From a virus (lineage: Duplodnaviria > Caudoviricetes), in the IMG/VR virus record IMGVR_UViG_3300037307_000569, positions 1 to 48,055 of that record: a DNA stretch of 48,055 bases. One strand, given 5' to 3'. This document shows positions 1 to 48,055 of the stretch, one piece after another. The notes beneath the pieces are model-generated. The model was not told the DNA's origin and made no database searches. It was given only the letters and a program-made list of their open reading frames with translations. Position 1 is the first letter of the stretch. Every line of letters begins with the position of its first letter. The translations under genes and the position numbers were made by a program.

Positions 1-501
1 GAACTTTCCACGGGTAACGGAAACTTTGTTACAGCATTGCGCCCAGGAGATATTATCTTGTCGTTGAGCGATCCTGCGGTTTTGACCCGCACGACAGATT
101 CCGCAGGTTTTACTTCTGCGCACGTCCAAAGCGTCAATTTTGCGATTCCGTTGGCCAGAACAACCTTGAATCGTTTGGGCAACAACTTTGGTTTTGCCAA
201 GGAAGTTGACTTTCCGATCAATGTCACCTTCAACGTAAGCGCGTTGCTGGCAGACTTGAAGTCGGGTAACGTTTACAATCAACTGCAAACCCCATCTTTC
301 AAAGACGTTACTATCGAATTCTTCAGAACTGGTGTCCAGCAAATCGGCTTCACGTTAAAAAATGTCAAAATCGACAGCGAAACCTTTGCTTCTAGCATCG
401 GCAATAACCAGACTGTTGACATGGCCTTTACGGCGACTGTTGGCGGTGCAACCGACACCACAAATGGGGTCTTCTGCTCAGGGCTAAGAAGGGGTTTTTA
501 A
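1..501 (+). CDS. Probable tail tube / structural protein (5'-truncated by window edge)
   Basis: Frame is open from base 1. Beta-rich sequence (HVQSVNFAIPLARTTLNRLG...FASSIGNNQTVDMAF) resembles phage tail tube proteins. Terminator follows. Confidence 0.5.
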   Translation, partial: ELSTGNGNFVTALRPGDIILSLSDPAVLTRTTDSAGFTSAHVQSVNFAIPLARTTLNRLGNNFGFAKEVDFPINVTFNVSALLADLKSGNVYNQLQTPSFKDVTIEFFRTGVQQIGFTLKNVKIDSETFASSIGNNQTVDMAFTATVGGATDTTNGVFCSGLRRGF

Positions 502-583
502 TGCGCCCGTTTGAACTCTATGGCGGTCAAGTGTAAACGAACCCGCCATAACCTCCGAACGGGAAAACAAAATCAAATATCAC

Positions 584-616
584 AGAAAGCCCGAAAATTT
601 CGGGCTTTCTTTCTTT
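584..616 (+). terminator. Intrinsic terminator
   Basis: AGAAAGCCCGAAA-A-TTTCGGGCTTTCT inverted repeat followed by a T-rich tail. Confidence 0.8.
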
Positions 617-636
617 AACTCGGTGTAAACAACAAC

Positions 637-939
637 ATGGATAAGGCTTTTGAAATTCTTGCTTTAAGCATCCCAGATTATTGGGTGAAAGCTCTTGTGA
701 TTTTAGTCTTTGTTGGAGTCGCTATTTTTTTCTATAGGAAACATAATAAGCCTGATTATCCTCCACCGATAACCGAACCAACCGAACCCCCGTTATCAAC
801 GGAGCCACCACCTGTTACTACTTGGCCGCCACCATCAGTAACCGAGCCGCCTTACCCAACAACTCCACCACCCCCCTCACCAACTTATCCTCCACCAGAG
901 ACAATAGAGCCTTTTGAGCTATGGGTAGGAGAAGTTTAA
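637..939 (+). CDS. Membrane-anchored Pro/Thr-rich protein
   Basis: N-terminal TM helix (ALVILVFVGVAIFFY), TEPP/PPP repeats, GTGTAA 8 nt upstream of ATG. Confidence 0.7.
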   Translation: MDKAFEILALSIPDYWVKALVILVFVGVAIFFYRKHNKPDYPPPITEPTEPPLSTEPPPVTTWPPPSVTEPPYPTTPPPPSPTYPPPETIEPFELWVGEV

Positions 940-955
940 CCCAAACTTAATAAAA

Positions 956-1711
956 ATGAACATAACACTAACGACAGAGACTTTACAAACACTACACAGT
1001 AATTCCAGTGGATATGGTGTTGGACAGATGATACCCTTGGGTGCTATTAATAATATGGCAGCTTCCGATTCGACAATAACGTTTGACTTGCCAGCACTTT
1101 GGAGGGTTGCACACCCTGACTCTGTTGGCGATCTTGGTGTCATCAAAGGTATTTGGTTTAACTCTACGGCAACCAAGTGGGCAGACCCAGATTTGTCGTA
1201 TTCCTTTTTTACTGGGCTATATGACTCTGGATTCTTTGATTCTATTCACCCAGGAATAATGAACTTTGGAGATTTAGAGTATTTGGCTAATTCTGTAAAC
1301 TCGCACTTTTATTCTTGTGCAGCCTCTGGCTTGAGCTTTTTTGGAGCCCATATAGGAACCACGGGCATGCAATGGTATTTGAACTCTGGAAGCGTAATGG
1401 TGGGCATAAGTCGCGTGCTTCCACTTTCAGATTCAGCTTGGCCTACATATGCATCAACCCCACAGATTGATTTGTATTATCCAACAGGATCGACTCAGGA
1501 TGTTGTTGTTACCGACCCAGACCCTCCCCAAAACTTTCATGCTCAAGCGGGGGATGGTGATACAATTTATGCATCAATTAGGCATTTGTCTCCAACTTAC
1601 CCATATACAAAGTTAAGTGATACGACAATTTCCTTAAACCCAAGTTTTGCCTACGCAGAATCGAATAGGAGGCTCTTCGTCAACTTTACGTTTAACGAGT
1701 ATAACGAGTAA
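956..1711 (+). CDS. Hypothetical protein, possibly virion-associated
   Basis: 251-aa ORF with A-rich leader, ending at a bidirectional terminator. Confidence 0.7.
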   Translation: MNITLTTETLQTLHSNSSGYGVGQMIPLGAINNMAASDSTITFDLPALWRVAHPDSVGDLGVIKGIWFNSTATKWADPDLSYSFFTGLYDSGFFDSIHPGIMNFGDLEYLANSVNSHFYSCAASGLSFFGAHIGTTGMQWYLNSGSVMVGISRVLPLSDSAWPTYASTPQIDLYYPTGSTQDVVVTDPDPPQNFHAQAGDGDTIYASIRHLSPTYPYTKLSDTTISLNPSFAYAESNRRLFVNFTFNEYNE

Positions 1712-1730
1712 TCAAGACTAAAGATCAAAA

Positions 1731-1760
1731 GAGGAAGCCCGCCAGTTGGCGGGCTTCTTC
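1731..1760. terminator. Bidirectional terminator between convergent genes
   Basis: GAGGAAGCCCGCCA-GT-TGGCGGGCTTCTTC hairpin. Confidence 0.75.
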
Positions 1761-1762
1761 GT

Positions 1763-2260
1763 TTATAAGAATACGATTTCTTCCACTTCGTGGATTGTAT
1801 CTTCCGATTCGATTGGCTCGACTGGAACCAAAGGCGCGATAACTTGGAGTGGACGAACCTTCCAAAGCTTATATAAGGCGGCAAGTTCCGTAACCTTGTC
1901 TCCGTGTTCTTTGGAAATTCCGCGATATGTTTTGGCGACCTCGTTACGGTTCGTGCGCGTCACCACACTGTCCCCCTCGCGTATTGTAATGAAATCAGCG
2001 CCAATGGCCGAAGACACGTCATAAAGAGCTTTGCGTGCCATTAGGCCATTGTAATGCTCCAAATACATCTCTTGGAAGATGTTTTGGGCCATGGTATCAA
2101 ACTCTGGGCAACAACCAGTGAACTCTGCTGCTAGTAGGGTATTCAGCTTTCCCACATGCACTTCAAACCAATTGGCAACTTCGCCAGTTGAAGGCGTGCT
2201 TGTCATACCGTAAAATTCGGTATTCAATACGCCAGAAGCCATTGTCTCCCATATGTTCAT
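1763..2260 (-). CDS. Hypothetical protein (possible head completion/neck protein)
   Basis: 165-aa ORF at the end of the head gene cluster; function inferred from position only. Confidence 0.6.
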   Translation of the reverse strand: MNIWETMASGVLNTEFYGMTSTPSTGEVANWFEVHVGKLNTLLAAEFTGCCPEFDTMAQNIFQEMYLEHYNGLMARKALYDVSSAIGADFITIREGDSVVTRTNRNEVAKTYRGISKEHGDKVTELAALYKLWKVRPLQVIAPLVPVEPIESEDTIHEVEEIVFL

Positions 2261-2580
2261 TATGAATTTTCCAGAATTTCTTGAGCCATTGAGCTTTGGA
2301 CAACGATCATCTTTGCTTTATTGAACTTCTTGTATTCCGCCAAAATCCTGCGTTTGAGGTTAGGTAGGCTTCCGCTAGCCATCACCCCGATATCTATACA
2401 CATGGTTTTCAATTGGGTAATTGTCATGTTGTCTATCTTTTGTGCCAGTTCTGCTTCAGATCTTACTCCAAAGGGATTCCTGCGAGGAATCCCGACCAAA
2501 GATTCAAGGCGTTCTGCCTTCTCGACAAACTCCTTTCCAGTATCCATTCCTTTAAAATCTTGTAACTTTGTCTTTACCAT
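2260..2580 (-). CDS. Small basic protein with SAP-like helix-extension-helix motif
   Basis: MTITQLKTMCIDIGVMASGSLPNLKRRIL fits the SAP pattern; GTGTAA motif upstream (2605-2610). Confidence 0.6.
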   Translation of the reverse strand: MVKTKLQDFKGMDTGKEFVEKAERLESLVGIPRRNPFGVRSEAELAQKIDNMTITQLKTMCIDIGVMASGSLPNLKRRILAEYKKFNKAKMIVVQSSMAQEILENS

Positions 2581-2634
2581 TTCCTTACCTTTCCTTTGCG
2601 TTTTTTACACTTTTCAAAAGCTCCCGTGAACGCC

Positions 2635-2668
2635 AAAAGCCCAACAACCATTGCGGCTGTTGGGCTTG
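2635..2668 (-). terminator. Terminator after major capsid gene
   Basis: AAGCCCAACA...TGTTGGGCTT hairpin with T-run on the minus strand. Confidence 0.7.
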
Positions 2669-2689
2669 AGGGGAACGATTCCTGACTGC

Positions 2690-3793
2690 TTAGACAATCA
2701 TGCCTTGAGCCCAACGGGTATCGATCAGCATGCGACCTTCTTCCATTTGGCCGAAGTAACCGATCTTGCGTTGACGCCTGACATATTCATCTGTCGGTTG
2801 AAGATCCAGTGTTGATCCGAATTCGCTATCAACAGCAACGGCGCGTAAGAAGGAGTCCTTGGTGCGGTCGATGCCCAATAGGATTTCTTCGGAAGCTCCG
2901 CTGAATTGACCAGAACGCCCACCAGTGGCACAAATATAATCGGTGCTTCCAGCGGCAGTATCAAAGATTGTGTTGAAGCGTTTACCAACACCGAACTCCT
3001 TGACTTTCATGATGTTGACACCATAGAAGCTTGGGACACCAGCGGTGCGGTAGATTCCATCGCGGAACGCATCAGTTCCTGGGAGGTTGTTGCCATCAGT
3101 GCTAACAGCATTGAATGCCATTTCACGGATCTTGCCAACGATTTCTGGCGATACAAACAAATCGGTAATTCCACTGTCGGGACCGACTTGCGTTCCACCA
3201 ACCCACGAGGAGTTAATGCGATCACCGCGAACAAGCAATTTGTTCAAGTCATTCGGGACAAACGCGCCAGCGGTTTTTGAACGCAAGACGTGCGCCAAAC
3301 TGTTGGTAGAAGCAGTTGCCAATGGACCAAGAATGATATTAGCCGAACTGCGCTCCATTTGCAACAATAATTCTTGCGCAAGTTTGGTGAAGCTCTTGCT
3401 GATAACGTCAAGCCTGCTACGTGCCGCATGCTTGCGGTCAAAGCTGACTTCGGATTCCAGCACATAGGTTGTGAACTTCATTTCGGCGCTTGGAGGCGTC
3501 AAAAGTTGAGTTGGCAGACCTCCTGGGTTGTGCTGCGACCAAATACGGATGTAATCTTCATCCGAAATGTCGTAATACAGATCCAGCGGGATGGAAGGAT
3601 TGTCGTCAGCCAAGAACGTCAAGGTTGTTGCCAAATTTGACAGAACTGGGGCATTCGAAATAACCTCCGCGATGACGCCACCGATGAACTTTGCAAGAAG
3701 AAGCTGGGCATTGTAAGCCACGTTCTTATCCTTGGAGGCCATCGCCTTGATAAGTTCAACTTGGTCTTCGTTTCTCTTAAGGGTAATTTTCAT
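2690..3793 (-). CDS. Major capsid protein (HK97 fold, inferred)
   Basis: 367 aa, downstream of protease/scaffold and decoration genes. C-terminal IGYFGQMEEGRMLIDTRW is typical of MCPs. Strong terminator follows. Confidence 0.85.
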   Translation of the reverse strand: MKITLKRNEDQVELIKAMASKDKNVAYNAQLLLAKFIGGVIAEVISNAPVLSNLATTLTFLADDNPSIPLDLYYDISDEDYIRIWSQHNPGGLPTQLLTPPSAEMKFTTYVLESEVSFDRKHAARSRLDVISKSFTKLAQELLLQMERSSANIILGPLATASTNSLAHVLRSKTAGAFVPNDLNKLLVRGDRINSSWVGGTQVGPDSGITDLFVSPEIVGKIREMAFNAVSTDGNNLPGTDAFRDGIYRTAGVPSFYGVNIMKVKEFGVGKRFNTIFDTAAGSTDYICATGGRSGQFSGASEEILLGIDRTKDSFLRAVAVDSEFGSTLDLQPTDEYVRRQRKIGYFGQMEEGRMLIDTRWAQGMIV

Positions 3794-3820
3794 ATTGTTG
3801 TTTTGTATAAGGGGTTAAGG

Positions 3821-4438
3821 TTACAGGCCAAGTCCGACAACGGCGTAGTTTCCGTTGAACGCATCCGTAATTCCGTTTAGGGACGTGCGGGAACCAGTTC
3901 CCAAAACAAGGCCCAAACGTGCAGTATCGGTAACTGTGCATCCAGTGACCTTGCCAGAAGTCGCAGACAATTTAAATCCGTTACCAACTGTTAAGGTTCC
4001 ATCAAAAGCAGCACTCGACAGCGTTAGAACGCCACGGGTTGCGATAGGCACGGTTTGCCCTGGGGAAGCGACATACAACTGGTCTTTCTTGACCTTGTTG
4101 TAAATAAGCTTCTCGCCGTTTTCGTCATACATCGCGGTTTCCATAAGGGTGACACCCAAGCATCCCACGTCTCCGCTATATGCTGGCACCACGTTCAAAG
4201 GAGAAACGTTGTATTGGTTATGTCCTACCCAAGGGTAGTTTGTCTTGCCAAGGTGAGACCATGTAGTGAACTCGAAAGGATCTTTGTTCAGGTCGCCTGC
4301 GTTTACTTTAACGAAAACGCCGTCATCGCCATTACCGCTGTCGGTCGTGGCGTTGTTGCAATAGCCCGTCGAAAGGCAGTAAATGCCCAACACGTCGTAT
4401 TCGTCAACTTGTCTGAATGGTAGTAGTCTTTTAGCCAT
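3821..4438 (-). CDS. Capsid decoration / stabilising protein
   Basis: 205 aa, Gly-rich beta protein between scaffold and MCP. Confidence 0.6.
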   Translation of the reverse strand: MAKRLLPFRQVDEYDVLGIYCLSTGYCNNATTDSGNGDDGVFVKVNAGDLNKDPFEFTTWSHLGKTNYPWVGHNQYNVSPLNVVPAYSGDVGCLGVTLMETAMYDENGEKLIYNKVKKDQLYVASPGQTVPIATRGVLTLSSAAFDGTLTVGNGFKLSATSGKVTGCTVTDTARLGLVLGTGSRTSLNGITDAFNGNYAVVGLGL

Positions 4439-4465
4439 TTTGTTTATTAGTTAGAGTGATTAAAA

Positions 4466-6067
4466 TTATTTGGTTTCAACAAAGTTTTCCTTGTTTGTTT
4501 CGAAGGCTTTTTGGTATCTAGTAAATACGGTTTCAGCCTCGTCTGTTTGCACGTTATTCGGGACGGTGGCCGTAGTGTTGGTTTCTGCCTTGGCAAGTGC
4601 TGCTTTTACATCGGGCTCTTCTGTTGAAGCGGTCGAAACAGCCACTGTTTTGGACGCTTTCTTCAAACCTTCTTCCACAGCAAGTTTGATCTTTTCGTCT
4701 TGCTCTTTTTCCTTGGCTTCAACGGCAGCTTTAGTCTTTTCTCCCAGTAAAACCTTTAACTCGTTGAAGTAAGATGCAAATGTCTCGTCGGAATCAAGAG
4801 TTTTGACCTTGTTGCCAATAACTTGACGCTCGCTGTCGCCTAAGACAAACTCATCATCAATTTGCTGCATCCTGCTGTTAAAGGAAGCGAGCGCCTCTTG
4901 TTCTCTGGCTTTTTGATCCAGTTCGTCCAAACGCTTTTGGATTTCCGCGTTTGATGCTTTGGTTGCTTCAAGGTCAGCCTTGATCTGATCGCGCTCAGCA
5001 GCCAAATCAGCCTCTTTGTTTTTAGCGGCTTCAATCTCACGCTTGTATTCTTCATCACGCTCTTTAATCGCATTGGCGAATTGCTGAGTCATGGAAGCAA
5101 CCGTTTCCTTCGACAGCTTATTTTCTGCCAAAGAGGTTTCTATTTTAGCCAAAAATTGTTCAAGGTCCATAGTTTTACTGGTATCGTTTGTCGTGTTTAC
5201 AATAATCGTGTTTATTTGTGAAGTATTTTCATCGACAGGGGTTTTCGTGGAAGATATTTCTATTTTCCCGCCGTCTTCTTCGTTAGTTTCATCGTCGTCA
5301 TTCTCATCTTCATCTTCGTCCAGAAGTGCAAACAACCCTTTTACTTGCGCTGCTGGAGTCATGGTATATCCTATCCCTATCGGCAATACTGGAGGAAGAA
5401 CCAAAAGATGTGCTTTTGTGCCGTCTTTTAATACGCCAGCGCCCCCGTTCTTTTTCAAAAACGGCGACAATTCCTTGATCTGAACTGCATCAGTGATGAT
5501 TTCGCACTCTTTCAGCAAATCGCTTCCAAGGGCGATGGCGAAATTAGAGAAAAGCATCTCCCAACTCGCTGATACCACCCCAAAATACTGGCTGGAAGGA
5601 TCAACGCTTTCCTCGACCAAAGCGGCAAACTTTTTGTCAACCAGTTTATAAATCACGGATGCTAAGGACAAGTTAAACGGGTCTTCCAAAGCAAACGCCT
5701 CTTCTTCAGTTAGTAAAGCCGAGGATTCAAAAGCGCTAAATCCATAATTGACAGTATGACCTATTACACGCGAGCGGACGTGCTCGATATTATTTGGTTT
5801 TAGCTTGAAAAATGGTGCTGCTGCTATAAGGTCTTTCCCAGCTATACCTATCCCGTTTTTATTGAACGCATTCGGGACCGCAGCGTTATAAGCCACCGCA
5901 AGCAAATCTGGATTATAATCCAATTGCAACGCTTCTGTCGGAATCAAATCCTTCAAAAGGTCGAGAGCCGCTACCGAAAGGATATTCTGAGACGGATCGG
6001 AAAAGTTTTTGGCATACGCCACCTTCCCGTAGAAGATCTCCTTGAATTTAAAGTCTTCTGGCTTCAC
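4466..6067 (-). CDS. Prohead protease-scaffold fusion
   Basis: N-terminal protease-like region (NKNG, NIEH, SASWE), acidic linker, long C-terminal coiled coil; lies between portal and MCP. Confidence 0.75.
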   Translation of the reverse strand: MKPEDFKFKEIFYGKVAYAKNFSDPSQNILSVAALDLLKDLIPTEALQLDYNPDLLAVAYNAAVPNAFNKNGIGIAGKDLIAAAPFFKLKPNNIEHVRSRVIGHTVNYGFSAFESSALLTEEEAFALEDPFNLSLASVIYKLVDKKFAALVEESVDPSSQYFGVVSASWEMLFSNFAIALGSDLLKECEIITDAVQIKELSPFLKKNGGAGVLKDGTKAHLLVLPPVLPIGIGYTMTPAAQVKGLFALLDEDEDENDDDETNEEDGGKIEISSTKTPVDENTSQINTIIVNTTNDTSKTMDLEQFLAKIETSLAENKLSKETVASMTQQFANAIKERDEEYKREIEAAKNKEADLAAERDQIKADLEATKASNAEIQKRLDELDQKAREQEALASFNSRMQQIDDEFVLGDSERQVIGNKVKTLDSDETFASYFNELKVLLGEKTKAAVEAKEKEQDEKIKLAVEEGLKKASKTVAVSTASTEEPDVKAALAKAETNTTATVPNNVQTDEAETVFTRYQKAFETNKENFVETK

Positions 6068-6852
6068 GCGGCCAAAAGATCGCTTTGGCTCATGTCAAGC
6101 TCGGACATGACTCCATTTTGAACCACGACACGAGCCTTGTCTTTAAGGATGAGTTCTCCATCTTGCAATGCTGCAAATCCAGTTTGTGTCTTGCAAAACA
6201 CAGAAGCCCCCTTCCGAAATTCTTTGATATAAACACAGCTCCCATCAAATAGATAAAGAGGTTTGCAATATTCAAGGTTGGATAACTGTGATTTGCCCGT
6301 CACGCTAAGCTTTCCAGCTTCGTCGGATAGCCGTAACATCAATAGTTTTGCTTGTCTTGACCTTGGCTTGTCATCCAATTCCGCTGCATTTGACAGAATA
6401 AACTCCTTGTTTTCTCCAAATTCTTTAGCTAATGCGTTGACCCTGTTTTGGGTATGTTCTCCAGCAAACACAAGACCCAAGGCTACATATCTTTCAAGCA
6501 AAGGCGCGTCTTCGTCACTGGTTGCCTTGGAAATCTCAAAAACAACATCTCCCTTGTCATCTACGAAATGCTTGGAAACGTAACCGATTTTCGGCACAGA
6601 CAGCCCCTCTGGAATCTTTTCAGATGCAATGCTTTCTTCTTCTGTCTCCATGTCGCGTTTTCGTGCGGCCTCTTCCTCTTTATATCGACAGCTTTCAAAT
6701 GTCCATGCCAGTTGTGTATAAGCCCGTAAAAGGTCTTCGGTAGCCCAATTATCTTCTGGGACAAACTCTTCTTTTACCGAACCCAAAACCCCCATCAATT
6801 GCCCGATGGCATTAATGATTTCCTTGTTTGCTTTGCCTAAGAAATGCTTCAT
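6064..6852 (-). CDS. Hypothetical head-module protein
   Basis: 262-aa ORF; stop overlaps the protease start; GTGTAA 8 nt upstream. Confidence 0.65.
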   Translation of the reverse strand: MKHFLGKANKEIINAIGQLMGVLGSVKEEFVPEDNWATEDLLRAYTQLAWTFESCRYKEEEAARKRDMETEEESIASEKIPEGLSVPKIGYVSKHFVDDKGDVVFEISKATSDEDAPLLERYVALGLVFAGEHTQNRVNALAKEFGENKEFILSNAAELDDKPRSRQAKLLMLRLSDEAGKLSVTGKSQLSNLEYCKPLYLFDGSCVYIKEFRKGASVFCKTQTGFAALQDGELILKDKARVVVQNGVMSELDMSQSDLLAA

Positions 6853-6860
6853 GTCTGTGG

Positions 6861-8885
6861 TTACACGTTTTTATCGCATTGTGAAGCCGCAACCCATAGC
6901 ACAGCAGAGTCGCAGGGTAAATTTAACTCTTCTTGCGAAGCTATAACTTCAGCAAGCGGGTCGAGGGTGGCAATGGTCCCGTCCACTGCTTTTTTAGCTG
7001 TTGCCCTCCACTCGCCCATTGTTGCACTACCAGCAACAGCCCAAGCGAGTTTGGAGCAAATCTCGTCTTGTTCTTTTGAAAGCTTTTTGAGTTTCTTCTT
7101 GGCCATGGTTTCTGCCCTGATGAAAGACGCCAACGAGGCAATTTCTTTTGCGGCGACAACCACGGTTTCAAGCTTGACAGATGAAACTTGTAAATCACTT
7201 CCAAGTGTTTTTGTTTTGGTTCCGCCAGTTGGCCTTCCGCCCGATTTCGGGGTGGAATTGGCGCTTTGTTGTTGTGTCTTCAAAACCGCGTTTGGATCAA
7301 GTGGCGGCGGGATAAACGGAGTGCCGCCGACAATCGGGTTATAATAACCGTTCTTGCGATCAGCAATAAACTTCTCCTGAGCGTTATTGATTTGTTCTGG
7401 GGTTGGGAAGTCGCCTGTTTTGATTACTGTCATGGCATCTTCTGGGGTCAAAACGCCGAGTTCAACCATACGGGTGATAACCCTAAGCATAGTTGTTTCG
7501 TCATTCAGATCAAGATCCTTGAACTTTGCTTTGGTCTTGATCTTGAATCCAAGATCCTTCTCTATCCTTTGGATCTCTGGTTGCAAAAAGTCGCGCAAAA
7601 ACGCTTCGCGTGCGCTCCTTAGTCTTTCCAAAAACATGTCGGCCTTTAATGCCGTGCTGCTGTAATTTTCCTTGCCAAGAATGATGTTCTGCAAACCATC
7701 TTTGATGTCTTTGTCCAAGATTTCATATTTTTCTGGCCCCAAAACTTTCTTCAAGTCTGGAATGACGAATTCCGCCTTAGTAGTATAGTCCGAAACAAGG
7801 ACGCGCCCGCCAGCGGATTCTTGATAGAAGAGTTGCTGCATCGCGGCCAACAACCTTTGGTCAACACCACCATCATCAGGCTTTGCGCCCATGGTTATCA
7901 ACAAAACGGCGTTTTCGACTGATCTGGCGACAGCTTGATCGATCTTCTTCAGTTCCATTTTCGCATTTAAATCTTCCAACACCCTGTACGTAAACGGGAC
8001 CGCAAAAGGCTCGTAATCTTGCTTTTTACAAAAAGCCATTACCACATTGGTCACATCCAACGGAATGAAAATCCCGTCTTTCGAGAACTCTTTTTTAGTT
8101 ATTCTCGACCTTATGTCAGCAGGCAGGGATTCTAACACAAGCTGGTCGTTCCTGTTGACTGGCTTCCTGAGTCTTTCCAATTCAAAACTGGATAGCATCT
8201 TTCGATATGTTCCCTTGTCGAAAAACATGCCGTTTTCTGCGACAACTTGATTTGGATTCAACAAAACATATTTAACGGGGATCTTGTTGTTTTCGGAAGC
8301 AGACAAATTGGCTATCTGTTTAAAATCCTCAAGCGTGAATTTGCCGTCAACCCTATATAAGAAGATATTTCCGCTTCTAAAATACTCCCTGAAAAACTGC
8401 TCTTTCAAAGCAGCCATACCGATATATTCGAACCACTCTTCGAAAAATGTTTTGCTTTTCTTGCTGCCAGAGTCAAAGAAAAGTTCTGTATTGGCAAATT
8501 CCACCATCATTTCTATGGTGTTGAATATGATCGCGATTCCAAAATATGCCCTTTGACATAACTCTATAGCCGCCCGAACCTCCACACAATCATGGGAAGT
8601 TACAAATGGATAGCCTATGTCATAAATATGGCCGTATTTTTCAATAGCATACGGAGCAGTGGACCTGTCGCTTCTGTTCCTTGTTGAGTAGGTCGAATCG
8701 ATTGTCGGAGTTGTCGATGCCGCTGTGGTCGAAAAAATCGAATAACCCTCGCCGCATAACATCGGACCAACAAAGTCCTTGTTTATGTCTTTAATGTCAG
8801 ATATTCCAGCCAAATTCTGGAGTTGCTTCTTCTTGTCCCAATAAGACATTTTCCTTTTCACATAATGCCTTTTTTGCTGTTCCAT
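6861..8885 (-). CDS. Portal protein
   Basis: 674 aa directly after terminase; helical content with portal-like segments (FFREYFRSGNIFLY, KQDYEPFAVP, RVLVSDYTTKAEFV). Confidence 0.8.
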   Translation of the reverse strand: MEQQKRHYVKRKMSYWDKKKQLQNLAGISDIKDINKDFVGPMLCGEGYSIFSTTAASTTPTIDSTYSTRNRSDRSTAPYAIEKYGHIYDIGYPFVTSHDCVEVRAAIELCQRAYFGIAIIFNTIEMMVEFANTELFFDSGSKKSKTFFEEWFEYIGMAALKEQFFREYFRSGNIFLYRVDGKFTLEDFKQIANLSASENNKIPVKYVLLNPNQVVAENGMFFDKGTYRKMLSSFELERLRKPVNRNDQLVLESLPADIRSRITKKEFSKDGIFIPLDVTNVVMAFCKKQDYEPFAVPFTYRVLEDLNAKMELKKIDQAVARSVENAVLLITMGAKPDDGGVDQRLLAAMQQLFYQESAGGRVLVSDYTTKAEFVIPDLKKVLGPEKYEILDKDIKDGLQNIILGKENYSSTALKADMFLERLRSAREAFLRDFLQPEIQRIEKDLGFKIKTKAKFKDLDLNDETTMLRVITRMVELGVLTPEDAMTVIKTGDFPTPEQINNAQEKFIADRKNGYYNPIVGGTPFIPPPLDPNAVLKTQQQSANSTPKSGGRPTGGTKTKTLGSDLQVSSVKLETVVVAAKEIASLASFIRAETMAKKKLKKLSKEQDEICSKLAWAVAGSATMGEWRATAKKAVDGTIATLDPLAEVIASQEELNLPCDSAVLWVAASQCDKNV

Positions 8886-8928
8886 ACCAAAGATTACATC
8901 GAAGTGACTTTAAAGTGAACTTTCCACT

Positions 8929-10836
8929 TTACCTGTTAACAAAAAATGGCAAAAACGGAGGCGGCTTTTCATGGCTAACAGAGGGGTCAAACGCATCACC
9001 AAAAATCTTTAACGCCCAATTGCCTAAAACCAAGCAAGAATAACTGTCTTTTCTCACCTTGTTTTCTCCCGTTGTTTTTCTTAAATTTGAAGGAAGATCG
9101 AATGTTTGGCTTCCGTTAGCTGTTGTAGTCGGAACAATAATCGCACACTGAGCTTTAGTCATATTGATCACTATCGGAATGTTCTCGATCAAGTCTGCCT
9201 TCTTAGCAATCAGTTTGTCATGCTCGTTTGTTTCCTCATACAGGGATTCGAAATCCTTACCGCTTCTGAACACTAACGATCCAATTGGGATGTTCTTTTT
9301 TAGCTGGGCGTGCCAATCCTTATCCATGGGCAAACCCGCAAACCAAATCTTCTTGTGGTCAATGTTGGATTGCAACAATTCGTTGGCAAACCTAATCCAT
9401 TTGGGAGAAGGGTTGCGCATAAAGCAAATCCTATGGTCAAGTCTATTGTATTGACTTCTTACTTCCTTAAGCCCCTCTTGATACGTTTCTATTTCATCGA
9501 TTTCTGTTGTTTCAATGGTCTTGAATTCGATCTTCGCATCCTTGAATACCTTGCTTTCATTCACCGCTTTCAAAAACTGGACACCACCCATATAGTCAAA
9601 CACTATGAAAACAACGTTAAAGTTAGTATACAAATAATAGAAATACAGGATGTGATTCTTTGCGTTTCCGCCGTGAACCGCATAACTATGAACAATCGTT
9701 CCTGTCTTCCTGTCTTTGGAAAGCTTTATGACGTGAATCGCAAAGTCGTCAGAACTTTCTGTTTCAGCCCAAGACGGGTCAATACTTATGATATATTCCG
9801 CGCCTTCTTCTCCTTTGATTTCAACATATTGCCCCTGCCCGTCTGGGTATGTAACAGCACCAAGTTTCGATATACGGAAATAACTAGAACTATCATCAGT
9901 GAAAAGTGATCCGAACTCCCTCATGAACTGAGCTTCGGACATCGTTGCTTTTGATTCATTGATCAAGTTTTGGTCATAAAGCTCCTTGGGCACCACGTCA
10001 TACGAAAAATGCATAATTGCACGATGCGCGGTATCCTCTTTTTCTTTTTGGATGCGCCCAGTGATAAGCCCCTCATATTGTTTATACAACGTATAGATAT
10101 AATCAAAAGTGTATCCAGCACTACTCAAGGTAATCAATTTGTTGTTAGGCCAACGATACCTCTCGTCTTCTGTCATCTTCCCCTGTTCGATCAACTCATT
10201 CTCAAGATCAGCAAGCTCTTTTCTTTGGCCAGGATTTTGGACAGTGGAAAGGAACGGTTTAATGACTTCGTTGTAAATCTTTTCTGGCATCAACAGGAAT
10301 TCGTCAACAATAACCACATGGAATCTGAAACCACGAAGTTTTTCGCCGTCTCCAAGAGGTAAGGCTCTAATTTTGGATGTCCCTATTTCCATTAACCATT
10401 CGTCACTGCTTTTGCTGACGTTGGAGACACATTGTTTGAACAGTTCCGCTTCTTTTAGTTGGCATATATCCTCGATCTTCTTGAAAATGAGTTTCGATTG
10501 ACGAAATGTCCTCGACAGTATGCCAATTTCGGTGCCAGGATTAAGCAGGGCGTAGTAGGCTGCGAAAATACCAGTGCAATATGACTTGGAACAACCACGC
10601 GCCCAGATGCCCATGAAGTAGTCACAAAGCATCATTGCTTTAATCGCCATATGCTGGAACGGAAATAGCCTTACTCCCATCGCTAGATTAATACCAAAAG
10701 TCACATTCTCGCGTAAAAATCTATACAACAATGTTTTTGCCTCTATTTCGTCAAGCGTGCCCTTTTTTGCACGAACGATCTCATTGATGCCGCTATACCT
10801 TTTCTGGTATTTCTGTGTTCCTACTTCCCAAGCCAT
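8929..10836 (-). CDS. terL: Terminase large subunit
   Basis: LFPFQ adenine motif, Walker A WARGCSKS, LRGFRF plus Walker B VVIVDE, RNase H-like SIDPS and KDSYS. Confidence 0.92.
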   Translation of the reverse strand: MAWEVGTQKYQKRYSGINEIVRAKKGTLDEIEAKTLLYRFLRENVTFGINLAMGVRLFPFQHMAIKAMMLCDYFMGIWARGCSKSYCTGIFAAYYALLNPGTEIGILSRTFRQSKLIFKKIEDICQLKEAELFKQCVSNVSKSSDEWLMEIGTSKIRALPLGDGEKLRGFRFHVVIVDEFLLMPEKIYNEVIKPFLSTVQNPGQRKELADLENELIEQGKMTEDERYRWPNNKLITLSSAGYTFDYIYTLYKQYEGLITGRIQKEKEDTAHRAIMHFSYDVVPKELYDQNLINESKATMSEAQFMREFGSLFTDDSSSYFRISKLGAVTYPDGQGQYVEIKGEEGAEYIISIDPSWAETESSDDFAIHVIKLSKDRKTGTIVHSYAVHGGNAKNHILYFYYLYTNFNVVFIVFDYMGGVQFLKAVNESKVFKDAKIEFKTIETTEIDEIETYQEGLKEVRSQYNRLDHRICFMRNPSPKWIRFANELLQSNIDHKKIWFAGLPMDKDWHAQLKKNIPIGSLVFRSGKDFESLYEETNEHDKLIAKKADLIENIPIVINMTKAQCAIIVPTTTANGSQTFDLPSNLRKTTGENKVRKDSYSCLVLGNWALKIFGDAFDPSVSHEKPPPFLPFFVNR

Positions 10837-11753
10837 CTGATCATTTCATATTGGATATCCATTAATGCGCATTTCTCACCCATTTTCAAAATACTGAAAG
10901 AAACGTCCTGCGCTTGCGCCCTGTCACTACAAAACACAAACTGAACGGCCCTTGGGTATTTATGCTCAAGCAGCCTCATGTTGTGAAAGACAAACTCCAG
11001 ATTCTGGCAATACATGTTTATCTTCCAGTTGTTTTTCAAGTCCGCAGCGCTGGATTCTATCACAACAAACAAGATGGCCCCAAGCTCTTTGGCGCGTTTG
11101 ATCTCATTTTCAAACCGCTCCAGATTATTGCGAGACAAAGTGGAACAGAAATCAGAAGGGCTTTTCCTGTCTATGAAAACAAACGAAAACGCGTCACCAA
11201 GTGCTGTATAATCTCCTACCTCAAGTTTTGTTGCCCGTGAGTTTAGAAAAACAAAAGGTTTTTGTTCCCTCGTGTCAATACCGATTCTGATCGACCCGTC
11301 ATCAAAACAAAACCAGTCCTCTTTAGCCCTTTCTGGAAACAGCGGCTCAACGCCGATTTCCTCGCAAAGCTTTTTGTAGCTTCCGCCCAAGTTTTCACAA
11401 ACAGCCATGGACGGGAAACAAGACAGCGTTCCCAAATCCACACAACTCGGGGCAAACTTTCCGTCTTTTAATTGAACCCTGTTTCTTATTAGATCGACCA
11501 CATATTGCCTTGCGGTTTTTTTGTCAGCCCCTTTAAGCCAAGCGTTCATTTCGCGCTTGTCCACAAAATCCCTTGAAAGGTAATCGTCAACATTTTTAAA
11601 CGGGATTGGTTTGCCGCTATACAGACTCATCCGCTTGTAAAACCTTGTATAATAGGTCTCAATCGGCAAGTCATGCTTTTTCAAATGGGCGTGCAGGGAC
11701 TTCCTCCACTGAAATCCCTGCCCGCAAACCAGACATTTAAAATCAGACGACAT
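10821..11753 (-). CDS. C2H2 zinc finger + ERCC4/XPF-like nuclease
   Basis: CLVC...HLKKH zinc finger; IDTREQ, VGDY, IDRKS..DF ERCC4 motifs. Confidence 0.8.
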   Translation of the reverse strand: MSSDFKCLVCGQGFQWRKSLHAHLKKHDLPIETYYTRFYKRMSLYSGKPIPFKNVDDYLSRDFVDKREMNAWLKGADKKTARQYVVDLIRNRVQLKDGKFAPSCVDLGTLSCFPSMAVCENLGGSYKKLCEEIGVEPLFPERAKEDWFCFDDGSIRIGIDTREQKPFVFLNSRATKLEVGDYTALGDAFSFVFIDRKSPSDFCSTLSRNNLERFENEIKRAKELGAILFVVIESSAADLKNNWKINMYCQNLEFVFHNMRLLEHKYPRAVQFVFCSDRAQAQDVSFSILKMGEKCALMDIQYEMIRWLGK

Positions 11754-12801
11754 CTTCCCTTCCTATCCCAAGAACTCTCGCCTTGAATTCTGGCAGGCTT
11801 TCAATCATTTGAGCCTCCTTGTCAATCAACAGCTTTTGTTTTTCGACAATATTCAACATGATTTGGCGCTCTTCTTCTTCCATAAAAGCTTGCACCAAGT
11901 TAAGGATGCTTGCGGAGCTTTCATGGCGTTTAGCGAGACGCGCAGACCGATCCCCTTGCAGCCTTTTTATCAGCGATTCTATGCGGCCTTCTGAGTCATG
12001 GTATTCTTTAGATTTTGCTTTTATTGTTTCCGCAAGCCTCACTGAAAGCTCATTTTGCTCTTCAGTTTCTTCAAACATTTTGTGGAGTTTTGCCAGATTC
12101 TTTGATATGTTCTCCAGCATTACCACATCCTTGCACACGTTCATGTAAAGGGTTACTTCATCTGCTGTTAGGTCTGGCTTGTCCCATGTAAGGCGTATAA
12201 ATTCTTCTTCAAAAAGCTTTCTGCTATCATGGCTCTCAAAGCCATTCATGATTGTGCAGAACCTTGAATTCGAAAGGTTGATAAGCAGCTTGTCTACATA
12301 ATCCTTGTGCCTTTTGTGCATCCGCTCTTCTTCCAATTGGATACCAGTGGAATCATAGATCTTCTTTATTACTTTACTGGCGGCTTTTGGCGGCGAATAC
12401 CTAGTGAATAAAGCGCTTTCCGTTCCATGGACCCAATCTGGATTTACCGCCCGAATACAAGCCAAAACAGCGCGGACTTCCTTGCTTAAATTCTTGATTT
12501 CTACGTCAGGCCAAACCTGTTTTGCAATTTCGAACGAGCTTAACCCCTCGGTCGCCCTTTGCAAAATGAACTCCTTTTGAGTTTCGGTTAGTTCGTCGCA
12601 CCGCTGCGGCATGCGTTGCGTGGTTGAATACTCCAACCCAGATGATGATAAAAACTCCCTTACTGCCCTGCCTTCAGCGCTTCTCCCGTCCAATTCCTCG
12701 TTGCAAAAACACTCTTTTGTCAACTTGTTGAGGTCTGGATTGGTTGGGAAGCTTTTGGCTAGGAAATCCTTCTGTTCGTCTGTTAGCGTAACCTTCTTCA
12801 T
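11743..12801 (-). CDS. Hypothetical helical protein (candidate terminase small subunit)
   Basis: Two N-terminal HTH-like repeats (LTDEQKDFL / LTETQKEFI) and a coiled coil, upstream of terL; function inferred. Confidence 0.55.
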   Translation of the reverse strand: MKKVTLTDEQKDFLAKSFPTNPDLNKLTKECFCNEELDGRSAEGRAVREFLSSSGLEYSTTQRMPQRCDELTETQKEFILQRATEGLSSFEIAKQVWPDVEIKNLSKEVRAVLACIRAVNPDWVHGTESALFTRYSPPKAASKVIKKIYDSTGIQLEEERMHKRHKDYVDKLLINLSNSRFCTIMNGFESHDSRKLFEEEFIRLTWDKPDLTADEVTLYMNVCKDVVMLENISKNLAKLHKMFEETEEQNELSVRLAETIKAKSKEYHDSEGRIESLIKRLQGDRSARLAKRHESSASILNLVQAFMEEEERQIMLNIVEKQKLLIDKEAQMIESLPEFKARVLGIGREDVV

Positions 12802-12803
12802 GT

Positions 12804-13523
12804 TTACCTCCCAGGAATTATATCTTTTGTTTCCAAGATTTTTGCAGTCTTCTCCCTAATTGTCTTCTGGATGTGTTTGATTTGTCTGTATCCAGCTTGC
12901 CTGTTTTTCTCCGAAGTGATGTAACCCATAACTTTGGAAATTTCATCATCAGACTTTCCTTCAATAAACTTCATTCGAAAAACTTTAAATTGTTTTGGAG
13001 TCAGCACTTTTTCCAACTCATCGACTAGCCTCTCAATGCAATCTTCTTGGTTGAAAAAGTCGCAAGGCAAGTTATAAACTTCCTGCGAATGATTCTCCAT
13101 AGGCAAAGGAAGCTTGATATCGCTGGCCGACTTTTTGGTTCGCTGCCATTTACGGTAAACAGGGCATTCATCGCACTGCAATCCACTCTTGGTATAAGTG
13201 CAAAGCTCGGATTTGGTAGGATCTGTGCTGCCAGCACTGCCTTGATTGAATGGGCAATTTAAGCATGGTCTAGCAAAACTCCCGTAGTTATTGCGCAGTA
13301 TGTTCTTGAGCTGGTTTGAAATCAGCCTGTATAGCCAAGGACGCAACGGCTTTTTCGCATCCCACTGCTCCCACTTTGTATAAATATGCGTCAGAATCAT
13401 CTGCGCAACATCGTCAAAGTCCATCCATGCGACGGCCTTTAACCTCCACGAAGACCGCCTTCTTTCGATTTCTTGGTTTATTACATCCAAGTTATCTTCA
13501 AAACGGTTACTTCCTTCTGGCAT
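12804..13523 (-). CDS. Phage sigma-70-family (ECF-like) sigma factor with Cys-rich insertion
   Basis: Region 2 (DFDDVAQ...WLYRLISNQLKN), region 4 HTH (LTPKQFKVFRMKFIEGKSDDEISKVMG), CxxC...C...CxxC insert. Confidence 0.8.
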   Translation of the reverse strand: MPEGSNRFEDNLDVINQEIERRRSSWRLKAVAWMDFDDVAQMILTHIYTKWEQWDAKKPLRPWLYRLISNQLKNILRNNYGSFARPCLNCPFNQGSAGSTDPTKSELCTYTKSGLQCDECPVYRKWQRTKKSASDIKLPLPMENHSQEVYNLPCDFFNQEDCIERLVDELEKVLTPKQFKVFRMKFIEGKSDDEISKVMGYITSEKNRQAGYRQIKHIQKTIREKTAKILETKDIIPGR

Positions 13524-13866
13524 CTAATTCCTCTGTTTTTAGTGGTATTGTTTGGCCGTCTTCAAAAACAAGCTTTCCGTCTTTGGAGCCTAACACGAAC
13601 TCTCCTTGCGGCTTCCGATACTCAACCTCCACATCAAGTTTTGTAATTTCTGGGACGCGATCTGCCGTGGTAAAAGCATCTTCGCTATCCTCATCATCGT
13701 CGTCGTCATAAACCGTTACAACCTCCGCTTTTGTTTTTTGTCGCGGTTTCTGCACAGACCCCACAGAAAATTCGCTTAGGTTTTGCCCACATGAAGAGCA
13801 AAATTTGGGAGGGCTTAGATTATATTCGTATCTTGCCCCGCAATTTGTACAAAATACTTTGTTCAT
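13507..13866 (-). CDS. Zinc-ribbon protein with acidic tract
   Basis: FCTNCG...KFCSSCG; poly-Asp run. Confidence 0.75.
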   Translation of the reverse strand: MNKVFCTNCGARYEYNLSPPKFCSSCGQNLSEFSVGSVQKPRQKTKAEVVTVYDDDDDEDSEDAFTTADRVPEITKLDVEVEYRKPQGEFVLGSKDGKLVFEDGQTIPLKTEELDARRK

Positions 13867-13921
13867 ACGGCTATATTATCCGAGAAATGACAATATTCAA
13901 ATTTCGCTACACGAAAACTGT

Positions 13922-14638
13922 TTATAAGGACAGTTTTTTTACCAAAAATTTAACAATTTCATCGCGAAAAATGTCTTCCTCTGTTAGTCGGAATGTAAAA
14001 ATGCCGTGTTCCCTGCTCTCTTCATCGTCAAAAGCGGCTATAATTTGAGGAAAGCAGCTTCTACCGTTCAAATCGCTTTGTTTCGGGTCTCCGCACAGTA
14101 TCAGTTGGGTGTTTTTGCCCATGCGCGTAAGAGTTGTGGCCATCTCGTGGGAGTTGAAATTTTGCGCCTCATCGACAATCACAATCTTGTTTTGCCAGCT
14201 TGCACCCCTCAAAAAGTTCACTGGTAACGCCTCTAGCATCTCGCTTTTCATGACGCTAGCGATAGAATGCGGGTTAAGCATCTCCTCCAGCTTATCGTTT
14301 AGCGGAGCTATAAAAGGATCAAACTTTCGGCTCAAATTCCCAGGTAAAGAACCAAGCTGTTTGGAGGCGCTTTCAACAGCGGTTCTGATGTAAAGGATAT
14401 CTTTTGTTTTATCCCTTGCCATTATTGATAAAGCGCCGTAAACTGCCAAATAAGTCTTGGCCGTGCCCGCTGGGCCATAAATAATCACAATCCTTGCCGT
14501 CTGGTCAAGTATTTTGTTGATAATTTCCCTTTGGTTTTTTGAAAACTTCCATTCCCGCCTCTTAAATTCAATTGTAGGGATGAAATTTCCCTCCAACGCC
14601 GTCCTGATTTCGTTCTCCACAACATGGTGCTTTGTCAT
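13922..14638 (-). CDS. phoH: PhoH-like ATPase
   Basis: GPAGTAKT, LGSLPG, FLRGAS, IVDEAQN, LTRMG, GDPKQSDL. Start moved to ATG 14638, overlapping the upstream stop. Confidence 0.93.
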   Translation of the reverse strand: MTKHHVVENEIRTALEGNFIPTIEFKRREWKFSKNQREIINKILDQTARIVIIYGPAGTAKTYLAVYGALSIMARDKTKDILYIRTAVESASKQLGSLPGNLSRKFDPFIAPLNDKLEEMLNPHSIASVMKSEMLEALPVNFLRGASWQNKIVIVDEAQNFNSHEMATTLTRMGKNTQLILCGDPKQSDLNGRSCFPQIIAAFDDEESREHGIFTFRLTEEDIFRDEIVKFLVKKLSL

Positions 14639-15558
14639 AAGATTTTTTGTTTTATTACAATCGATCCACGGGAGTCCAACGCCCAAGAAGAATCGATGTT
14701 TTCAAACTGCCCGCTAACAGCAAGCGTGCCACCAAACCTGCCAGTGACATCATTCAAGGTAATCTCTATCCCAGTGGCCAAATGGACAAGCCCTTGGATA
14801 TAGTTCTGGAATTGCATGTCCTTAAAGTCTATATATCCCAAACTTGTGGTTACTTCAAGCGATCTTAACCTATGTTCAGTTGGATACTCGGTGCCCAATT
14901 TATGATATGGCACTCTTTGAATATCCCAGCTTATGGAGATGCTGTCTATTGTTTTCCCAGAATACAAGTCGTTTGAAATTTGCGAAAAATTCGAACTTGA
15001 TGTATACAATGGAATCAATCCGTCAAACGGCTCGACATCAGAAACCGTATACAAGGCATCATATCCCGTTCCATCATGGCTATAAGCATCATCTCCGCTG
15101 ATAAACAGCCCGCTCATCGGAGCGGAATTATACATCATTTCAGAAAGAGATACCCCGCCATAAACAGAGTATTCCACATCGGCATAGATGGGCCTGAACG
15201 GAGTCAGATTAAGTGATAATGAAGTAAGGGCGACGTTTTTAAAGTGTAGCCCCTGCATGGTGATTGACGGCAGCGTTCCAGTAAATGAATAGTCGCCTGT
15301 CCCGTTCATAATGACGTTAAAGTTTTCTGGAGTCAATAAAACGTTCCCTTTTATGGTTGCTACGCTGGGAGCGCGGGGTTCATAAGTATCCGCCGAAGAA
15401 ACTCTGGAAATGCCCTCGTTTGGTCTGGCAACTGATACGGAAGCTTGACCAAACAACATGGGCACAAGCCAAGTGTTTGTTCCGCTTTTTGTTAGTGGAG
15501 AACAATCCCAAGATGGGTTGGCCAAATGGACTCTGGCTTCTTTATAAAGGAGATTCAC
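14635..15558 (-). CDS. Hypothetical structural (tail-like) protein
   Basis: 307-aa beta-rich ORF; GTGTAA 9 nt upstream of GTG. Confidence 0.55.
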   Translation of the reverse strand: MNLLYKEARVHLANPSWDCSPLTKSGTNTWLVPMLFGQASVSVARPNEGISRVSSADTYEPRAPSVATIKGNVLLTPENFNVIMNGTGDYSFTGTLPSITMQGLHFKNVALTSLSLNLTPFRPIYADVEYSVYGGVSLSEMMYNSAPMSGLFISGDDAYSHDGTGYDALYTVSDVEPFDGLIPLYTSSSNFSQISNDLYSGKTIDSISISWDIQRVPYHKLGTEYPTEHRLRSLEVTTSLGYIDFKDMQFQNYIQGLVHLATGIEITLNDVTGRFGGTLAVSGQFENIDSSWALDSRGSIVIKQKIL

Positions 15559-15573
15559 TTGTTGTTTTTACAC

Positions 15574-16104
15574 TTAAACAAACAACAGTTTGGCCACGAT
15601 CTTTTTCAGCGCAATCAGCATGGAACGCTCCCTTGGAGACAGCCCCCTTGGCTTGGTGTCAAGGACACATAATGCCCCAAGGGCAAATCCAGAGCGATCC
15701 ACGATAGGCGAAGCGGCGTAAAACCTTACTCCCAACGGGCCTGTCACAAACGGGTTCTTCTCCAAATCTGGGACAGCTTTTGTGTCATGGATGATGGTTA
15801 TCTCGACATTCGGATGGGTTATTGTCCTATCACATAATGCCTCACAGCGCTTTGTTTCCTTGACGTTGATATTGAAAGTAGACTTATACCATTGTCTTTC
15901 CGAATCAAGGAATGAAATTCCAGCCATCGGGCAATTGCATATCTCGGCTGCAAGCTGTGCGCAAGTGTCCCAAACACGCTCATGGGGAGAATCCATGATT
16001 TTTGTCGATTTCAATGACTCTATCCTAGCCCTCTCCAAACTATTGGAGAGTTCTTGCACCTTGCTGGATACTGCATCCAATCTCGATAGAAACGCTTGGT
16101 CCAT
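15574..16104 (-). CDS. Stand-alone GAF domain protein
   Basis: PMAGISFLDSERQWYKS, NPFVTGPLGVRFYAASPI...GFALGALCVLDTKPR is a classic GAF signature. Confidence 0.9.
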   Translation of the reverse strand: MDQAFLSRLDAVSSKVQELSNSLERARIESLKSTKIMDSPHERVWDTCAQLAAEICNCPMAGISFLDSERQWYKSTFNINVKETKRCEALCDRTITHPNVEITIIHDTKAVPDLEKNPFVTGPLGVRFYAASPIVDRSGFALGALCVLDTKPRGLSPRERSMLIALKKIVAKLLFV

Positions 16105-16394
16105 TAGTTGAATTTTTGTAAAACTCGATCAAGCACAATCCATACAACCGCAGTAATCGCCTGTATACCGATTATCACTCCAATTGCTTTGTTCTTTGTA
16201 TCCTCTAAAGCTTTTAATCGGGTATTAACGCCTTCAAATTTTACTTCAATAGCGTCCATATGTTTCTGGCTAATAGAATTAACCCTTAATTCGGTTAATT
16301 GGTCCAACATTTTTGATAGCTGGGCTTCTAATCCAGTTAGCTTGGTGAAGACAAGTTCGCGCCATTCGCTTGCGGTGACAGATTCCTCGGACAT
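16104..16394 (-). CDS. Coiled-coil protein with C-terminal TM helix (holin/XhlA-like)
   Basis: Heptad N-terminus followed by AIGVIIGIQAITAVVWIVL. Confidence 0.55.
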   Translation of the reverse strand: MSEESVTASEWRELVFTKLTGLEAQLSKMLDQLTELRVNSISQKHMDAIEVKFEGVNTRLKALEDTKNKAIGVIIGIQAITAVVWIVLDRVLQKFN

Positions 16395-16520
16395 CGTTTC
16401 TTTTTATTACAATGTAACCCAACATTCGTGAATAGGAAAACCCGCGCCCCAAGACGGAACGCGGGCTGTATCCACGCAACTGCAAGCTCCTGATGACCTA
16501 AAGATATTTACACCGATAGA

Positions 16521-17093
16521 TCACAAAATGACGAATGGTCGCCATTCTTCCCTCAAAACTGGAAACTTGGCAACATGGCTAGCCTTCCAGCTTTTGATCG
16601 GGCCTCCGTGAACGTTTTTCGCCCCAAGGGAATCCCCCTTCTTCTGGTTGCATTCAAAACAAGTGAGGGATAGGTTTTCAGCCTCGCCTTTGCTGCCACC
16701 TTTGCTCCTCGGATGAATATGTTCAATGGTCATCTTGTGCTTTGCCTTTCTTTTGAAGCAAATTTGGCACACGCCGTCGAAATATTCATACAAGTTCTTC
16801 AAAGATGGCCTTCTGGAACGGTGGCGCTTGGTATGATGGATGGAAGTTACTAGGATCGTTGGAACTGGCCACGCCCTTGAGACGCTTCGCACCGCTGGGT
16901 TTTCATCAAACCAATCGTCGGAATTCACCCAAGTATCCCACAAATACAGAGAGCCAGACTTTCCCATTGCTCTTACCCCACCAACAGATCCGATGAGCTT
17001 TTTCAAGCCTTCTCGTGCCGTGGTGATGCCTTGTGGCAAATATGCGGCAGACAAAAGCAAAACGCTTTCTTGTTTTGGATTAACGATCTTCAT
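16521..17093 (-). CDS. HNH endonuclease
   Basis: CQIC...TIEHIHPRSKGG...NLSLTCFECNQKKG; leaderless promoter (TTGACA 34 nt before ATG 17093). Confidence 0.88.
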   Translation of the reverse strand: MKIVNPKQESVLLLSAAYLPQGITTAREGLKKLIGSVGGVRAMGKSGSLYLWDTWVNSDDWFDENPAVRSVSRAWPVPTILVTSIHHTKRHRSRRPSLKNLYEYFDGVCQICFKRKAKHKMTIEHIHPRSKGGSKGEAENLSLTCFECNQKKGDSLGAKNVHGGPIKSWKASHVAKFPVLREEWRPFVIL

Positions 17094-17123
17094 TGGCTGA
17101 TGATACAAAGCCAGCCTGACTTG

Positions 17124-17681
17124 TCAATAAGAATTTGATCCAAAATATCCCAATTTTGTCATATCGTGCGTCATTAAACGATAAACTCTGTGTTTTGCCA
17201 AGTCTGTAATAGAAAAAGCTTTTAATTCCACGCCCCAATCAACCGCTTCGCTTTTTAAAGTTTTAAAAACAAAGGATTCAAGCATGCTTCTGGTTAAAGC
17301 AAAGTTGTTTCCAACATTCTGGTATTCGGAGACCCATTTTGCAATCAATTCCATTGCCCGATTCTGGATGGTGGCATCAACGTCGAAGGTTTCCAACATC
17401 GCTTTTTTCGCATCATTAATTGTATAGCGAACAACCCCAGATACAGCCCAAGGAACCCCAGAAGCGTCTATAATGCTTTGGTTTGGAAGGTTTGTTACTT
17501 GTAAAGATCTCTTAATTATTCTGGTCCTGTCAAGAATGGGCCAAATCAAATAGTAGCCATTGGTTAATTCCCGTTTAAACTTACCAAGTCTAACAAGAAC
17601 GCCAAGTTCGTCTGGTTCAACCTCTGTCCAAAACTTAAGCTTATCTAACCACTCAAGAAGTTTTTGGAAAAAGATGGTCAT
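17124..17681 (-). CDS. SPFH / band 7 family protein
   Basis: VEPDELGVLVRLGKF...GYYLIWPILD; VSGVVRYTIND; WGVEL. Confidence 0.85.
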   Translation of the reverse strand: MTIFFQKLLEWLDKLKFWTEVEPDELGVLVRLGKFKRELTNGYYLIWPILDRTRIIKRSLQVTNLPNQSIIDASGVPWAVSGVVRYTINDAKKAMLETFDVDATIQNRAMELIAKWVSEYQNVGNNFALTRSMLESFVFKTLKSEAVDWGVELKAFSITDLAKHRVYRLMTHDMTKLGYFGSNSY

Positions 17682-17696
17682 TTCATGAGTTTACAC

Positions 17697-18254
17697 TCAA
17701 GAAGCGGCCTTACACGGCTTAAAAGACAAAGATCTGGCTTGTAAATATAGCGTTTTATTATATTTATTGATAAATTTCAGTATCCCAGGAGTATTGGTGC
17801 CGCGCACAAGCTCCACCACAAGGCATTCTGCCTCCCTGAAAAGGCAACACGCAAAATCAAACTTTGCAACTATGGGGCCGTTCCAGCCATAATCTATCCA
17901 ATCCTTTTGGTTGAATCCTTGCGCATCAAGAGTAACTGATAAAGCGTTGAAAAGCTTGTCTAAAAAGGTTGTGTCAACGCTGGAAAGCTCTCCAAATTTA
18001 TCGGTATAGGATTCTTGAAATGGTGTGGAACTTATAAAGCCAGAAATCCAACGCCATGGCTTTGAAGCCTCGCGCCAATCCTCGGCAATCTCTTGGTTGT
18101 TTAATTCGGACAAGGCTACGCCTAATGCCGCGCATGCGGTATCGATTTTCCCAACAGCCACAACATTTGCGCATGATTTGGGCATTACCGAACCAACGGA
18201 ATTACAAGTAAATCCTAAATCCCCATTCGATGTGTACAAGTCCTTGGCTTTCAT
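17697..18254 (-). CDS. Divergent PduO-type cob(I)alamin adenosyltransferase-like protein
   Basis: LYTSNGDLGFT, AVGKIDTACAALGVA, ACCLFREAE and LKFINKYNKTLYLQAR parallel the PduO motifs IYTRTGDxG, GTVDELNS, RRAER and LNRLSD..F..AR. Confidence 0.65.
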   Translation of the reverse strand: MKAKDLYTSNGDLGFTCNSVGSVMPKSCANVVAVGKIDTACAALGVALSELNNQEIAEDWREASKPWRWISGFISSTPFQESYTDKFGELSSVDTTFLDKLFNALSVTLDAQGFNQKDWIDYGWNGPIVAKFDFACCLFREAECLVVELVRGTNTPGILKFINKYNKTLYLQARSLSFKPCKAAS

Positions 18255-18284
18255 TCCTTCGTTCTAGCCTAAACCTCTAGCTTG

Positions 18285-18689
18285 TCAATTGGCAGGAGAG
18301 ACAGACAAAGAGAATCTCCTCTGCGCATTATAATAAACAGATAAACCTCCTTTGTTTATCGCTCTTGCAGTTTCAACCGCGCTCTCCCTGTCTTGACAGT
18401 TGATTTCTCCCTTTATTGCCCCGTGGTATAAACCAATATTCAAAGAAATAAAGAAGATCTCGCTATAAGGAAAAGATGGGGCTGTAAGGGGATCGGTGTG
18501 TTTATAGAAGTATCTTTTTACCAAGATTGAACCGTCTTGATTTTCCCAAACAATTTCTGCGTTTGCTTTTCCCAACGGTTGAAACTCGCTGTCCCTGTTG
18601 CAATTCTCAAGGTATTCCTTAGTAAAAGTCGGGGTGTAATTTGCATCCGCAAAAAGCGGCAAAGTAAAGTATTTTATATGTTTTTTCAT
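18285..18689 (-). CDS. Hypothetical protein
   Basis: ORF starting just after the RNR stop (MKKHIKY). Confidence 0.55.
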   Translation of the reverse strand: MKKHIKYFTLPLFADANYTPTFTKEYLENCNRDSEFQPLGKANAEIVWENQDGSILVKRYFYKHTDPLTAPSFPYSEIFFISLNIGLYHGAIKGEINCQDRESAVETARAINKGGLSVYYNAQRRFSLSVSPAN

Positions 18690-18694
18690 ATATT

Positions 18695-21600
18695 TTAAAC
18701 ATATCCCAATACGCAAGCGCCTCCCGCGCAAGCCTGCGCCCCAGTCTCATCAACTTGTTGGTAATGCGGTTCTGGCTCGCTGACTTCGGACCAATCGATT
18801 TCCTTGTATGTCCTTTTCAACTCAAGCCACTTGTGCCAAACGTGGGCGTGTTTCAAGCAATAAGTTGCGGTTCTTAAATCGCCATTAAAGTAACGGTTTG
18901 CGAATTGTTTTGCGCGACGAACCCAATCAACCTTATAAAACCAGTCATCAAAAGATTCTCGGGCTGAAAAATACTTCACCAATTCGCGCCCCCAAACCTT
19001 GTCTGAGTGGCCGTTCTTCACTGGATATTCGGGGCATTCCATCTTCTCGGCCAACGGTTTGCCAAATCCCAATGCGGTTTTGCAAGCCTCCCACAAATCG
19101 CCATCAAACGCCGCAAGACCGTCCACCACCAGTCCACTCGCCAAAACAGAAGCGTCTCCATATTCTTTCACCATTTCGCTCGGGGTAAGGACTTGGGAAA
19201 ACGGGGCTTGGGTGTAATCAAGATCTCCGAAGGCGGATATCAGGGAAATCGCGGTAAAGGATTCCCTATGCTGGTAAATGAATTCGGCAACTTCATGCCA
19301 TTCATTCGGTTTGACGTGAATGGTGTTCGAAACGTTGTGGGAAATGCCTTTTGACACACAAAGTTCTTCGTTGTGTCCTCCAGTAACCCAAGATTGCTGG
19401 GTTTTAAGAACATTTTTAAGCATTTCTATTGCCGAAAGATCGTTCTTCAGCACTGCTCCCGCTGGAACCTCGCACATGAAAGACAAAATATAATCGGTGT
19501 TGTTCGAAGACCACACCGACTCTTCCACTGCTTCTGGATTGACCGATTTGAAGAAATTGGCTGGCCATTCCTGTTTGTTGCTCTGCGCCCGCCTGATATA
19601 TCTTCGGGCGTGGTGTGGATGGATGCCAGACGCGGTTTGCAATACGCAGGAAGTGCTGCCAGCGGGTTTGATACAAGTGGTTCTGGCCGCTGGGTTTATC
19701 CCGATCATTGCGGCAACCTTGCGATTGGTGGCGTTGACCACTTTCGCCCCTTTGGCAAGAACCCCCTCATTCAGCAGGATTTCAGGACAGTCCATTATCC
19801 CAGTAATCGAAACTCCCAAAAGAGCCTCCTCGTCAAAGATTTCCTTTGACTCGGGGGATAGATACACAAAGTCTGTATATTTAGCCTGCAAAGTTCCAAT
19901 GATTGCCGCAGCCTCGCAAGCTTGTAAAAACTTCTCTTCCGTATCGCACCATCTCCCGTTGATTTCGCAAAGGTTGCAGCCTTGCACCCCGCTTACTCCC
20001 TTGCGAGTTTTGGGGTAGAGACCTATCTCAAAACAGTTTGAAACGTTGCAACCGCCAGTCCAATAGGTATGAGGCTCGTTGTCTACGGTGATATCAAAAA
20101 CCTCGTCTTCTCCCAAGCTTTCAATTTCATAAATTTCGAATGATGCTTTTTTAGGAGAAGAAGAGCCACAAGCTTCTAGCTTTTTCTGCTTATATCCTTG
20201 TAAGAATCCAATCTTTTGCGTAAATACTTTTTTATCGGATGTTATATTTAAATCGTATGATTTCTTTGAAATATACGTTCCGTTTTTAAAATCAACGCTT
20301 TTAGACTTGTTCTTGGTATAATAAGACGCTATCCCGACAGAGGACAACATTTGTTGGACGGCTTCGATAACCTTGAAGGAAGAGGCTTTTAGTGTTACCC
20401 TGTTATTCACAATGCTCCCGTTGGCGGAAAACAGCCCCCTCAAAAAGGAACATACTGTTTGCGGCGAGCCATGCACAAATCTTTGGGGTATTTCCCTAGC
20501 AAAAGTTTGCGGAAGTTCGTTTGCGGTAATGGAGGTTTGAACTTCAAACAGTACCTTGTTAATCCCAGGTCGGTGCTTGATAATCAGGCTGGATATTTCC
20601 GAATCAAAATAATCTTGGTCGTTTTCTCCGATATTAAGCAAGACCAAACCATTGCTGGCGTGATGAACTGTTCCATCACCGAATACCAATCCATCCATAA
20701 CACACGCAACATCAAATTCTCCGCGTGAATCATCTGGGCCTTTCAGCCAGTCTATGGACTCGGCATCTTTAGCCTCAACCTTGATGCCATTGGACACAAC
20801 CTTATGGTTTTCCGTTCCAATAAATACTCCAGCATTGGTTTTATACTTGAAAACAGGCTTTACTCCATTGGACCATTTTTTAACCACAGTAGTCCATCCA
20901 GTTTCCGACCAAATCTTATCGCCCTCCTTGATCTGGCCCATTGTAGAAATACCTTTTTTGGTCAATACGGTGGCATATGCTGGTTGGCATGGGTTCGACC
21001 CGTGATCTATATGCTCGCAGAAGAAAAATCCTGGCTCCCCGAAATGCCGCGCATTTTTAATTATGTTTTCGAAGTCTTCCCAAGTCACATGATCCCGCAA
21101 CAAAACAACAGAGTTGTTTGATCTGGCGCGTTGGGGGTTTTCCACATCCCAATTCCCGACTTTCGCGGTCATCATTTCCTCGTCATCCTTGGAAAACAAA
21201 CAAGATGTCGCAGCCCGCCTAACACCACCACTCAAAACAGCATCGGCGCAATGCATGAGGACATCATAACAATCAACAGGGTGAAGGATAGTTTCGCCGC
21301 TGGCCAAGCGCTTTTCCAATAGTTGCCATATTTTGGCAATGGAGTTGGCCAATCCTTTCGGTCCTGGGGCCTTGAATTGTCCAGCAATCAAAGAACCTTC
21401 GGGTCGGACTTTCGAGAAATCGAATTCAATTTCGTATCCAAGGTAATCAGCCCACTTTTGGTGCGAGGAAACAAAGAATGAATTGATGCACACGCCAATG
21501 GCATCACTCCACCCCTCAATGGAATCCTCGACAACAAAAGGTTTGACTCCTTTGTTTCTTCGGCGCAGGGAAGGCAGCAGCGCCACATGTTCCCGCTGCA

Positions 21601-21961
21601 CCGAAAACCCGAAGCCGCAGCCGCATAATAAAAGATACATGGCTTCTTCAAAAGCAGTGGTGCGGTCGATCAATGAATAAGTGCAGTTGAAGATTTTGGC
21701 GTTGTGGGCCTCCACCCATTTGCCACCGAACTGCAAGGCGCGTTGCGAACCCAAAACACGCTTCTTCAACATCTGAAGTTTGGCGAATTCAAAGAGTTGG
21801 GCGAATTCCGCGTTTTCCTTAAGCTCCTTTTCGAACTTTCGGGCGTGCATGCCGAAGACGCGTTCCACGATCTCTTCCCACGTTTCCCTTCTTTTTTTAT
21901 CTTTCAAATAGTGCGCGTAACGCGCATAAACCGTATAGTCGGACAATGCCTTCAAGCTCAT
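18695..21961 (-). CDS. nrdJ: Class II (adenosylcobalamin-dependent) ribonucleotide reductase, intein-containing
   Basis: RRETWEE, FNC, GGVRRAA, RARSNNS, NP-[intein]-CFEI, CNLCEIN, TCIKPAGSTS, C-terminal ACAGGAC. Start set at ATG 21961, 8 nt after GTGTAA. Confidence 0.9.
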   Translation of the reverse strand: MSLKALSDYTVYARYAHYLKDKKRRETWEEIVERVFGMHARKFEKELKENAEFAQLFEFAKLQMLKKRVLGSQRALQFGGKWVEAHNAKIFNCTYSLIDRTTAFEEAMYLLLCGCGFGFSVQREHVALLPSLRRRNKGVKPFVVEDSIEGWSDAIGVCINSFFVSSHQKWADYLGYEIEFDFSKVRPEGSLIAGQFKAPGPKGLANSIAKIWQLLEKRLASGETILHPVDCYDVLMHCADAVLSGGVRRAATSCLFSKDDEEMMTAKVGNWDVENPQRARSNNSVVLLRDHVTWEDFENIIKNARHFGEPGFFFCEHIDHGSNPCQPAYATVLTKKGISTMGQIKEGDKIWSETGWTTVVKKWSNGVKPVFKYKTNAGVFIGTENHKVVSNGIKVEAKDAESIDWLKGPDDSRGEFDVACVMDGLVFGDGTVHHASNGLVLLNIGENDQDYFDSEISSLIIKHRPGINKVLFEVQTSITANELPQTFAREIPQRFVHGSPQTVCSFLRGLFSANGSIVNNRVTLKASSFKVIEAVQQMLSSVGIASYYTKNKSKSVDFKNGTYISKKSYDLNITSDKKVFTQKIGFLQGYKQKKLEACGSSSPKKASFEIYEIESLGEDEVFDITVDNEPHTYWTGGCNVSNCFEIGLYPKTRKGVSGVQGCNLCEINGRWCDTEEKFLQACEAAAIIGTLQAKYTDFVYLSPESKEIFDEEALLGVSITGIMDCPEILLNEGVLAKGAKVVNATNRKVAAMIGINPAARTTCIKPAGSTSCVLQTASGIHPHHARRYIRRAQSNKQEWPANFFKSVNPEAVEESVWSSNNTDYILSFMCEVPAGAVLKNDLSAIEMLKNVLKTQQSWVTGGHNEELCVSKGISHNVSNTIHVKPNEWHEVAEFIYQHRESFTAISLISAFGDLDYTQAPFSQVLTPSEMVKEYGDASVLASGLVVDGLAAFDGDLWEACKTALGFGKPLAEKMECPEYPVKNGHSDKVWGRELVKYFSARESFDDWFYKVDWVRRAKQFANRYFNGDLRTATYCLKHAHVWHKWLELKRTYKEIDWSEVSEPEPHYQQVDETGAQACAGGACVLGYV
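20036..20989 (-). mobile_element. Intein (318 aa) with LAGLIDADG homing endonuclease
   Basis: Begins CQPAYATV, block B TENHKV, LAGLIDADG-like DGLVFGDG and FLRGLFSANG, ends VFDITV..HTYWTGGCNVSN followed by C+1. Confidence 0.92.
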
Positions 21962-22080
21962 GACCAATGTTACACTGGCATGCGCTCTTTTAAACAAGGT
22001 ATTCCGAAAAAGAGGCCCACCGATTTTTGAAAAACCAATAGCAAGAGAAATACGTGTCTTTTGGCTTTTTTCAGAAACAT

Positions 22081-22180
22081 GGGGGGCACTTGGGGGGTGA
22101 CTTGGGGGGTGTAAATGAATAAGGAGAAGAGTAAGAGAGAGAGGAATAGTGGAATGGGAAGGAGTGGCAGAATGGTAAAA
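22081..22180 (+). repeat. Three G6 tracts followed by a polypurine stretch
   Basis: GGGGGGCACTTGGGGGGTGACTTGGGGGG then about 70 nt of mostly A/G. Confidence 0.8.
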
Positions 22181-22533
22181 TTGAAGGTTGTTGCGTGTAG
22201 GGACTACCCCCCCGCGTTTCTAACAGTTAGTGTATCACACATTATTCAAAAAACGGGGTAGGGGGGTATTTGCCCCCCTAACCGTTAGATTCAGTGTATC
22301 ACAGCACGATGCAAAGTGCCATGATAGCGCTGATTGTTATGACAACTTGCAGCAACATGTTAGGTCTCCGTTAGATGTTAGAATGTTAGATGTTATGGAT
22401 TGCGAGCATCCCAAATCCACCACGCGACCATGGCGGCAGCAATGAAGGTGACTAGGAATGTTTCCATAGTTAGAATCCGTTAGAGTTCCGTTAGGTTTGG
22501 GGCGGGCTCGCGCCCGCCCCTATTGTTAGTGTA

Positions 22534-22968
22534 TCACAGTCCAATGGACCGCAACACGTTTTGCCATTTCGTGCCCTTTTCCGCTGCGCGTGCTGCGCTC
22601 AATACCCGCTTGTCAAGCGGGAATTCGATCACGTTTCCCATTGCCTTGACGTAGGCAATGGAACACCCGTGCAAGTTGCGGCATTCTGGAACGTCGCCTT
22701 CGACAGCCCTAAGGCAGACTCGGATATCCACTCCCTCGGGGAGTGGGTCTAAGGATGGCGTGCGCTTGACTTCCCCTGTCTCATGCGCAGCTTGAACGCG
22801 TTTCCGCGCCAAGTATGGCGCACCGAATTGGCGGGTTACAAATCCGCCTTCTGTAATGGAGTAGTACTTGACTACTCCCCAAAGGTTACGGCGAGTGGAT
22901 TCGTTCATGACCCGTAGCATAGAAGCCTCCGCTTCCATGCGCTTGTGTGATATGCTGTATGCTTTCAT
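22534..22968 (-). CDS. Hypothetical protein
   Basis: 144-aa ORF with a downstream hairpin at about 22500-22520. Confidence 0.6.
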   Translation of the reverse strand: MKAYSISHKRMEAEASMLRVMNESTRRNLWGVVKYYSITEGGFVTRQFGAPYLARKRVQAAHETGEVKRTPSLDPLPEGVDIRVCLRAVEGDVPECRNLHGCSIAYVKAMGNVIEFPLDKRVLSAARAAEKGTKWQNVLRSIGL

Positions 22969-23056
22969 GGTGGTTTGGGGTTGGGTGCCGCTTCACTCAC
23001 GGCAAGGGCAAAGTAGCATCGCGGGGGCAGACTGGCAATGAGAAAAGCAAGAATTC

Positions 23057-23116
23057 GCACGCTAGGGCACGCTAGGGCACGCTAGGCCAGCCTAGGGCAC
23101 GCTGAGCCCGCCTAGG
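23057..23116. repeat. Tandem 10-bp repeat (GCACGCTAGG) x6, degenerate
   Basis: Three exact units at 23057, 23067, 23077 plus three variants. Confidence 0.85.
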
Positions 23117-23585
23117 GCGGGACTGTCCCAGGCCCAGTCCACAGTTGCATTCAACTCTCACAAGTGTAATATACCCTGCCCTAACATGTCCTAACATCTT
23201 CTAACATGTCCCTAACAGCCTAACAGCCTGTTAGATTGTTAGACGCTTCTAACAATTGCATGCAATAAAAATTTGTGGTTACGATAAAAGGGGCTCCTTT
23301 TCTTCCAACCACAAATCCGATTGTTGCATGCACTAACAGTGTGATACTAACATGTTGTTAGAGATGTCTAACATGATATACTTGCGCATAACGTATTTGC
23401 GCCATATCAGGAAGGAAATGCATGCAATCGGGTATTTGGAGGGAAGCGCTAGAATGCGTTCTAAGCGCTTGGAGGGGCATTCTGGCATGCTGACAAGGGC
23501 GGGGATTCAACCCCTGTCCTTGGCGTTCTTAAGGCACAAAAAAGGCCAAGGGGAAACCCCTTGGCCATGGTGGTAGCGGGGGGAG

Positions 23586-23969
23586 TTATACCCCCACTTG
23601 CTCCGCTGCCAGTGGAGAGGGAATGAGCGGGGGCAAGGCGTTAGCCGCTTCCACTGCCATCGCGGCGAGAATCGGCCCTGCCACGCGCCAAGGGGCGGAA
23701 TGCGCGATGGTGATTTCCGCCCCCGTAGGGGAAAGAACGGTCTTCTTCTCTTTCAACTCCATCCACTTGGGACGGGTGACGGTTTTCTTCCCCTTTTGAA
23801 CCCGCTCTTCCCCAAGGGCGAGAAAGCGCCCCTCAGAGACGCGGAATTCCAAAACCACGTCCCGCGTGGCAGGGACATAGACCGCAACCTTGGCGTGGTA
23901 GGGGAAACGGATGTCGGAGCGCTTGGCCAAGGACAGGAAAACGGGAAGGGAAACGTAGGTGGTTTGCAT
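23586..23969 (-). CDS. Hypothetical early protein
   Basis: ORF from MQTTYV; terminator hairpin at about 23537-23567. Confidence 0.6.
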   Translation of the reverse strand: MQTTYVSLPVFLSLAKRSDIRFPYHAKVAVYVPATRDVVLEFRVSEGRFLALGEERVQKGKKTVTRPKWMELKEKKTVLSPTGAEITIAHSAPWRVAGPILAAMAVEAANALPPLIPSPLAAEQVGV

Positions 23970-24340
23970 GGCGTGGGGTGGCCTACTGGAATCGCACTCC
24001 CACAAAACGTCCCGAGCCAAACCAACGTGGCTTGGTTGTCGGGGTGGGGTGGCGGGAAGTAAGCACGCGCCCAAGATGGGGATTCACTGCATCTCGACAA
24101 GAAAAATCGCACCAATCACACAAAAAAGATTGTTTTTCTACCTTTCTGCATATGTCCATTGGACAGATGTGTAGGACACTCAATCACTAACAAACAGTTA
24201 GAAATGCCCTAACAATTGCATGCAATTGCGGGAATTGTGGTTACTACAAAAAGAGCCCACTTTCTTGTAACCTCAAAAATTGTTGCATGCATCAACTGTG
24301 TGATACAGCGTGCCAGACCATACGACCCCCCCTACCCCCC

Positions 24341-24427
24341 CTAACAGTTATTTGGCTCTAACAGTTAGATATTTGGGCCTAACAGTTAGAAACGGGGCTC
24401 TAACAGTTAGAAACGGCTAACAGTTAG
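24341..24427. repeat. Five CTAACAGTTA(G) palindromic iteron-like repeats
   Basis: Copies at 24341, 24358, 24379, 24400, 24417 (spacing 17/21/21/17). Confidence 0.85.
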
Positions 24428-24571
24428 ATAATGGGTTGTCTCACACTCCAATCTGAAAAGAAAAGAGCAACTCCTTTCGGAGTTGCCCTTTCCCCCCTTT
24501 GTGCCATGAAAAAACCTACAAAATCACGTAAAGCGCAACTAACGCCGCGAGCGTGAATGTGAGTTGCCAAA

Positions 24572-25054
24572 TCATGGCGTTTCCTCGCTTCCCACGCCAT
24601 TCACCGCTTCGATGTTTTCTACCTTGTGGCAAAGGTAGTCAGCAACTTCACCGTCACGCTTTTCCGAAGCAAGCAAGAAATCCTCAACTTCCGCATAGGA
24701 AACGGGTTTGCCGTCGAGAAAGAATTGCGAGCGGGCAGGGTTGCCACTCGGTTGGCCGAAAAGGTAAATCTGGCCATTGGTTTTGTGGCGACGAAATAGG
24801 TTGCGCCCGCCATCGACCTCGGGGCAGGGTTCATGCCAAAGCTGCTCGGGGGCAAGCTTTTCGCGCCCGTTCTCCCGTGCTTCGATTGTGCTGGCTTGGT
24901 TTTCGTAATTGTGGCCAAGCCGCATTTGCATTTGCGTCCGCTTGGTGACGGCAGGCGACCCTTTGCGCGTTTTGCACGGGCGATAGGAAATGACCGTGGC
25001 AATTGCCCCACGCTGACGAGTGCCAAGGACTTCGAATAGTTGAGTGGTTGTCAT
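24572..25054 (-). CDS. Hypothetical early protein
   Basis: Leaderless start MTTTQL after a TTGCCA...TACTTT promoter. Confidence 0.7.
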   Translation of the reverse strand: MTTTQLFEVLGTRQRGAIATVISYRPCKTRKGSPAVTKRTQMQMRLGHNYENQASTIEARENGREKLAPEQLWHEPCPEVDGGRNLFRRHKTNGQIYLFGQPSGNPARSQFFLDGKPVSYAEVEDFLLASEKRDGEVADYLCHKVENIEAVNGVGSEETP

Positions 25055-25265
25055 AACGGGGGGAAAGTAGCATCTCGCAAGGGGGATGGCAAGGGAAAAG
25101 GTTAAAAAAGATTTTTTCATTTTGTAATTGACAAACCCCTAACAGAATCGTCTAACAGCTCCCTAACAGCATCTAACAATTGCATGCAACAAAAAAATTG
25201 TGGTTAGCAGAAAGTGGGCGCTTTGTGAAGTAACCACAAAATTGCTTTTGTGGCTTTGTAATATA

Positions 25266-25706
25266 CTATAGTAGCCCCGCCTGTCTAAAGGAAAAGAACG
25301 TATTTGTATCATCTCCAATGATAACGTGATCGAGAAAGCGGATATTCATGATTGCGGACGCCTCATGAACGCGTTTCGTCAATTCCCTGTCGGCAGTACT
25401 CGGGGCAGGGTCGCCGCTTGGATGATTGTGAACCAAGATGAAACCGTGCGCACCGCCAACAATCACGGGACGCAAAATTTCCCTTGGGTGGGCGCACGTC
25501 TCGCTAACCGTACCAAGAGAAACAAGAAACCACGCCTTGGTTTTAATCCGAGACGTTGTAAGCAAAACGTGAAGGTGTTCTTGGGAATCCGCCATGGTGG
25601 GGCGGATTTGCGTTTGGTGATATTCGCAAACCAATTCGGAAGAATCAATTAGGGTTTGCTCTTCCCTGACTTTAGAAGAGAGCACGGGAACGATCTTGTA
25701 TTGCAT
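25266..25706 (-). CDS. RadC-like JAB/MPN domain protein
   Basis: QEHL, VSLGTVSETCAHPREI, HNHPSGDPAPSTAD, FLDHVIIG, FSFRQAGLL. Confidence 0.92.
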   Translation of the reverse strand: MQYKIVPVLSSKVREEQTLIDSSELVCEYHQTQIRPTMADSQEHLHVLLTTSRIKTKAWFLVSLGTVSETCAHPREILRPVIVGGAHGFILVHNHPSGDPAPSTADRELTKRVHEASAIMNIRFLDHVIIGDDTNTFFSFRQAGLL

Positions 25707-25745
25707 GGCGTACAAAGGCTAGGGGTTGCGTTAGGTGCGCTTGGA

Positions 25746-25964
25746 TCACGCTTTGCGGCGTGCTGTGCGGAGAATTTCCGCAGCGGCGTCTCGTTCAATC
25801 GAAACGCCACAAGGGAGACCTCTTCCCGCAATCGCTACCCGCATGGTTCTTCCGTGTCCGCGCGTGGTCAACAAGAGGAGCTTGCCGCTTTCGCTTTCGA
25901 TACGCGTATACATGAGGCATGCCACGGATGCCTTTTCCCGTTTGATGGTGTAGATCTTGGCCAT
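25746..25964 (-). CDS. Small hypothetical protein
   Basis: ATG start MAKIYTIKRE; located upstream of the RadC-like gene. Confidence 0.45.
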   Translation of the reverse strand: MAKIYTIKREKASVACLMYTRIESESGKLLLLTTRGHGRTMRVAIAGRGLPCGVSIERDAAAEILRTARRKA

Positions 25965-26187
25965 GTCCCGAGTCTGGCCTAACAAAAGCCTAACAACAAG
26001 AAAAAAAACAAGAATTTTTGTTGTATGCAATAACTTTTGTGGTTGCTCCAAAACGCATCCCCTCCCAGCCAACCACAAAATACTTTGTGATACACTCAGC
26101 TAGGGTGTCGCCGCTCCCCCGCGCCCGCGCTTATTTGCGATATTTTGTTCTTGACTTGTCCAAACGAGACGCTACCCTGCCCGCGTC

Positions 26188-26478
26188 ATGAGAACCTATG
26201 TTTACCTTGAATTGCCTGATGGTTTGGAGTACCAAGTCTTTGCCACGTTTTCCATCATTCCCGCACTCGTTTGCGTGGGCTGGATTGCGGATGGCGTGCG
26301 CAAGACGAAAGACGTTCAACAGGGCTGGGAAATCGATGGGGAAATCGAATTTGACAGTGTGGAGGTCACTTCTCCTAGTGGCTGGCAAGCGGTTCCCAAG
26401 GATGACCCGCGCTATCTGCAAGCTTGCGAAGCGTCCCGCCCGCTCTTCCAAGCCTACGTAGACAATTATCAAAAATAA
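26188..26478 (+). CDS. Hypothetical early protein
   Basis: Leaderless: TTGACT at 26151, ATG 37 nt later. Confidence 0.75.
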   Translation: MRTYVYLELPDGLEYQVFATFSIIPALVCVGWIADGVRKTKDVQQGWEIDGEIEFDSVEVTSPSGWQAVPKDDPRYLQACEASRPLFQAYVDNYQK

Positions 26479-26529
26479 GCGAAAAAAAAGCTTGCATTCC
26501 TCCCGCCAAGTTGCTACTTTCTCCGCGTC

Positions 26530-26859
26530 ATGAATACTCCATTTAGCCTTATCGATTTTGTCTACCTATTCGACATCTTTGGCGTGATTGGATCGCGCCT
26601 TACAGCGAACAGCATCGCGCTTGTCTGCGATGGCGGCAGCGTGACTGTATTCGAAGCACCAAACGGTGAATTCCAATTGAATGATTTGCCGCCAGCATCG
26701 CACCAAACGATCATTCTGGCAATCGCCAGTGTGCTCGGCCTTGACTTGGGGGCAGTCATGCAAGACTATCAACTCTTGTTTACGGAAGAACAGCCTCCAA
26801 TTTTCTCTTCCTACTACGGCGACTTGTGGAAACGCAAGCATGCCGAATGCGCAATTTGA
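26530..26859 (+). CDS. Hypothetical early protein
   Basis: Leaderless promoter TTGCAT...TACTTT; terminator follows. Confidence 0.7.
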   Translation: MNTPFSLIDFVYLFDIFGVIGSRLTANSIALVCDGGSVTVFEAPNGEFQLNDLPPASHQTIILAIASVLGLDLGAVMQDYQLLFTEEQPPIFSSYYGDLWKRKHAECAI

Positions 26860-27000
26860 CAATCGGCAATTGTCAGGGGGCGGCGAGTGTCGCCCCCGCT
26901 TTTTTGTAGTTACTTCGCAACGCATCCCCCCGCTGCCAACCTCAAAAAAACAAAGATTGTTCTTGACTTCACCCCTTCACTGCCCCACCTTTCCCGCGCC

Positions 27001-27408
27001 ATGAATGCACAAGCACTCGACCTATTCAACCTCGCCCTCGCCATGTCCGTCCTCGCCCGCGAGGATTCATTGGAAAAGCTCGCCCGCATGGAAGAGCCCT
27101 TTGGCCTCTCCCCTGACAAGCCGTGGCCGAATTTTAATCGCGAACGGCCTCACGACTGGTATATCAATCCCAACGGGTTGACTGTCCGCTTTCCAAGCGA
27201 CTCTGAGCCTTGGGATGATGGTTTGGACGATGACGAAATCGAAGAAGAGCGAATTCGCATCGAAAACGGCCCACAAGATGAGCCCGATTTGTCCGCACCC
27301 GAACCACGGGAGGACGATGACGAGTGGCAGGAAGAGCCCGATCCACGCGACCTTGAATATTGGACGCGAATGGAAGAATATAAGAAGGAAATGCGCGAAA
27401 ACCGCTAA
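27001..27408 (+). CDS. Highly acidic early protein
   Basis: Leaderless start at 27001; D/E-rich C-terminal half. Confidence 0.7.
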   Translation: MNAQALDLFNLALAMSVLAREDSLEKLARMEEPFGLSPDKPWPNFNRERPHDWYINPNGLTVRFPSDSEPWDDGLDDDEIEEERIRIENGPQDEPDLSAPEPREDDDEWQEEPDPRDLEYWTRMEEYKKEMRENR

Positions 27409-27519
27409 GCGCATGCAACACGGGAGGGGATGGCGCAAGCCATCCCTTTTTTTGTGGTTTGTTCGCAACGCATCCCCACTGAACCAACCACAATTTTTGT
27501 TTCATGCAACACGGTATCC

Positions 27520-27585
27520 TTAGTGGAGCGCTCCGAAATAAATGATTAGAAAGATACCAATAATGATAAGATTAATCCATGTCAT
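27520..27585 (-). CDS. 21-aa hydrophobic peptide (MTWINLIIIGIFLIIYFGALH)
   Basis: Own leaderless promoter (TTGACT...TAGGCT) directly upstream. Confidence 0.5.
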   Translation of the reverse strand: MTWINLIIIGIFLIIYFGALH

Positions 27586-27670
27586 ATTTACAGCCTAGCG
27601 GGTGAAATCTGCCAAGTCAATCCTTATTTAAATTGACAATGGCCAACCAGCATGCTCTATTTAGGGCGTC

Positions 27671-28006
27671 ATGAAAAACAAAACCACCGTTTCCGAAAGA
27701 ACGCGCATTGCACGCGCTTTGATGTGCTCTGATTTGCTTCGTGGCTTGGATCGCAACCAAAGCAAGCCAAGGGCGTTATGGGCTATCCACGAAGCGCTAA
27801 CCAAGTGTGGCTTCGTTCTCGATATGGTATCGGCTGACATTATCATGGGCGACAAGGGACAGCGCTGCCTGTCATTCTCGCGACAGGATGACCTGATCGA
27901 TGGAGACGGTGTGCGCATCGAAAACGCCGCGATTTGTTTTGTTTGGGAAAACTTGGCAGCAACCGTTGAGTCGCCACGCTGGGAATTCCTTGCTTATGTT
28001 TCCTGA
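27671..28006 (+). CDS. Hypothetical early protein
   Basis: Leaderless (TTGACA at 27633). Confidence 0.75.
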   Translation: MKNKTTVSERTRIARALMCSDLLRGLDRNQSKPRALWAIHEALTKCGFVLDMVSADIIMGDKGQRCLSFSRQDDLIDGDGVRIENAAICFVWENLAATVESPRWEFLAYVS

Positions 28007-28053
28007 AGATTGTCCTTGACTTTCCAAATTCAAACCACGAAGATTCCCGCGTC

Positions 28054-28180
28054 ATGAACACGTGATTTTTAACCCCACTAAGATTCGGGGTAGAAAGGAG
28101 GAAAGGAGGCCACCATGAAATTCTAACCACACAAAACCGCTAGTAAGTTGCGGGGGGCGGCAGTGCCGCCCCTCGTTTTG
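28054..28180 (+). ncRNA. Short transcript with two minigenes (MNT*, MKF*) and a tandem SD
   Basis: Promoter TTGACT at 28016; ATGAACACGTGA; AAAGGAGG x2 (28094-28109); ATGAAATTCTAA; GC terminator at 28152-28180. Confidence 0.55.
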
Positions 28181-28264
28181 TAGTTACTTCACAACGCATG
28201 CCCCCCAAAGAAACCTCAAAAATGTATTGACTTGCGAGGGGCAGGGGTTTAGAGTCCTTTCACC

Positions 28265-28522
28265 ATGAACAAAAAATTGATTGCCCTTCGAAAGGAAGTC
28301 GCCCTCGCCAAGCGTAGCTGGGAAAAGGCCAAGGATGCTGTGCGCGTTGAATTCCTTGTCGGAACGAATGACAGCTTGAACAAAGCGGTTCTTGACGCGG
28401 AGAACGCCAGCGAACGCTACTACACCAAGCGGCAGGAATACTTGGAGTTTGCCGCTGCTACTCCCGAACCGCCCGCCACGCAAGCGGACGATGGCGCGAT
28501 TGTGGTCGTGATCGTTTTCTAG
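28265..28522 (+). CDS. Hypothetical coiled-coil early protein
   Basis: Leaderless promoter; terminator follows. Confidence 0.75.
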   Translation: MNKKLIALRKEVALAKRSWEKAKDAVRVEFLVGTNDSLNKAVLDAENASERYYTKRQEYLEFAAATPEPPATQADDGAIVVVIVF

Positions 28523-28672
28523 GTTGGTTACATGACAAGGGCAGGGCGAGCGGGGAAACCCGCTCGCTTTGTCTTTTTTTGTGGTTACTTCCGAAAGCAT
28601 CCCTCCTAAGTTAACCACAAAATTCTTGTTTTTCTGGTTGACAACACCTCGCACGCATGATATTTCGGGGGC

Positions 28673-29065
28673 ATGAAATCGAAACGCATTTCTGTTCCTG
28701 TTGTCGCTGGCCTTTTTTCTGCGTTTGGCATAAACCATAACGTGTACTATTTCCCAGAAGATAAAGAAGACGGATCGCTTCCCTTTGTCTGCCGAACGGA
28801 TGCCCACACTTTGCTTGGCTGGCCACAAGAACGGGGGTTTAAGGCCATGGAGTTTTCCCGCCGCCCAATGAAAAACGCGGCTCGTGTCCATATCATACGC
28901 TTCCCGAATGGTAGCTTGTTTTGGAGCCTGCAACCATTTAACAACTCTTTTCGCCCATGGGACGCCCGCTGCCTGTATCCAAAGGCACAAGCTTTTCTGA
29001 GCGATCACGGACTTGCCCCAAAGCTTCCAAATTCGTCTTGCCAAGTCTGGTTTCGTGCTACTTAA
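28673..29065 (+). CDS. Hypothetical early protein
   Basis: Leaderless (TTGACA at 28638). Confidence 0.7.
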   Translation: MKSKRISVPVVAGLFSAFGINHNVYYFPEDKEDGSLPFVCRTDAHTLLGWPQERGFKAMEFSRRPMKNAARVHIIRFPNGSLFWSLQPFNNSFRPWDARCLYPKAQAFLSDHGLAPKLPNSSCQVWFRAT

Positions 29066-29147
29066 AGTAGCAAAAAACAAAGATTTGTAGTTAGGAGTTA
29101 ATGCATCCCCTCAGAAGCAACCACAAAATTTATTGCATGCTTTTGCT

Positions 29148-29289
29148 AGCCACGGGGGAGGGTCGAACTCCCATTTCGCTTACTTTGTCGGGCGTGGCAA
29201 ATGCCCCTAGACTTTGAAACTCCTTAATACGCTTTAGCCGTCACATATTAAGGCTCTTTCAGCGGTTTTACCGTTTAAACTACCGTAGC
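29148..29289 (-). ncRNA. tRNA-like RNA with anticodon loop replaced by a two-hairpin domain
   Basis: Acceptor GCTACGG/CCGTGGC, D arm GTTT-AAACGGT-AAAA, T arm GGGAG-TTCGACC-CTCCC; about 80-nt insert closed by CGCT/AGCG. Confidence 0.7.
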
Positions 29290-29295
29290 ATTTAT

Positions 29296-29361
29296 GATTG
29301 CGGAAAGGAGTTGAACCTTTAACTACCTTTAGAGCCGTTTTGCCGTTAAACTACCGCAATC
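29296..29361 (-). ncRNA. Minimal tRNA-like RNA with shortened anticodon arm
   Basis: GATTGCGG/CCGCAATC acceptor, D and T arms intact, only 16 nt between them. Confidence 0.65.
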
Positions 29362-29368
29362 TTCCCGA

Positions 29369-29632
29369 TCAGGAAACTTTGACAATCTCCCCATTTTCAG
29401 CGGTGCAAGCCGCATACCAGCGGTGCGGCTTGGGATAGTGCGGTCCCTCGACGGCAAACTTGCCATTGCGTGGCTCGTTGCCGCCAAACGGCCCAGGCTG
29501 GTAATAAGTCACGGGGCGAACGAAAGCGGTCGCCTCCCCTTCCCCACGTTCGCACGCGGCCAGATATTCCAAACGAGCGGCGACGGCTTCTTTCAGTTCC
29601 TTCTTTGTCTTGAAATTGCGGTTTGTATACAT
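29369..29632 (-). CDS. Hypothetical phage protein
   Basis: MYTNRNFKTKKELKEAV...YQPGPFG...EGPHYPKPHRWYA. Confidence 0.75.
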   Translation of the reverse strand: MYTNRNFKTKKELKEAVAARLEYLAACERGEGEATAFVRPVTYYQPGPFGGNEPRNGKFAVEGPHYPKPHRWYAACTAENGEIVKVS

Positions 29633-29767
29633 AGCTTTGCTTGGTTGACGCGGGAAGATTGGCATGGTCTCGGGGGCAAGTCAACAATAAAAAATAAAGA
29701 TTTTGAAGTTAGCTCGCAACGCATCCCCTTCAAAGCAACCACAAAAACGCTAAGCAAATCCTTGTTT

Positions 29768-30115
29768 TTAATTCCCACCAGCCTTTCGCAAACGCGAAAG
29801 AATGGTGATGGTGTTGCGGCGAGTTGTATACATCAAACGTTGCACTGACAGGAACTCATCACGCGATATTTCGTGATATACCGTCCGATCCCGCACCATG
29901 TAAACAGGTGTATCAAAATGCAGGATAAGCAAGTCGCCAACGGCAATCGGCCTTATTTGCAACTCTTGTAGTAAACGCGGGGTATGCTGGCACAGCGCAC
30001 CCTCTAGCAATGCCAAAAAATCGCTTATTTCTTGCGATGTCTGTGCGCTTGCCGAAATGCAGGGGATATTGAAGTTGAAGGTGATTTCCTTCGGGTAAAT
30101 GATTGTCGCTTGCAT
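29768..30115 (-). CDS. Hypothetical early protein
   Basis: Leaderless-type promoter 37 nt upstream. Confidence 0.6.
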   Translation of the reverse strand: MQATIIYPKEITFNFNIPCISASAQTSQEISDFLALLEGALCQHTPRLLQELQIRPIAVGDLLILHFDTPVYMVRDRTVYHEISRDEFLSVQRLMYTTRRNTITILSRLRKAGGN

Positions 30116-30207
30116 GCCTCCCATATACCAAAAAACTTAGAACAAAGTCAATAAAAAAATGTTGAAATCTTATTGACATGGCCAGCCAATCCGCTATGCT
30201 CCGCGCT

Positions 30208-30285
30208 ATGAGTTTGTCAAAAATCATAGTCGAAGCGCTTTTCGTGGCGCTTTCGCTGCTACTTCTAACCATAATCCTATCATGA
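30208..30285 (+). CDS. 25-aa hydrophobic peptide
   Basis: Leaderless MSLSKIIVEALFVALSLLLLTIILS; ATGA overlap with next gene. Confidence 0.5.
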   Translation: MSLSKIIVEALFVALSLLLLTIILS

Positions 30286-30482
30286 ACACAACGGTCATCA
30301 AATGCACTTGCACCCATTCCTTCCAAAACAAGCGCTATGGGGCGGGTATGCGCCTTCACAATGACGACAGCAAGGGAGGATTTACTTGCACCGTCTGCGG
30401 AAACAGCAAGGCAAAATCGAGCAAACCAGCGGACGCTGCGGATGCTGAAACCAAGCCAGCAAAGAAAAAAGCCAAAAAATAG
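30282..30482 (+). CDS. Small Cys/His zinc-binding protein with basic tail
   Basis: CTCTH...CTVCG motifs; Lys-rich C-terminus. Confidence 0.7.
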   Translation: MNTTVIKCTCTHSFQNKRYGAGMRLHNDDSKGGFTCTVCGNSKAKSSKPADAADAETKPAKKKAKK

Positions 30483-30518
30483 GCTTGACTTGTCGCCACA
30501 ATCAGCCACGCTTGCCGC

Positions 30519-30851
30519 ATGACCAAAAAGGACTTTTTGTGTTTGGTCCGCATGGAAATGCGGCAGCATGGCCTGTTTCGTTTGGGATGGGTTTACGAAA
30601 TCAATCCTAGGCTTACAAGAACTTTGGGATTGTGTGATTCCAACAAATTCTGTCTGGTTTTTGCCGAACACCTTATCGATAAATGCTATTCTACTGTAAT
30701 GTGGGTTGTCCGTCATGAGATTGCCCACGCTTTGCATTTCGAGGATAAGGGAACGTTTGTGGCAAACGTCAAGAATTCTTACCACGGAAAGGAATTTAAA
30801 CGTTTCTGTAAGATCGTGGGGTGTCCCGCCACAAGATACATTCCCGCATGA
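30519..30851 (+). CDS. SprT-like zinc metalloprotease
   Basis: RTLGLC, VVRHEIAHAL, HGKEFK. Confidence 0.8.
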   Translation: MTKKDFLCLVRMEMRQHGLFRLGWVYEINPRLTRTLGLCDSNKFCLVFAEHLIDKCYSTVMWVVRHEIAHALHFEDKGTFVANVKNSYHGKEFKRFCKIVGCPATRYIPA

Positions 30852-31010
30852 TTTTTGTGGTTACGATAAAACGGACCCAGGCCAAGCCAACCACAAACCA
30901 GGAATTGCATGCAACAGGGCAAAAAATAAATGAAAAAAAGGCTTGCTTTGCCCCACGGTTTCTTTAGGGTGATGGCGCAACAGAGACCTAACCCTAACTT
31001 ACACACAGAA

Positions 31011-31811
31011 ATGAAACTAATCATTGCCAAGAATATCGTGAGCCCTGAAGCGCTCGCCGCCGTTCCCGTGCCGCATTCTACAGACACGTTTCAACCCATC
31101 CCGCACAGTCTGCTTGTCGATATGACTCGCCAGAATTTGCGCGATGCTGGTTTTGAAGTCATCTTTGAAGAACACGCCATTGCCCGCGAGGGGCAGCGCT
31201 ACTTTGGAGGATTTGCCATCACTGGCACCGAAATCACCGCCCCCGACCGTCAATTGGTTGTCGGCTTGCGGAATTCGCATGACAAGGGTTTCGCCGCATC
31301 AATCTGCTTGGGGGATCGCATGATTGTCTGCGAAAATCTCTGCTTTTCGGCATCGATCAAACTCGCCCGCAAACATACTACGTTCATCTTGCGTGACCTT
31401 AATGCGGTCATTGCACGCGCCGTGGGACGCTTGACGGGGCATTTCGGGGAAATGAATCGCCGCATCGATGCTTACAAGGCCAGCGGCTTGCTGCGACCCG
31501 AAGCGGCTGAATTGGTGTATCTGCTCGCTCGCAAGGGTGCGCTGCCGCCCCGCGAGATTTTCAACACCATTTCGGAATGGGAGTCGCCACGTCACGCGGA
31601 ATTCGCTGGCGGGACGCTCTGGACGCTCTTTAACGCGGTCACTGAGCAGCTTAAGGGTAGCGACCTCACCAAGCTTCCCGACCGCACCATGACCATGCAA
31701 TCGATCTTTGATACCCGCGTGGGGTTTGATCGCGTGGTTGACATCGACACTGAGGAAGTGGAAATCACGACCTCAGTCGGGCCACTGGAAGACGAGGACG
31801 AAGAAGCGTAA
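31011..31811 (+). CDS. DUF932-like protein
   Basis: TFQPIPH, GLRNSHDK, VCENLCF, RKHT, TLWTLFNAVTE motifs. Confidence 0.7.
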   Translation: MKLIIAKNIVSPEALAAVPVPHSTDTFQPIPHSLLVDMTRQNLRDAGFEVIFEEHAIAREGQRYFGGFAITGTEITAPDRQLVVGLRNSHDKGFAASICLGDRMIVCENLCFSASIKLARKHTTFILRDLNAVIARAVGRLTGHFGEMNRRIDAYKASGLLRPEAAELVYLLARKGALPPREIFNTISEWESPRHAEFAGGTLWTLFNAVTEQLKGSDLTKLPDRTMTMQSIFDTRVGFDRVVDIDTEEVEITTSVGPLEDEDEEA

Positions 31812-31990
31812 GGCCAGCAAATCGGGGGGGGCGGGAAACCGCCCCCCAAAAAATTTGTGGTTGCTTCACACCGCGCCCCTTCTGAGCTAACCACAAAAAC
31901 AAAACATTGCCTGCAATAACTGTATGCATGCCACAAAGATTCTTTATTTAAGCTCTTGACAAAGCAAAAAGGGCCGCTTATTTTGTCGGC

Positions 31991-32281
31991 ATGGCAAAGA
32001 TTTACCAACATCCGCAAGAAACTTGGGACGAAAAGAAATGCCAAGCGGTTGCAAAACATCGGGGCAGGGATGGCTACGGCTCTCTTCACCCATACAAGGG
32101 ATTGGTTTCGCCCGTAGGATCGTGCTATATTCAGTATGGCAGAACGATCAAATATAACGGCGGGTGCCTTCGCAACGGGGAATGGTATGACGGGGAAGAA
32201 ATGCCGCTGCCAAAAATCCCGAAAGGATGGGAGTTTTATACCATTCCGACTTGGGGAATTTATCTAAGGAAAAAATCATGA
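31991..32281 (+). CDS. Hypothetical protein
   Basis: Leaderless (TTGACA at 31956). Confidence 0.7.
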   Translation: MAKIYQHPQETWDEKKCQAVAKHRGRDGYGSLHPYKGLVSPVGSCYIQYGRTIKYNGGCLRNGEWYDGEEMPLPKIPKGWEFYTIPTWGIYLRKKS

Positions 32282-32673
32282 AACATCCTATTACCTATTT
32301 TGTTCTTTCGCGCATTGCTGCGATGAAAGACGATCTGGAGCGCTTCTTGTATGCTCTTAAACGATATGGGATTATCTTTGAGGGATACGAGTGCGATCTT
32401 CCAAGCGGAAGCCTCTCCTACCAACAAAAATGGGATAGCAGATTAGAAAGGATGTTGTCAGAAGAAGAATTGCTGGCAAGATTTGCTGCAAAGCAAAAAG
32501 ATTTTCATGCGTGCAAAAACTATATCAAATTGGCCGAACGGTTTTTCTTTCGCCAAATGGGTGAAAACAAGCCTTTGATGGTGCTGGAATGGAACCCAGC
32601 ATTGCAAACCAGTAATTTCTATTTGGTTAAATCAGTTCCAACCACTTATCAAAAATTCACAAAAATCTCTTGA
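32278..32673 (+). CDS. Hypothetical protein
   Basis: ATGA overlap with upstream gene. Confidence 0.65.
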   Translation: MKHPITYFVLSRIAAMKDDLERFLYALKRYGIIFEGYECDLPSGSLSYQQKWDSRLERMLSEEELLARFAAKQKDFHACKNYIKLAERFFFRQMGENKPLMVLEWNPALQTSNFYLVKSVPTTYQKFTKIS

Positions 32674-32704
32674 CTTTCCATCAAAATTAAAACAAAACAC
32701 ACCC

Positions 32705-33004
32705 ATGAACGCAAAGGGACTAGCCAAACAATTGGTTTCTGTCACACCAAGGACAGAAATCTACGTGGATTTGAATGGGTTTTCCGTGGGGTGGATTCAT
32801 ACAATTGTTGACCGTTTGCTTGATATGAGCCGAACGCGCTCGGACGATGAGGCAGAAGGTCACTTTGCCTTTGAAGCTGGGGGGCTGGGGGTTCTCTTTA
32901 GAACTGATGCGCAATACGCAAAAAAAGTTGTCGCTAAAGCAAATTCGTTAATTGCCTTAGCTGCCAAAACTTATAATAAAGACGCTCTGTACGTCCGTGT
33001 ATGA
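32705..33004 (+). CDS. Hypothetical protein
   Basis: Leaderless (TTGACT at 32670). Confidence 0.7.
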   Translation: MNAKGLAKQLVSVTPRTEIYVDLNGFSVGWIHTIVDRLLDMSRTRSDDEAEGHFAFEAGGLGVLFRTDAQYAKKVVAKANSLIALAAKTYNKDALYVRV

Positions 33005-33072
33005 TTCTTGAATTTTCTTCTTGACTTTCTCTCAACACCAAAACAAAATACGAGCACAAAAAAAACAACACT

Positions 33073-33366
33073 ATGAATACTGAAAACACAGAACAGGCAC
33101 AAGAAGTTGCCGCCGTTACTACTATCGCCGCCCCTGTCAAACGTGGGCGTGGCCGTCCTGCCAAAGGCTTTGCCGTCCGCTGGTCGGCAATTCGCCACTT
33201 GTGGAAAACCAACACTGACAAGGAATTGGCTTTGCGCCTCAACGTGTCCGTCCCGCTGATCCATCGCAAGCGTCTGCTGCTAATTGCCAGCGGTTTCGAT
33301 GCCGCACCCAAGCGCCCAAGCTATTCCCGCGTACGCAAGGAAATCAAAGCGAAGTTCTCCGCTTAA
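33073..33366 (+). CDS. Small DNA-binding protein (AT-hook-like + HTH)
   Basis: KRGRGRPAK then TDKELALRLNVSVPLIHRKR. Confidence 0.65.
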   Translation: MNTENTEQAQEVAAVTTIAAPVKRGRGRPAKGFAVRWSAIRHLWKTNTDKELALRLNVSVPLIHRKRLLLIASGFDAAPKRPSYSRVRKEIKAKFSA

Positions 33367-33403
33367 TCAACCTACAGTGCAACACCACACACCATCAAAC
33401 AAA

Positions 33404-33757
33404 ATGAAAAACAAGAATCAACCGAAGACTGTGGCACAACTCCGTCACGAGGGATGCAAGGTGCGGGTTTCGCATCACCGCTTCCCCCAAAGCGGAAATC
33501 CGCAATTCTCCCCACACTTCCAATACCACCAAGCTTTGCTGAAAGAAAGCCGTGTGGCAATCGACCCCAAGGGGGGTTATACCGAAGTGGAAATCACCAT
33601 GCCAGACGGCAAGGTTGTCAATGGTCGGGCCTATTGCTCCCTACAAGATACGTTCAACCGTAAGGTGGGGCTTGTCAAAGCGCTTGGCAGGGCACTTGGA
33701 GCGCAAAAACGCTCCGACCGCGCCCTTATCAGATCCATCCACAATTACCCTGATTAA
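33404..33757 (+). CDS. Hypothetical phage protein
   Basis: PKGGYTEVEI...GRAYCSLQDTFNRKVG; terminator follows. Confidence 0.7.
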   Translation: MKNKNQPKTVAQLRHEGCKVRVSHHRFPQSGNPQFSPHFQYHQALLKESRVAIDPKGGYTEVEITMPDGKVVNGRAYCSLQDTFNRKVGLVKALGRALGAQKRSDRALIRSIHNYPD

Positions 33758-33829
33758 AACACGCAAACCACAAGGGGGAACGAAAGTTCCCCCCGCATCA
33801 CTCCTTAATTATCAGATTAAATAGCCACC

Positions 33830-34042
33830 ATGCCAACCATTCACAATTACCGTTCTACAAGCCTAATAGCTGCCGCTATGGCTCTTGGTGGATTATACGC
33901 TGGCGATTTCCCTATCGGCGGCGACTTCCCTATCAGTGGGAATAAAAGCAACCCGCCCAAAACTCCCGCATTATCACGCGATGATGAATGGTATATTGCA
34001 AGGGCGGAAGCAAAACGAAAAAGAAAAGGGTGGAAGAAATGA
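33830..34042 (+). CDS. Small hypothetical protein
   Basis: GDFPI repeated twice; C-terminal AEAKRKRK. Confidence 0.6.
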   Translation: MPTIHNYRSTSLIAAAMALGGLYAGDFPIGGDFPISGNKSNPPKTPALSRDDEWYIARAEAKRKRKGWKK

Positions 34043-34088
34043 GATTTGAGGTTAGCAGAAAACGCGCCCCTTCCCACCCAACCTCAAA

Positions 34089-34313
34089 TTAAATACTTTT
34101 CTTTTTGCGAACATAAAGGGCTCTGTCTCTTTCATTGCGCAAGAAAACAAAACCTTTGTTTTTCAATTCCTCCATAAGTCGGGGGTTATAGTATGGATTA
34201 TTTCGCTCGTATGCAGTGCAAATTGATATGCATTCATACTCGCTTCCCCCCGTATCGGGATGGCGATTATAATAAAGGCAACCGACTCCGCATTTAAGTG
34301 TGATGTATGGCAT
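34089..34313 (-). CDS. Small hypothetical protein
   Basis: 74-aa ORF downstream of the gp88-like gene. Confidence 0.55.
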   Translation of the reverse strand: MPYITLKCGVGCLYYNRHPDTGGSEYECISICTAYERNNPYYNPRLMEELKNKGFVFLRNERDRALYVRKKKSI

Positions 34314-34355
34314 AGCTTATTTCCTTTTATTTTGTTGCATGCTGATCGAAACGGG

Positions 34356-34982
34356 CTAGTGTTTCTTGTATGCCACGTTCACCGCTTGCTTATTCCAGCA
34401 CTTCCGACAAAAACCACACTTGTTTCCTTGCTTTGATGCGGGACAATTGTAATTAAAGGTTTGAACGGTGGAGGTCTGCACGCCAAGTTGCTCGGCCAAT
34501 CCGCTAGGCGGTGGCCCGTCGATCATGTAAGCGGAAAGCCTGACGACAAGGTTTTTAGGAAAAGCGCCGAAAGTATTGACATATTCTCGGATCATTCCGT
34601 ATTCCCGAGTCGGCAACCAAAACTTAACCTTTGGACAAAGGCAGGCAACTGCGACAATACGGCAGAGATGAAACAAGGATTGAATATCCCCCGAATCATG
34701 CCAGCGAAAGAAAGGATTGCCCGTTGAGTTAATAAGAAAAACCATAGCATCAACCCATCGCGCATGACCCAAGAAATTAAAACGTTTGGTCATTGCTTGT
34801 CGCGGGCGCGGATACATGTAATTGCCCTTTTTTGCATAGCACTTGCTGCACACGCTTCCATTTTGTTTGGCAAGCTTGCGACCAACCTTGCACTTGCTGG
34901 CTGGAATGGAATAGCCAAGGCAAGGCATTTTGGAAGGATAGCTTAACCCGCCCGTGATTGCGACCGCTTCCCGATTCGTCAT
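34356..34982 (-). CDS. Gp88-like Cys-rich phage protein
   Basis: GGLSYPSKMP, CSKCYAKKG, FRWHDSGD, WLPTRE, NLVVRLS, CGFCRKCW. Confidence 0.75.
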   Translation of the reverse strand: MTNREAVAITGGLSYPSKMPCLGYSIPASKCKVGRKLAKQNGSVCSKCYAKKGNYMYPRPRQAMTKRFNFLGHARWVDAMVFLINSTGNPFFRWHDSGDIQSLFHLCRIVAVACLCPKVKFWLPTREYGMIREYVNTFGAFPKNLVVRLSAYMIDGPPPSGLAEQLGVQTSTVQTFNYNCPASKQGNKCGFCRKCWNKQAVNVAYKKH

Positions 34983-35337
34983 GAGGGAAAGATAAGCTTT
35001 TCTCGACCCAAGTCAATAAAAATCGAAGAAAATTCTGCCACTCGATTTAATTTCTATGTTCACAAAACATAATATCCGTGTAACCCTTCCTGATGAAACA
35101 ACTCGCGACAGATTGTTGGTCAAGAAATCCCATTTATTTGGGCGGTTCTTGATGGATATTTGGCAAAAGTTGTATCCATCTGAAGAGCCAGCCCAAAAAA
35201 GCTGGTTTTTTTGTTGACATCCCTCGCATATTTGACAGAATGTGCGTCGAACTGAACGCAAATGGTGGCGCGAACACCATAACGACCGTGGTAGTACGGG
35301 GGTGACGGCAAGTCCGTGGCAAGTCTGGTGTTTTTTT

Positions 35338-35412
35338 GGGGGTAAAGCATTGATGGTGATGCTCGTGGCTTTTAACCATGAGAAGCGGGTTCAAGTCCCG
35401 ATGCCCCTACCA
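35338..35412 (+). tRNA. tRNA-Lys(TTT)
   Basis: Cloverleaf, loop CT-TTT-AA, encoded CCA. Confidence 0.9.
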
Positions 35413-35502
35413 ATTTTTGGCCAAAAGAAAGCGTCGAGCTATGCAGTGAAAGACGTAGCTCCGAGAAAAGACAGCGTAAAAGCCGTTATCTTTCTCAATT
35501 TT

Positions 35503-35579
35503 GTCATCGTAGCCTAATTGGCAGCGGCGTCTGATTTAGGATCAGAAGGTTGGGGGTTCGACTCCCCCCGATGGCACCA
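35503..35579 (+). tRNA. tRNA-Leu(TAG), short variable loop
   Basis: Cloverleaf, TCTGA-TTTAGGA-TCAGA, CCA. Confidence 0.88.
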
Positions 35580-35585
35580 TTTTAT

Positions 35586-35660
35586 AGACCGCAGGAGGAC
35601 TGGCGCACTCGTCTGACTGTTAATCAGAAGAGCATGGATCGTAACCATGGCGGTCTGCCA
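35586..35660 (+). tRNA. tRNA-Asn(GTT)
   Basis: Cloverleaf, atypical T loop ATCGTAA, CCA. Confidence 0.85.
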
Positions 35661-35662
35661 AT

Positions 35663-35820
35663 TTCACGCGCCGACCCGCAACGTAGCCTTGCGGGCGCGT
35701 CAAGGGGATAAAACCACCATGAACAAGTGGAATAAAATCCTTGACAGTCGGAACAGATGTGGGGTAACTTACCCGTGCGTTCGCGGAAGTCCACACTGAT
35801 GATTCACCGTAGCGCGTGAA
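35663..35820 (+). ncRNA. Unknown multi-stem RNA (about 158 nt)
   Basis: Closing stem TTCACGCGC/GCGCGTGAA; inner stems CCGAC/GTCGG, CCCGCAA/TTGCGGG, GTCAAGG/CCTTGAC. Confidence 0.6.
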
Positions 35821-35827
35821 AATTTTT

Positions 35828-35913
35828 AGCGGGGTATACAAGTAGTCAAAGTAGCGAGGTTCATACCCTCGCGGGTTCGCCCTTCGGCGGTGCAAATCCG
35901 CCCCCCGCCACCA
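35828..35913 (+). tRNA. tRNA-fMet-like (CAT) with long variable arm
   Basis: A1:C72 mismatch, CGAGG/CCTCG anticodon stem, GGG-TTCG-CCC variable arm, CCA. Confidence 0.8.
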
Positions 35914-35914
35914 T

Positions 35915-35991
35915 CCCTATGTAGCCTAATTGGCAGCGGCGTCTGACTCAAGATCAGAAGGTTGTGGGTTCGACTCCCACCATAGGGACCA
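35915..35991 (+). tRNA. tRNA-Leu(CAA), short variable loop
   Basis: Near-identical body to Leu(TAG); CCA. Confidence 0.88.
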
Positions 35992-35994
35992 ATT

Positions 35995-36060
35995 GCGGCA
36001 GCAAGTTCGCGAACAGACTCTCATAAGGTCAGTTTCGGGGTTCGATTCCCCTTGCCGCTA
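35995..36060 (+). tRNA. Degenerate CAT-anticodon tRNA with minimal D arm
   Basis: GCGGCAG/TTGCCGC, GTTC-GC-GAAC, GACT-CTCATAA-GGTC, T arm intact, no CCA. Confidence 0.5.
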
Positions 36061-36069
36061 CTTTTTAAC

Positions 36070-36149
36070 GGGGCTTTGGTGTAACGGGAAGCATATAACC
36101 GTGATTGGCCGACACGGAGGACGGGAGCGGTTCGACTCCGCAAGCCTCT
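36070..36149 (+). ncRNA. tRNA-like RNA with distorted anticodon arm (9-nt loop)
   Basis: GGGGCTT/AAGCCTC acceptor, D and T arms present, CCGTG-ATTGGCCGA-CACGG. Confidence 0.55.
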
Positions 36150-36162
36150 CTAAAATTTCAAT

Positions 36163-36233
36163 GCCGTAAAGGTGTAACGGTTGCACGGCTGGCTCAATCG
36201 GCTGGCAGGAGCGGTTCAATTCCGACAGCGGCT
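36163..36233 (+). pseudogene. Degenerate tRNA-like element
   Basis: D arm and GGTTCAATTCC T loop present; weak acceptor stem; no CCA. Confidence 0.45.
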
Positions 36234-36238
36234 TTAAC

Positions 36239-36312
36239 ATGCAATTGGTATAGTGGCCGTGCCATGGTCTCCAAAACCATAGAGAGGGGTTCGATTCCTC
36301 TATTGCATGCCA
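36239..36312 (+). tRNA. tRNA-Trp(CCA)
   Basis: ATGGT-CTCCAAA-ACCAT; G73; CCA. Confidence 0.9.
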
Positions 36313-36422
36313 AACAAGCAGAAAAAAGAACGAAAGATTAGGTTGACAATCCGTGATTCCATGATCAGGTATATCTGCGGTGAAGCTGAAATTCGTTGTG
36401 CGCAACTTTTCTGTTTGTCCTA

Positions 36423-36497
36423 CGGAAGCGGGCAGGCTGGGTATGCGCTACGTTTGGGGCGTAGACGAGGCGGGTTCGATTCCCGCGCTTCCGACCA
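36423..36497 (+). tRNA. tRNA-Pro(TGG)
   Basis: CTACG-TTTGGGG-CGTAG; CCA. Confidence 0.9.
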
Positions 36498-36501
36498 CAA
36501 T

Positions 36502-36573
36502 CCCTGTTTAGCTGAGACAGATTAGCATTGCGCTGAAGACGCAAAGAGATTGGAGCGATACCAATAACAGGGG
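36502..36573 (+). tRNA. tRNA-Phe(GAA)
   Basis: TTGCG-CTGAAGA-CGCAA; atypical T loop; CCA not encoded. Confidence 0.8.
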
Positions 36574-36754
36574 CTTTTCCCAAACTTTCTTGTTGACATG
36601 TGAACCCCACTGTGTCAGCTTGAATACACGCGAGAGGAAACCCCCTCGCACGCGGACAAGGAACGACAAACCTTTATTGCAAGAATACAAATCGTTCGGC
36701 TCTCCAAGAGCAAAGCGGCTGCTTGCCCCAGCAGTCGCGAAACATTTTCCAAAT

Positions 36755-36836
36755 GGGCCTGTTGGCAACACGGGTGTTGCCTTTGACTTGCAATCAAAGT
36801 TTAAATAGAAGGGTTCAACTCCCGCACGGTCCACCA
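36755..36836 (+). tRNA. tRNA-Ala(TGC), atypical architecture
   Basis: G3:U70, TTTGA-CTTGCAA-TCAAA, 7-bp D stem, CCA. Confidence 0.75.
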
Positions 36837-36928
36837 ATCAACTTAGCCGCGAATAATCCCGAGTTACCCCCTCGGGAAATCTGGTGCAATCGCGGGAAGC
36901 CTTTTACCAGAACAAGGCTCCAATTTCT

Positions 36929-37003
36929 GGGCTATTAGCTTAACAGTAAAGCGCTGTGTTGGCAATGCAGAGAGCATCGGTGCAAGTCCGATATAGTCCA
37001 CCA
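36929..37003 (+). tRNA. tRNA-Ala(GGC)
   Basis: G3:U70, cloverleaf, CCA. Confidence 0.9.
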
Positions 37004-37005
37004 AT

Positions 37006-37080
37006 GGTAGTATGCCTGAAGAGTCAAGGGCTCGGCTGATAACTGAGAATATGCGGGTGCAAATCCCTCTGCTACCACCA
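37006..37080 (+). tRNA. tRNA-Ile(GAT)
   Basis: CTCGG-CTGATAA-CTGAG; CCA. Confidence 0.88.
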
Positions 37081-37224
37081 ATTTCGCGAAAAAGCACAAC
37101 ATACAGATGTCGCCCATTTGTGTGGTCAGATAGACGAACAAGGACAAGTAGGTTCGATTCCCCCTGGTCTGGTGACACTTCCTTGTCGGAACGAACGTGA
37201 AATCCTGATGTGCTATTTTTTAAT

Positions 37225-37298
37225 GGGAGCAAAGCATTAAAGTGATGCATCTGTTTTACACGCAGAGGAAGAGGGCGCGATACCTTCTGTTCCCACCA
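37225..37298 (+). tRNA. tRNA-Val(TAC)
   Basis: TCTGT-TTTACAC-GCAGA; CCA. Confidence 0.88.
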
Positions 37299-37300
37299 TT

Positions 37301-37377
37301 TAGATGCATACAGCAACCAACCTGAACATGGATACTCGCTCCACTGCGAAAGAGGGTCAAACCCCTCAAGGCATCTA
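37301..37377 (+). ncRNA. WUACAGCAA-motif RNA, copy 1
   Basis: TAGATGC-ATACAGCAA...GCATCTA. Confidence 0.6.
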
Positions 37378-37383
37378 GTTTTT

Positions 37384-37457
37384 GCGTTTGTGGTTCAGTG
37401 GTAGAACACGACTTTGCCAAGGTTGAAACGGGGGTTCGATTCCCCCCAGACGCACCA
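37384..37457 (+). tRNA. tRNA-Gly(GCC)
   Basis: Canonical cloverleaf, CCA. Confidence 0.92.
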
Positions 37458-37460
37458 TTT

Positions 37461-37535
37461 GCTTCATTCGTTCAACGGATAGGACGGGAACTTCCTAAGT
37501 TCACAATGCGGGTTCAATTCCTGCATGAAGCACCA
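37461..37535 (+). tRNA. tRNA-Arg(CCT)
   Basis: Cloverleaf, CCA. Confidence 0.9.
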
Positions 37536-37578
37536 TTTTCCTCTTGACAAATCGATTTCTCCAAGCTAATTTCGCGCT

Positions 37579-37797
37579 ATGAAGATTGTAGCTTGCATCC
37601 ACAACAACTCTCTTGGCAAAGTCATTGCCGTTGCTTCCGATGAAGAAGCAAAAGACGCCATTCGCAGAGAAGCGGAAGCGACCCTTGGCCATCCACTCCT
37701 TGATGAACAAGTCGATGATCTTAATGACCGTTTAGAAGTCATCGATGAGAGCGATGTGGATAATTTGTGGTCTTGGTCCATGGGTATCGTAGAATAA
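37579..37797 (+). CDS. Small acidic hypothetical protein
   Basis: Leaderless (TTGACA at 37544). Confidence 0.75.
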   Translation: MKIVACIHNNSLGKVIAVASDEEAKDAIRREAEATLGHPLLDEQVDDLNDRLEVIDESDVDNLWSWSMGIVE

Positions 37798-37800
37798 TAC

Positions 37801-37876
37801 GGGAGCGTAGTTTAGAAGGGAAAAATTCCTCAGTGACATTGAGGGGAACTCGGTTCGATCCCGAGCGCACCTACCA
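37801..37876 (+). tRNA. tRNA-Val(GAC)
   Basis: CCTCA-GTGACAT-TGAGG; CCA. Confidence 0.85.
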
Positions 37877-37879
37877 AAT

Positions 37880-37966
37880 GGGCGGCGTATGAGATGAAGT
37901 GGTTCTGAAAAATAGGCACCGCGCCCCACAAAAAGCATCAATAATTACGAGGTATCCCGCCCACCA
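37880..37966 (+). ncRNA. CCA-ended RNA with acceptor-like stem but no D/T arms
   Basis: GGGCGG...CCGCCC-A-CCA between two tRNAs. Confidence 0.5.
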
Positions 37967-37969
37967 TTT

Positions 37970-38044
37970 CCCCCTGTCTTTCAACGGATAGGAACGCCGC
38001 CTTCTAAGCGGATAATAGGGGTTCAATTCCTCTCGGGGGGACCA
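37970..38044 (+). tRNA. tRNA-Arg(TCT)
   Basis: Cloverleaf, CCA. Confidence 0.9.
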
Positions 38045-38087
38045 TTTTCCTCTTGACATTGATAAGAAAAAAATATAATCTCGCGCC

Positions 38088-38306
38088 ATGAGAAAAAACT
38101 TCTACAAACACACCTACACGGTTGTTGTATTAAGCGAAGATAAGGAAGAATGCGGACTTGACTATTTAGCTAGTTCCGTCAATACTGGGCCTGACTGTTT
38201 GTTTTCATACGGTATTACTAAAACAGAAAAGCTCTCTAAAAAACAAGCTGCTGACGCTCTTTATGAAGCGGGTTCTGACCCAGCATTTTTCGGTATTTCC
38301 TCTTGA
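38088..38306 (+). CDS. Small hypothetical protein
   Basis: Leaderless TTGACA...TATAAT promoter. Confidence 0.75.
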   Translation: MRKNFYKHTYTVVVLSEDKEECGLDYLASSVNTGPDCLFSYGITKTEKLSKKQAADALYEAGSDPAFFGISS

Positions 38307-38336
38307 CATTATCTGAAAAACCCATAAGCTCCTCCT

Positions 38337-38660
38337 ATGAAAAGAATCCTGAGTCAACCACAGCAAACCACGGATTTCGTTCTTGTTTCTGACCTGAAAC
38401 CAAGCATTGAATTCCAATATATCGGCTTGTCTTTGCCTGACGGCACAAGGGGAATACTGCGAGAAGATTGCAGCAATAGCTTACACATGTTCCAAGAGGC
38501 TTGGGATAATGAAATCGTTCAAACACATCTTGATTCCCTCAAGTTAACCCTACCAGAAATGGTAAAAAGGCTGGAAGAAAACAACATTGTGGTTTTTTCG
38601 TTCGAATCGCTCCGTGAATTGTTGCGCTGGGTCAGCAACGGTTCCGATGTAATATTTTAG
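38337..38660 (+). CDS. Hypothetical protein
   Basis: Leaderless (TTGACA at 38303). Confidence 0.7.
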   Translation: MKRILSQPQQTTDFVLVSDLKPSIEFQYIGLSLPDGTRGILREDCSNSLHMFQEAWDNEIVQTHLDSLKLTLPEMVKRLEENNIVVFSFESLRELLRWVSNGSDVIF

Positions 38661-38734
38661 GTCTGCAAGCATAGACAGCGATGCGCGTGTCTCGTAAGCA
38701 TGAAAGGTCAGTGCAAGTCTGACGCGGGCCTCCA
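38660..38734 (+). tRNA. tRNA-Thr(CGT)
   Basis: Cloverleaf, CCA. Confidence 0.88.
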
Positions 38735-38753
38735 GAAAACAAAAGCTTTCAAT

Positions 38754-38844
38754 GTGTCGGCTGCAATGACGGCGGTATTGCGGATGGCTGTAGACCATCT
38801 CCCACAGGGTAAACAAGAGAGTTCGAATCCCTCCCGACACACCA
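38754..38844 (+). tRNA. tRNA-Tyr(GTA)
   Basis: Long variable arm, CCA. Confidence 0.88.
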
Positions 38845-38845
38845 T

Positions 38846-38920
38846 GGTCTCAAAGAATAGACGGCGATTCACACGCTTGGTATGCGTGTCAGCAGGGTTC
38901 AAGTCCCTGTGAGACCTCCA
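38846..38920 (+). tRNA. tRNA-Thr(GGT)
   Basis: Cloverleaf, CCA. Confidence 0.9.
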
Positions 38921-38922
38921 GT

Positions 38923-38997
38923 GGGGAGTTGGTGTAGCGGTAAGCATCACAGGCTGTGAACCTGTCGGGGCGGGTTCAAATCCCGCACTTCCCTCCA
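38923..38997 (+). tRNA. tRNA-His(GTG)
   Basis: ACAGG-CTGTGAA-CCTGT; CCA. Confidence 0.88.
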
Positions 38998-39018
38998 TTT
39001 TTGCGTGTAAACAAGGAC

Positions 39019-39213
39019 ATGCCAATACCATCGAAAAGAAAAAACGAAAAGAAGAGTGATTTCCTATCTCGCTGCATGGGCGACGAAACGATGAACAAGG
39101 AGTTCCCCGATCAGAAACAACGCTATGCGGTATGCAATACCAAATGGGCGAAGAAGAAAGAAAAAGCTTCTGTCACAGCTTCTGTTGGTGAAGAGGAAAT
39201 CATCGTTGAATAG
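39019..39213 (+). CDS. Small basic protein (probable late gene inside the tRNA cluster)
   Basis: MPIPSKRKNEKKSDFLSRCM...QRYAVC; GTGTAA 8 nt upstream. Confidence 0.75.
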   Translation: MPIPSKRKNEKKSDFLSRCMGDETMNKEFPDQKQRYAVCNTKWAKKKEKASVTASVGEEEIIVE

Positions 39214-39215
39214 AT

Positions 39216-39294
39216 AGCGGTGTCATATAACGGTTTATTATGTGTGGCTTTGAACCACAACATGGTCTGGGTTCAATTCCCCCCGCCGCTGCCA
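39216..39294 (+). tRNA. tRNA-Gln(TTG)
   Basis: TGTGG-CTTTGAA-CCACA; CCA. Confidence 0.85.
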
Positions 39295-39349
39295 AAATTT
39301 CTCAAGAAACTTGTTGACTTCCTTCGGGATTCAGCTATAAAGACCTCGT

Positions 39350-39404
39350 GCGACACATACAGCAATCAAAAATACTCGTATTATATAACGAAAAAAGGTG
39401 TCGC
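39350..39404 (+). ncRNA. WUACAGCAA-motif RNA, copy 2
   Basis: GCGACAC-ATACAGCAA...GTGTCGC, immediately after a TTGACT/TATAAA promoter. Confidence 0.6.
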
Positions 39405-39410
39405 GTATTA

Positions 39411-39484
39411 GCCCGATGAGTGTGATGATAGCACGTAACGCTACGGACGTTAAAGAAGGGGTTTAATTCCTCTATCGGGCACCA
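39411..39484 (+). tRNA. tRNA-Arg(ACG)
   Basis: TAACG-CTACGGA-CGTTA; CCA. Confidence 0.88.
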
Positions 39485-39486
39485 CA

Positions 39487-39545
39487 AAGACGCTTACAGC
39501 AAACCAAAAAAATTCAGAATCTAATCCGAAAAAAAACGGCGTCTT
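39487..39545 (+). ncRNA. WUACAGCAA-motif RNA, copy 3
   Basis: AAGACGC-TTACAGCAA...GCGTCTT. Confidence 0.6.
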
Positions 39546-39555
39546 GTCCCTTTTT

Positions 39556-39649
39556 GCTGCATGGGTGGTGATTGGTAAACCACAACTGGCTTTCAACCAG
39601 TAGGCTTTCAAAAGAAGTTTGGCGGGTTCGATTCCCGTATGCAGCACCA
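39556..39649 (+). tRNA. tRNA-Glu(TTC) with long variable arm
   Basis: ACTGG-CTTTCAA-CCAGT then GGCTT-TCAAAAG-AAGTT arm; CCA. Confidence 0.82.
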
Positions 39650-39651
39650 AT

Positions 39652-39770
39652 CCCCAGTTCGTCTAAAGTAAGACAGTCTTCCGACCGCTTGTCGCCTCCT
39701 TTCACACGTTGGTCTGTGTGCAAGCTCCAAAGAAGAAAAATGGATGTGTTGCGGCATTCACTGGGGGCCA
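39652..39770 (+). ncRNA. tRNA-Trp-like RNA with 43-nt structured insert in the anticodon arm
   Basis: CCCCAGT/ACTGGGG-G-CCA, D arm GTCT/AGAC, TCTTC-[39682-39724]-CTCCAAA-GAAGA. Confidence 0.7.
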
Positions 39771-39778
39771 ATTTCAAT

Positions 39779-40183
39779 GGGCCTGCGTAGTTTCGACATG
39801 ACAAATCGAAATTACCATGCATGCAGAGGTTGATCGAAGGGCCTCTATAAAAATCGATTGAAAACCAAACGGCAAGTTCAACAAGCTTGCGTCCTTCGCG
39901 AAGAAGGCGGCGACCATGTTCAGTTTCGCGACTGTCAAGATCACTGTGCCTGCCTACGCGTAAGCAAAACGCACAGGAATCCCTCTCATCTGTGCGGACC
40001 AAACGAGGGTGGTTGTTGGGCTCGACCGCAACCGTAAAGCAAATCGGGTCATGGTGGTATTTCACCAAACAGAGAGCCGCGTCACCAGCGCACCCAACTG
40101 TGAGGAAAATCGGTGAAAGCATGTAATTCATGATAATTAAGTTAGTCATGGACATCGGGAGCATCACCCGATCAGGTCCACCA
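39779..40183 (+). ncRNA. ssrA: tmRNA
   Basis: GGGCCTG...TTCGAC 5' end, GCATG helix, GAC...CAGGTCCACCA 3' end with G3:U; tag ORF 39871-39963 ends in PAYA*. Confidence 0.92.
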
Positions 40184-40185
40184 AA

Positions 40186-40259
40186 TCTCCTTTGACGTAA
40201 CGGTAGCGTATCTGACTCTTAATCAGACTGTCCGAGTTCAAATCTCGGAGGGAGAACCA
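40186..40259 (+). tRNA. tRNA-Lys(CTT)
   Basis: TCTGA-CTCTTAA-TCAGA; CCA. Confidence 0.9.
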
Positions 40260-40302
40260 TTTTCCTCTTGACATTGGCGATAAATCCGCTTATCTTTCGC
40301 GC

Positions 40303-40479
40303 ATGAAGAAGAAAGCGCAGATGGGTGATTACGTGGAAGTAACCCACAAACCAAATGATCTGTTCAACCATGATTTTGTTGGTTTCGTCCAGAGCATCCG
40401 CAATGGAAATCCTGTTGTGGTTGATGGAAAGGATAATGCATGGGAAGTCGATCCCGATCAAGTGGAAGTAATCGAATAA
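40303..40479 (+). CDS. 58-aa hypothetical protein (not in ORF track)
   Basis: Leaderless MKKKAQMGDYVEV...VDPDQVEVIE*. Confidence 0.7.
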   Translation: MKKKAQMGDYVEVTHKPNDLFNHDFVGFVQSIRNGNPVVVDGKDNAWEVDPDQVEVIE

Positions 40480-40569
40480 TTTCCGTGTTGACGCGAAGAG
40501 TGCGATGATCATTACCCCTGCTTCGATCAGGTAGCGATTCAATCTGGGTTCGCGTCAACACAAAAAATA

Positions 40570-40645
40570 CGGAGCGTGGTAGAACAGCTATACGCCTGCC
40601 TGCAAAGCAGGGCCGATGCGGGTGCGAATCCCGCCGCTTCGTCCA
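40570..40645 (+). tRNA. tRNA-Cys(GCA)
   Basis: CCTGC-CTGCAAA-GCAGG; U73; CCA. Confidence 0.9.
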
Positions 40646-40646
40646 A

Positions 40647-40721
40647 GGGATCATGGTGTAGTGGTAGCAACACTGGCCTGTCACGTCAGAGGAAGGGGTT
40701 CAATTCCCCTTGGTCCCGCCA
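40647..40721 (+). tRNA. tRNA-Asp(GTC)
   Basis: CTGGC-CTGTCAC-GTCAG; G73; CCA. Confidence 0.9.
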
Positions 40722-40764
40722 CTTTTTTCTTGACTCTTAAAACTTTTCCGACATAATGCCGCAC

Positions 40765-40944
40765 ATGAACCAGAACACGGTCTATATCAAATACGAAGGA
40801 AAACATGAGCCTTGCTATCGATCCATCCTTGGCCTTTTAAATCTCGGGCCTCCTATCGATGAAGATTCGGGAGAGGATTTGGAAGTTTCGGACGATTTCT
40901 TATACAAAAAAGTTAATGGAGAATTTGTTCGATTACAGTCATAA
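40765..40944 (+). CDS. Small hypothetical protein
   Basis: Leaderless TTGACT...CATAAT promoter. Confidence 0.65.
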   Translation: MNQNTVYIKYEGKHEPCYRSILGLLNLGPPIDEDSGEDLEVSDDFLYKKVNGEFVRLQS

Positions 40945-41005
40945 AGGCCATTACAAAGCACTATAATTGGTTGACAAACCCCCAGCATCAAAGTAAGGTT
41001 GTTTC

Positions 41006-41209
41006 ATGAATACACCACTACAAAATGCCATTCTCGACGTTTCGGAAGTCTTCACTGGAAGCAACGGGGGTATGGACTACATTAAATTCCGCCGAATGAT
41101 TGAGTCGCTCGAAACAAAAGCTCTCAACGGAGATGCAGCTTCGAAAGAGATTCTTCTTATTGTGGAACGTTTCTGTAAACTAGTAGAACTTTCGAAAACA
41201 AAAGGTTGA
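41006..41209 (+). CDS. Small hypothetical protein
   Basis: Leaderless; stop codon lies inside the next tRNA's acceptor stem. Confidence 0.7.
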   Translation: MNTPLQNAILDVSEVFTGSNGGMDYIKFRRMIESLETKALNGDAASKEILLIVERFCKLVELSKTKG

Positions 41210-41291
41210 CAAACCCCTAGAGTCGGGGCACCGTCTGGAAAGCGGTTGGAGGTGTAAAAGCCTTGGGATGCAAGTTCTCTGTCAACCGCCA
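41204..41291 (+). tRNA. tRNA-Ser(GGA)
   Basis: GGTTGAC/GTCAACC, long variable arm, G73, CCA. Confidence 0.82.
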
Positions 41292-41313
41292 TATAAAAAC
41301 TAAAGTTTTTACT

Positions 41314-41401
41314 GGATGATTAACCCGCGAGGTGCGGGCGCTGCCTGCTAAGCAGACGGAGGTTCAACAGCCTTGGCGTTCAAGTCGTCAGTCATCCGCC
41401 A
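41314..41401 (+). tRNA. tRNA-Ser(GCT)
   Basis: Long variable arm, CCA. Confidence 0.87.
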
Positions 41402-41404
41402 ACA

Positions 41405-41494
41405 GGAAGGATGCCAGAGCGGTTGATTGGGTCAGTCTTGAAAATTGAAGGGGTATAAAAGCCTCCGTGGGTTCGAATCCCACTTCTTCCTCCA
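41405..41494 (+). tRNA. tRNA-Ser(TGA)
   Basis: Canonical class II tRNA, CCA. Confidence 0.92.
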
Positions 41495-41497
41495 AAT

Positions 41498-41573
41498 GCG
41501 CTAATGATGTTAACGGCCAGCATACCGTCCTTCCAAGTCGGGTGTGGGGGTTCGAATCCCCCTTGGCGCACCA
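41498..41573 (+). tRNA. tRNA-Gly(TCC)
   Basis: Cloverleaf, CCA. Confidence 0.9.
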
Positions 41574-41615
41574 TTTTCCTCTTGACAAACGCTCTTAATC
41601 TCATAGAATCCCGCC

Positions 41616-42137
41616 ATGACTCCGTGCAAAACACTCGTTAGTGACAGGGACCGCATTCCTGTATCTGAGGAATTCATCAAGCGCAACAACCTTCGCTTGC
41701 TATCGGAAGACGACATTGCAAGGTTTTTAGACAATAGAGATGACATCTTTGGATTTGAAGCGGGCGTTCTAACCATGTTCCTGCCTTGGGAAAAGATTAA
41801 ACATTTGTATAAGGAAGATTTTGTGAAGCAGGTCGATGCTGGAACTGAAGATTTCCCGCCGCCAATTACCTCAATCGAAGAAGCGGCACAAGACTTTCTT
41901 GATTACATGGTGTTTGCATGGGACAAAGCAGAAAGCCAACGTGGAATTTCTGCATCACGCAGTATCTCAAAGCTTTTCGCTTGGCTGTCTGTTATGGGGC
42001 GTAAGGATTTAGCCGATATCCTTAATAAAAATGAATTGTATAACCCATACGGCGCACCCGCATTGATTGCCGTGTGTGACGCAATGGGAATTAAGGTGCC
42101 CAAATCTCTCAAGAAATTTGCCGAACATCCTTGTTAA
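41616..42137 (+). CDS. Hypothetical phage protein
   Basis: Leaderless; DYMVFAWDKAESQRGISASRS...YNPYGAPAL. Confidence 0.8.
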   Translation: MTPCKTLVSDRDRIPVSEEFIKRNNLRLLSEDDIARFLDNRDDIFGFEAGVLTMFLPWEKIKHLYKEDFVKQVDAGTEDFPPPITSIEEAAQDFLDYMVFAWDKAESQRGISASRSISKLFAWLSVMGRKDLADILNKNELYNPYGAPALIAVCDAMGIKVPKSLKKFAEHPC

Positions 42138-42212
42138 GGTCTGTAAGCATTGACGGCGATGCGCCAGTTTTGTAATCTGGATAAGTCGGTTCGACTCCGA
42201 CACGGGCCTCCA
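42138..42212 (+). tRNA. tRNA-Thr(TGT)
   Basis: Cloverleaf, CCA. Confidence 0.9.
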
Positions 42213-42272
42213 TTAACTCTTTTTCCCCAAAATAAATCTTGACTCTGGCGCAAAATCCCCCATACTCCTCGT

Positions 42273-42344
42273 ATGAAGATCATTGATCCGCTTGCCGTCA
42301 CCAACTTCAATCGATCCGATGCAGAACTCCAAGCATGGCGTTAA
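42273..42344 (+). pseudogene. 23-codon ORF, possible truncated gene remnant
   Basis: Good leaderless promoter but only MKIIDPLAVTNFNRSDAELQAWR*. Confidence 0.4.
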
Positions 42345-42424
42345 ACCAAATAGATCTTTTGATTTGGGCAACCCAAAGCGACAGAATTGAAGGCACGTTC
42401 AACGACTCCTTTCCACCACAAAAT

Positions 42425-42516
42425 GGATTATAGGGTGCCCGTGTTGGCACGCCCGCTCTCGAAAAGCGGCCCAACCCCTAAAAAGGTTGACGGTTCGACT
42501 CCGTTATAATCCTCCA
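42425..42516 (+). tRNA. tRNA-Ser(CGA)
   Basis: CCGCT-CTCGAAA-AGCGG, long variable arm, CCA. Confidence 0.85.
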
Positions 42517-42523
42517 CAAAAAA

Positions 42524-42775
42524 ATGACTCGCATTAAACATATCATTAGTTGCGCAGACTCCCCCAATCTGTTGTTTGCGTTAGTTCTTAGCATTCCTTT
42601 TCTTCTCGGTTTTGCTTGGGGCTACTTCTTCGGGCACGTAAACGGAGTAAACAACACAATGATTGAAGCGTGGCAGCAAGGTGTCGCTGTCCCTACTCTC
42701 GAAAAAGGCGAAATCAAATACCGTTGGGTTGATCCACATTTATTGGAAGAAATTCCGCCACCACTACCAGAATAA
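42524..42775 (+). CDS. Small membrane protein (paralog 1)
   Basis: TM helix then GYFFGHVNG...GVAVP...KYRW. Confidence 0.7.
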   Translation: MTRIKHIISCADSPNLLFALVLSIPFLLGFAWGYFFGHVNGVNNTMIEAWQQGVAVPTLEKGEIKYRWVDPHLLEEIPPPLPE

Positions 42776-42777
42776 CT

Positions 42778-42978
42778 ATGAAAAACCATGACATGTTTTT
42801 GTTGATTATGGGCGCAGCAGTCCTATTAGCCGTCATTTTCTTTTTCGGCTACGTCCTTGGTTGGCAAAACGGAATTACCGCAACAAAAATTGACGCGTTC
42901 AAACACGGTGTTGCCGTGCCGCAAGTCGTGAATGATCAAGTCAAGTACAATTGGATCAATCCACCCCCTTCAAGGTAG
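42778..42978 (+). CDS. Small membrane protein (paralog 2)
   Basis: TM helix then GYVLGWQNG...GVAVP...KYNW. Confidence 0.7.
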   Translation: MKNHDMFLLIMGAAVLLAVIFFFGYVLGWQNGITATKIDAFKHGVAVPQVVNDQVKYNWINPPPSR

Positions 42979-43061
42979 CGTGCGCAGAATCAGGTTAATG
43001 CACCCGACTCATAATCGGAGGGGGTAATTCCCAACTGTGGGTTCGAATCCCACCGCTACCA
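42974..43061 (+). tRNA. tRNA-Met/Ile2 (CAT) with long variable arm
   Basis: CCGA-CTCATAA-TCGG, GGGG-TAAT-TCCC arm, canonical T arm. Confidence 0.82.
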
Positions 43062-43128
43062 CTTTTTTAAAGAAAACTATTGACAACCACCCATTTACCT
43101 GCCAAACTATCGCCAACAAAGGAACTTT

Positions 43129-43479
43129 ATGGGCTACACTCATTACTTCGAACAAATCGGGCAAGCGCCTACTGATCAACAATGGGAACAAATTGTCGCA
43201 GAGACCCAGCAAATCTTGCACAAATACAAGAAAATTGTTTGTTTTGAAGACGACCAACCAGACTTGCCGCCACAAGTAGACGAAAGAATCATCCGCTTCA
43301 ACGGAAAAAATGGTTTGGGCTATGAAACGTTTTTTCTCGACCGTTTTCAAAGGGGATTTGAGTTTTGCAAAACCGCTCGCAAACCATATGACGCGCCTGT
43401 TGTGGAAGTCTTGAAAGTTGTGAAAAAAATCGCTCCCACATGGCTCAAATTATCAAGCGACGGAGACGTTTTTGATTGA
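43129..43479 (+). CDS. Hypothetical phage protein
   Basis: MGYTHY...IRFNG...ETF...FCKTARKPYD...SSDG. Confidence 0.8.
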   Translation: MGYTHYFEQIGQAPTDQQWEQIVAETQQILHKYKKIVCFEDDQPDLPPQVDERIIRFNGKNGLGYETFFLDRFQRGFEFCKTARKPYDAPVVEVLKVVKKIAPTWLKLSSDGDVFD

Positions 43480-43509
43480 CAGGCACCAGACTCTTGCTAT
43501 ACTACGCCC

Positions 43510-43767
43510 ATGAAACGTGAAGGTTCCACCAAAGCCACATGCCGCCCCAACAACTACGCAAAACCAGTCAAGCCGAATCGGTTTGCGGGCCAACGCAAGG
43601 GGTTGATCGAAAGTCTGCGTAATGCCAAGACCGTTGCACAAGTTGACAAGCTGATTTCTGTCGCCAAGGAATACGAGTTCCTTTCAAAAGACACCGCCCG
43701 CAAAGCAAACAAAATCGCCACAAGCGTCCGCAATTCCCTTGTGGTAAAACAAAACAAGAAGTCGTGA
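43510..43767 (+). CDS. Small basic hypothetical protein
   Basis: Leaderless TTGACA...TATACT promoter. Confidence 0.7.
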   Translation: MKREGSTKATCRPNNYAKPVKPNRFAGQRKGLIESLRNAKTVAQVDKLISVAKEYEFLSKDTARKANKIATSVRNSLVVKQNKKS

Positions 43768-44273
43768 GCAAGATCATCCAAGGAAACATTTTCGATGGGG
43801 TATGGGACGTGATGATGCACGTTGCCAACTGCTATCACACTATGGGAGGAGGAATTGCCAGAGAAATTGCCAAACGCTTTCCCGAGGTTTATGCGGCAGA
43901 CAAGGAGACGGTTGACGATGAAACCAAACTTGGACATTATTCTTTCGCGGAAATTCCAGGTAAAAGAGTCGTCTATAACCTATACGCGCAAACAGGTATC
44001 GGAAACAACGGAGACCCCTTGAAAAGAAACTTGCGCTATGATTCCTTTTTCGACTCGTTGTTTCGCGTTTTCCGATTAGAGTGTTCGCACGCTGCTGCAA
44101 CAAAAAAAGAAACGCTAACCATTGCATTGCCATATGGAATCGGCTGTGGTTTGGCAGGAGGCAATTGGGAAATTGCCAAAAAAATCATTGACGAAGTGGA
44201 AAAAGCTGCTAAAAAGGGTCTTGTAAAGTGCAAACTCAACGTCCATATCTACAGACTTTACCCATTCAAATGA
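43764..44273 (+). CDS. Macrodomain (ADP-ribose binding/hydrolase) protein
   Basis: IIQGNIF, HVANCYHTMGGGIAREI, NLYAQ, PYGIGCGLAGGNW. Confidence 0.9.
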   Translation: MSKIIQGNIFDGVWDVMMHVANCYHTMGGGIAREIAKRFPEVYAADKETVDDETKLGHYSFAEIPGKRVVYNLYAQTGIGNNGDPLKRNLRYDSFFDSLFRVFRLECSHAAATKKETLTIALPYGIGCGLAGGNWEIAKKIIDEVEKAAKKGLVKCKLNVHIYRLYPFK

Positions 44274-44518
44274 ATAAGAAAACCAAACATGCCCGCGCCA
44301 AAGGGTTCGCCTCTCAAAAAGACCTGTTGCACAACGGCAACAAGGTCTACAAGGGCCTCTGCTGTGACACGGCTTGGAATGCTCCTGGATCAAAGCACAA
44401 AAACCGCAAGCAATACAAGCGGAACAAAGACCGTGAATTCTTTGCCAAACAAAAGCCAACAGTCGTTGATCTGATCACGTTTGAAGGCGAAACCGAATTT
44501 CTACCAAGTGAGGGTTAA
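44270..44518 (+). CDS. Small basic hypothetical protein
   Basis: ATGA overlap; HKNRKQYKR. Confidence 0.55.
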   Translation: MNKKTKHARAKGFASQKDLLHNGNKVYKGLCCDTAWNAPGSKHKNRKQYKRNKDREFFAKQKPTVVDLITFEGETEFLPSEG

Positions 44519-45152
44519 CACACGAATTTTAAGCAGAGACCGCAAACTGTTTGTTGCGGTTAGTGGCGGGATGGACAGCGTTGCCGCAGCCCATTGGTTG
44601 CGCAATAACTTCAGGCGCGATTTCAAGATCGTTCATATCAACCACGGGACAAACCCAGAATATAACGGGGCATGCGAATATAAAGTGTCCTTGCTGGCCC
44701 AATTTTTGGATGTTTCTTTAGAAATCTACAAGGGCACTTCCTTGCCAAACGCCACAGAAGATAATTTGCGGACATTAAGACTGCGAGGATTCGTCAGAGT
44801 ATGTCCGTCAGACTCTCTGATTGTAACAGCGCACCATCTGGATGACGCAGTGGAAAGCTATCTGATGAATGTCTTGCGAGGACGCGGAGAAGAAATGCCG
44901 ATCTCCGACAAGACGGAATTTGGACAATTCACAATCGCCCACCCGTTCGCCTACTCGGTCACGCGTGACGACTTTGCACAGCACATCGAAGAAAACAATC
45001 TGCATTGCTTTGTAGAGGAAGATCCTTCAAACGAGTCAGAAAAACCTTTAAGGAATTTTGTAAGGCATGTGCTGGTTGCGGAACTCAACAACCGCAAGGA
45101 TGTTTGTTTGAGGAGTATCGTGCGGGACAAATGGGGTTGGAGCGGGAAATAA
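44508..45152 (+). CDS. tilS: TilS-like tRNA(Ile)-lysidine synthetase (PP-loop domain only)
   Basis: VAVSGGMDS, HINHG, TAHHLDDAVESYLMN, EDPSN, RNFVR. Confidence 0.82.
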   Translation: MRVNTRILSRDRKLFVAVSGGMDSVAAAHWLRNNFRRDFKIVHINHGTNPEYNGACEYKVSLLAQFLDVSLEIYKGTSLPNATEDNLRTLRLRGFVRVCPSDSLIVTAHHLDDAVESYLMNVLRGRGEEMPISDKTEFGQFTIAHPFAYSVTRDDFAQHIEENNLHCFVEEDPSNESEKPLRNFVRHVLVAELNNRKDVCLRSIVRDKWGWSGK

Positions 45153-45153
45153 A

Positions 45154-45195
45154 TTGAGGTTAGATCAAAAGGTGCCCGCTCCCTTCCAACTACAA
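45154..45195 (+). repeat. 14th copy of the 42-bp element
   Basis: TTGAGGTT-N26-AACTACAA between convergent genes, followed by TTGCATCCAA. Confidence 0.8.
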
Positions 45196-45223
45196 TTCCC
45201 CAATTGCATCCAACCAGTAATCC

Positions 45224-45517
45224 TTAGTAAATTGTGTAACTTCTAACAAGCCTATCTTCTTTCGAGTTGTAGTCATTAATTACCTTGACTCTGGTGCAAT
45301 TGACCCACAAGTTTTTGTAGATATAATTGCCAACAGAAGTTTGGGCAAGGGTTGAGGGATCAAGCAAAAAATAATTTCTGCTGTGATGCGTCCAGATCAT
45401 GAAATCCTCGACGTAGCCTTGAATTTCAGTATCAAATTCAAACCCATCCCAAGCTCGCAGTTTCCCACGACCACGAGGTTTATTTAGAAGTGCTAGGATC
45501 ATATTATCAAATTCCAT
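45224..45517 (-). CDS. Hypothetical protein
   Basis: 97-aa ORF overlapping the GNAT stop. Confidence 0.6.
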   Translation of the reverse strand: MEFDNMILALLNKPRGRGKLRAWDGFEFDTEIQGYVEDFMIWTHHSRNYFLLDPSTLAQTSVGNYIYKNLWVNCTRVKVINDYNSKEDRLVRSYTIY

Positions 45518-45818
45518 ACCACACCAGAGCCTTGCCCTTGGGTGCGAATCCTTGTTTTAGATACCAGTCAACGAGTTGCTGCCCGCCTTGTTTATTTGGG
45601 TAAAGTTTGATCCCCCTTTCAGGGAACAGATACTTGAGGTAATTAATTATCCCTTTGCCGTATCCTTTTCTCCTTGCCGCTATAGGGACAAAGAGTTTGT
45701 ATATTTCTACTTCTTTGTCTGGAATCTGGGGGATTTTGGCGTAGCACGTTGCCACCCGTTCATTATTTATCAACAAGTCGTAACGTTTGGTTTCGTGCAG
45801 CCTTGTAATAGTTACCAT
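45507..45818 (-). CDS. GNAT-family acetyltransferase
   Basis: LFVPIAARRKGYGK and LVDWYLKQGF motifs. Confidence 0.8.
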   Translation of the reverse strand: MVTITRLHETKRYDLLINNERVATCYAKIPQIPDKEVEIYKLFVPIAARRKGYGKGIINYLKYLFPERGIKLYPNKQGGQQLVDWYLKQGFAPKGKALVWYGI

Positions 45819-45928
45819 GGCCAAAAATTCTTTGTATCCTCATATCTCGGGAGCTTGACTTTTCGATCCCGCCAAACGAAAATGATTCCCAAAAAGATGC
45901 CCAGCATAATCTTCAACTCCGTTTCCAT
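45812..45928 (-). CDS. 38-aa membrane peptide
   Basis: METELKIMLGIFLGIIFVWR...; fills the gap between RuvB-like and GNAT genes. Confidence 0.45.
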   Translation of the reverse strand: METELKIMLGIFLGIIFVWRDRKVKLPRYEDTKNFWPW

Positions 45929-45959
45929 GGACGAATCCTTTCAGATTTCGGGCGCATAG

Positions 45960-46913
45960 TCAAGCCCAAGTTTTACGAACTTGAAGTGCTTCTGAAAGCG
46001 CACCGATACCCTTGGCGGTAATGAAGCGCTTGCTCGTGGCATCCTTGTCAAGCATACCCAACCCCAACAGGCCGTTCTCGCCGCTGTAGAGCAGGGAGGC
46101 GCGACTCATACCAGTAGCCGCGCACAGGCCCTGCAAACTGGTCGCGCCACGCGCTTTCAGGGTCTCCAGAATGCGAATCTCCAAAGGGGTAATCCCCCAA
46201 GGGAGTACGCCCACAATCTTGCACAAATCGGCCCACTCAGCAGCACCGAAACGCGCAATCTTTTTGCTGCTGCAATACATGTTGACTTTATCCGCAATTT
46301 TCACAGCGGCCCGCGCCACACCGCGCAGCGTGTTCACAATCTTTGGCAGCACCGACCTTTCTACCGTCACATTGCAATAACCTGAGAAAATGCGGCCCAT
46401 CTCTTCATCAGTATAGAAGTCAAAAGTAATCTCATCTAATCGATTTTTAAGCGGCTCAAAAACCTTGTGACTTTCGGTTGTCGCAAAGAAAAAAGACTGT
46501 GATTCGAAGTCGAGCACCACTTCAAAACCATTGGCGGTTGACAGTCGAGCACGCTTGTCAGTGTTGACAGAAAAGAGAGTCAGAAACGCCGTTTCCAAAT
46601 CGTTTGGCAGCGCGTGACATTCATCGAAAAGAACGGTAACGGACCTATCGGCAATTTTGTTCGGGTAGATAACCTCAAAAAAATCATCCGCTTTCTTCAG
46701 AACGCCGCAGTTGATTTCGACAAACGGGCGAGGCTTGCCTTCAGAGTCGGTGAGTTTGCGGGCGAAGCGTTTGGCAAACTCGGTCTTGCCCGTGCCCTTT
46801 GGTGCCGACAAAAGCACGTTGGGCATACGCTTGGTAGCCTTCCAAGCATCATGGTAGAAAAGTAGCTGGCGCTTGACAGCAAGTTGGCCAACAAGATCTT
46901 CAAATCTCTTCAT
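45960..46913 (-). CDS. ruvB: RuvB-like AAA+ helicase
   Basis: FEDLVGQ, APKGTGKT, VLFDECH, ATT...PLKNR, RGVARAA, C-terminal winged-helix-like region. Confidence 0.8.
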   Translation of the reverse strand: MKRFEDLVGQLAVKRQLLFYHDAWKATKRMPNVLLSAPKGTGKTEFAKRFARKLTDSEGKPRPFVEINCGVLKKADDFFEVIYPNKIADRSVTVLFDECHALPNDLETAFLTLFSVNTDKRARLSTANGFEVVLDFESQSFFFATTESHKVFEPLKNRLDEITFDFYTDEEMGRIFSGYCNVTVERSVLPKIVNTLRGVARAAVKIADKVNMYCSSKKIARFGAAEWADLCKIVGVLPWGITPLEIRILETLKARGATSLQGLCAATGMSRASLLYSGENGLLGLGMLDKDATSKRFITAKGIGALSEALQVRKTWA

Positions 46914-47050
46914 GCCCCGAGTATGGATGAACGGTGGAAGAAGTCAAGCAGAATATGCTTAAAAAACAAGAGGGCCTTTCGGCCCCCCTGAACACGGCTT
47001 GCGCGGTGTTTTTGGTCTCAACTATTTTTTTAATAATTCAATTTATTTGT

Positions 47051-47341
47051 TTACTCTGGCGAGCCAAAGATTGTCTCAGCAACCCCAGCTAAAAGGATGT
47101 CGGCTCGCTCGGCCTCGGAAGGCGGGGCATCTGCGACAGTATTTAGCGAGGCGTTGTCAGATGACGGTTTCTGAGTGGCCAGAGATTGTGCTTCAATCAC
47201 GCGCTGCGCGGGCGGGGTGATTTGAACCCCCATTTCCTCCAGCCACTTACGGCTGACAGGAACGATGGTGCAGGCGTTGAAAACCTTGGCAAGATCCTCG
47301 ATCTTGACATTCGTGTATGATGTAGCTCCTTTAGTTCGCAT
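47051..47341 (-). CDS. Hypothetical protein
   Basis: MRTKGATSYTNV...VPVSRKWLE; terminator at about 46965-46990. Confidence 0.7.
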   Translation of the reverse strand: MRTKGATSYTNVKIEDLAKVFNACTIVPVSRKWLEEMGVQITPPAQRVIEAQSLATQKPSSDNASLNTVADAPPSEAERADILLAGVAETIFGSPE

Positions 47342-47400
47342 GGTTTTATGAATGTTGATGCTTTCTTAGCTTAGTTTGTGGCTGATGTCAATAACTTTCT

Positions 47401-48055
47401 TCAGTTTTTCGGCTTAACCACCAACGGTTTTGGCTCGACCGTTACCAAGCTGAACGCTTCGTTCGGATTGTAGGTGAGACGACACCCAAGATCAATCACG
47501 ATTGCCTCGATTTCCTTGCAGGAAATGTTGACCAAACCGCTTAGGGAACTCTGGATTGCCTTCAAAGTGACCATACCTTTCTTGTTCACGTAGGCTTCGA
47601 TACGATCCTTGGTTTCCTGCGTGACTTTGCCGCCACCCGCGTTTGGTTGCGGGTCTTCGCACTTAATCTCAACTTGCCCGTCTGGGGCTTGGGAAACAGA
47701 GATTGAGGAGTAGGTGACTTCATCAGCAATTTCCGCCACGACCGTATAGCGGCAGCAACGAGCCTTCTGGCACCCGCTGTCGCGTGGGATACACACCACG
47801 TCTTTTGGATCGACCTTGACGAGCACAACTTTTCCTTTACAGGTGTTTTTTGCGGTCCTAGCAAAACTTTCAGCGTAGCTGAACGAACCGACATGCAGGC
47901 CAGTCGAACAGAACACGTCTTGGTTTTTATCGACTTGATTACGCTCGACTTCGATTTCCTCGCCCACACCATTGAAGATTTCGCCGCATGCGTTGACCTT
48001 ACCTTTGCGAACAACGGTCCTAGTGTTGCCGCTAATGCTCCAAAAGTCGCTTTCC
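47401..48055 (-). CDS. rIIB: rIIB-like protein (5'-truncated by window edge)
   Basis: CSTGLHVGSFSYA...VKVDPKDVVCIP..CQKARCCRYTVVAE is the T4 rIIB core motif. Confidence 0.85.
   Translation of the reverse strand, partial: ESDFWSISGNTRTVVRKGKVNACGEIFNGVGEEIEVERNQVDKNQDVFCSTGLHVGSFSYAESFARTAKNTCKGKVVLVKVDPKDVVCIPRDSGCQKARCCRYTVVAEIADEVTYSSISVSQAPDGQVEIKCEDPQPNAGGGKVTQETKDRIEAYVNKKGMVTLKAIQSSLSGLVNISCKEIEAIVIDLGCRLTYNPNEAFSLVTVEPKPLVVKPKN

Follow-up and report, generated by a model that had tools for sequence, protein, structure and literature searches.

The DNA analysed here (the window, 48,055 nucleotides) covers part of a large phage genome, and its source is an uncultured freshwater phage. 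It raises a specific question: what is the 42-bp element that recurs between its early genes, and what acts on it? Repeats among early phage genes are commonly taken to be promoters that double as shuffling seeds. A preliminary description of this locus had suggested either recombination sites of an integron-like cassette-shuffling system or directional protein-loading sites on the first-injected DNA. We examine both proposals, together with the geometry of the element, its gene context and the corresponding junctions of related phages.

Geometry of the 42-bp Element

All 14 matches to TTGWRGTT-N26-AACYWCAA listed in that description were recovered exactly, against a chance expectation of 0.01; 100 shuffles gave 0.01 elements per shuffle on average and never more than 1. 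The 8-26-8 layout is indeed rigid, as among the spacers of 0–60 tested 26 alone occurs. The central dinucleotides (AT seven times, GC six times, AC once) and the spacings between the first three elements (962 and 963 bp) also agree with the earlier account. A profile scan found no 15th copy, the runner-up site scoring −1.5 bits versus 44–57 bits for the elements.

What the earlier account had missed is a G at −3 together with a purine at −1. These two positions, like TTG and GTT, are present in 28 of 28 half-sites, and adjacent spacer positions carry 0.2–1.1 bits. Every half-site fits a single consensus independently, with one geometry throughout. The arms are mismatched in six of the 14 elements, with compensation absent, and arm-to-arm folding fails for five. 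The constancy of the half-sites, the uncompensated mismatches and the five unfolded copies argue for a protein that reads double-stranded DNA. Also overlooked were TTGCATGCAA-like flanks, located 32–36 bp from the element centre at nine of the 14 elements. Eleven of the 29 TTGCATGCAA-like sites fall at this distance, where 0.14 would be expected, and the flanks on the nine elements thus extend the unit to up to about 78 bp.

The claim that all copies point the same way does not hold. When the spacers were scored by leave-one-out, 12 elements were assigned to the plus strand, the copy at 25198 to the minus strand (24.4 vs −0.2), and the one at 23273 to neither (10.2 vs 10.1). The elements at 24235 and 25198 form an inverted pair that is 86% complementary. 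A comparison of left and right halves among the window elements (Mantel r 0.12, p 0.15) speaks neither for nor against their reassortment.

Gene Context

At the left end, the element at 23273..23314 has a nearly symmetric spacer and TTGCATGCAA flanks at −33 and +35. It is followed by the copy at 24235..24276 (plus; flanks −35 and +32) and by the one at 25198..25239 (minus, reversed relative to the others; flank −34), with TTGACA-N17-TCTAACAG ahead at 25128. The element at 26037..26078 (plus, as are all those that follow) has divergent genes on either side and starts the run of seven consecutive AT-centre copies. The next four stand behind hairpins: 26904..26945 (terminator-like hairpin 26876–26897, outward TTGAC 17 bp on), 27452..27493 (hairpin 27422–27451, flank +32), 28178..28219 (hairpin 28150–28176, TTGAC 7 bp on) and 28579..28620 (hairpin 28537–28576, TTGAC 17 bp on). 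The element at 29085..29126 has a flank at +32, and that at 29703..29744 a left-facing TTGAC 18 bp away. The AC-centre copy at 30855..30896 (flank +34) precedes the DUF932 gene, and the copy at 31855..31896 (flank +36) lies behind this gene and its hairpin. The element at 34046..34087 is surrounded by convergent stop codons and is without a nearby promoter, and that at 45154..45195 (flank +34) closes off the early/tRNA block at its far end, with convergent genes on its two sides.

The cassette cargo includes a RadC-like JAB gene (25266..25649, minus) and a SprT-like gene (30519..30851, plus). The DUF932 gene (31011..31811, plus) was used as the anchor for finding relatives; the structure model of its protein has a pLDDT of 71, and a sequence search returned no solved relative. 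A GP88-family gene is found at 34356..34982 (minus). The stretch 35338..43062 (plus), with 28 tRNA genes, a tmRNA and small promoter-gene units, is element-free and serves as an internal control.

The program-made list of open reading frames overlaps some elements, via upstream TTG/GTG starts or antisense frames; with promoter-proximal ATG starts (25964, 27001) all elements are intergenic, as had been stated. By reading, some 11 of the 13 intervals hold one to four transcription units, against the one to three stated earlier for most of them. The two remaining intervals contain about six genes in one case and 11 kb with the 28 tRNAs in the other. The elements delimit gene cassettes, and relatives have cassettes in a different order between equivalent elements.

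The slot occupied by the element comes after a terminator or stop codon and ahead of the next promoter, or else between convergent genes. Scanned terminators directly precede four elements, and convergent stops surround two. Outward TTGAC sites accompany seven elements, at distances of 7, 17, 17, 18, 59, 72 and 139 bp, and a promoter is absent near two. At 35–45 kb there are 16 [CG]TTGAC[AT] sites, none with an element nearby. The 42-bp element is not a general promoter part.

Position in the Genome

In a sequencing run that is possibly the source of the window, a 27.1-kb contig starting at 24349 has a depth of 13.5, compared to 6.1–8.4 in four other contigs, i.e. about 1.7-fold, these depths being one mean per contig, from contigs placed outside 20350–24349. 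The contig mean depths suggest a probable long terminal repeat at 22200..45200, with approximate limits (left about 22.2–24.3 kb, right about 41–48 kb), inside which the early cassettes and tRNAs are located. On this basis the element region is likely the first-injected long terminal repeat. A single-copy motif at 22060..22215 (plus), with G/C runs, a purine tract and AAATTGA..CCCCCCC, is a candidate genome-end signal, and it recurs in relatives, on the edge of the early region that faces PhoH.

Junctions in Related Phages

Sampling via DUF932 gave 80 loci in 56 groups. A paired-palindrome type was scored in 43 of these groups and inspection adds six further types, so that relatives fill the same junctions with at least seven other arm/GC-core/arm types. 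A polar C-rich core recurs across the types. In four long records, the palindromes among the matches listed are, with one outlier, confined to a 10–11 kb early block. A tape-measure gene is present in one relative.

The most informative cases are phages with 85–98% identical early genes and wholly different junction types. Two pairs have identical DUF932 proteins: L215 and L219 contain 22 vs 0 half-sites of one type and 0 vs 15 of the other, and for L162 and L163 the corresponding numbers are 11 vs 0 and 0 vs 21. The junction is swapped, while the gene end and the following promoter are retained. These observations indicate that the genes move and that the junction type is uniform. This uniformity per genome is not absolute, since in L229/L020 two types are adjacent (21 half-sites and four of another type). 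The elements of L219 occur in both orientations. Gene gain, loss and reordering in relatives are bounded by junctions, and by reading, four of four changes in cassette order in L162/L163 and four of six in L215/L219 fall between modules. No gene family tracking the junction type was found among the relatives compared.

We have also considered whether type-mismatched pairs are near-identical strains. This is not general, as G027 and G028 share only about 70% DNA identity on the terminase side; near-identity on both flanks is seen for G029/G036 (92% and 97%) and L162/G037 (83% and 95%). The two DUF932 copies of G001 were likewise dropped as a terminal repeat after self-comparison revealed two strains joined over 4.7 kb. 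In G031, a 35-nt palindrome copy lies within a coding repeat, possibly by assembly error.

Pattern scans with the window's own motif, in collections from which its nearest records may be missing, returned 42-mer matches, but single and scattered ones (17 viral-contig loci and 8 metagenome loci), and in 185,579 genomes there were 22 loci with no taxon cluster. L010 alone departs from this scatter: it carries the TTGTAGTT half-site, variably spaced, and none of its proteins matches the window. A RuvB-like query gave zero loci.

Are the Elements Recombination Sites?

We now turn to the proposal that the elements are att sites at which a serine or integron-like recombinase excises or reorders cassettes. 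The 42-bp dyad with its outer arms, invariant G at ±3 and R|Y centre, the AT centre common to seven consecutive copies, and the cassette reordering in L162/L163 and L215/L219 all speak for it, as does the incompleteness of the window phage's genome. However, the enzyme is missing from the material searched. In the window no serine or tyrosine family is found, as the preliminary description had noted, and among other records PF07508 or PF00589 occurs in 0 of 15 (one of them, G005, a non-relative) and PF00239 in 0 of 10; five records are at least 90% complete. Among 179 of the 191 ORFs of G001, RecA, RuvB-like and PD-(D/E)XK genes are present and recombinase and transposase are absent.

The geometry argues in the same direction. 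Integron attC sites form a hairpin in single-stranded DNA, in which the arms pair; here five of the 14 elements lack arm-to-arm pairing and the mismatches are uncompensated, and PF00589, the family of the integron integrase IntI, is absent from the 15 records and from the 48-kb fragment. The arms lie at positions 14–21 in all 28 half-sites, without an attP/attB-style shift of 5 bp, compared to outer motifs of serine integrases at 16–24 in attP and 11–19 in attB in the available part of PMC3783163. Among the 43 relatives that have the common type, 41 show an odd spacer, that of the window type being even (26) with its centre on the dyad axis.

Breakpoints do not map to the element centres, contrary to what this proposal implies. 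In comparisons with relatives of another junction type than the window's, 0 of 125 homology-block ends are within 20 bp of a centre, and 15 are within 70 bp vs 11.0 expected. Across six module pairs, identity does not change stepwise from the left to the right of the centre, cassettes pass between non-homologous junction types, and the contigs of three runs, which lose rare forms, contain no joints at elements. One contig joint, 26019–25106, rests on a 24-bp low-complexity match and is away from the elements. With no recombinase family in the records searched, one half-site geometry and off-centre breakpoints, we consider the att-site proposal very unlikely.

Proposed Role and Alternatives

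The array is best read as a shuffled array of the PeSL kind, with binding platforms between a terminator and the next promoter. The 42-bp dyads would be docking platforms for a dimeric DNA-binding protein, on double-stranded DNA, possibly as a bent or wrapped complex over as many as five sites spaced by about 17 bp. The docked protein may insulate neighbouring early transcription units. The genes between the elements are probably swapped through ordinary homologous recombination, with no site-specific recombinase involved, presumably under selection for a single junction type per genome. Overall, protein-bound boundary platforms at the junctions of early units, in a probable first-injected repeat and with homologously exchanged genes, are the explanation towards which we lean, with moderate confidence. 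It is important to note that three of the seven outward TTGAC sites are 17–18 bp from the element, which would instead fit an operator.

No binding protein for the elements was found. A lead is the small ORF at 33073..33366 (plus), which has an AT-hook-like motif, RGRGRP, and HTH-like features that score under the 0.9 threshold; its structure model has a pLDDT of 49. The arms were also scored against WATCAANNNNTTR, the IHF consensus. Exact matches occur in 0 of 14 window elements versus 8 of 9 and 8 of 11 in the common type, and with one mismatch in 5 of 14 window elements versus a background of 13.5%. One protein can thus not explain all types. A speculative extension, to which we give limited credence, is a junction "dialect" that each lineage would put on its first-injected terminal repeat, one of at least eight interchangeable codes read by a matching protein, so that incoming DNA is self-marked for entry, protection or exclusion; accessory genes would then, equally speculatively, pass without hindrance from phage to phage, and each lineage would keep its own scaffold of binding platforms.

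If the elements instead served as loading or anchoring sites on the entering DNA (ratchet, protection or staged injection) and not in transcription, their location in the probable terminal repeat, confinement to the early block, spacing of about 0.4–1.2 kb, the two copies without a nearby promoter and the polar C-rich core common across types would be accounted for. T5-like phages, according to the part of PMC10644984 available, likewise have repeats and sites for proteins, of putative function, at their injection stop. A first-injected location, as in the earlier proposal of directional loading, is plausible, as is protein binding, but strict directionality fails at 25198 (and in L219), and an 11-kb stretch of the same block is element-free. 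We regard this role as unlikely. Somewhat less probable still are ordinary operators or activator sites switching the adjacent early promoters. The elements are palindromic and upstream of sigma70-type promoters, three of them at the 17–18 bp distance, many modules of relatives have an inward TTGACA 74–78 bp from the centre, and the region contains the AT-hook/HTH-like ORF. On the other hand, TTGAC distances vary from 7 to 139 bp, a promoter is missing at two copies and an element at 16 similar promoter sites, and one promoter is found behind different junction types. Repeats that are selfish or nearly neutral, and that ectopic recombination and gene conversion keep alike, could explain why entire arrays differ between close relatives and adjacent copies have common cores, and also the G031 copy, if this is not an assembly error. 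They are nevertheless hard to reconcile with arms, G(−3) and spacing that are invariant despite widely diverged spacers, with the absence of elements from the plentiful intergenic DNA of the tRNA block and from elsewhere in complete genomes, or with the lack of a transposase in G001, and are in our view improbable to a high degree. T5 nick sites, Chi and KOPS gave no consistent fit in spacing or sequence, nor did CsoR/RcnR G-tract operators as given in the accessible portion of PMC3902906.

Here the repeat and the promoter are separate, and crossovers do not fall on the repeat. It is tightly selected all the same, and its full set is replaced between phages with nearly identical neighbouring genes. 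Such pairs are natural swap experiments, in which gene and promoter are constant and the boundary differs. If a matching protein exists, it would show how a phage maintains a private scaffold within a freely exchanged gene pool, and would bear on the role of dispersed protein sites on first-entering DNA, as in T5. If the sites only insulate transcription, the system is a tidy variant of PeSL arrays.

Comparison with Known Systems

In the literature searched, mostly open-access main texts, no description of the 42-bp element was found. Closest in position are the clade's own paired IHF-consensus palindrome modules, which share the PhoH-to-RuvB-like slot, the arm/GC-core/arm plan and a fixed spacing per genome; the window type differs in its arms, its even 26-bp spacer and the TTGCATGCAA flanks. 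The 17-bp dyads of Cluster O mycobacteriophages, in the sections of PMC4351075 available, also have invariant inverted arms and a fixed-length, variable, weakly polar spacer, but this is 3 bp long and the dyads are genome-wide, about a third of them inside genes, whereas the present elements are intergenic, restricted to the early block and have 26 bp. Serine integrase attP/attB sites (PMC3783163, in part) are similar in length, outer arms and conserved bases beside a two-base centre, but the outer motif is not offset here between P and B classes, the enzyme was not found and crossovers do not map to the centre. The intergenic repeats between early units of halovirus HF2 act, in the excerpt of PMC8707807 at hand, as the actual promoters. 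In T5 the injection-stop region (PMC10644984, in part) has repeats and sites for proteins within a terminal repeat that is injected first, which resembles the probable situation here, but it is a single non-coding region rather than a dispersed array.

The best parallel is provided by the PeSL cassettes of T4-type phages, in which, according to the available parts of PMC2839356 and PMC4122927, small variable genes are bordered by junctions made up of a terminator and an early promoter, and for which mini-circles have been demonstrated. In both systems variable genes are gained, lost and moved in a hyperplastic region without a dedicated recombinase. Four elements follow scanned terminators and seven have an outward TTGAC, with two convergent exceptions; the reordering is seen in relatives rather than in the window phage. 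The window phage is not T4-type, its best terminase matches being 23–27% to phiCD211/c-st/YonF types. Finally, the homology of PeSLs is the terminator-promoter itself, while here a separate dyad of fixed geometry lies between the two. Relatives carry entirely different types of this dyad, and homology-block ends show no enrichment there.

Results and Discussion

All 14 elements of the preliminary description were recovered at their positions, from 23273 to 45195 (shuffled sequences give 0.01 copies), and among spacers of 0 to 60 bp solely the claimed length of 26 bp was found. A profile scan of the window revealed no weaker further copies. The single direction claimed for every copy did not hold up: in leave-one-out scoring of the spacers, 12 copies are plus, element 25198 is reversed (minus score 24.4 versus plus −0.2), and element 23273 is undecided.

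With both halves folded together, the half-site profile reads TTG-W-R-GTT at −21 to −14; in all 28 half-sites, position −3 is G and position −1 is a purine. In 9 of the 14 elements, TTGCATGCAA-like flank sites lie 32–36 bp from the centre; 11 of 29 such sites are at this distance versus 0.14 expected, so that the full unit comprises up to five sites ca 17 bp apart. The arms are mismatched in 6 of the 14 elements, variants are compensated in none, and arm-to-arm folding is absent in 5. Each half-site fits the consensus alone, as would be expected of a dimer on double-stranded DNA. Among 185,579 genomes no host array of the site was found; the 22 matches are scattered and single.

The window, which spans its entire record and is a 48-kb fragment of a large phage, encodes terminase, portal, sigma factor, PhoH, ribonucleotide reductase and RuvB-like proteins, 28 tRNAs and a tmRNA; the small genes between elements include JAB, SprT-like, DUF932 and GP88 families. 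A scanned terminator directly precedes four elements, convergent stop codons flank two copies, and outward TTGAC sequences lie 7, 17, 17, 18, 59, 72 and 139 bp from elements. Between 35 and 45 kb there are 16 similar TTGAC sites, all without an element. At 25128–25160, TTGACA-N17-TCTAACAG, with a perfect −35 and a non-standard −10, is aimed into the module; this arrangement occurs at junctions seven times in record G002, six times in locus L023 and once in the window.

Several other genes deserve mention. A tRNA-like gene whose anticodon arm is shortened (29296–29360, minus strand; Rfam 43.4 bits, missed by ARAGORN) lies inside the cassette that elements 9 and 10 delimit, and a second T-arm-like hairpin lies near 29156–29172. 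The phage tmRNA in the tRNA cluster (39779–40183, plus strand; Rfam 55.9 bits) has no match among cultured phages. The tRNA block ends, just ahead of element 14, with macrodomain (43764–44273) and PP-loop (TilS-like; 44481–45152) genes, both on the plus strand. The ribonucleotide reductase (18695–21997, minus strand), near a cobalamin adenosyltransferase gene, contains a LAGLIDADG domain at residues ~503–586, which is likely an intein.

Relatives were found via the DUF932 gene (80 loci in 56 groups); none of the groups has the arms of the window's elements. By script, 43 groups were assigned to a type with paired palindromes flanking a GC core, here called the common type, with an inner spacing of 25 in 36 groups, 33 in three, 23 in two and 26 in two. 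The other 13 comprise three variants of this type, one group without a visible repeat, and nine with six further types. Most junction types share a polar C-rich core, and in locus L164 a GCATGC core is bordered by CTAACAG arrays, which echo the flanks of the window's elements. Terminase-selected records keep the gene order PhoH – early block – RuvB-like, and the palindromes listed for four long records lie in a 10–11 kb block, with one outlier. Modules of the common type match the IHF consensus exactly in 8 of 9 and 8 of 11 cases; exact matches number 0 in the 14 window elements and 0 in four other junction types. In the common type, inward TTGACA is often 74–78 bp from the module centre.

Two further repeats were observed. 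In G031 (C1 16761; L254 ~6750–6790) a 35-nt copy of a junction palindrome lies in frame within a gene that encodes tandem repeats, at a distance of 11 kb from the array; it reflects either ectopic copying or misassembly. In an apparently unrelated phage (L010 of G005, 4090–10040), the same TTGTAGTT half-site as in the window occurs dozens of times between early genes, around GC-rich spacers of variable length.

Different junction types are found at loci whose DUF932 proteins are identical. Common-type half-sites number 22 in L215 and 0 in L219, and those of the L219 type 0 and 15, respectively; L162 has 11 CTAACAG-type and no common-type half-sites, and L163 has 21 common-type and no CTAACAG-type ones. 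The genes shared by such mismatched pairs are 85–98% identical, in partly changed order; two pairs are close on both flanks, and in a third the terminase side differs by ~30%. At one junction the terminator tail and the module have been replaced, while the end of the gene and the promoter that follows are conserved. No gene family was found to follow junction type. The type is uniform per genome with one exception, a relative in which two types are mixed in blocks.

Mechanistic Proposal and Alternatives

Position, geometry, independent half-sites, flanks and the slot shared with other types are direct observations. From these sequence patterns we lean, with modest confidence, towards a scheme in which a putative protein complex would sit on each junction, parting the terminator from the next promoter; genes with their own promoters would be swapped by RecA-type recombination in the flanks, and junctions of foreign type would be purged or converted. 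A role in DNA entry we judge unlikely but the least so of the alternatives. That the pattern is the product of neutral conversion we regard as very unlikely, and that the elements are plain operators as only a little less so.

The elements could instead be att sites of a recombinase. The R|Y centre and the invariant G in the half-sites speak for this, as does the scope of the recombinase search, which in this phage covered a 48-kb fragment of the genome. The preliminary description saw no recombinase in the window, and indeed no recombinase family shows up among 82 (PHROGs) or 66 (Pfam) of its ORFs. In other records, five of those searched being at least 90% complete, PF07508 and PF00589 occur in 0 of 15 and PF00239 in 0 of 10; the 179 of 191 ORFs examined in record G001 contain no recombinase family, and this record encodes RecA, RuvB-like and PD-(D/E)XK proteins. 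(In G001, L112–L119, 147.7 kb, two strains are joined over a shared 4.7-kb stretch, and its 100% completeness should be read cautiously.) The outer motif of serine integrase sites differs in position, 16–24 in attP and 11–19 in attB (PMC3783163), whereas the window's halves are all at 14–21. Homology breaks at module centres, expected of att sites, did not materialize in relatives of another type: 34 same-type loci, 18 of which gave 125 distinct ends from non-independent pairs, have 0 of 125 block ends within 20 bp of a module centre, and 15 of 125 within 70 bp versus 11.0 expected. Some pairs (L127/L130) break at module edges, without a step at the centre. Contigs of three runs, a weak test, have no joints at an element. 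We consider att sites very unlikely.

In run X1, possibly the window's own source, a 27.1-kb contig beginning at 24349 has a mean depth of 13.5 and four contigs at 6.6–20.4 kb have 6.1–8.4; compared as contig means, 13.5 corresponds to 16–24 kb at doubled depth. These depths suggest that the early region is a long terminal repeat, and it would then be the first-injected DNA. Short tandem arrays occupy 23052–23116 (10-bp unit) and 24341–24435 (21-bp CTAACAG unit), close to the early block's left edge; the X1 contig start falls within the latter array. A single-copy motif near 22.1–22.2 kb (A-R-ATTGA, C run, ~35 bp, TTTT(C/G)AGAAATGGGGGG) recurs in relatives at the same edge, on the PhoH side, in ~15 distinct loci (L126:5770–5860, L182:145–230, L237:6377–6460 and others); the window copy (22060–22215) has its two halves in swapped order. 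This motif is a candidate genome-end or packaging signal.

Comparison with Known Systems

No published description of the 42-bp element was found in partial literature coverage. The array works like a PeSL array (PMC2839356, PMC4122927) without being one: the phage lies outside the T4-like group, the promoter and the repeat are separate, and in the relatives compared the modules show no concentration of crossovers. The elements also resemble the unexplained dyads of Cluster O mycobacteriophages (PMC4351075).
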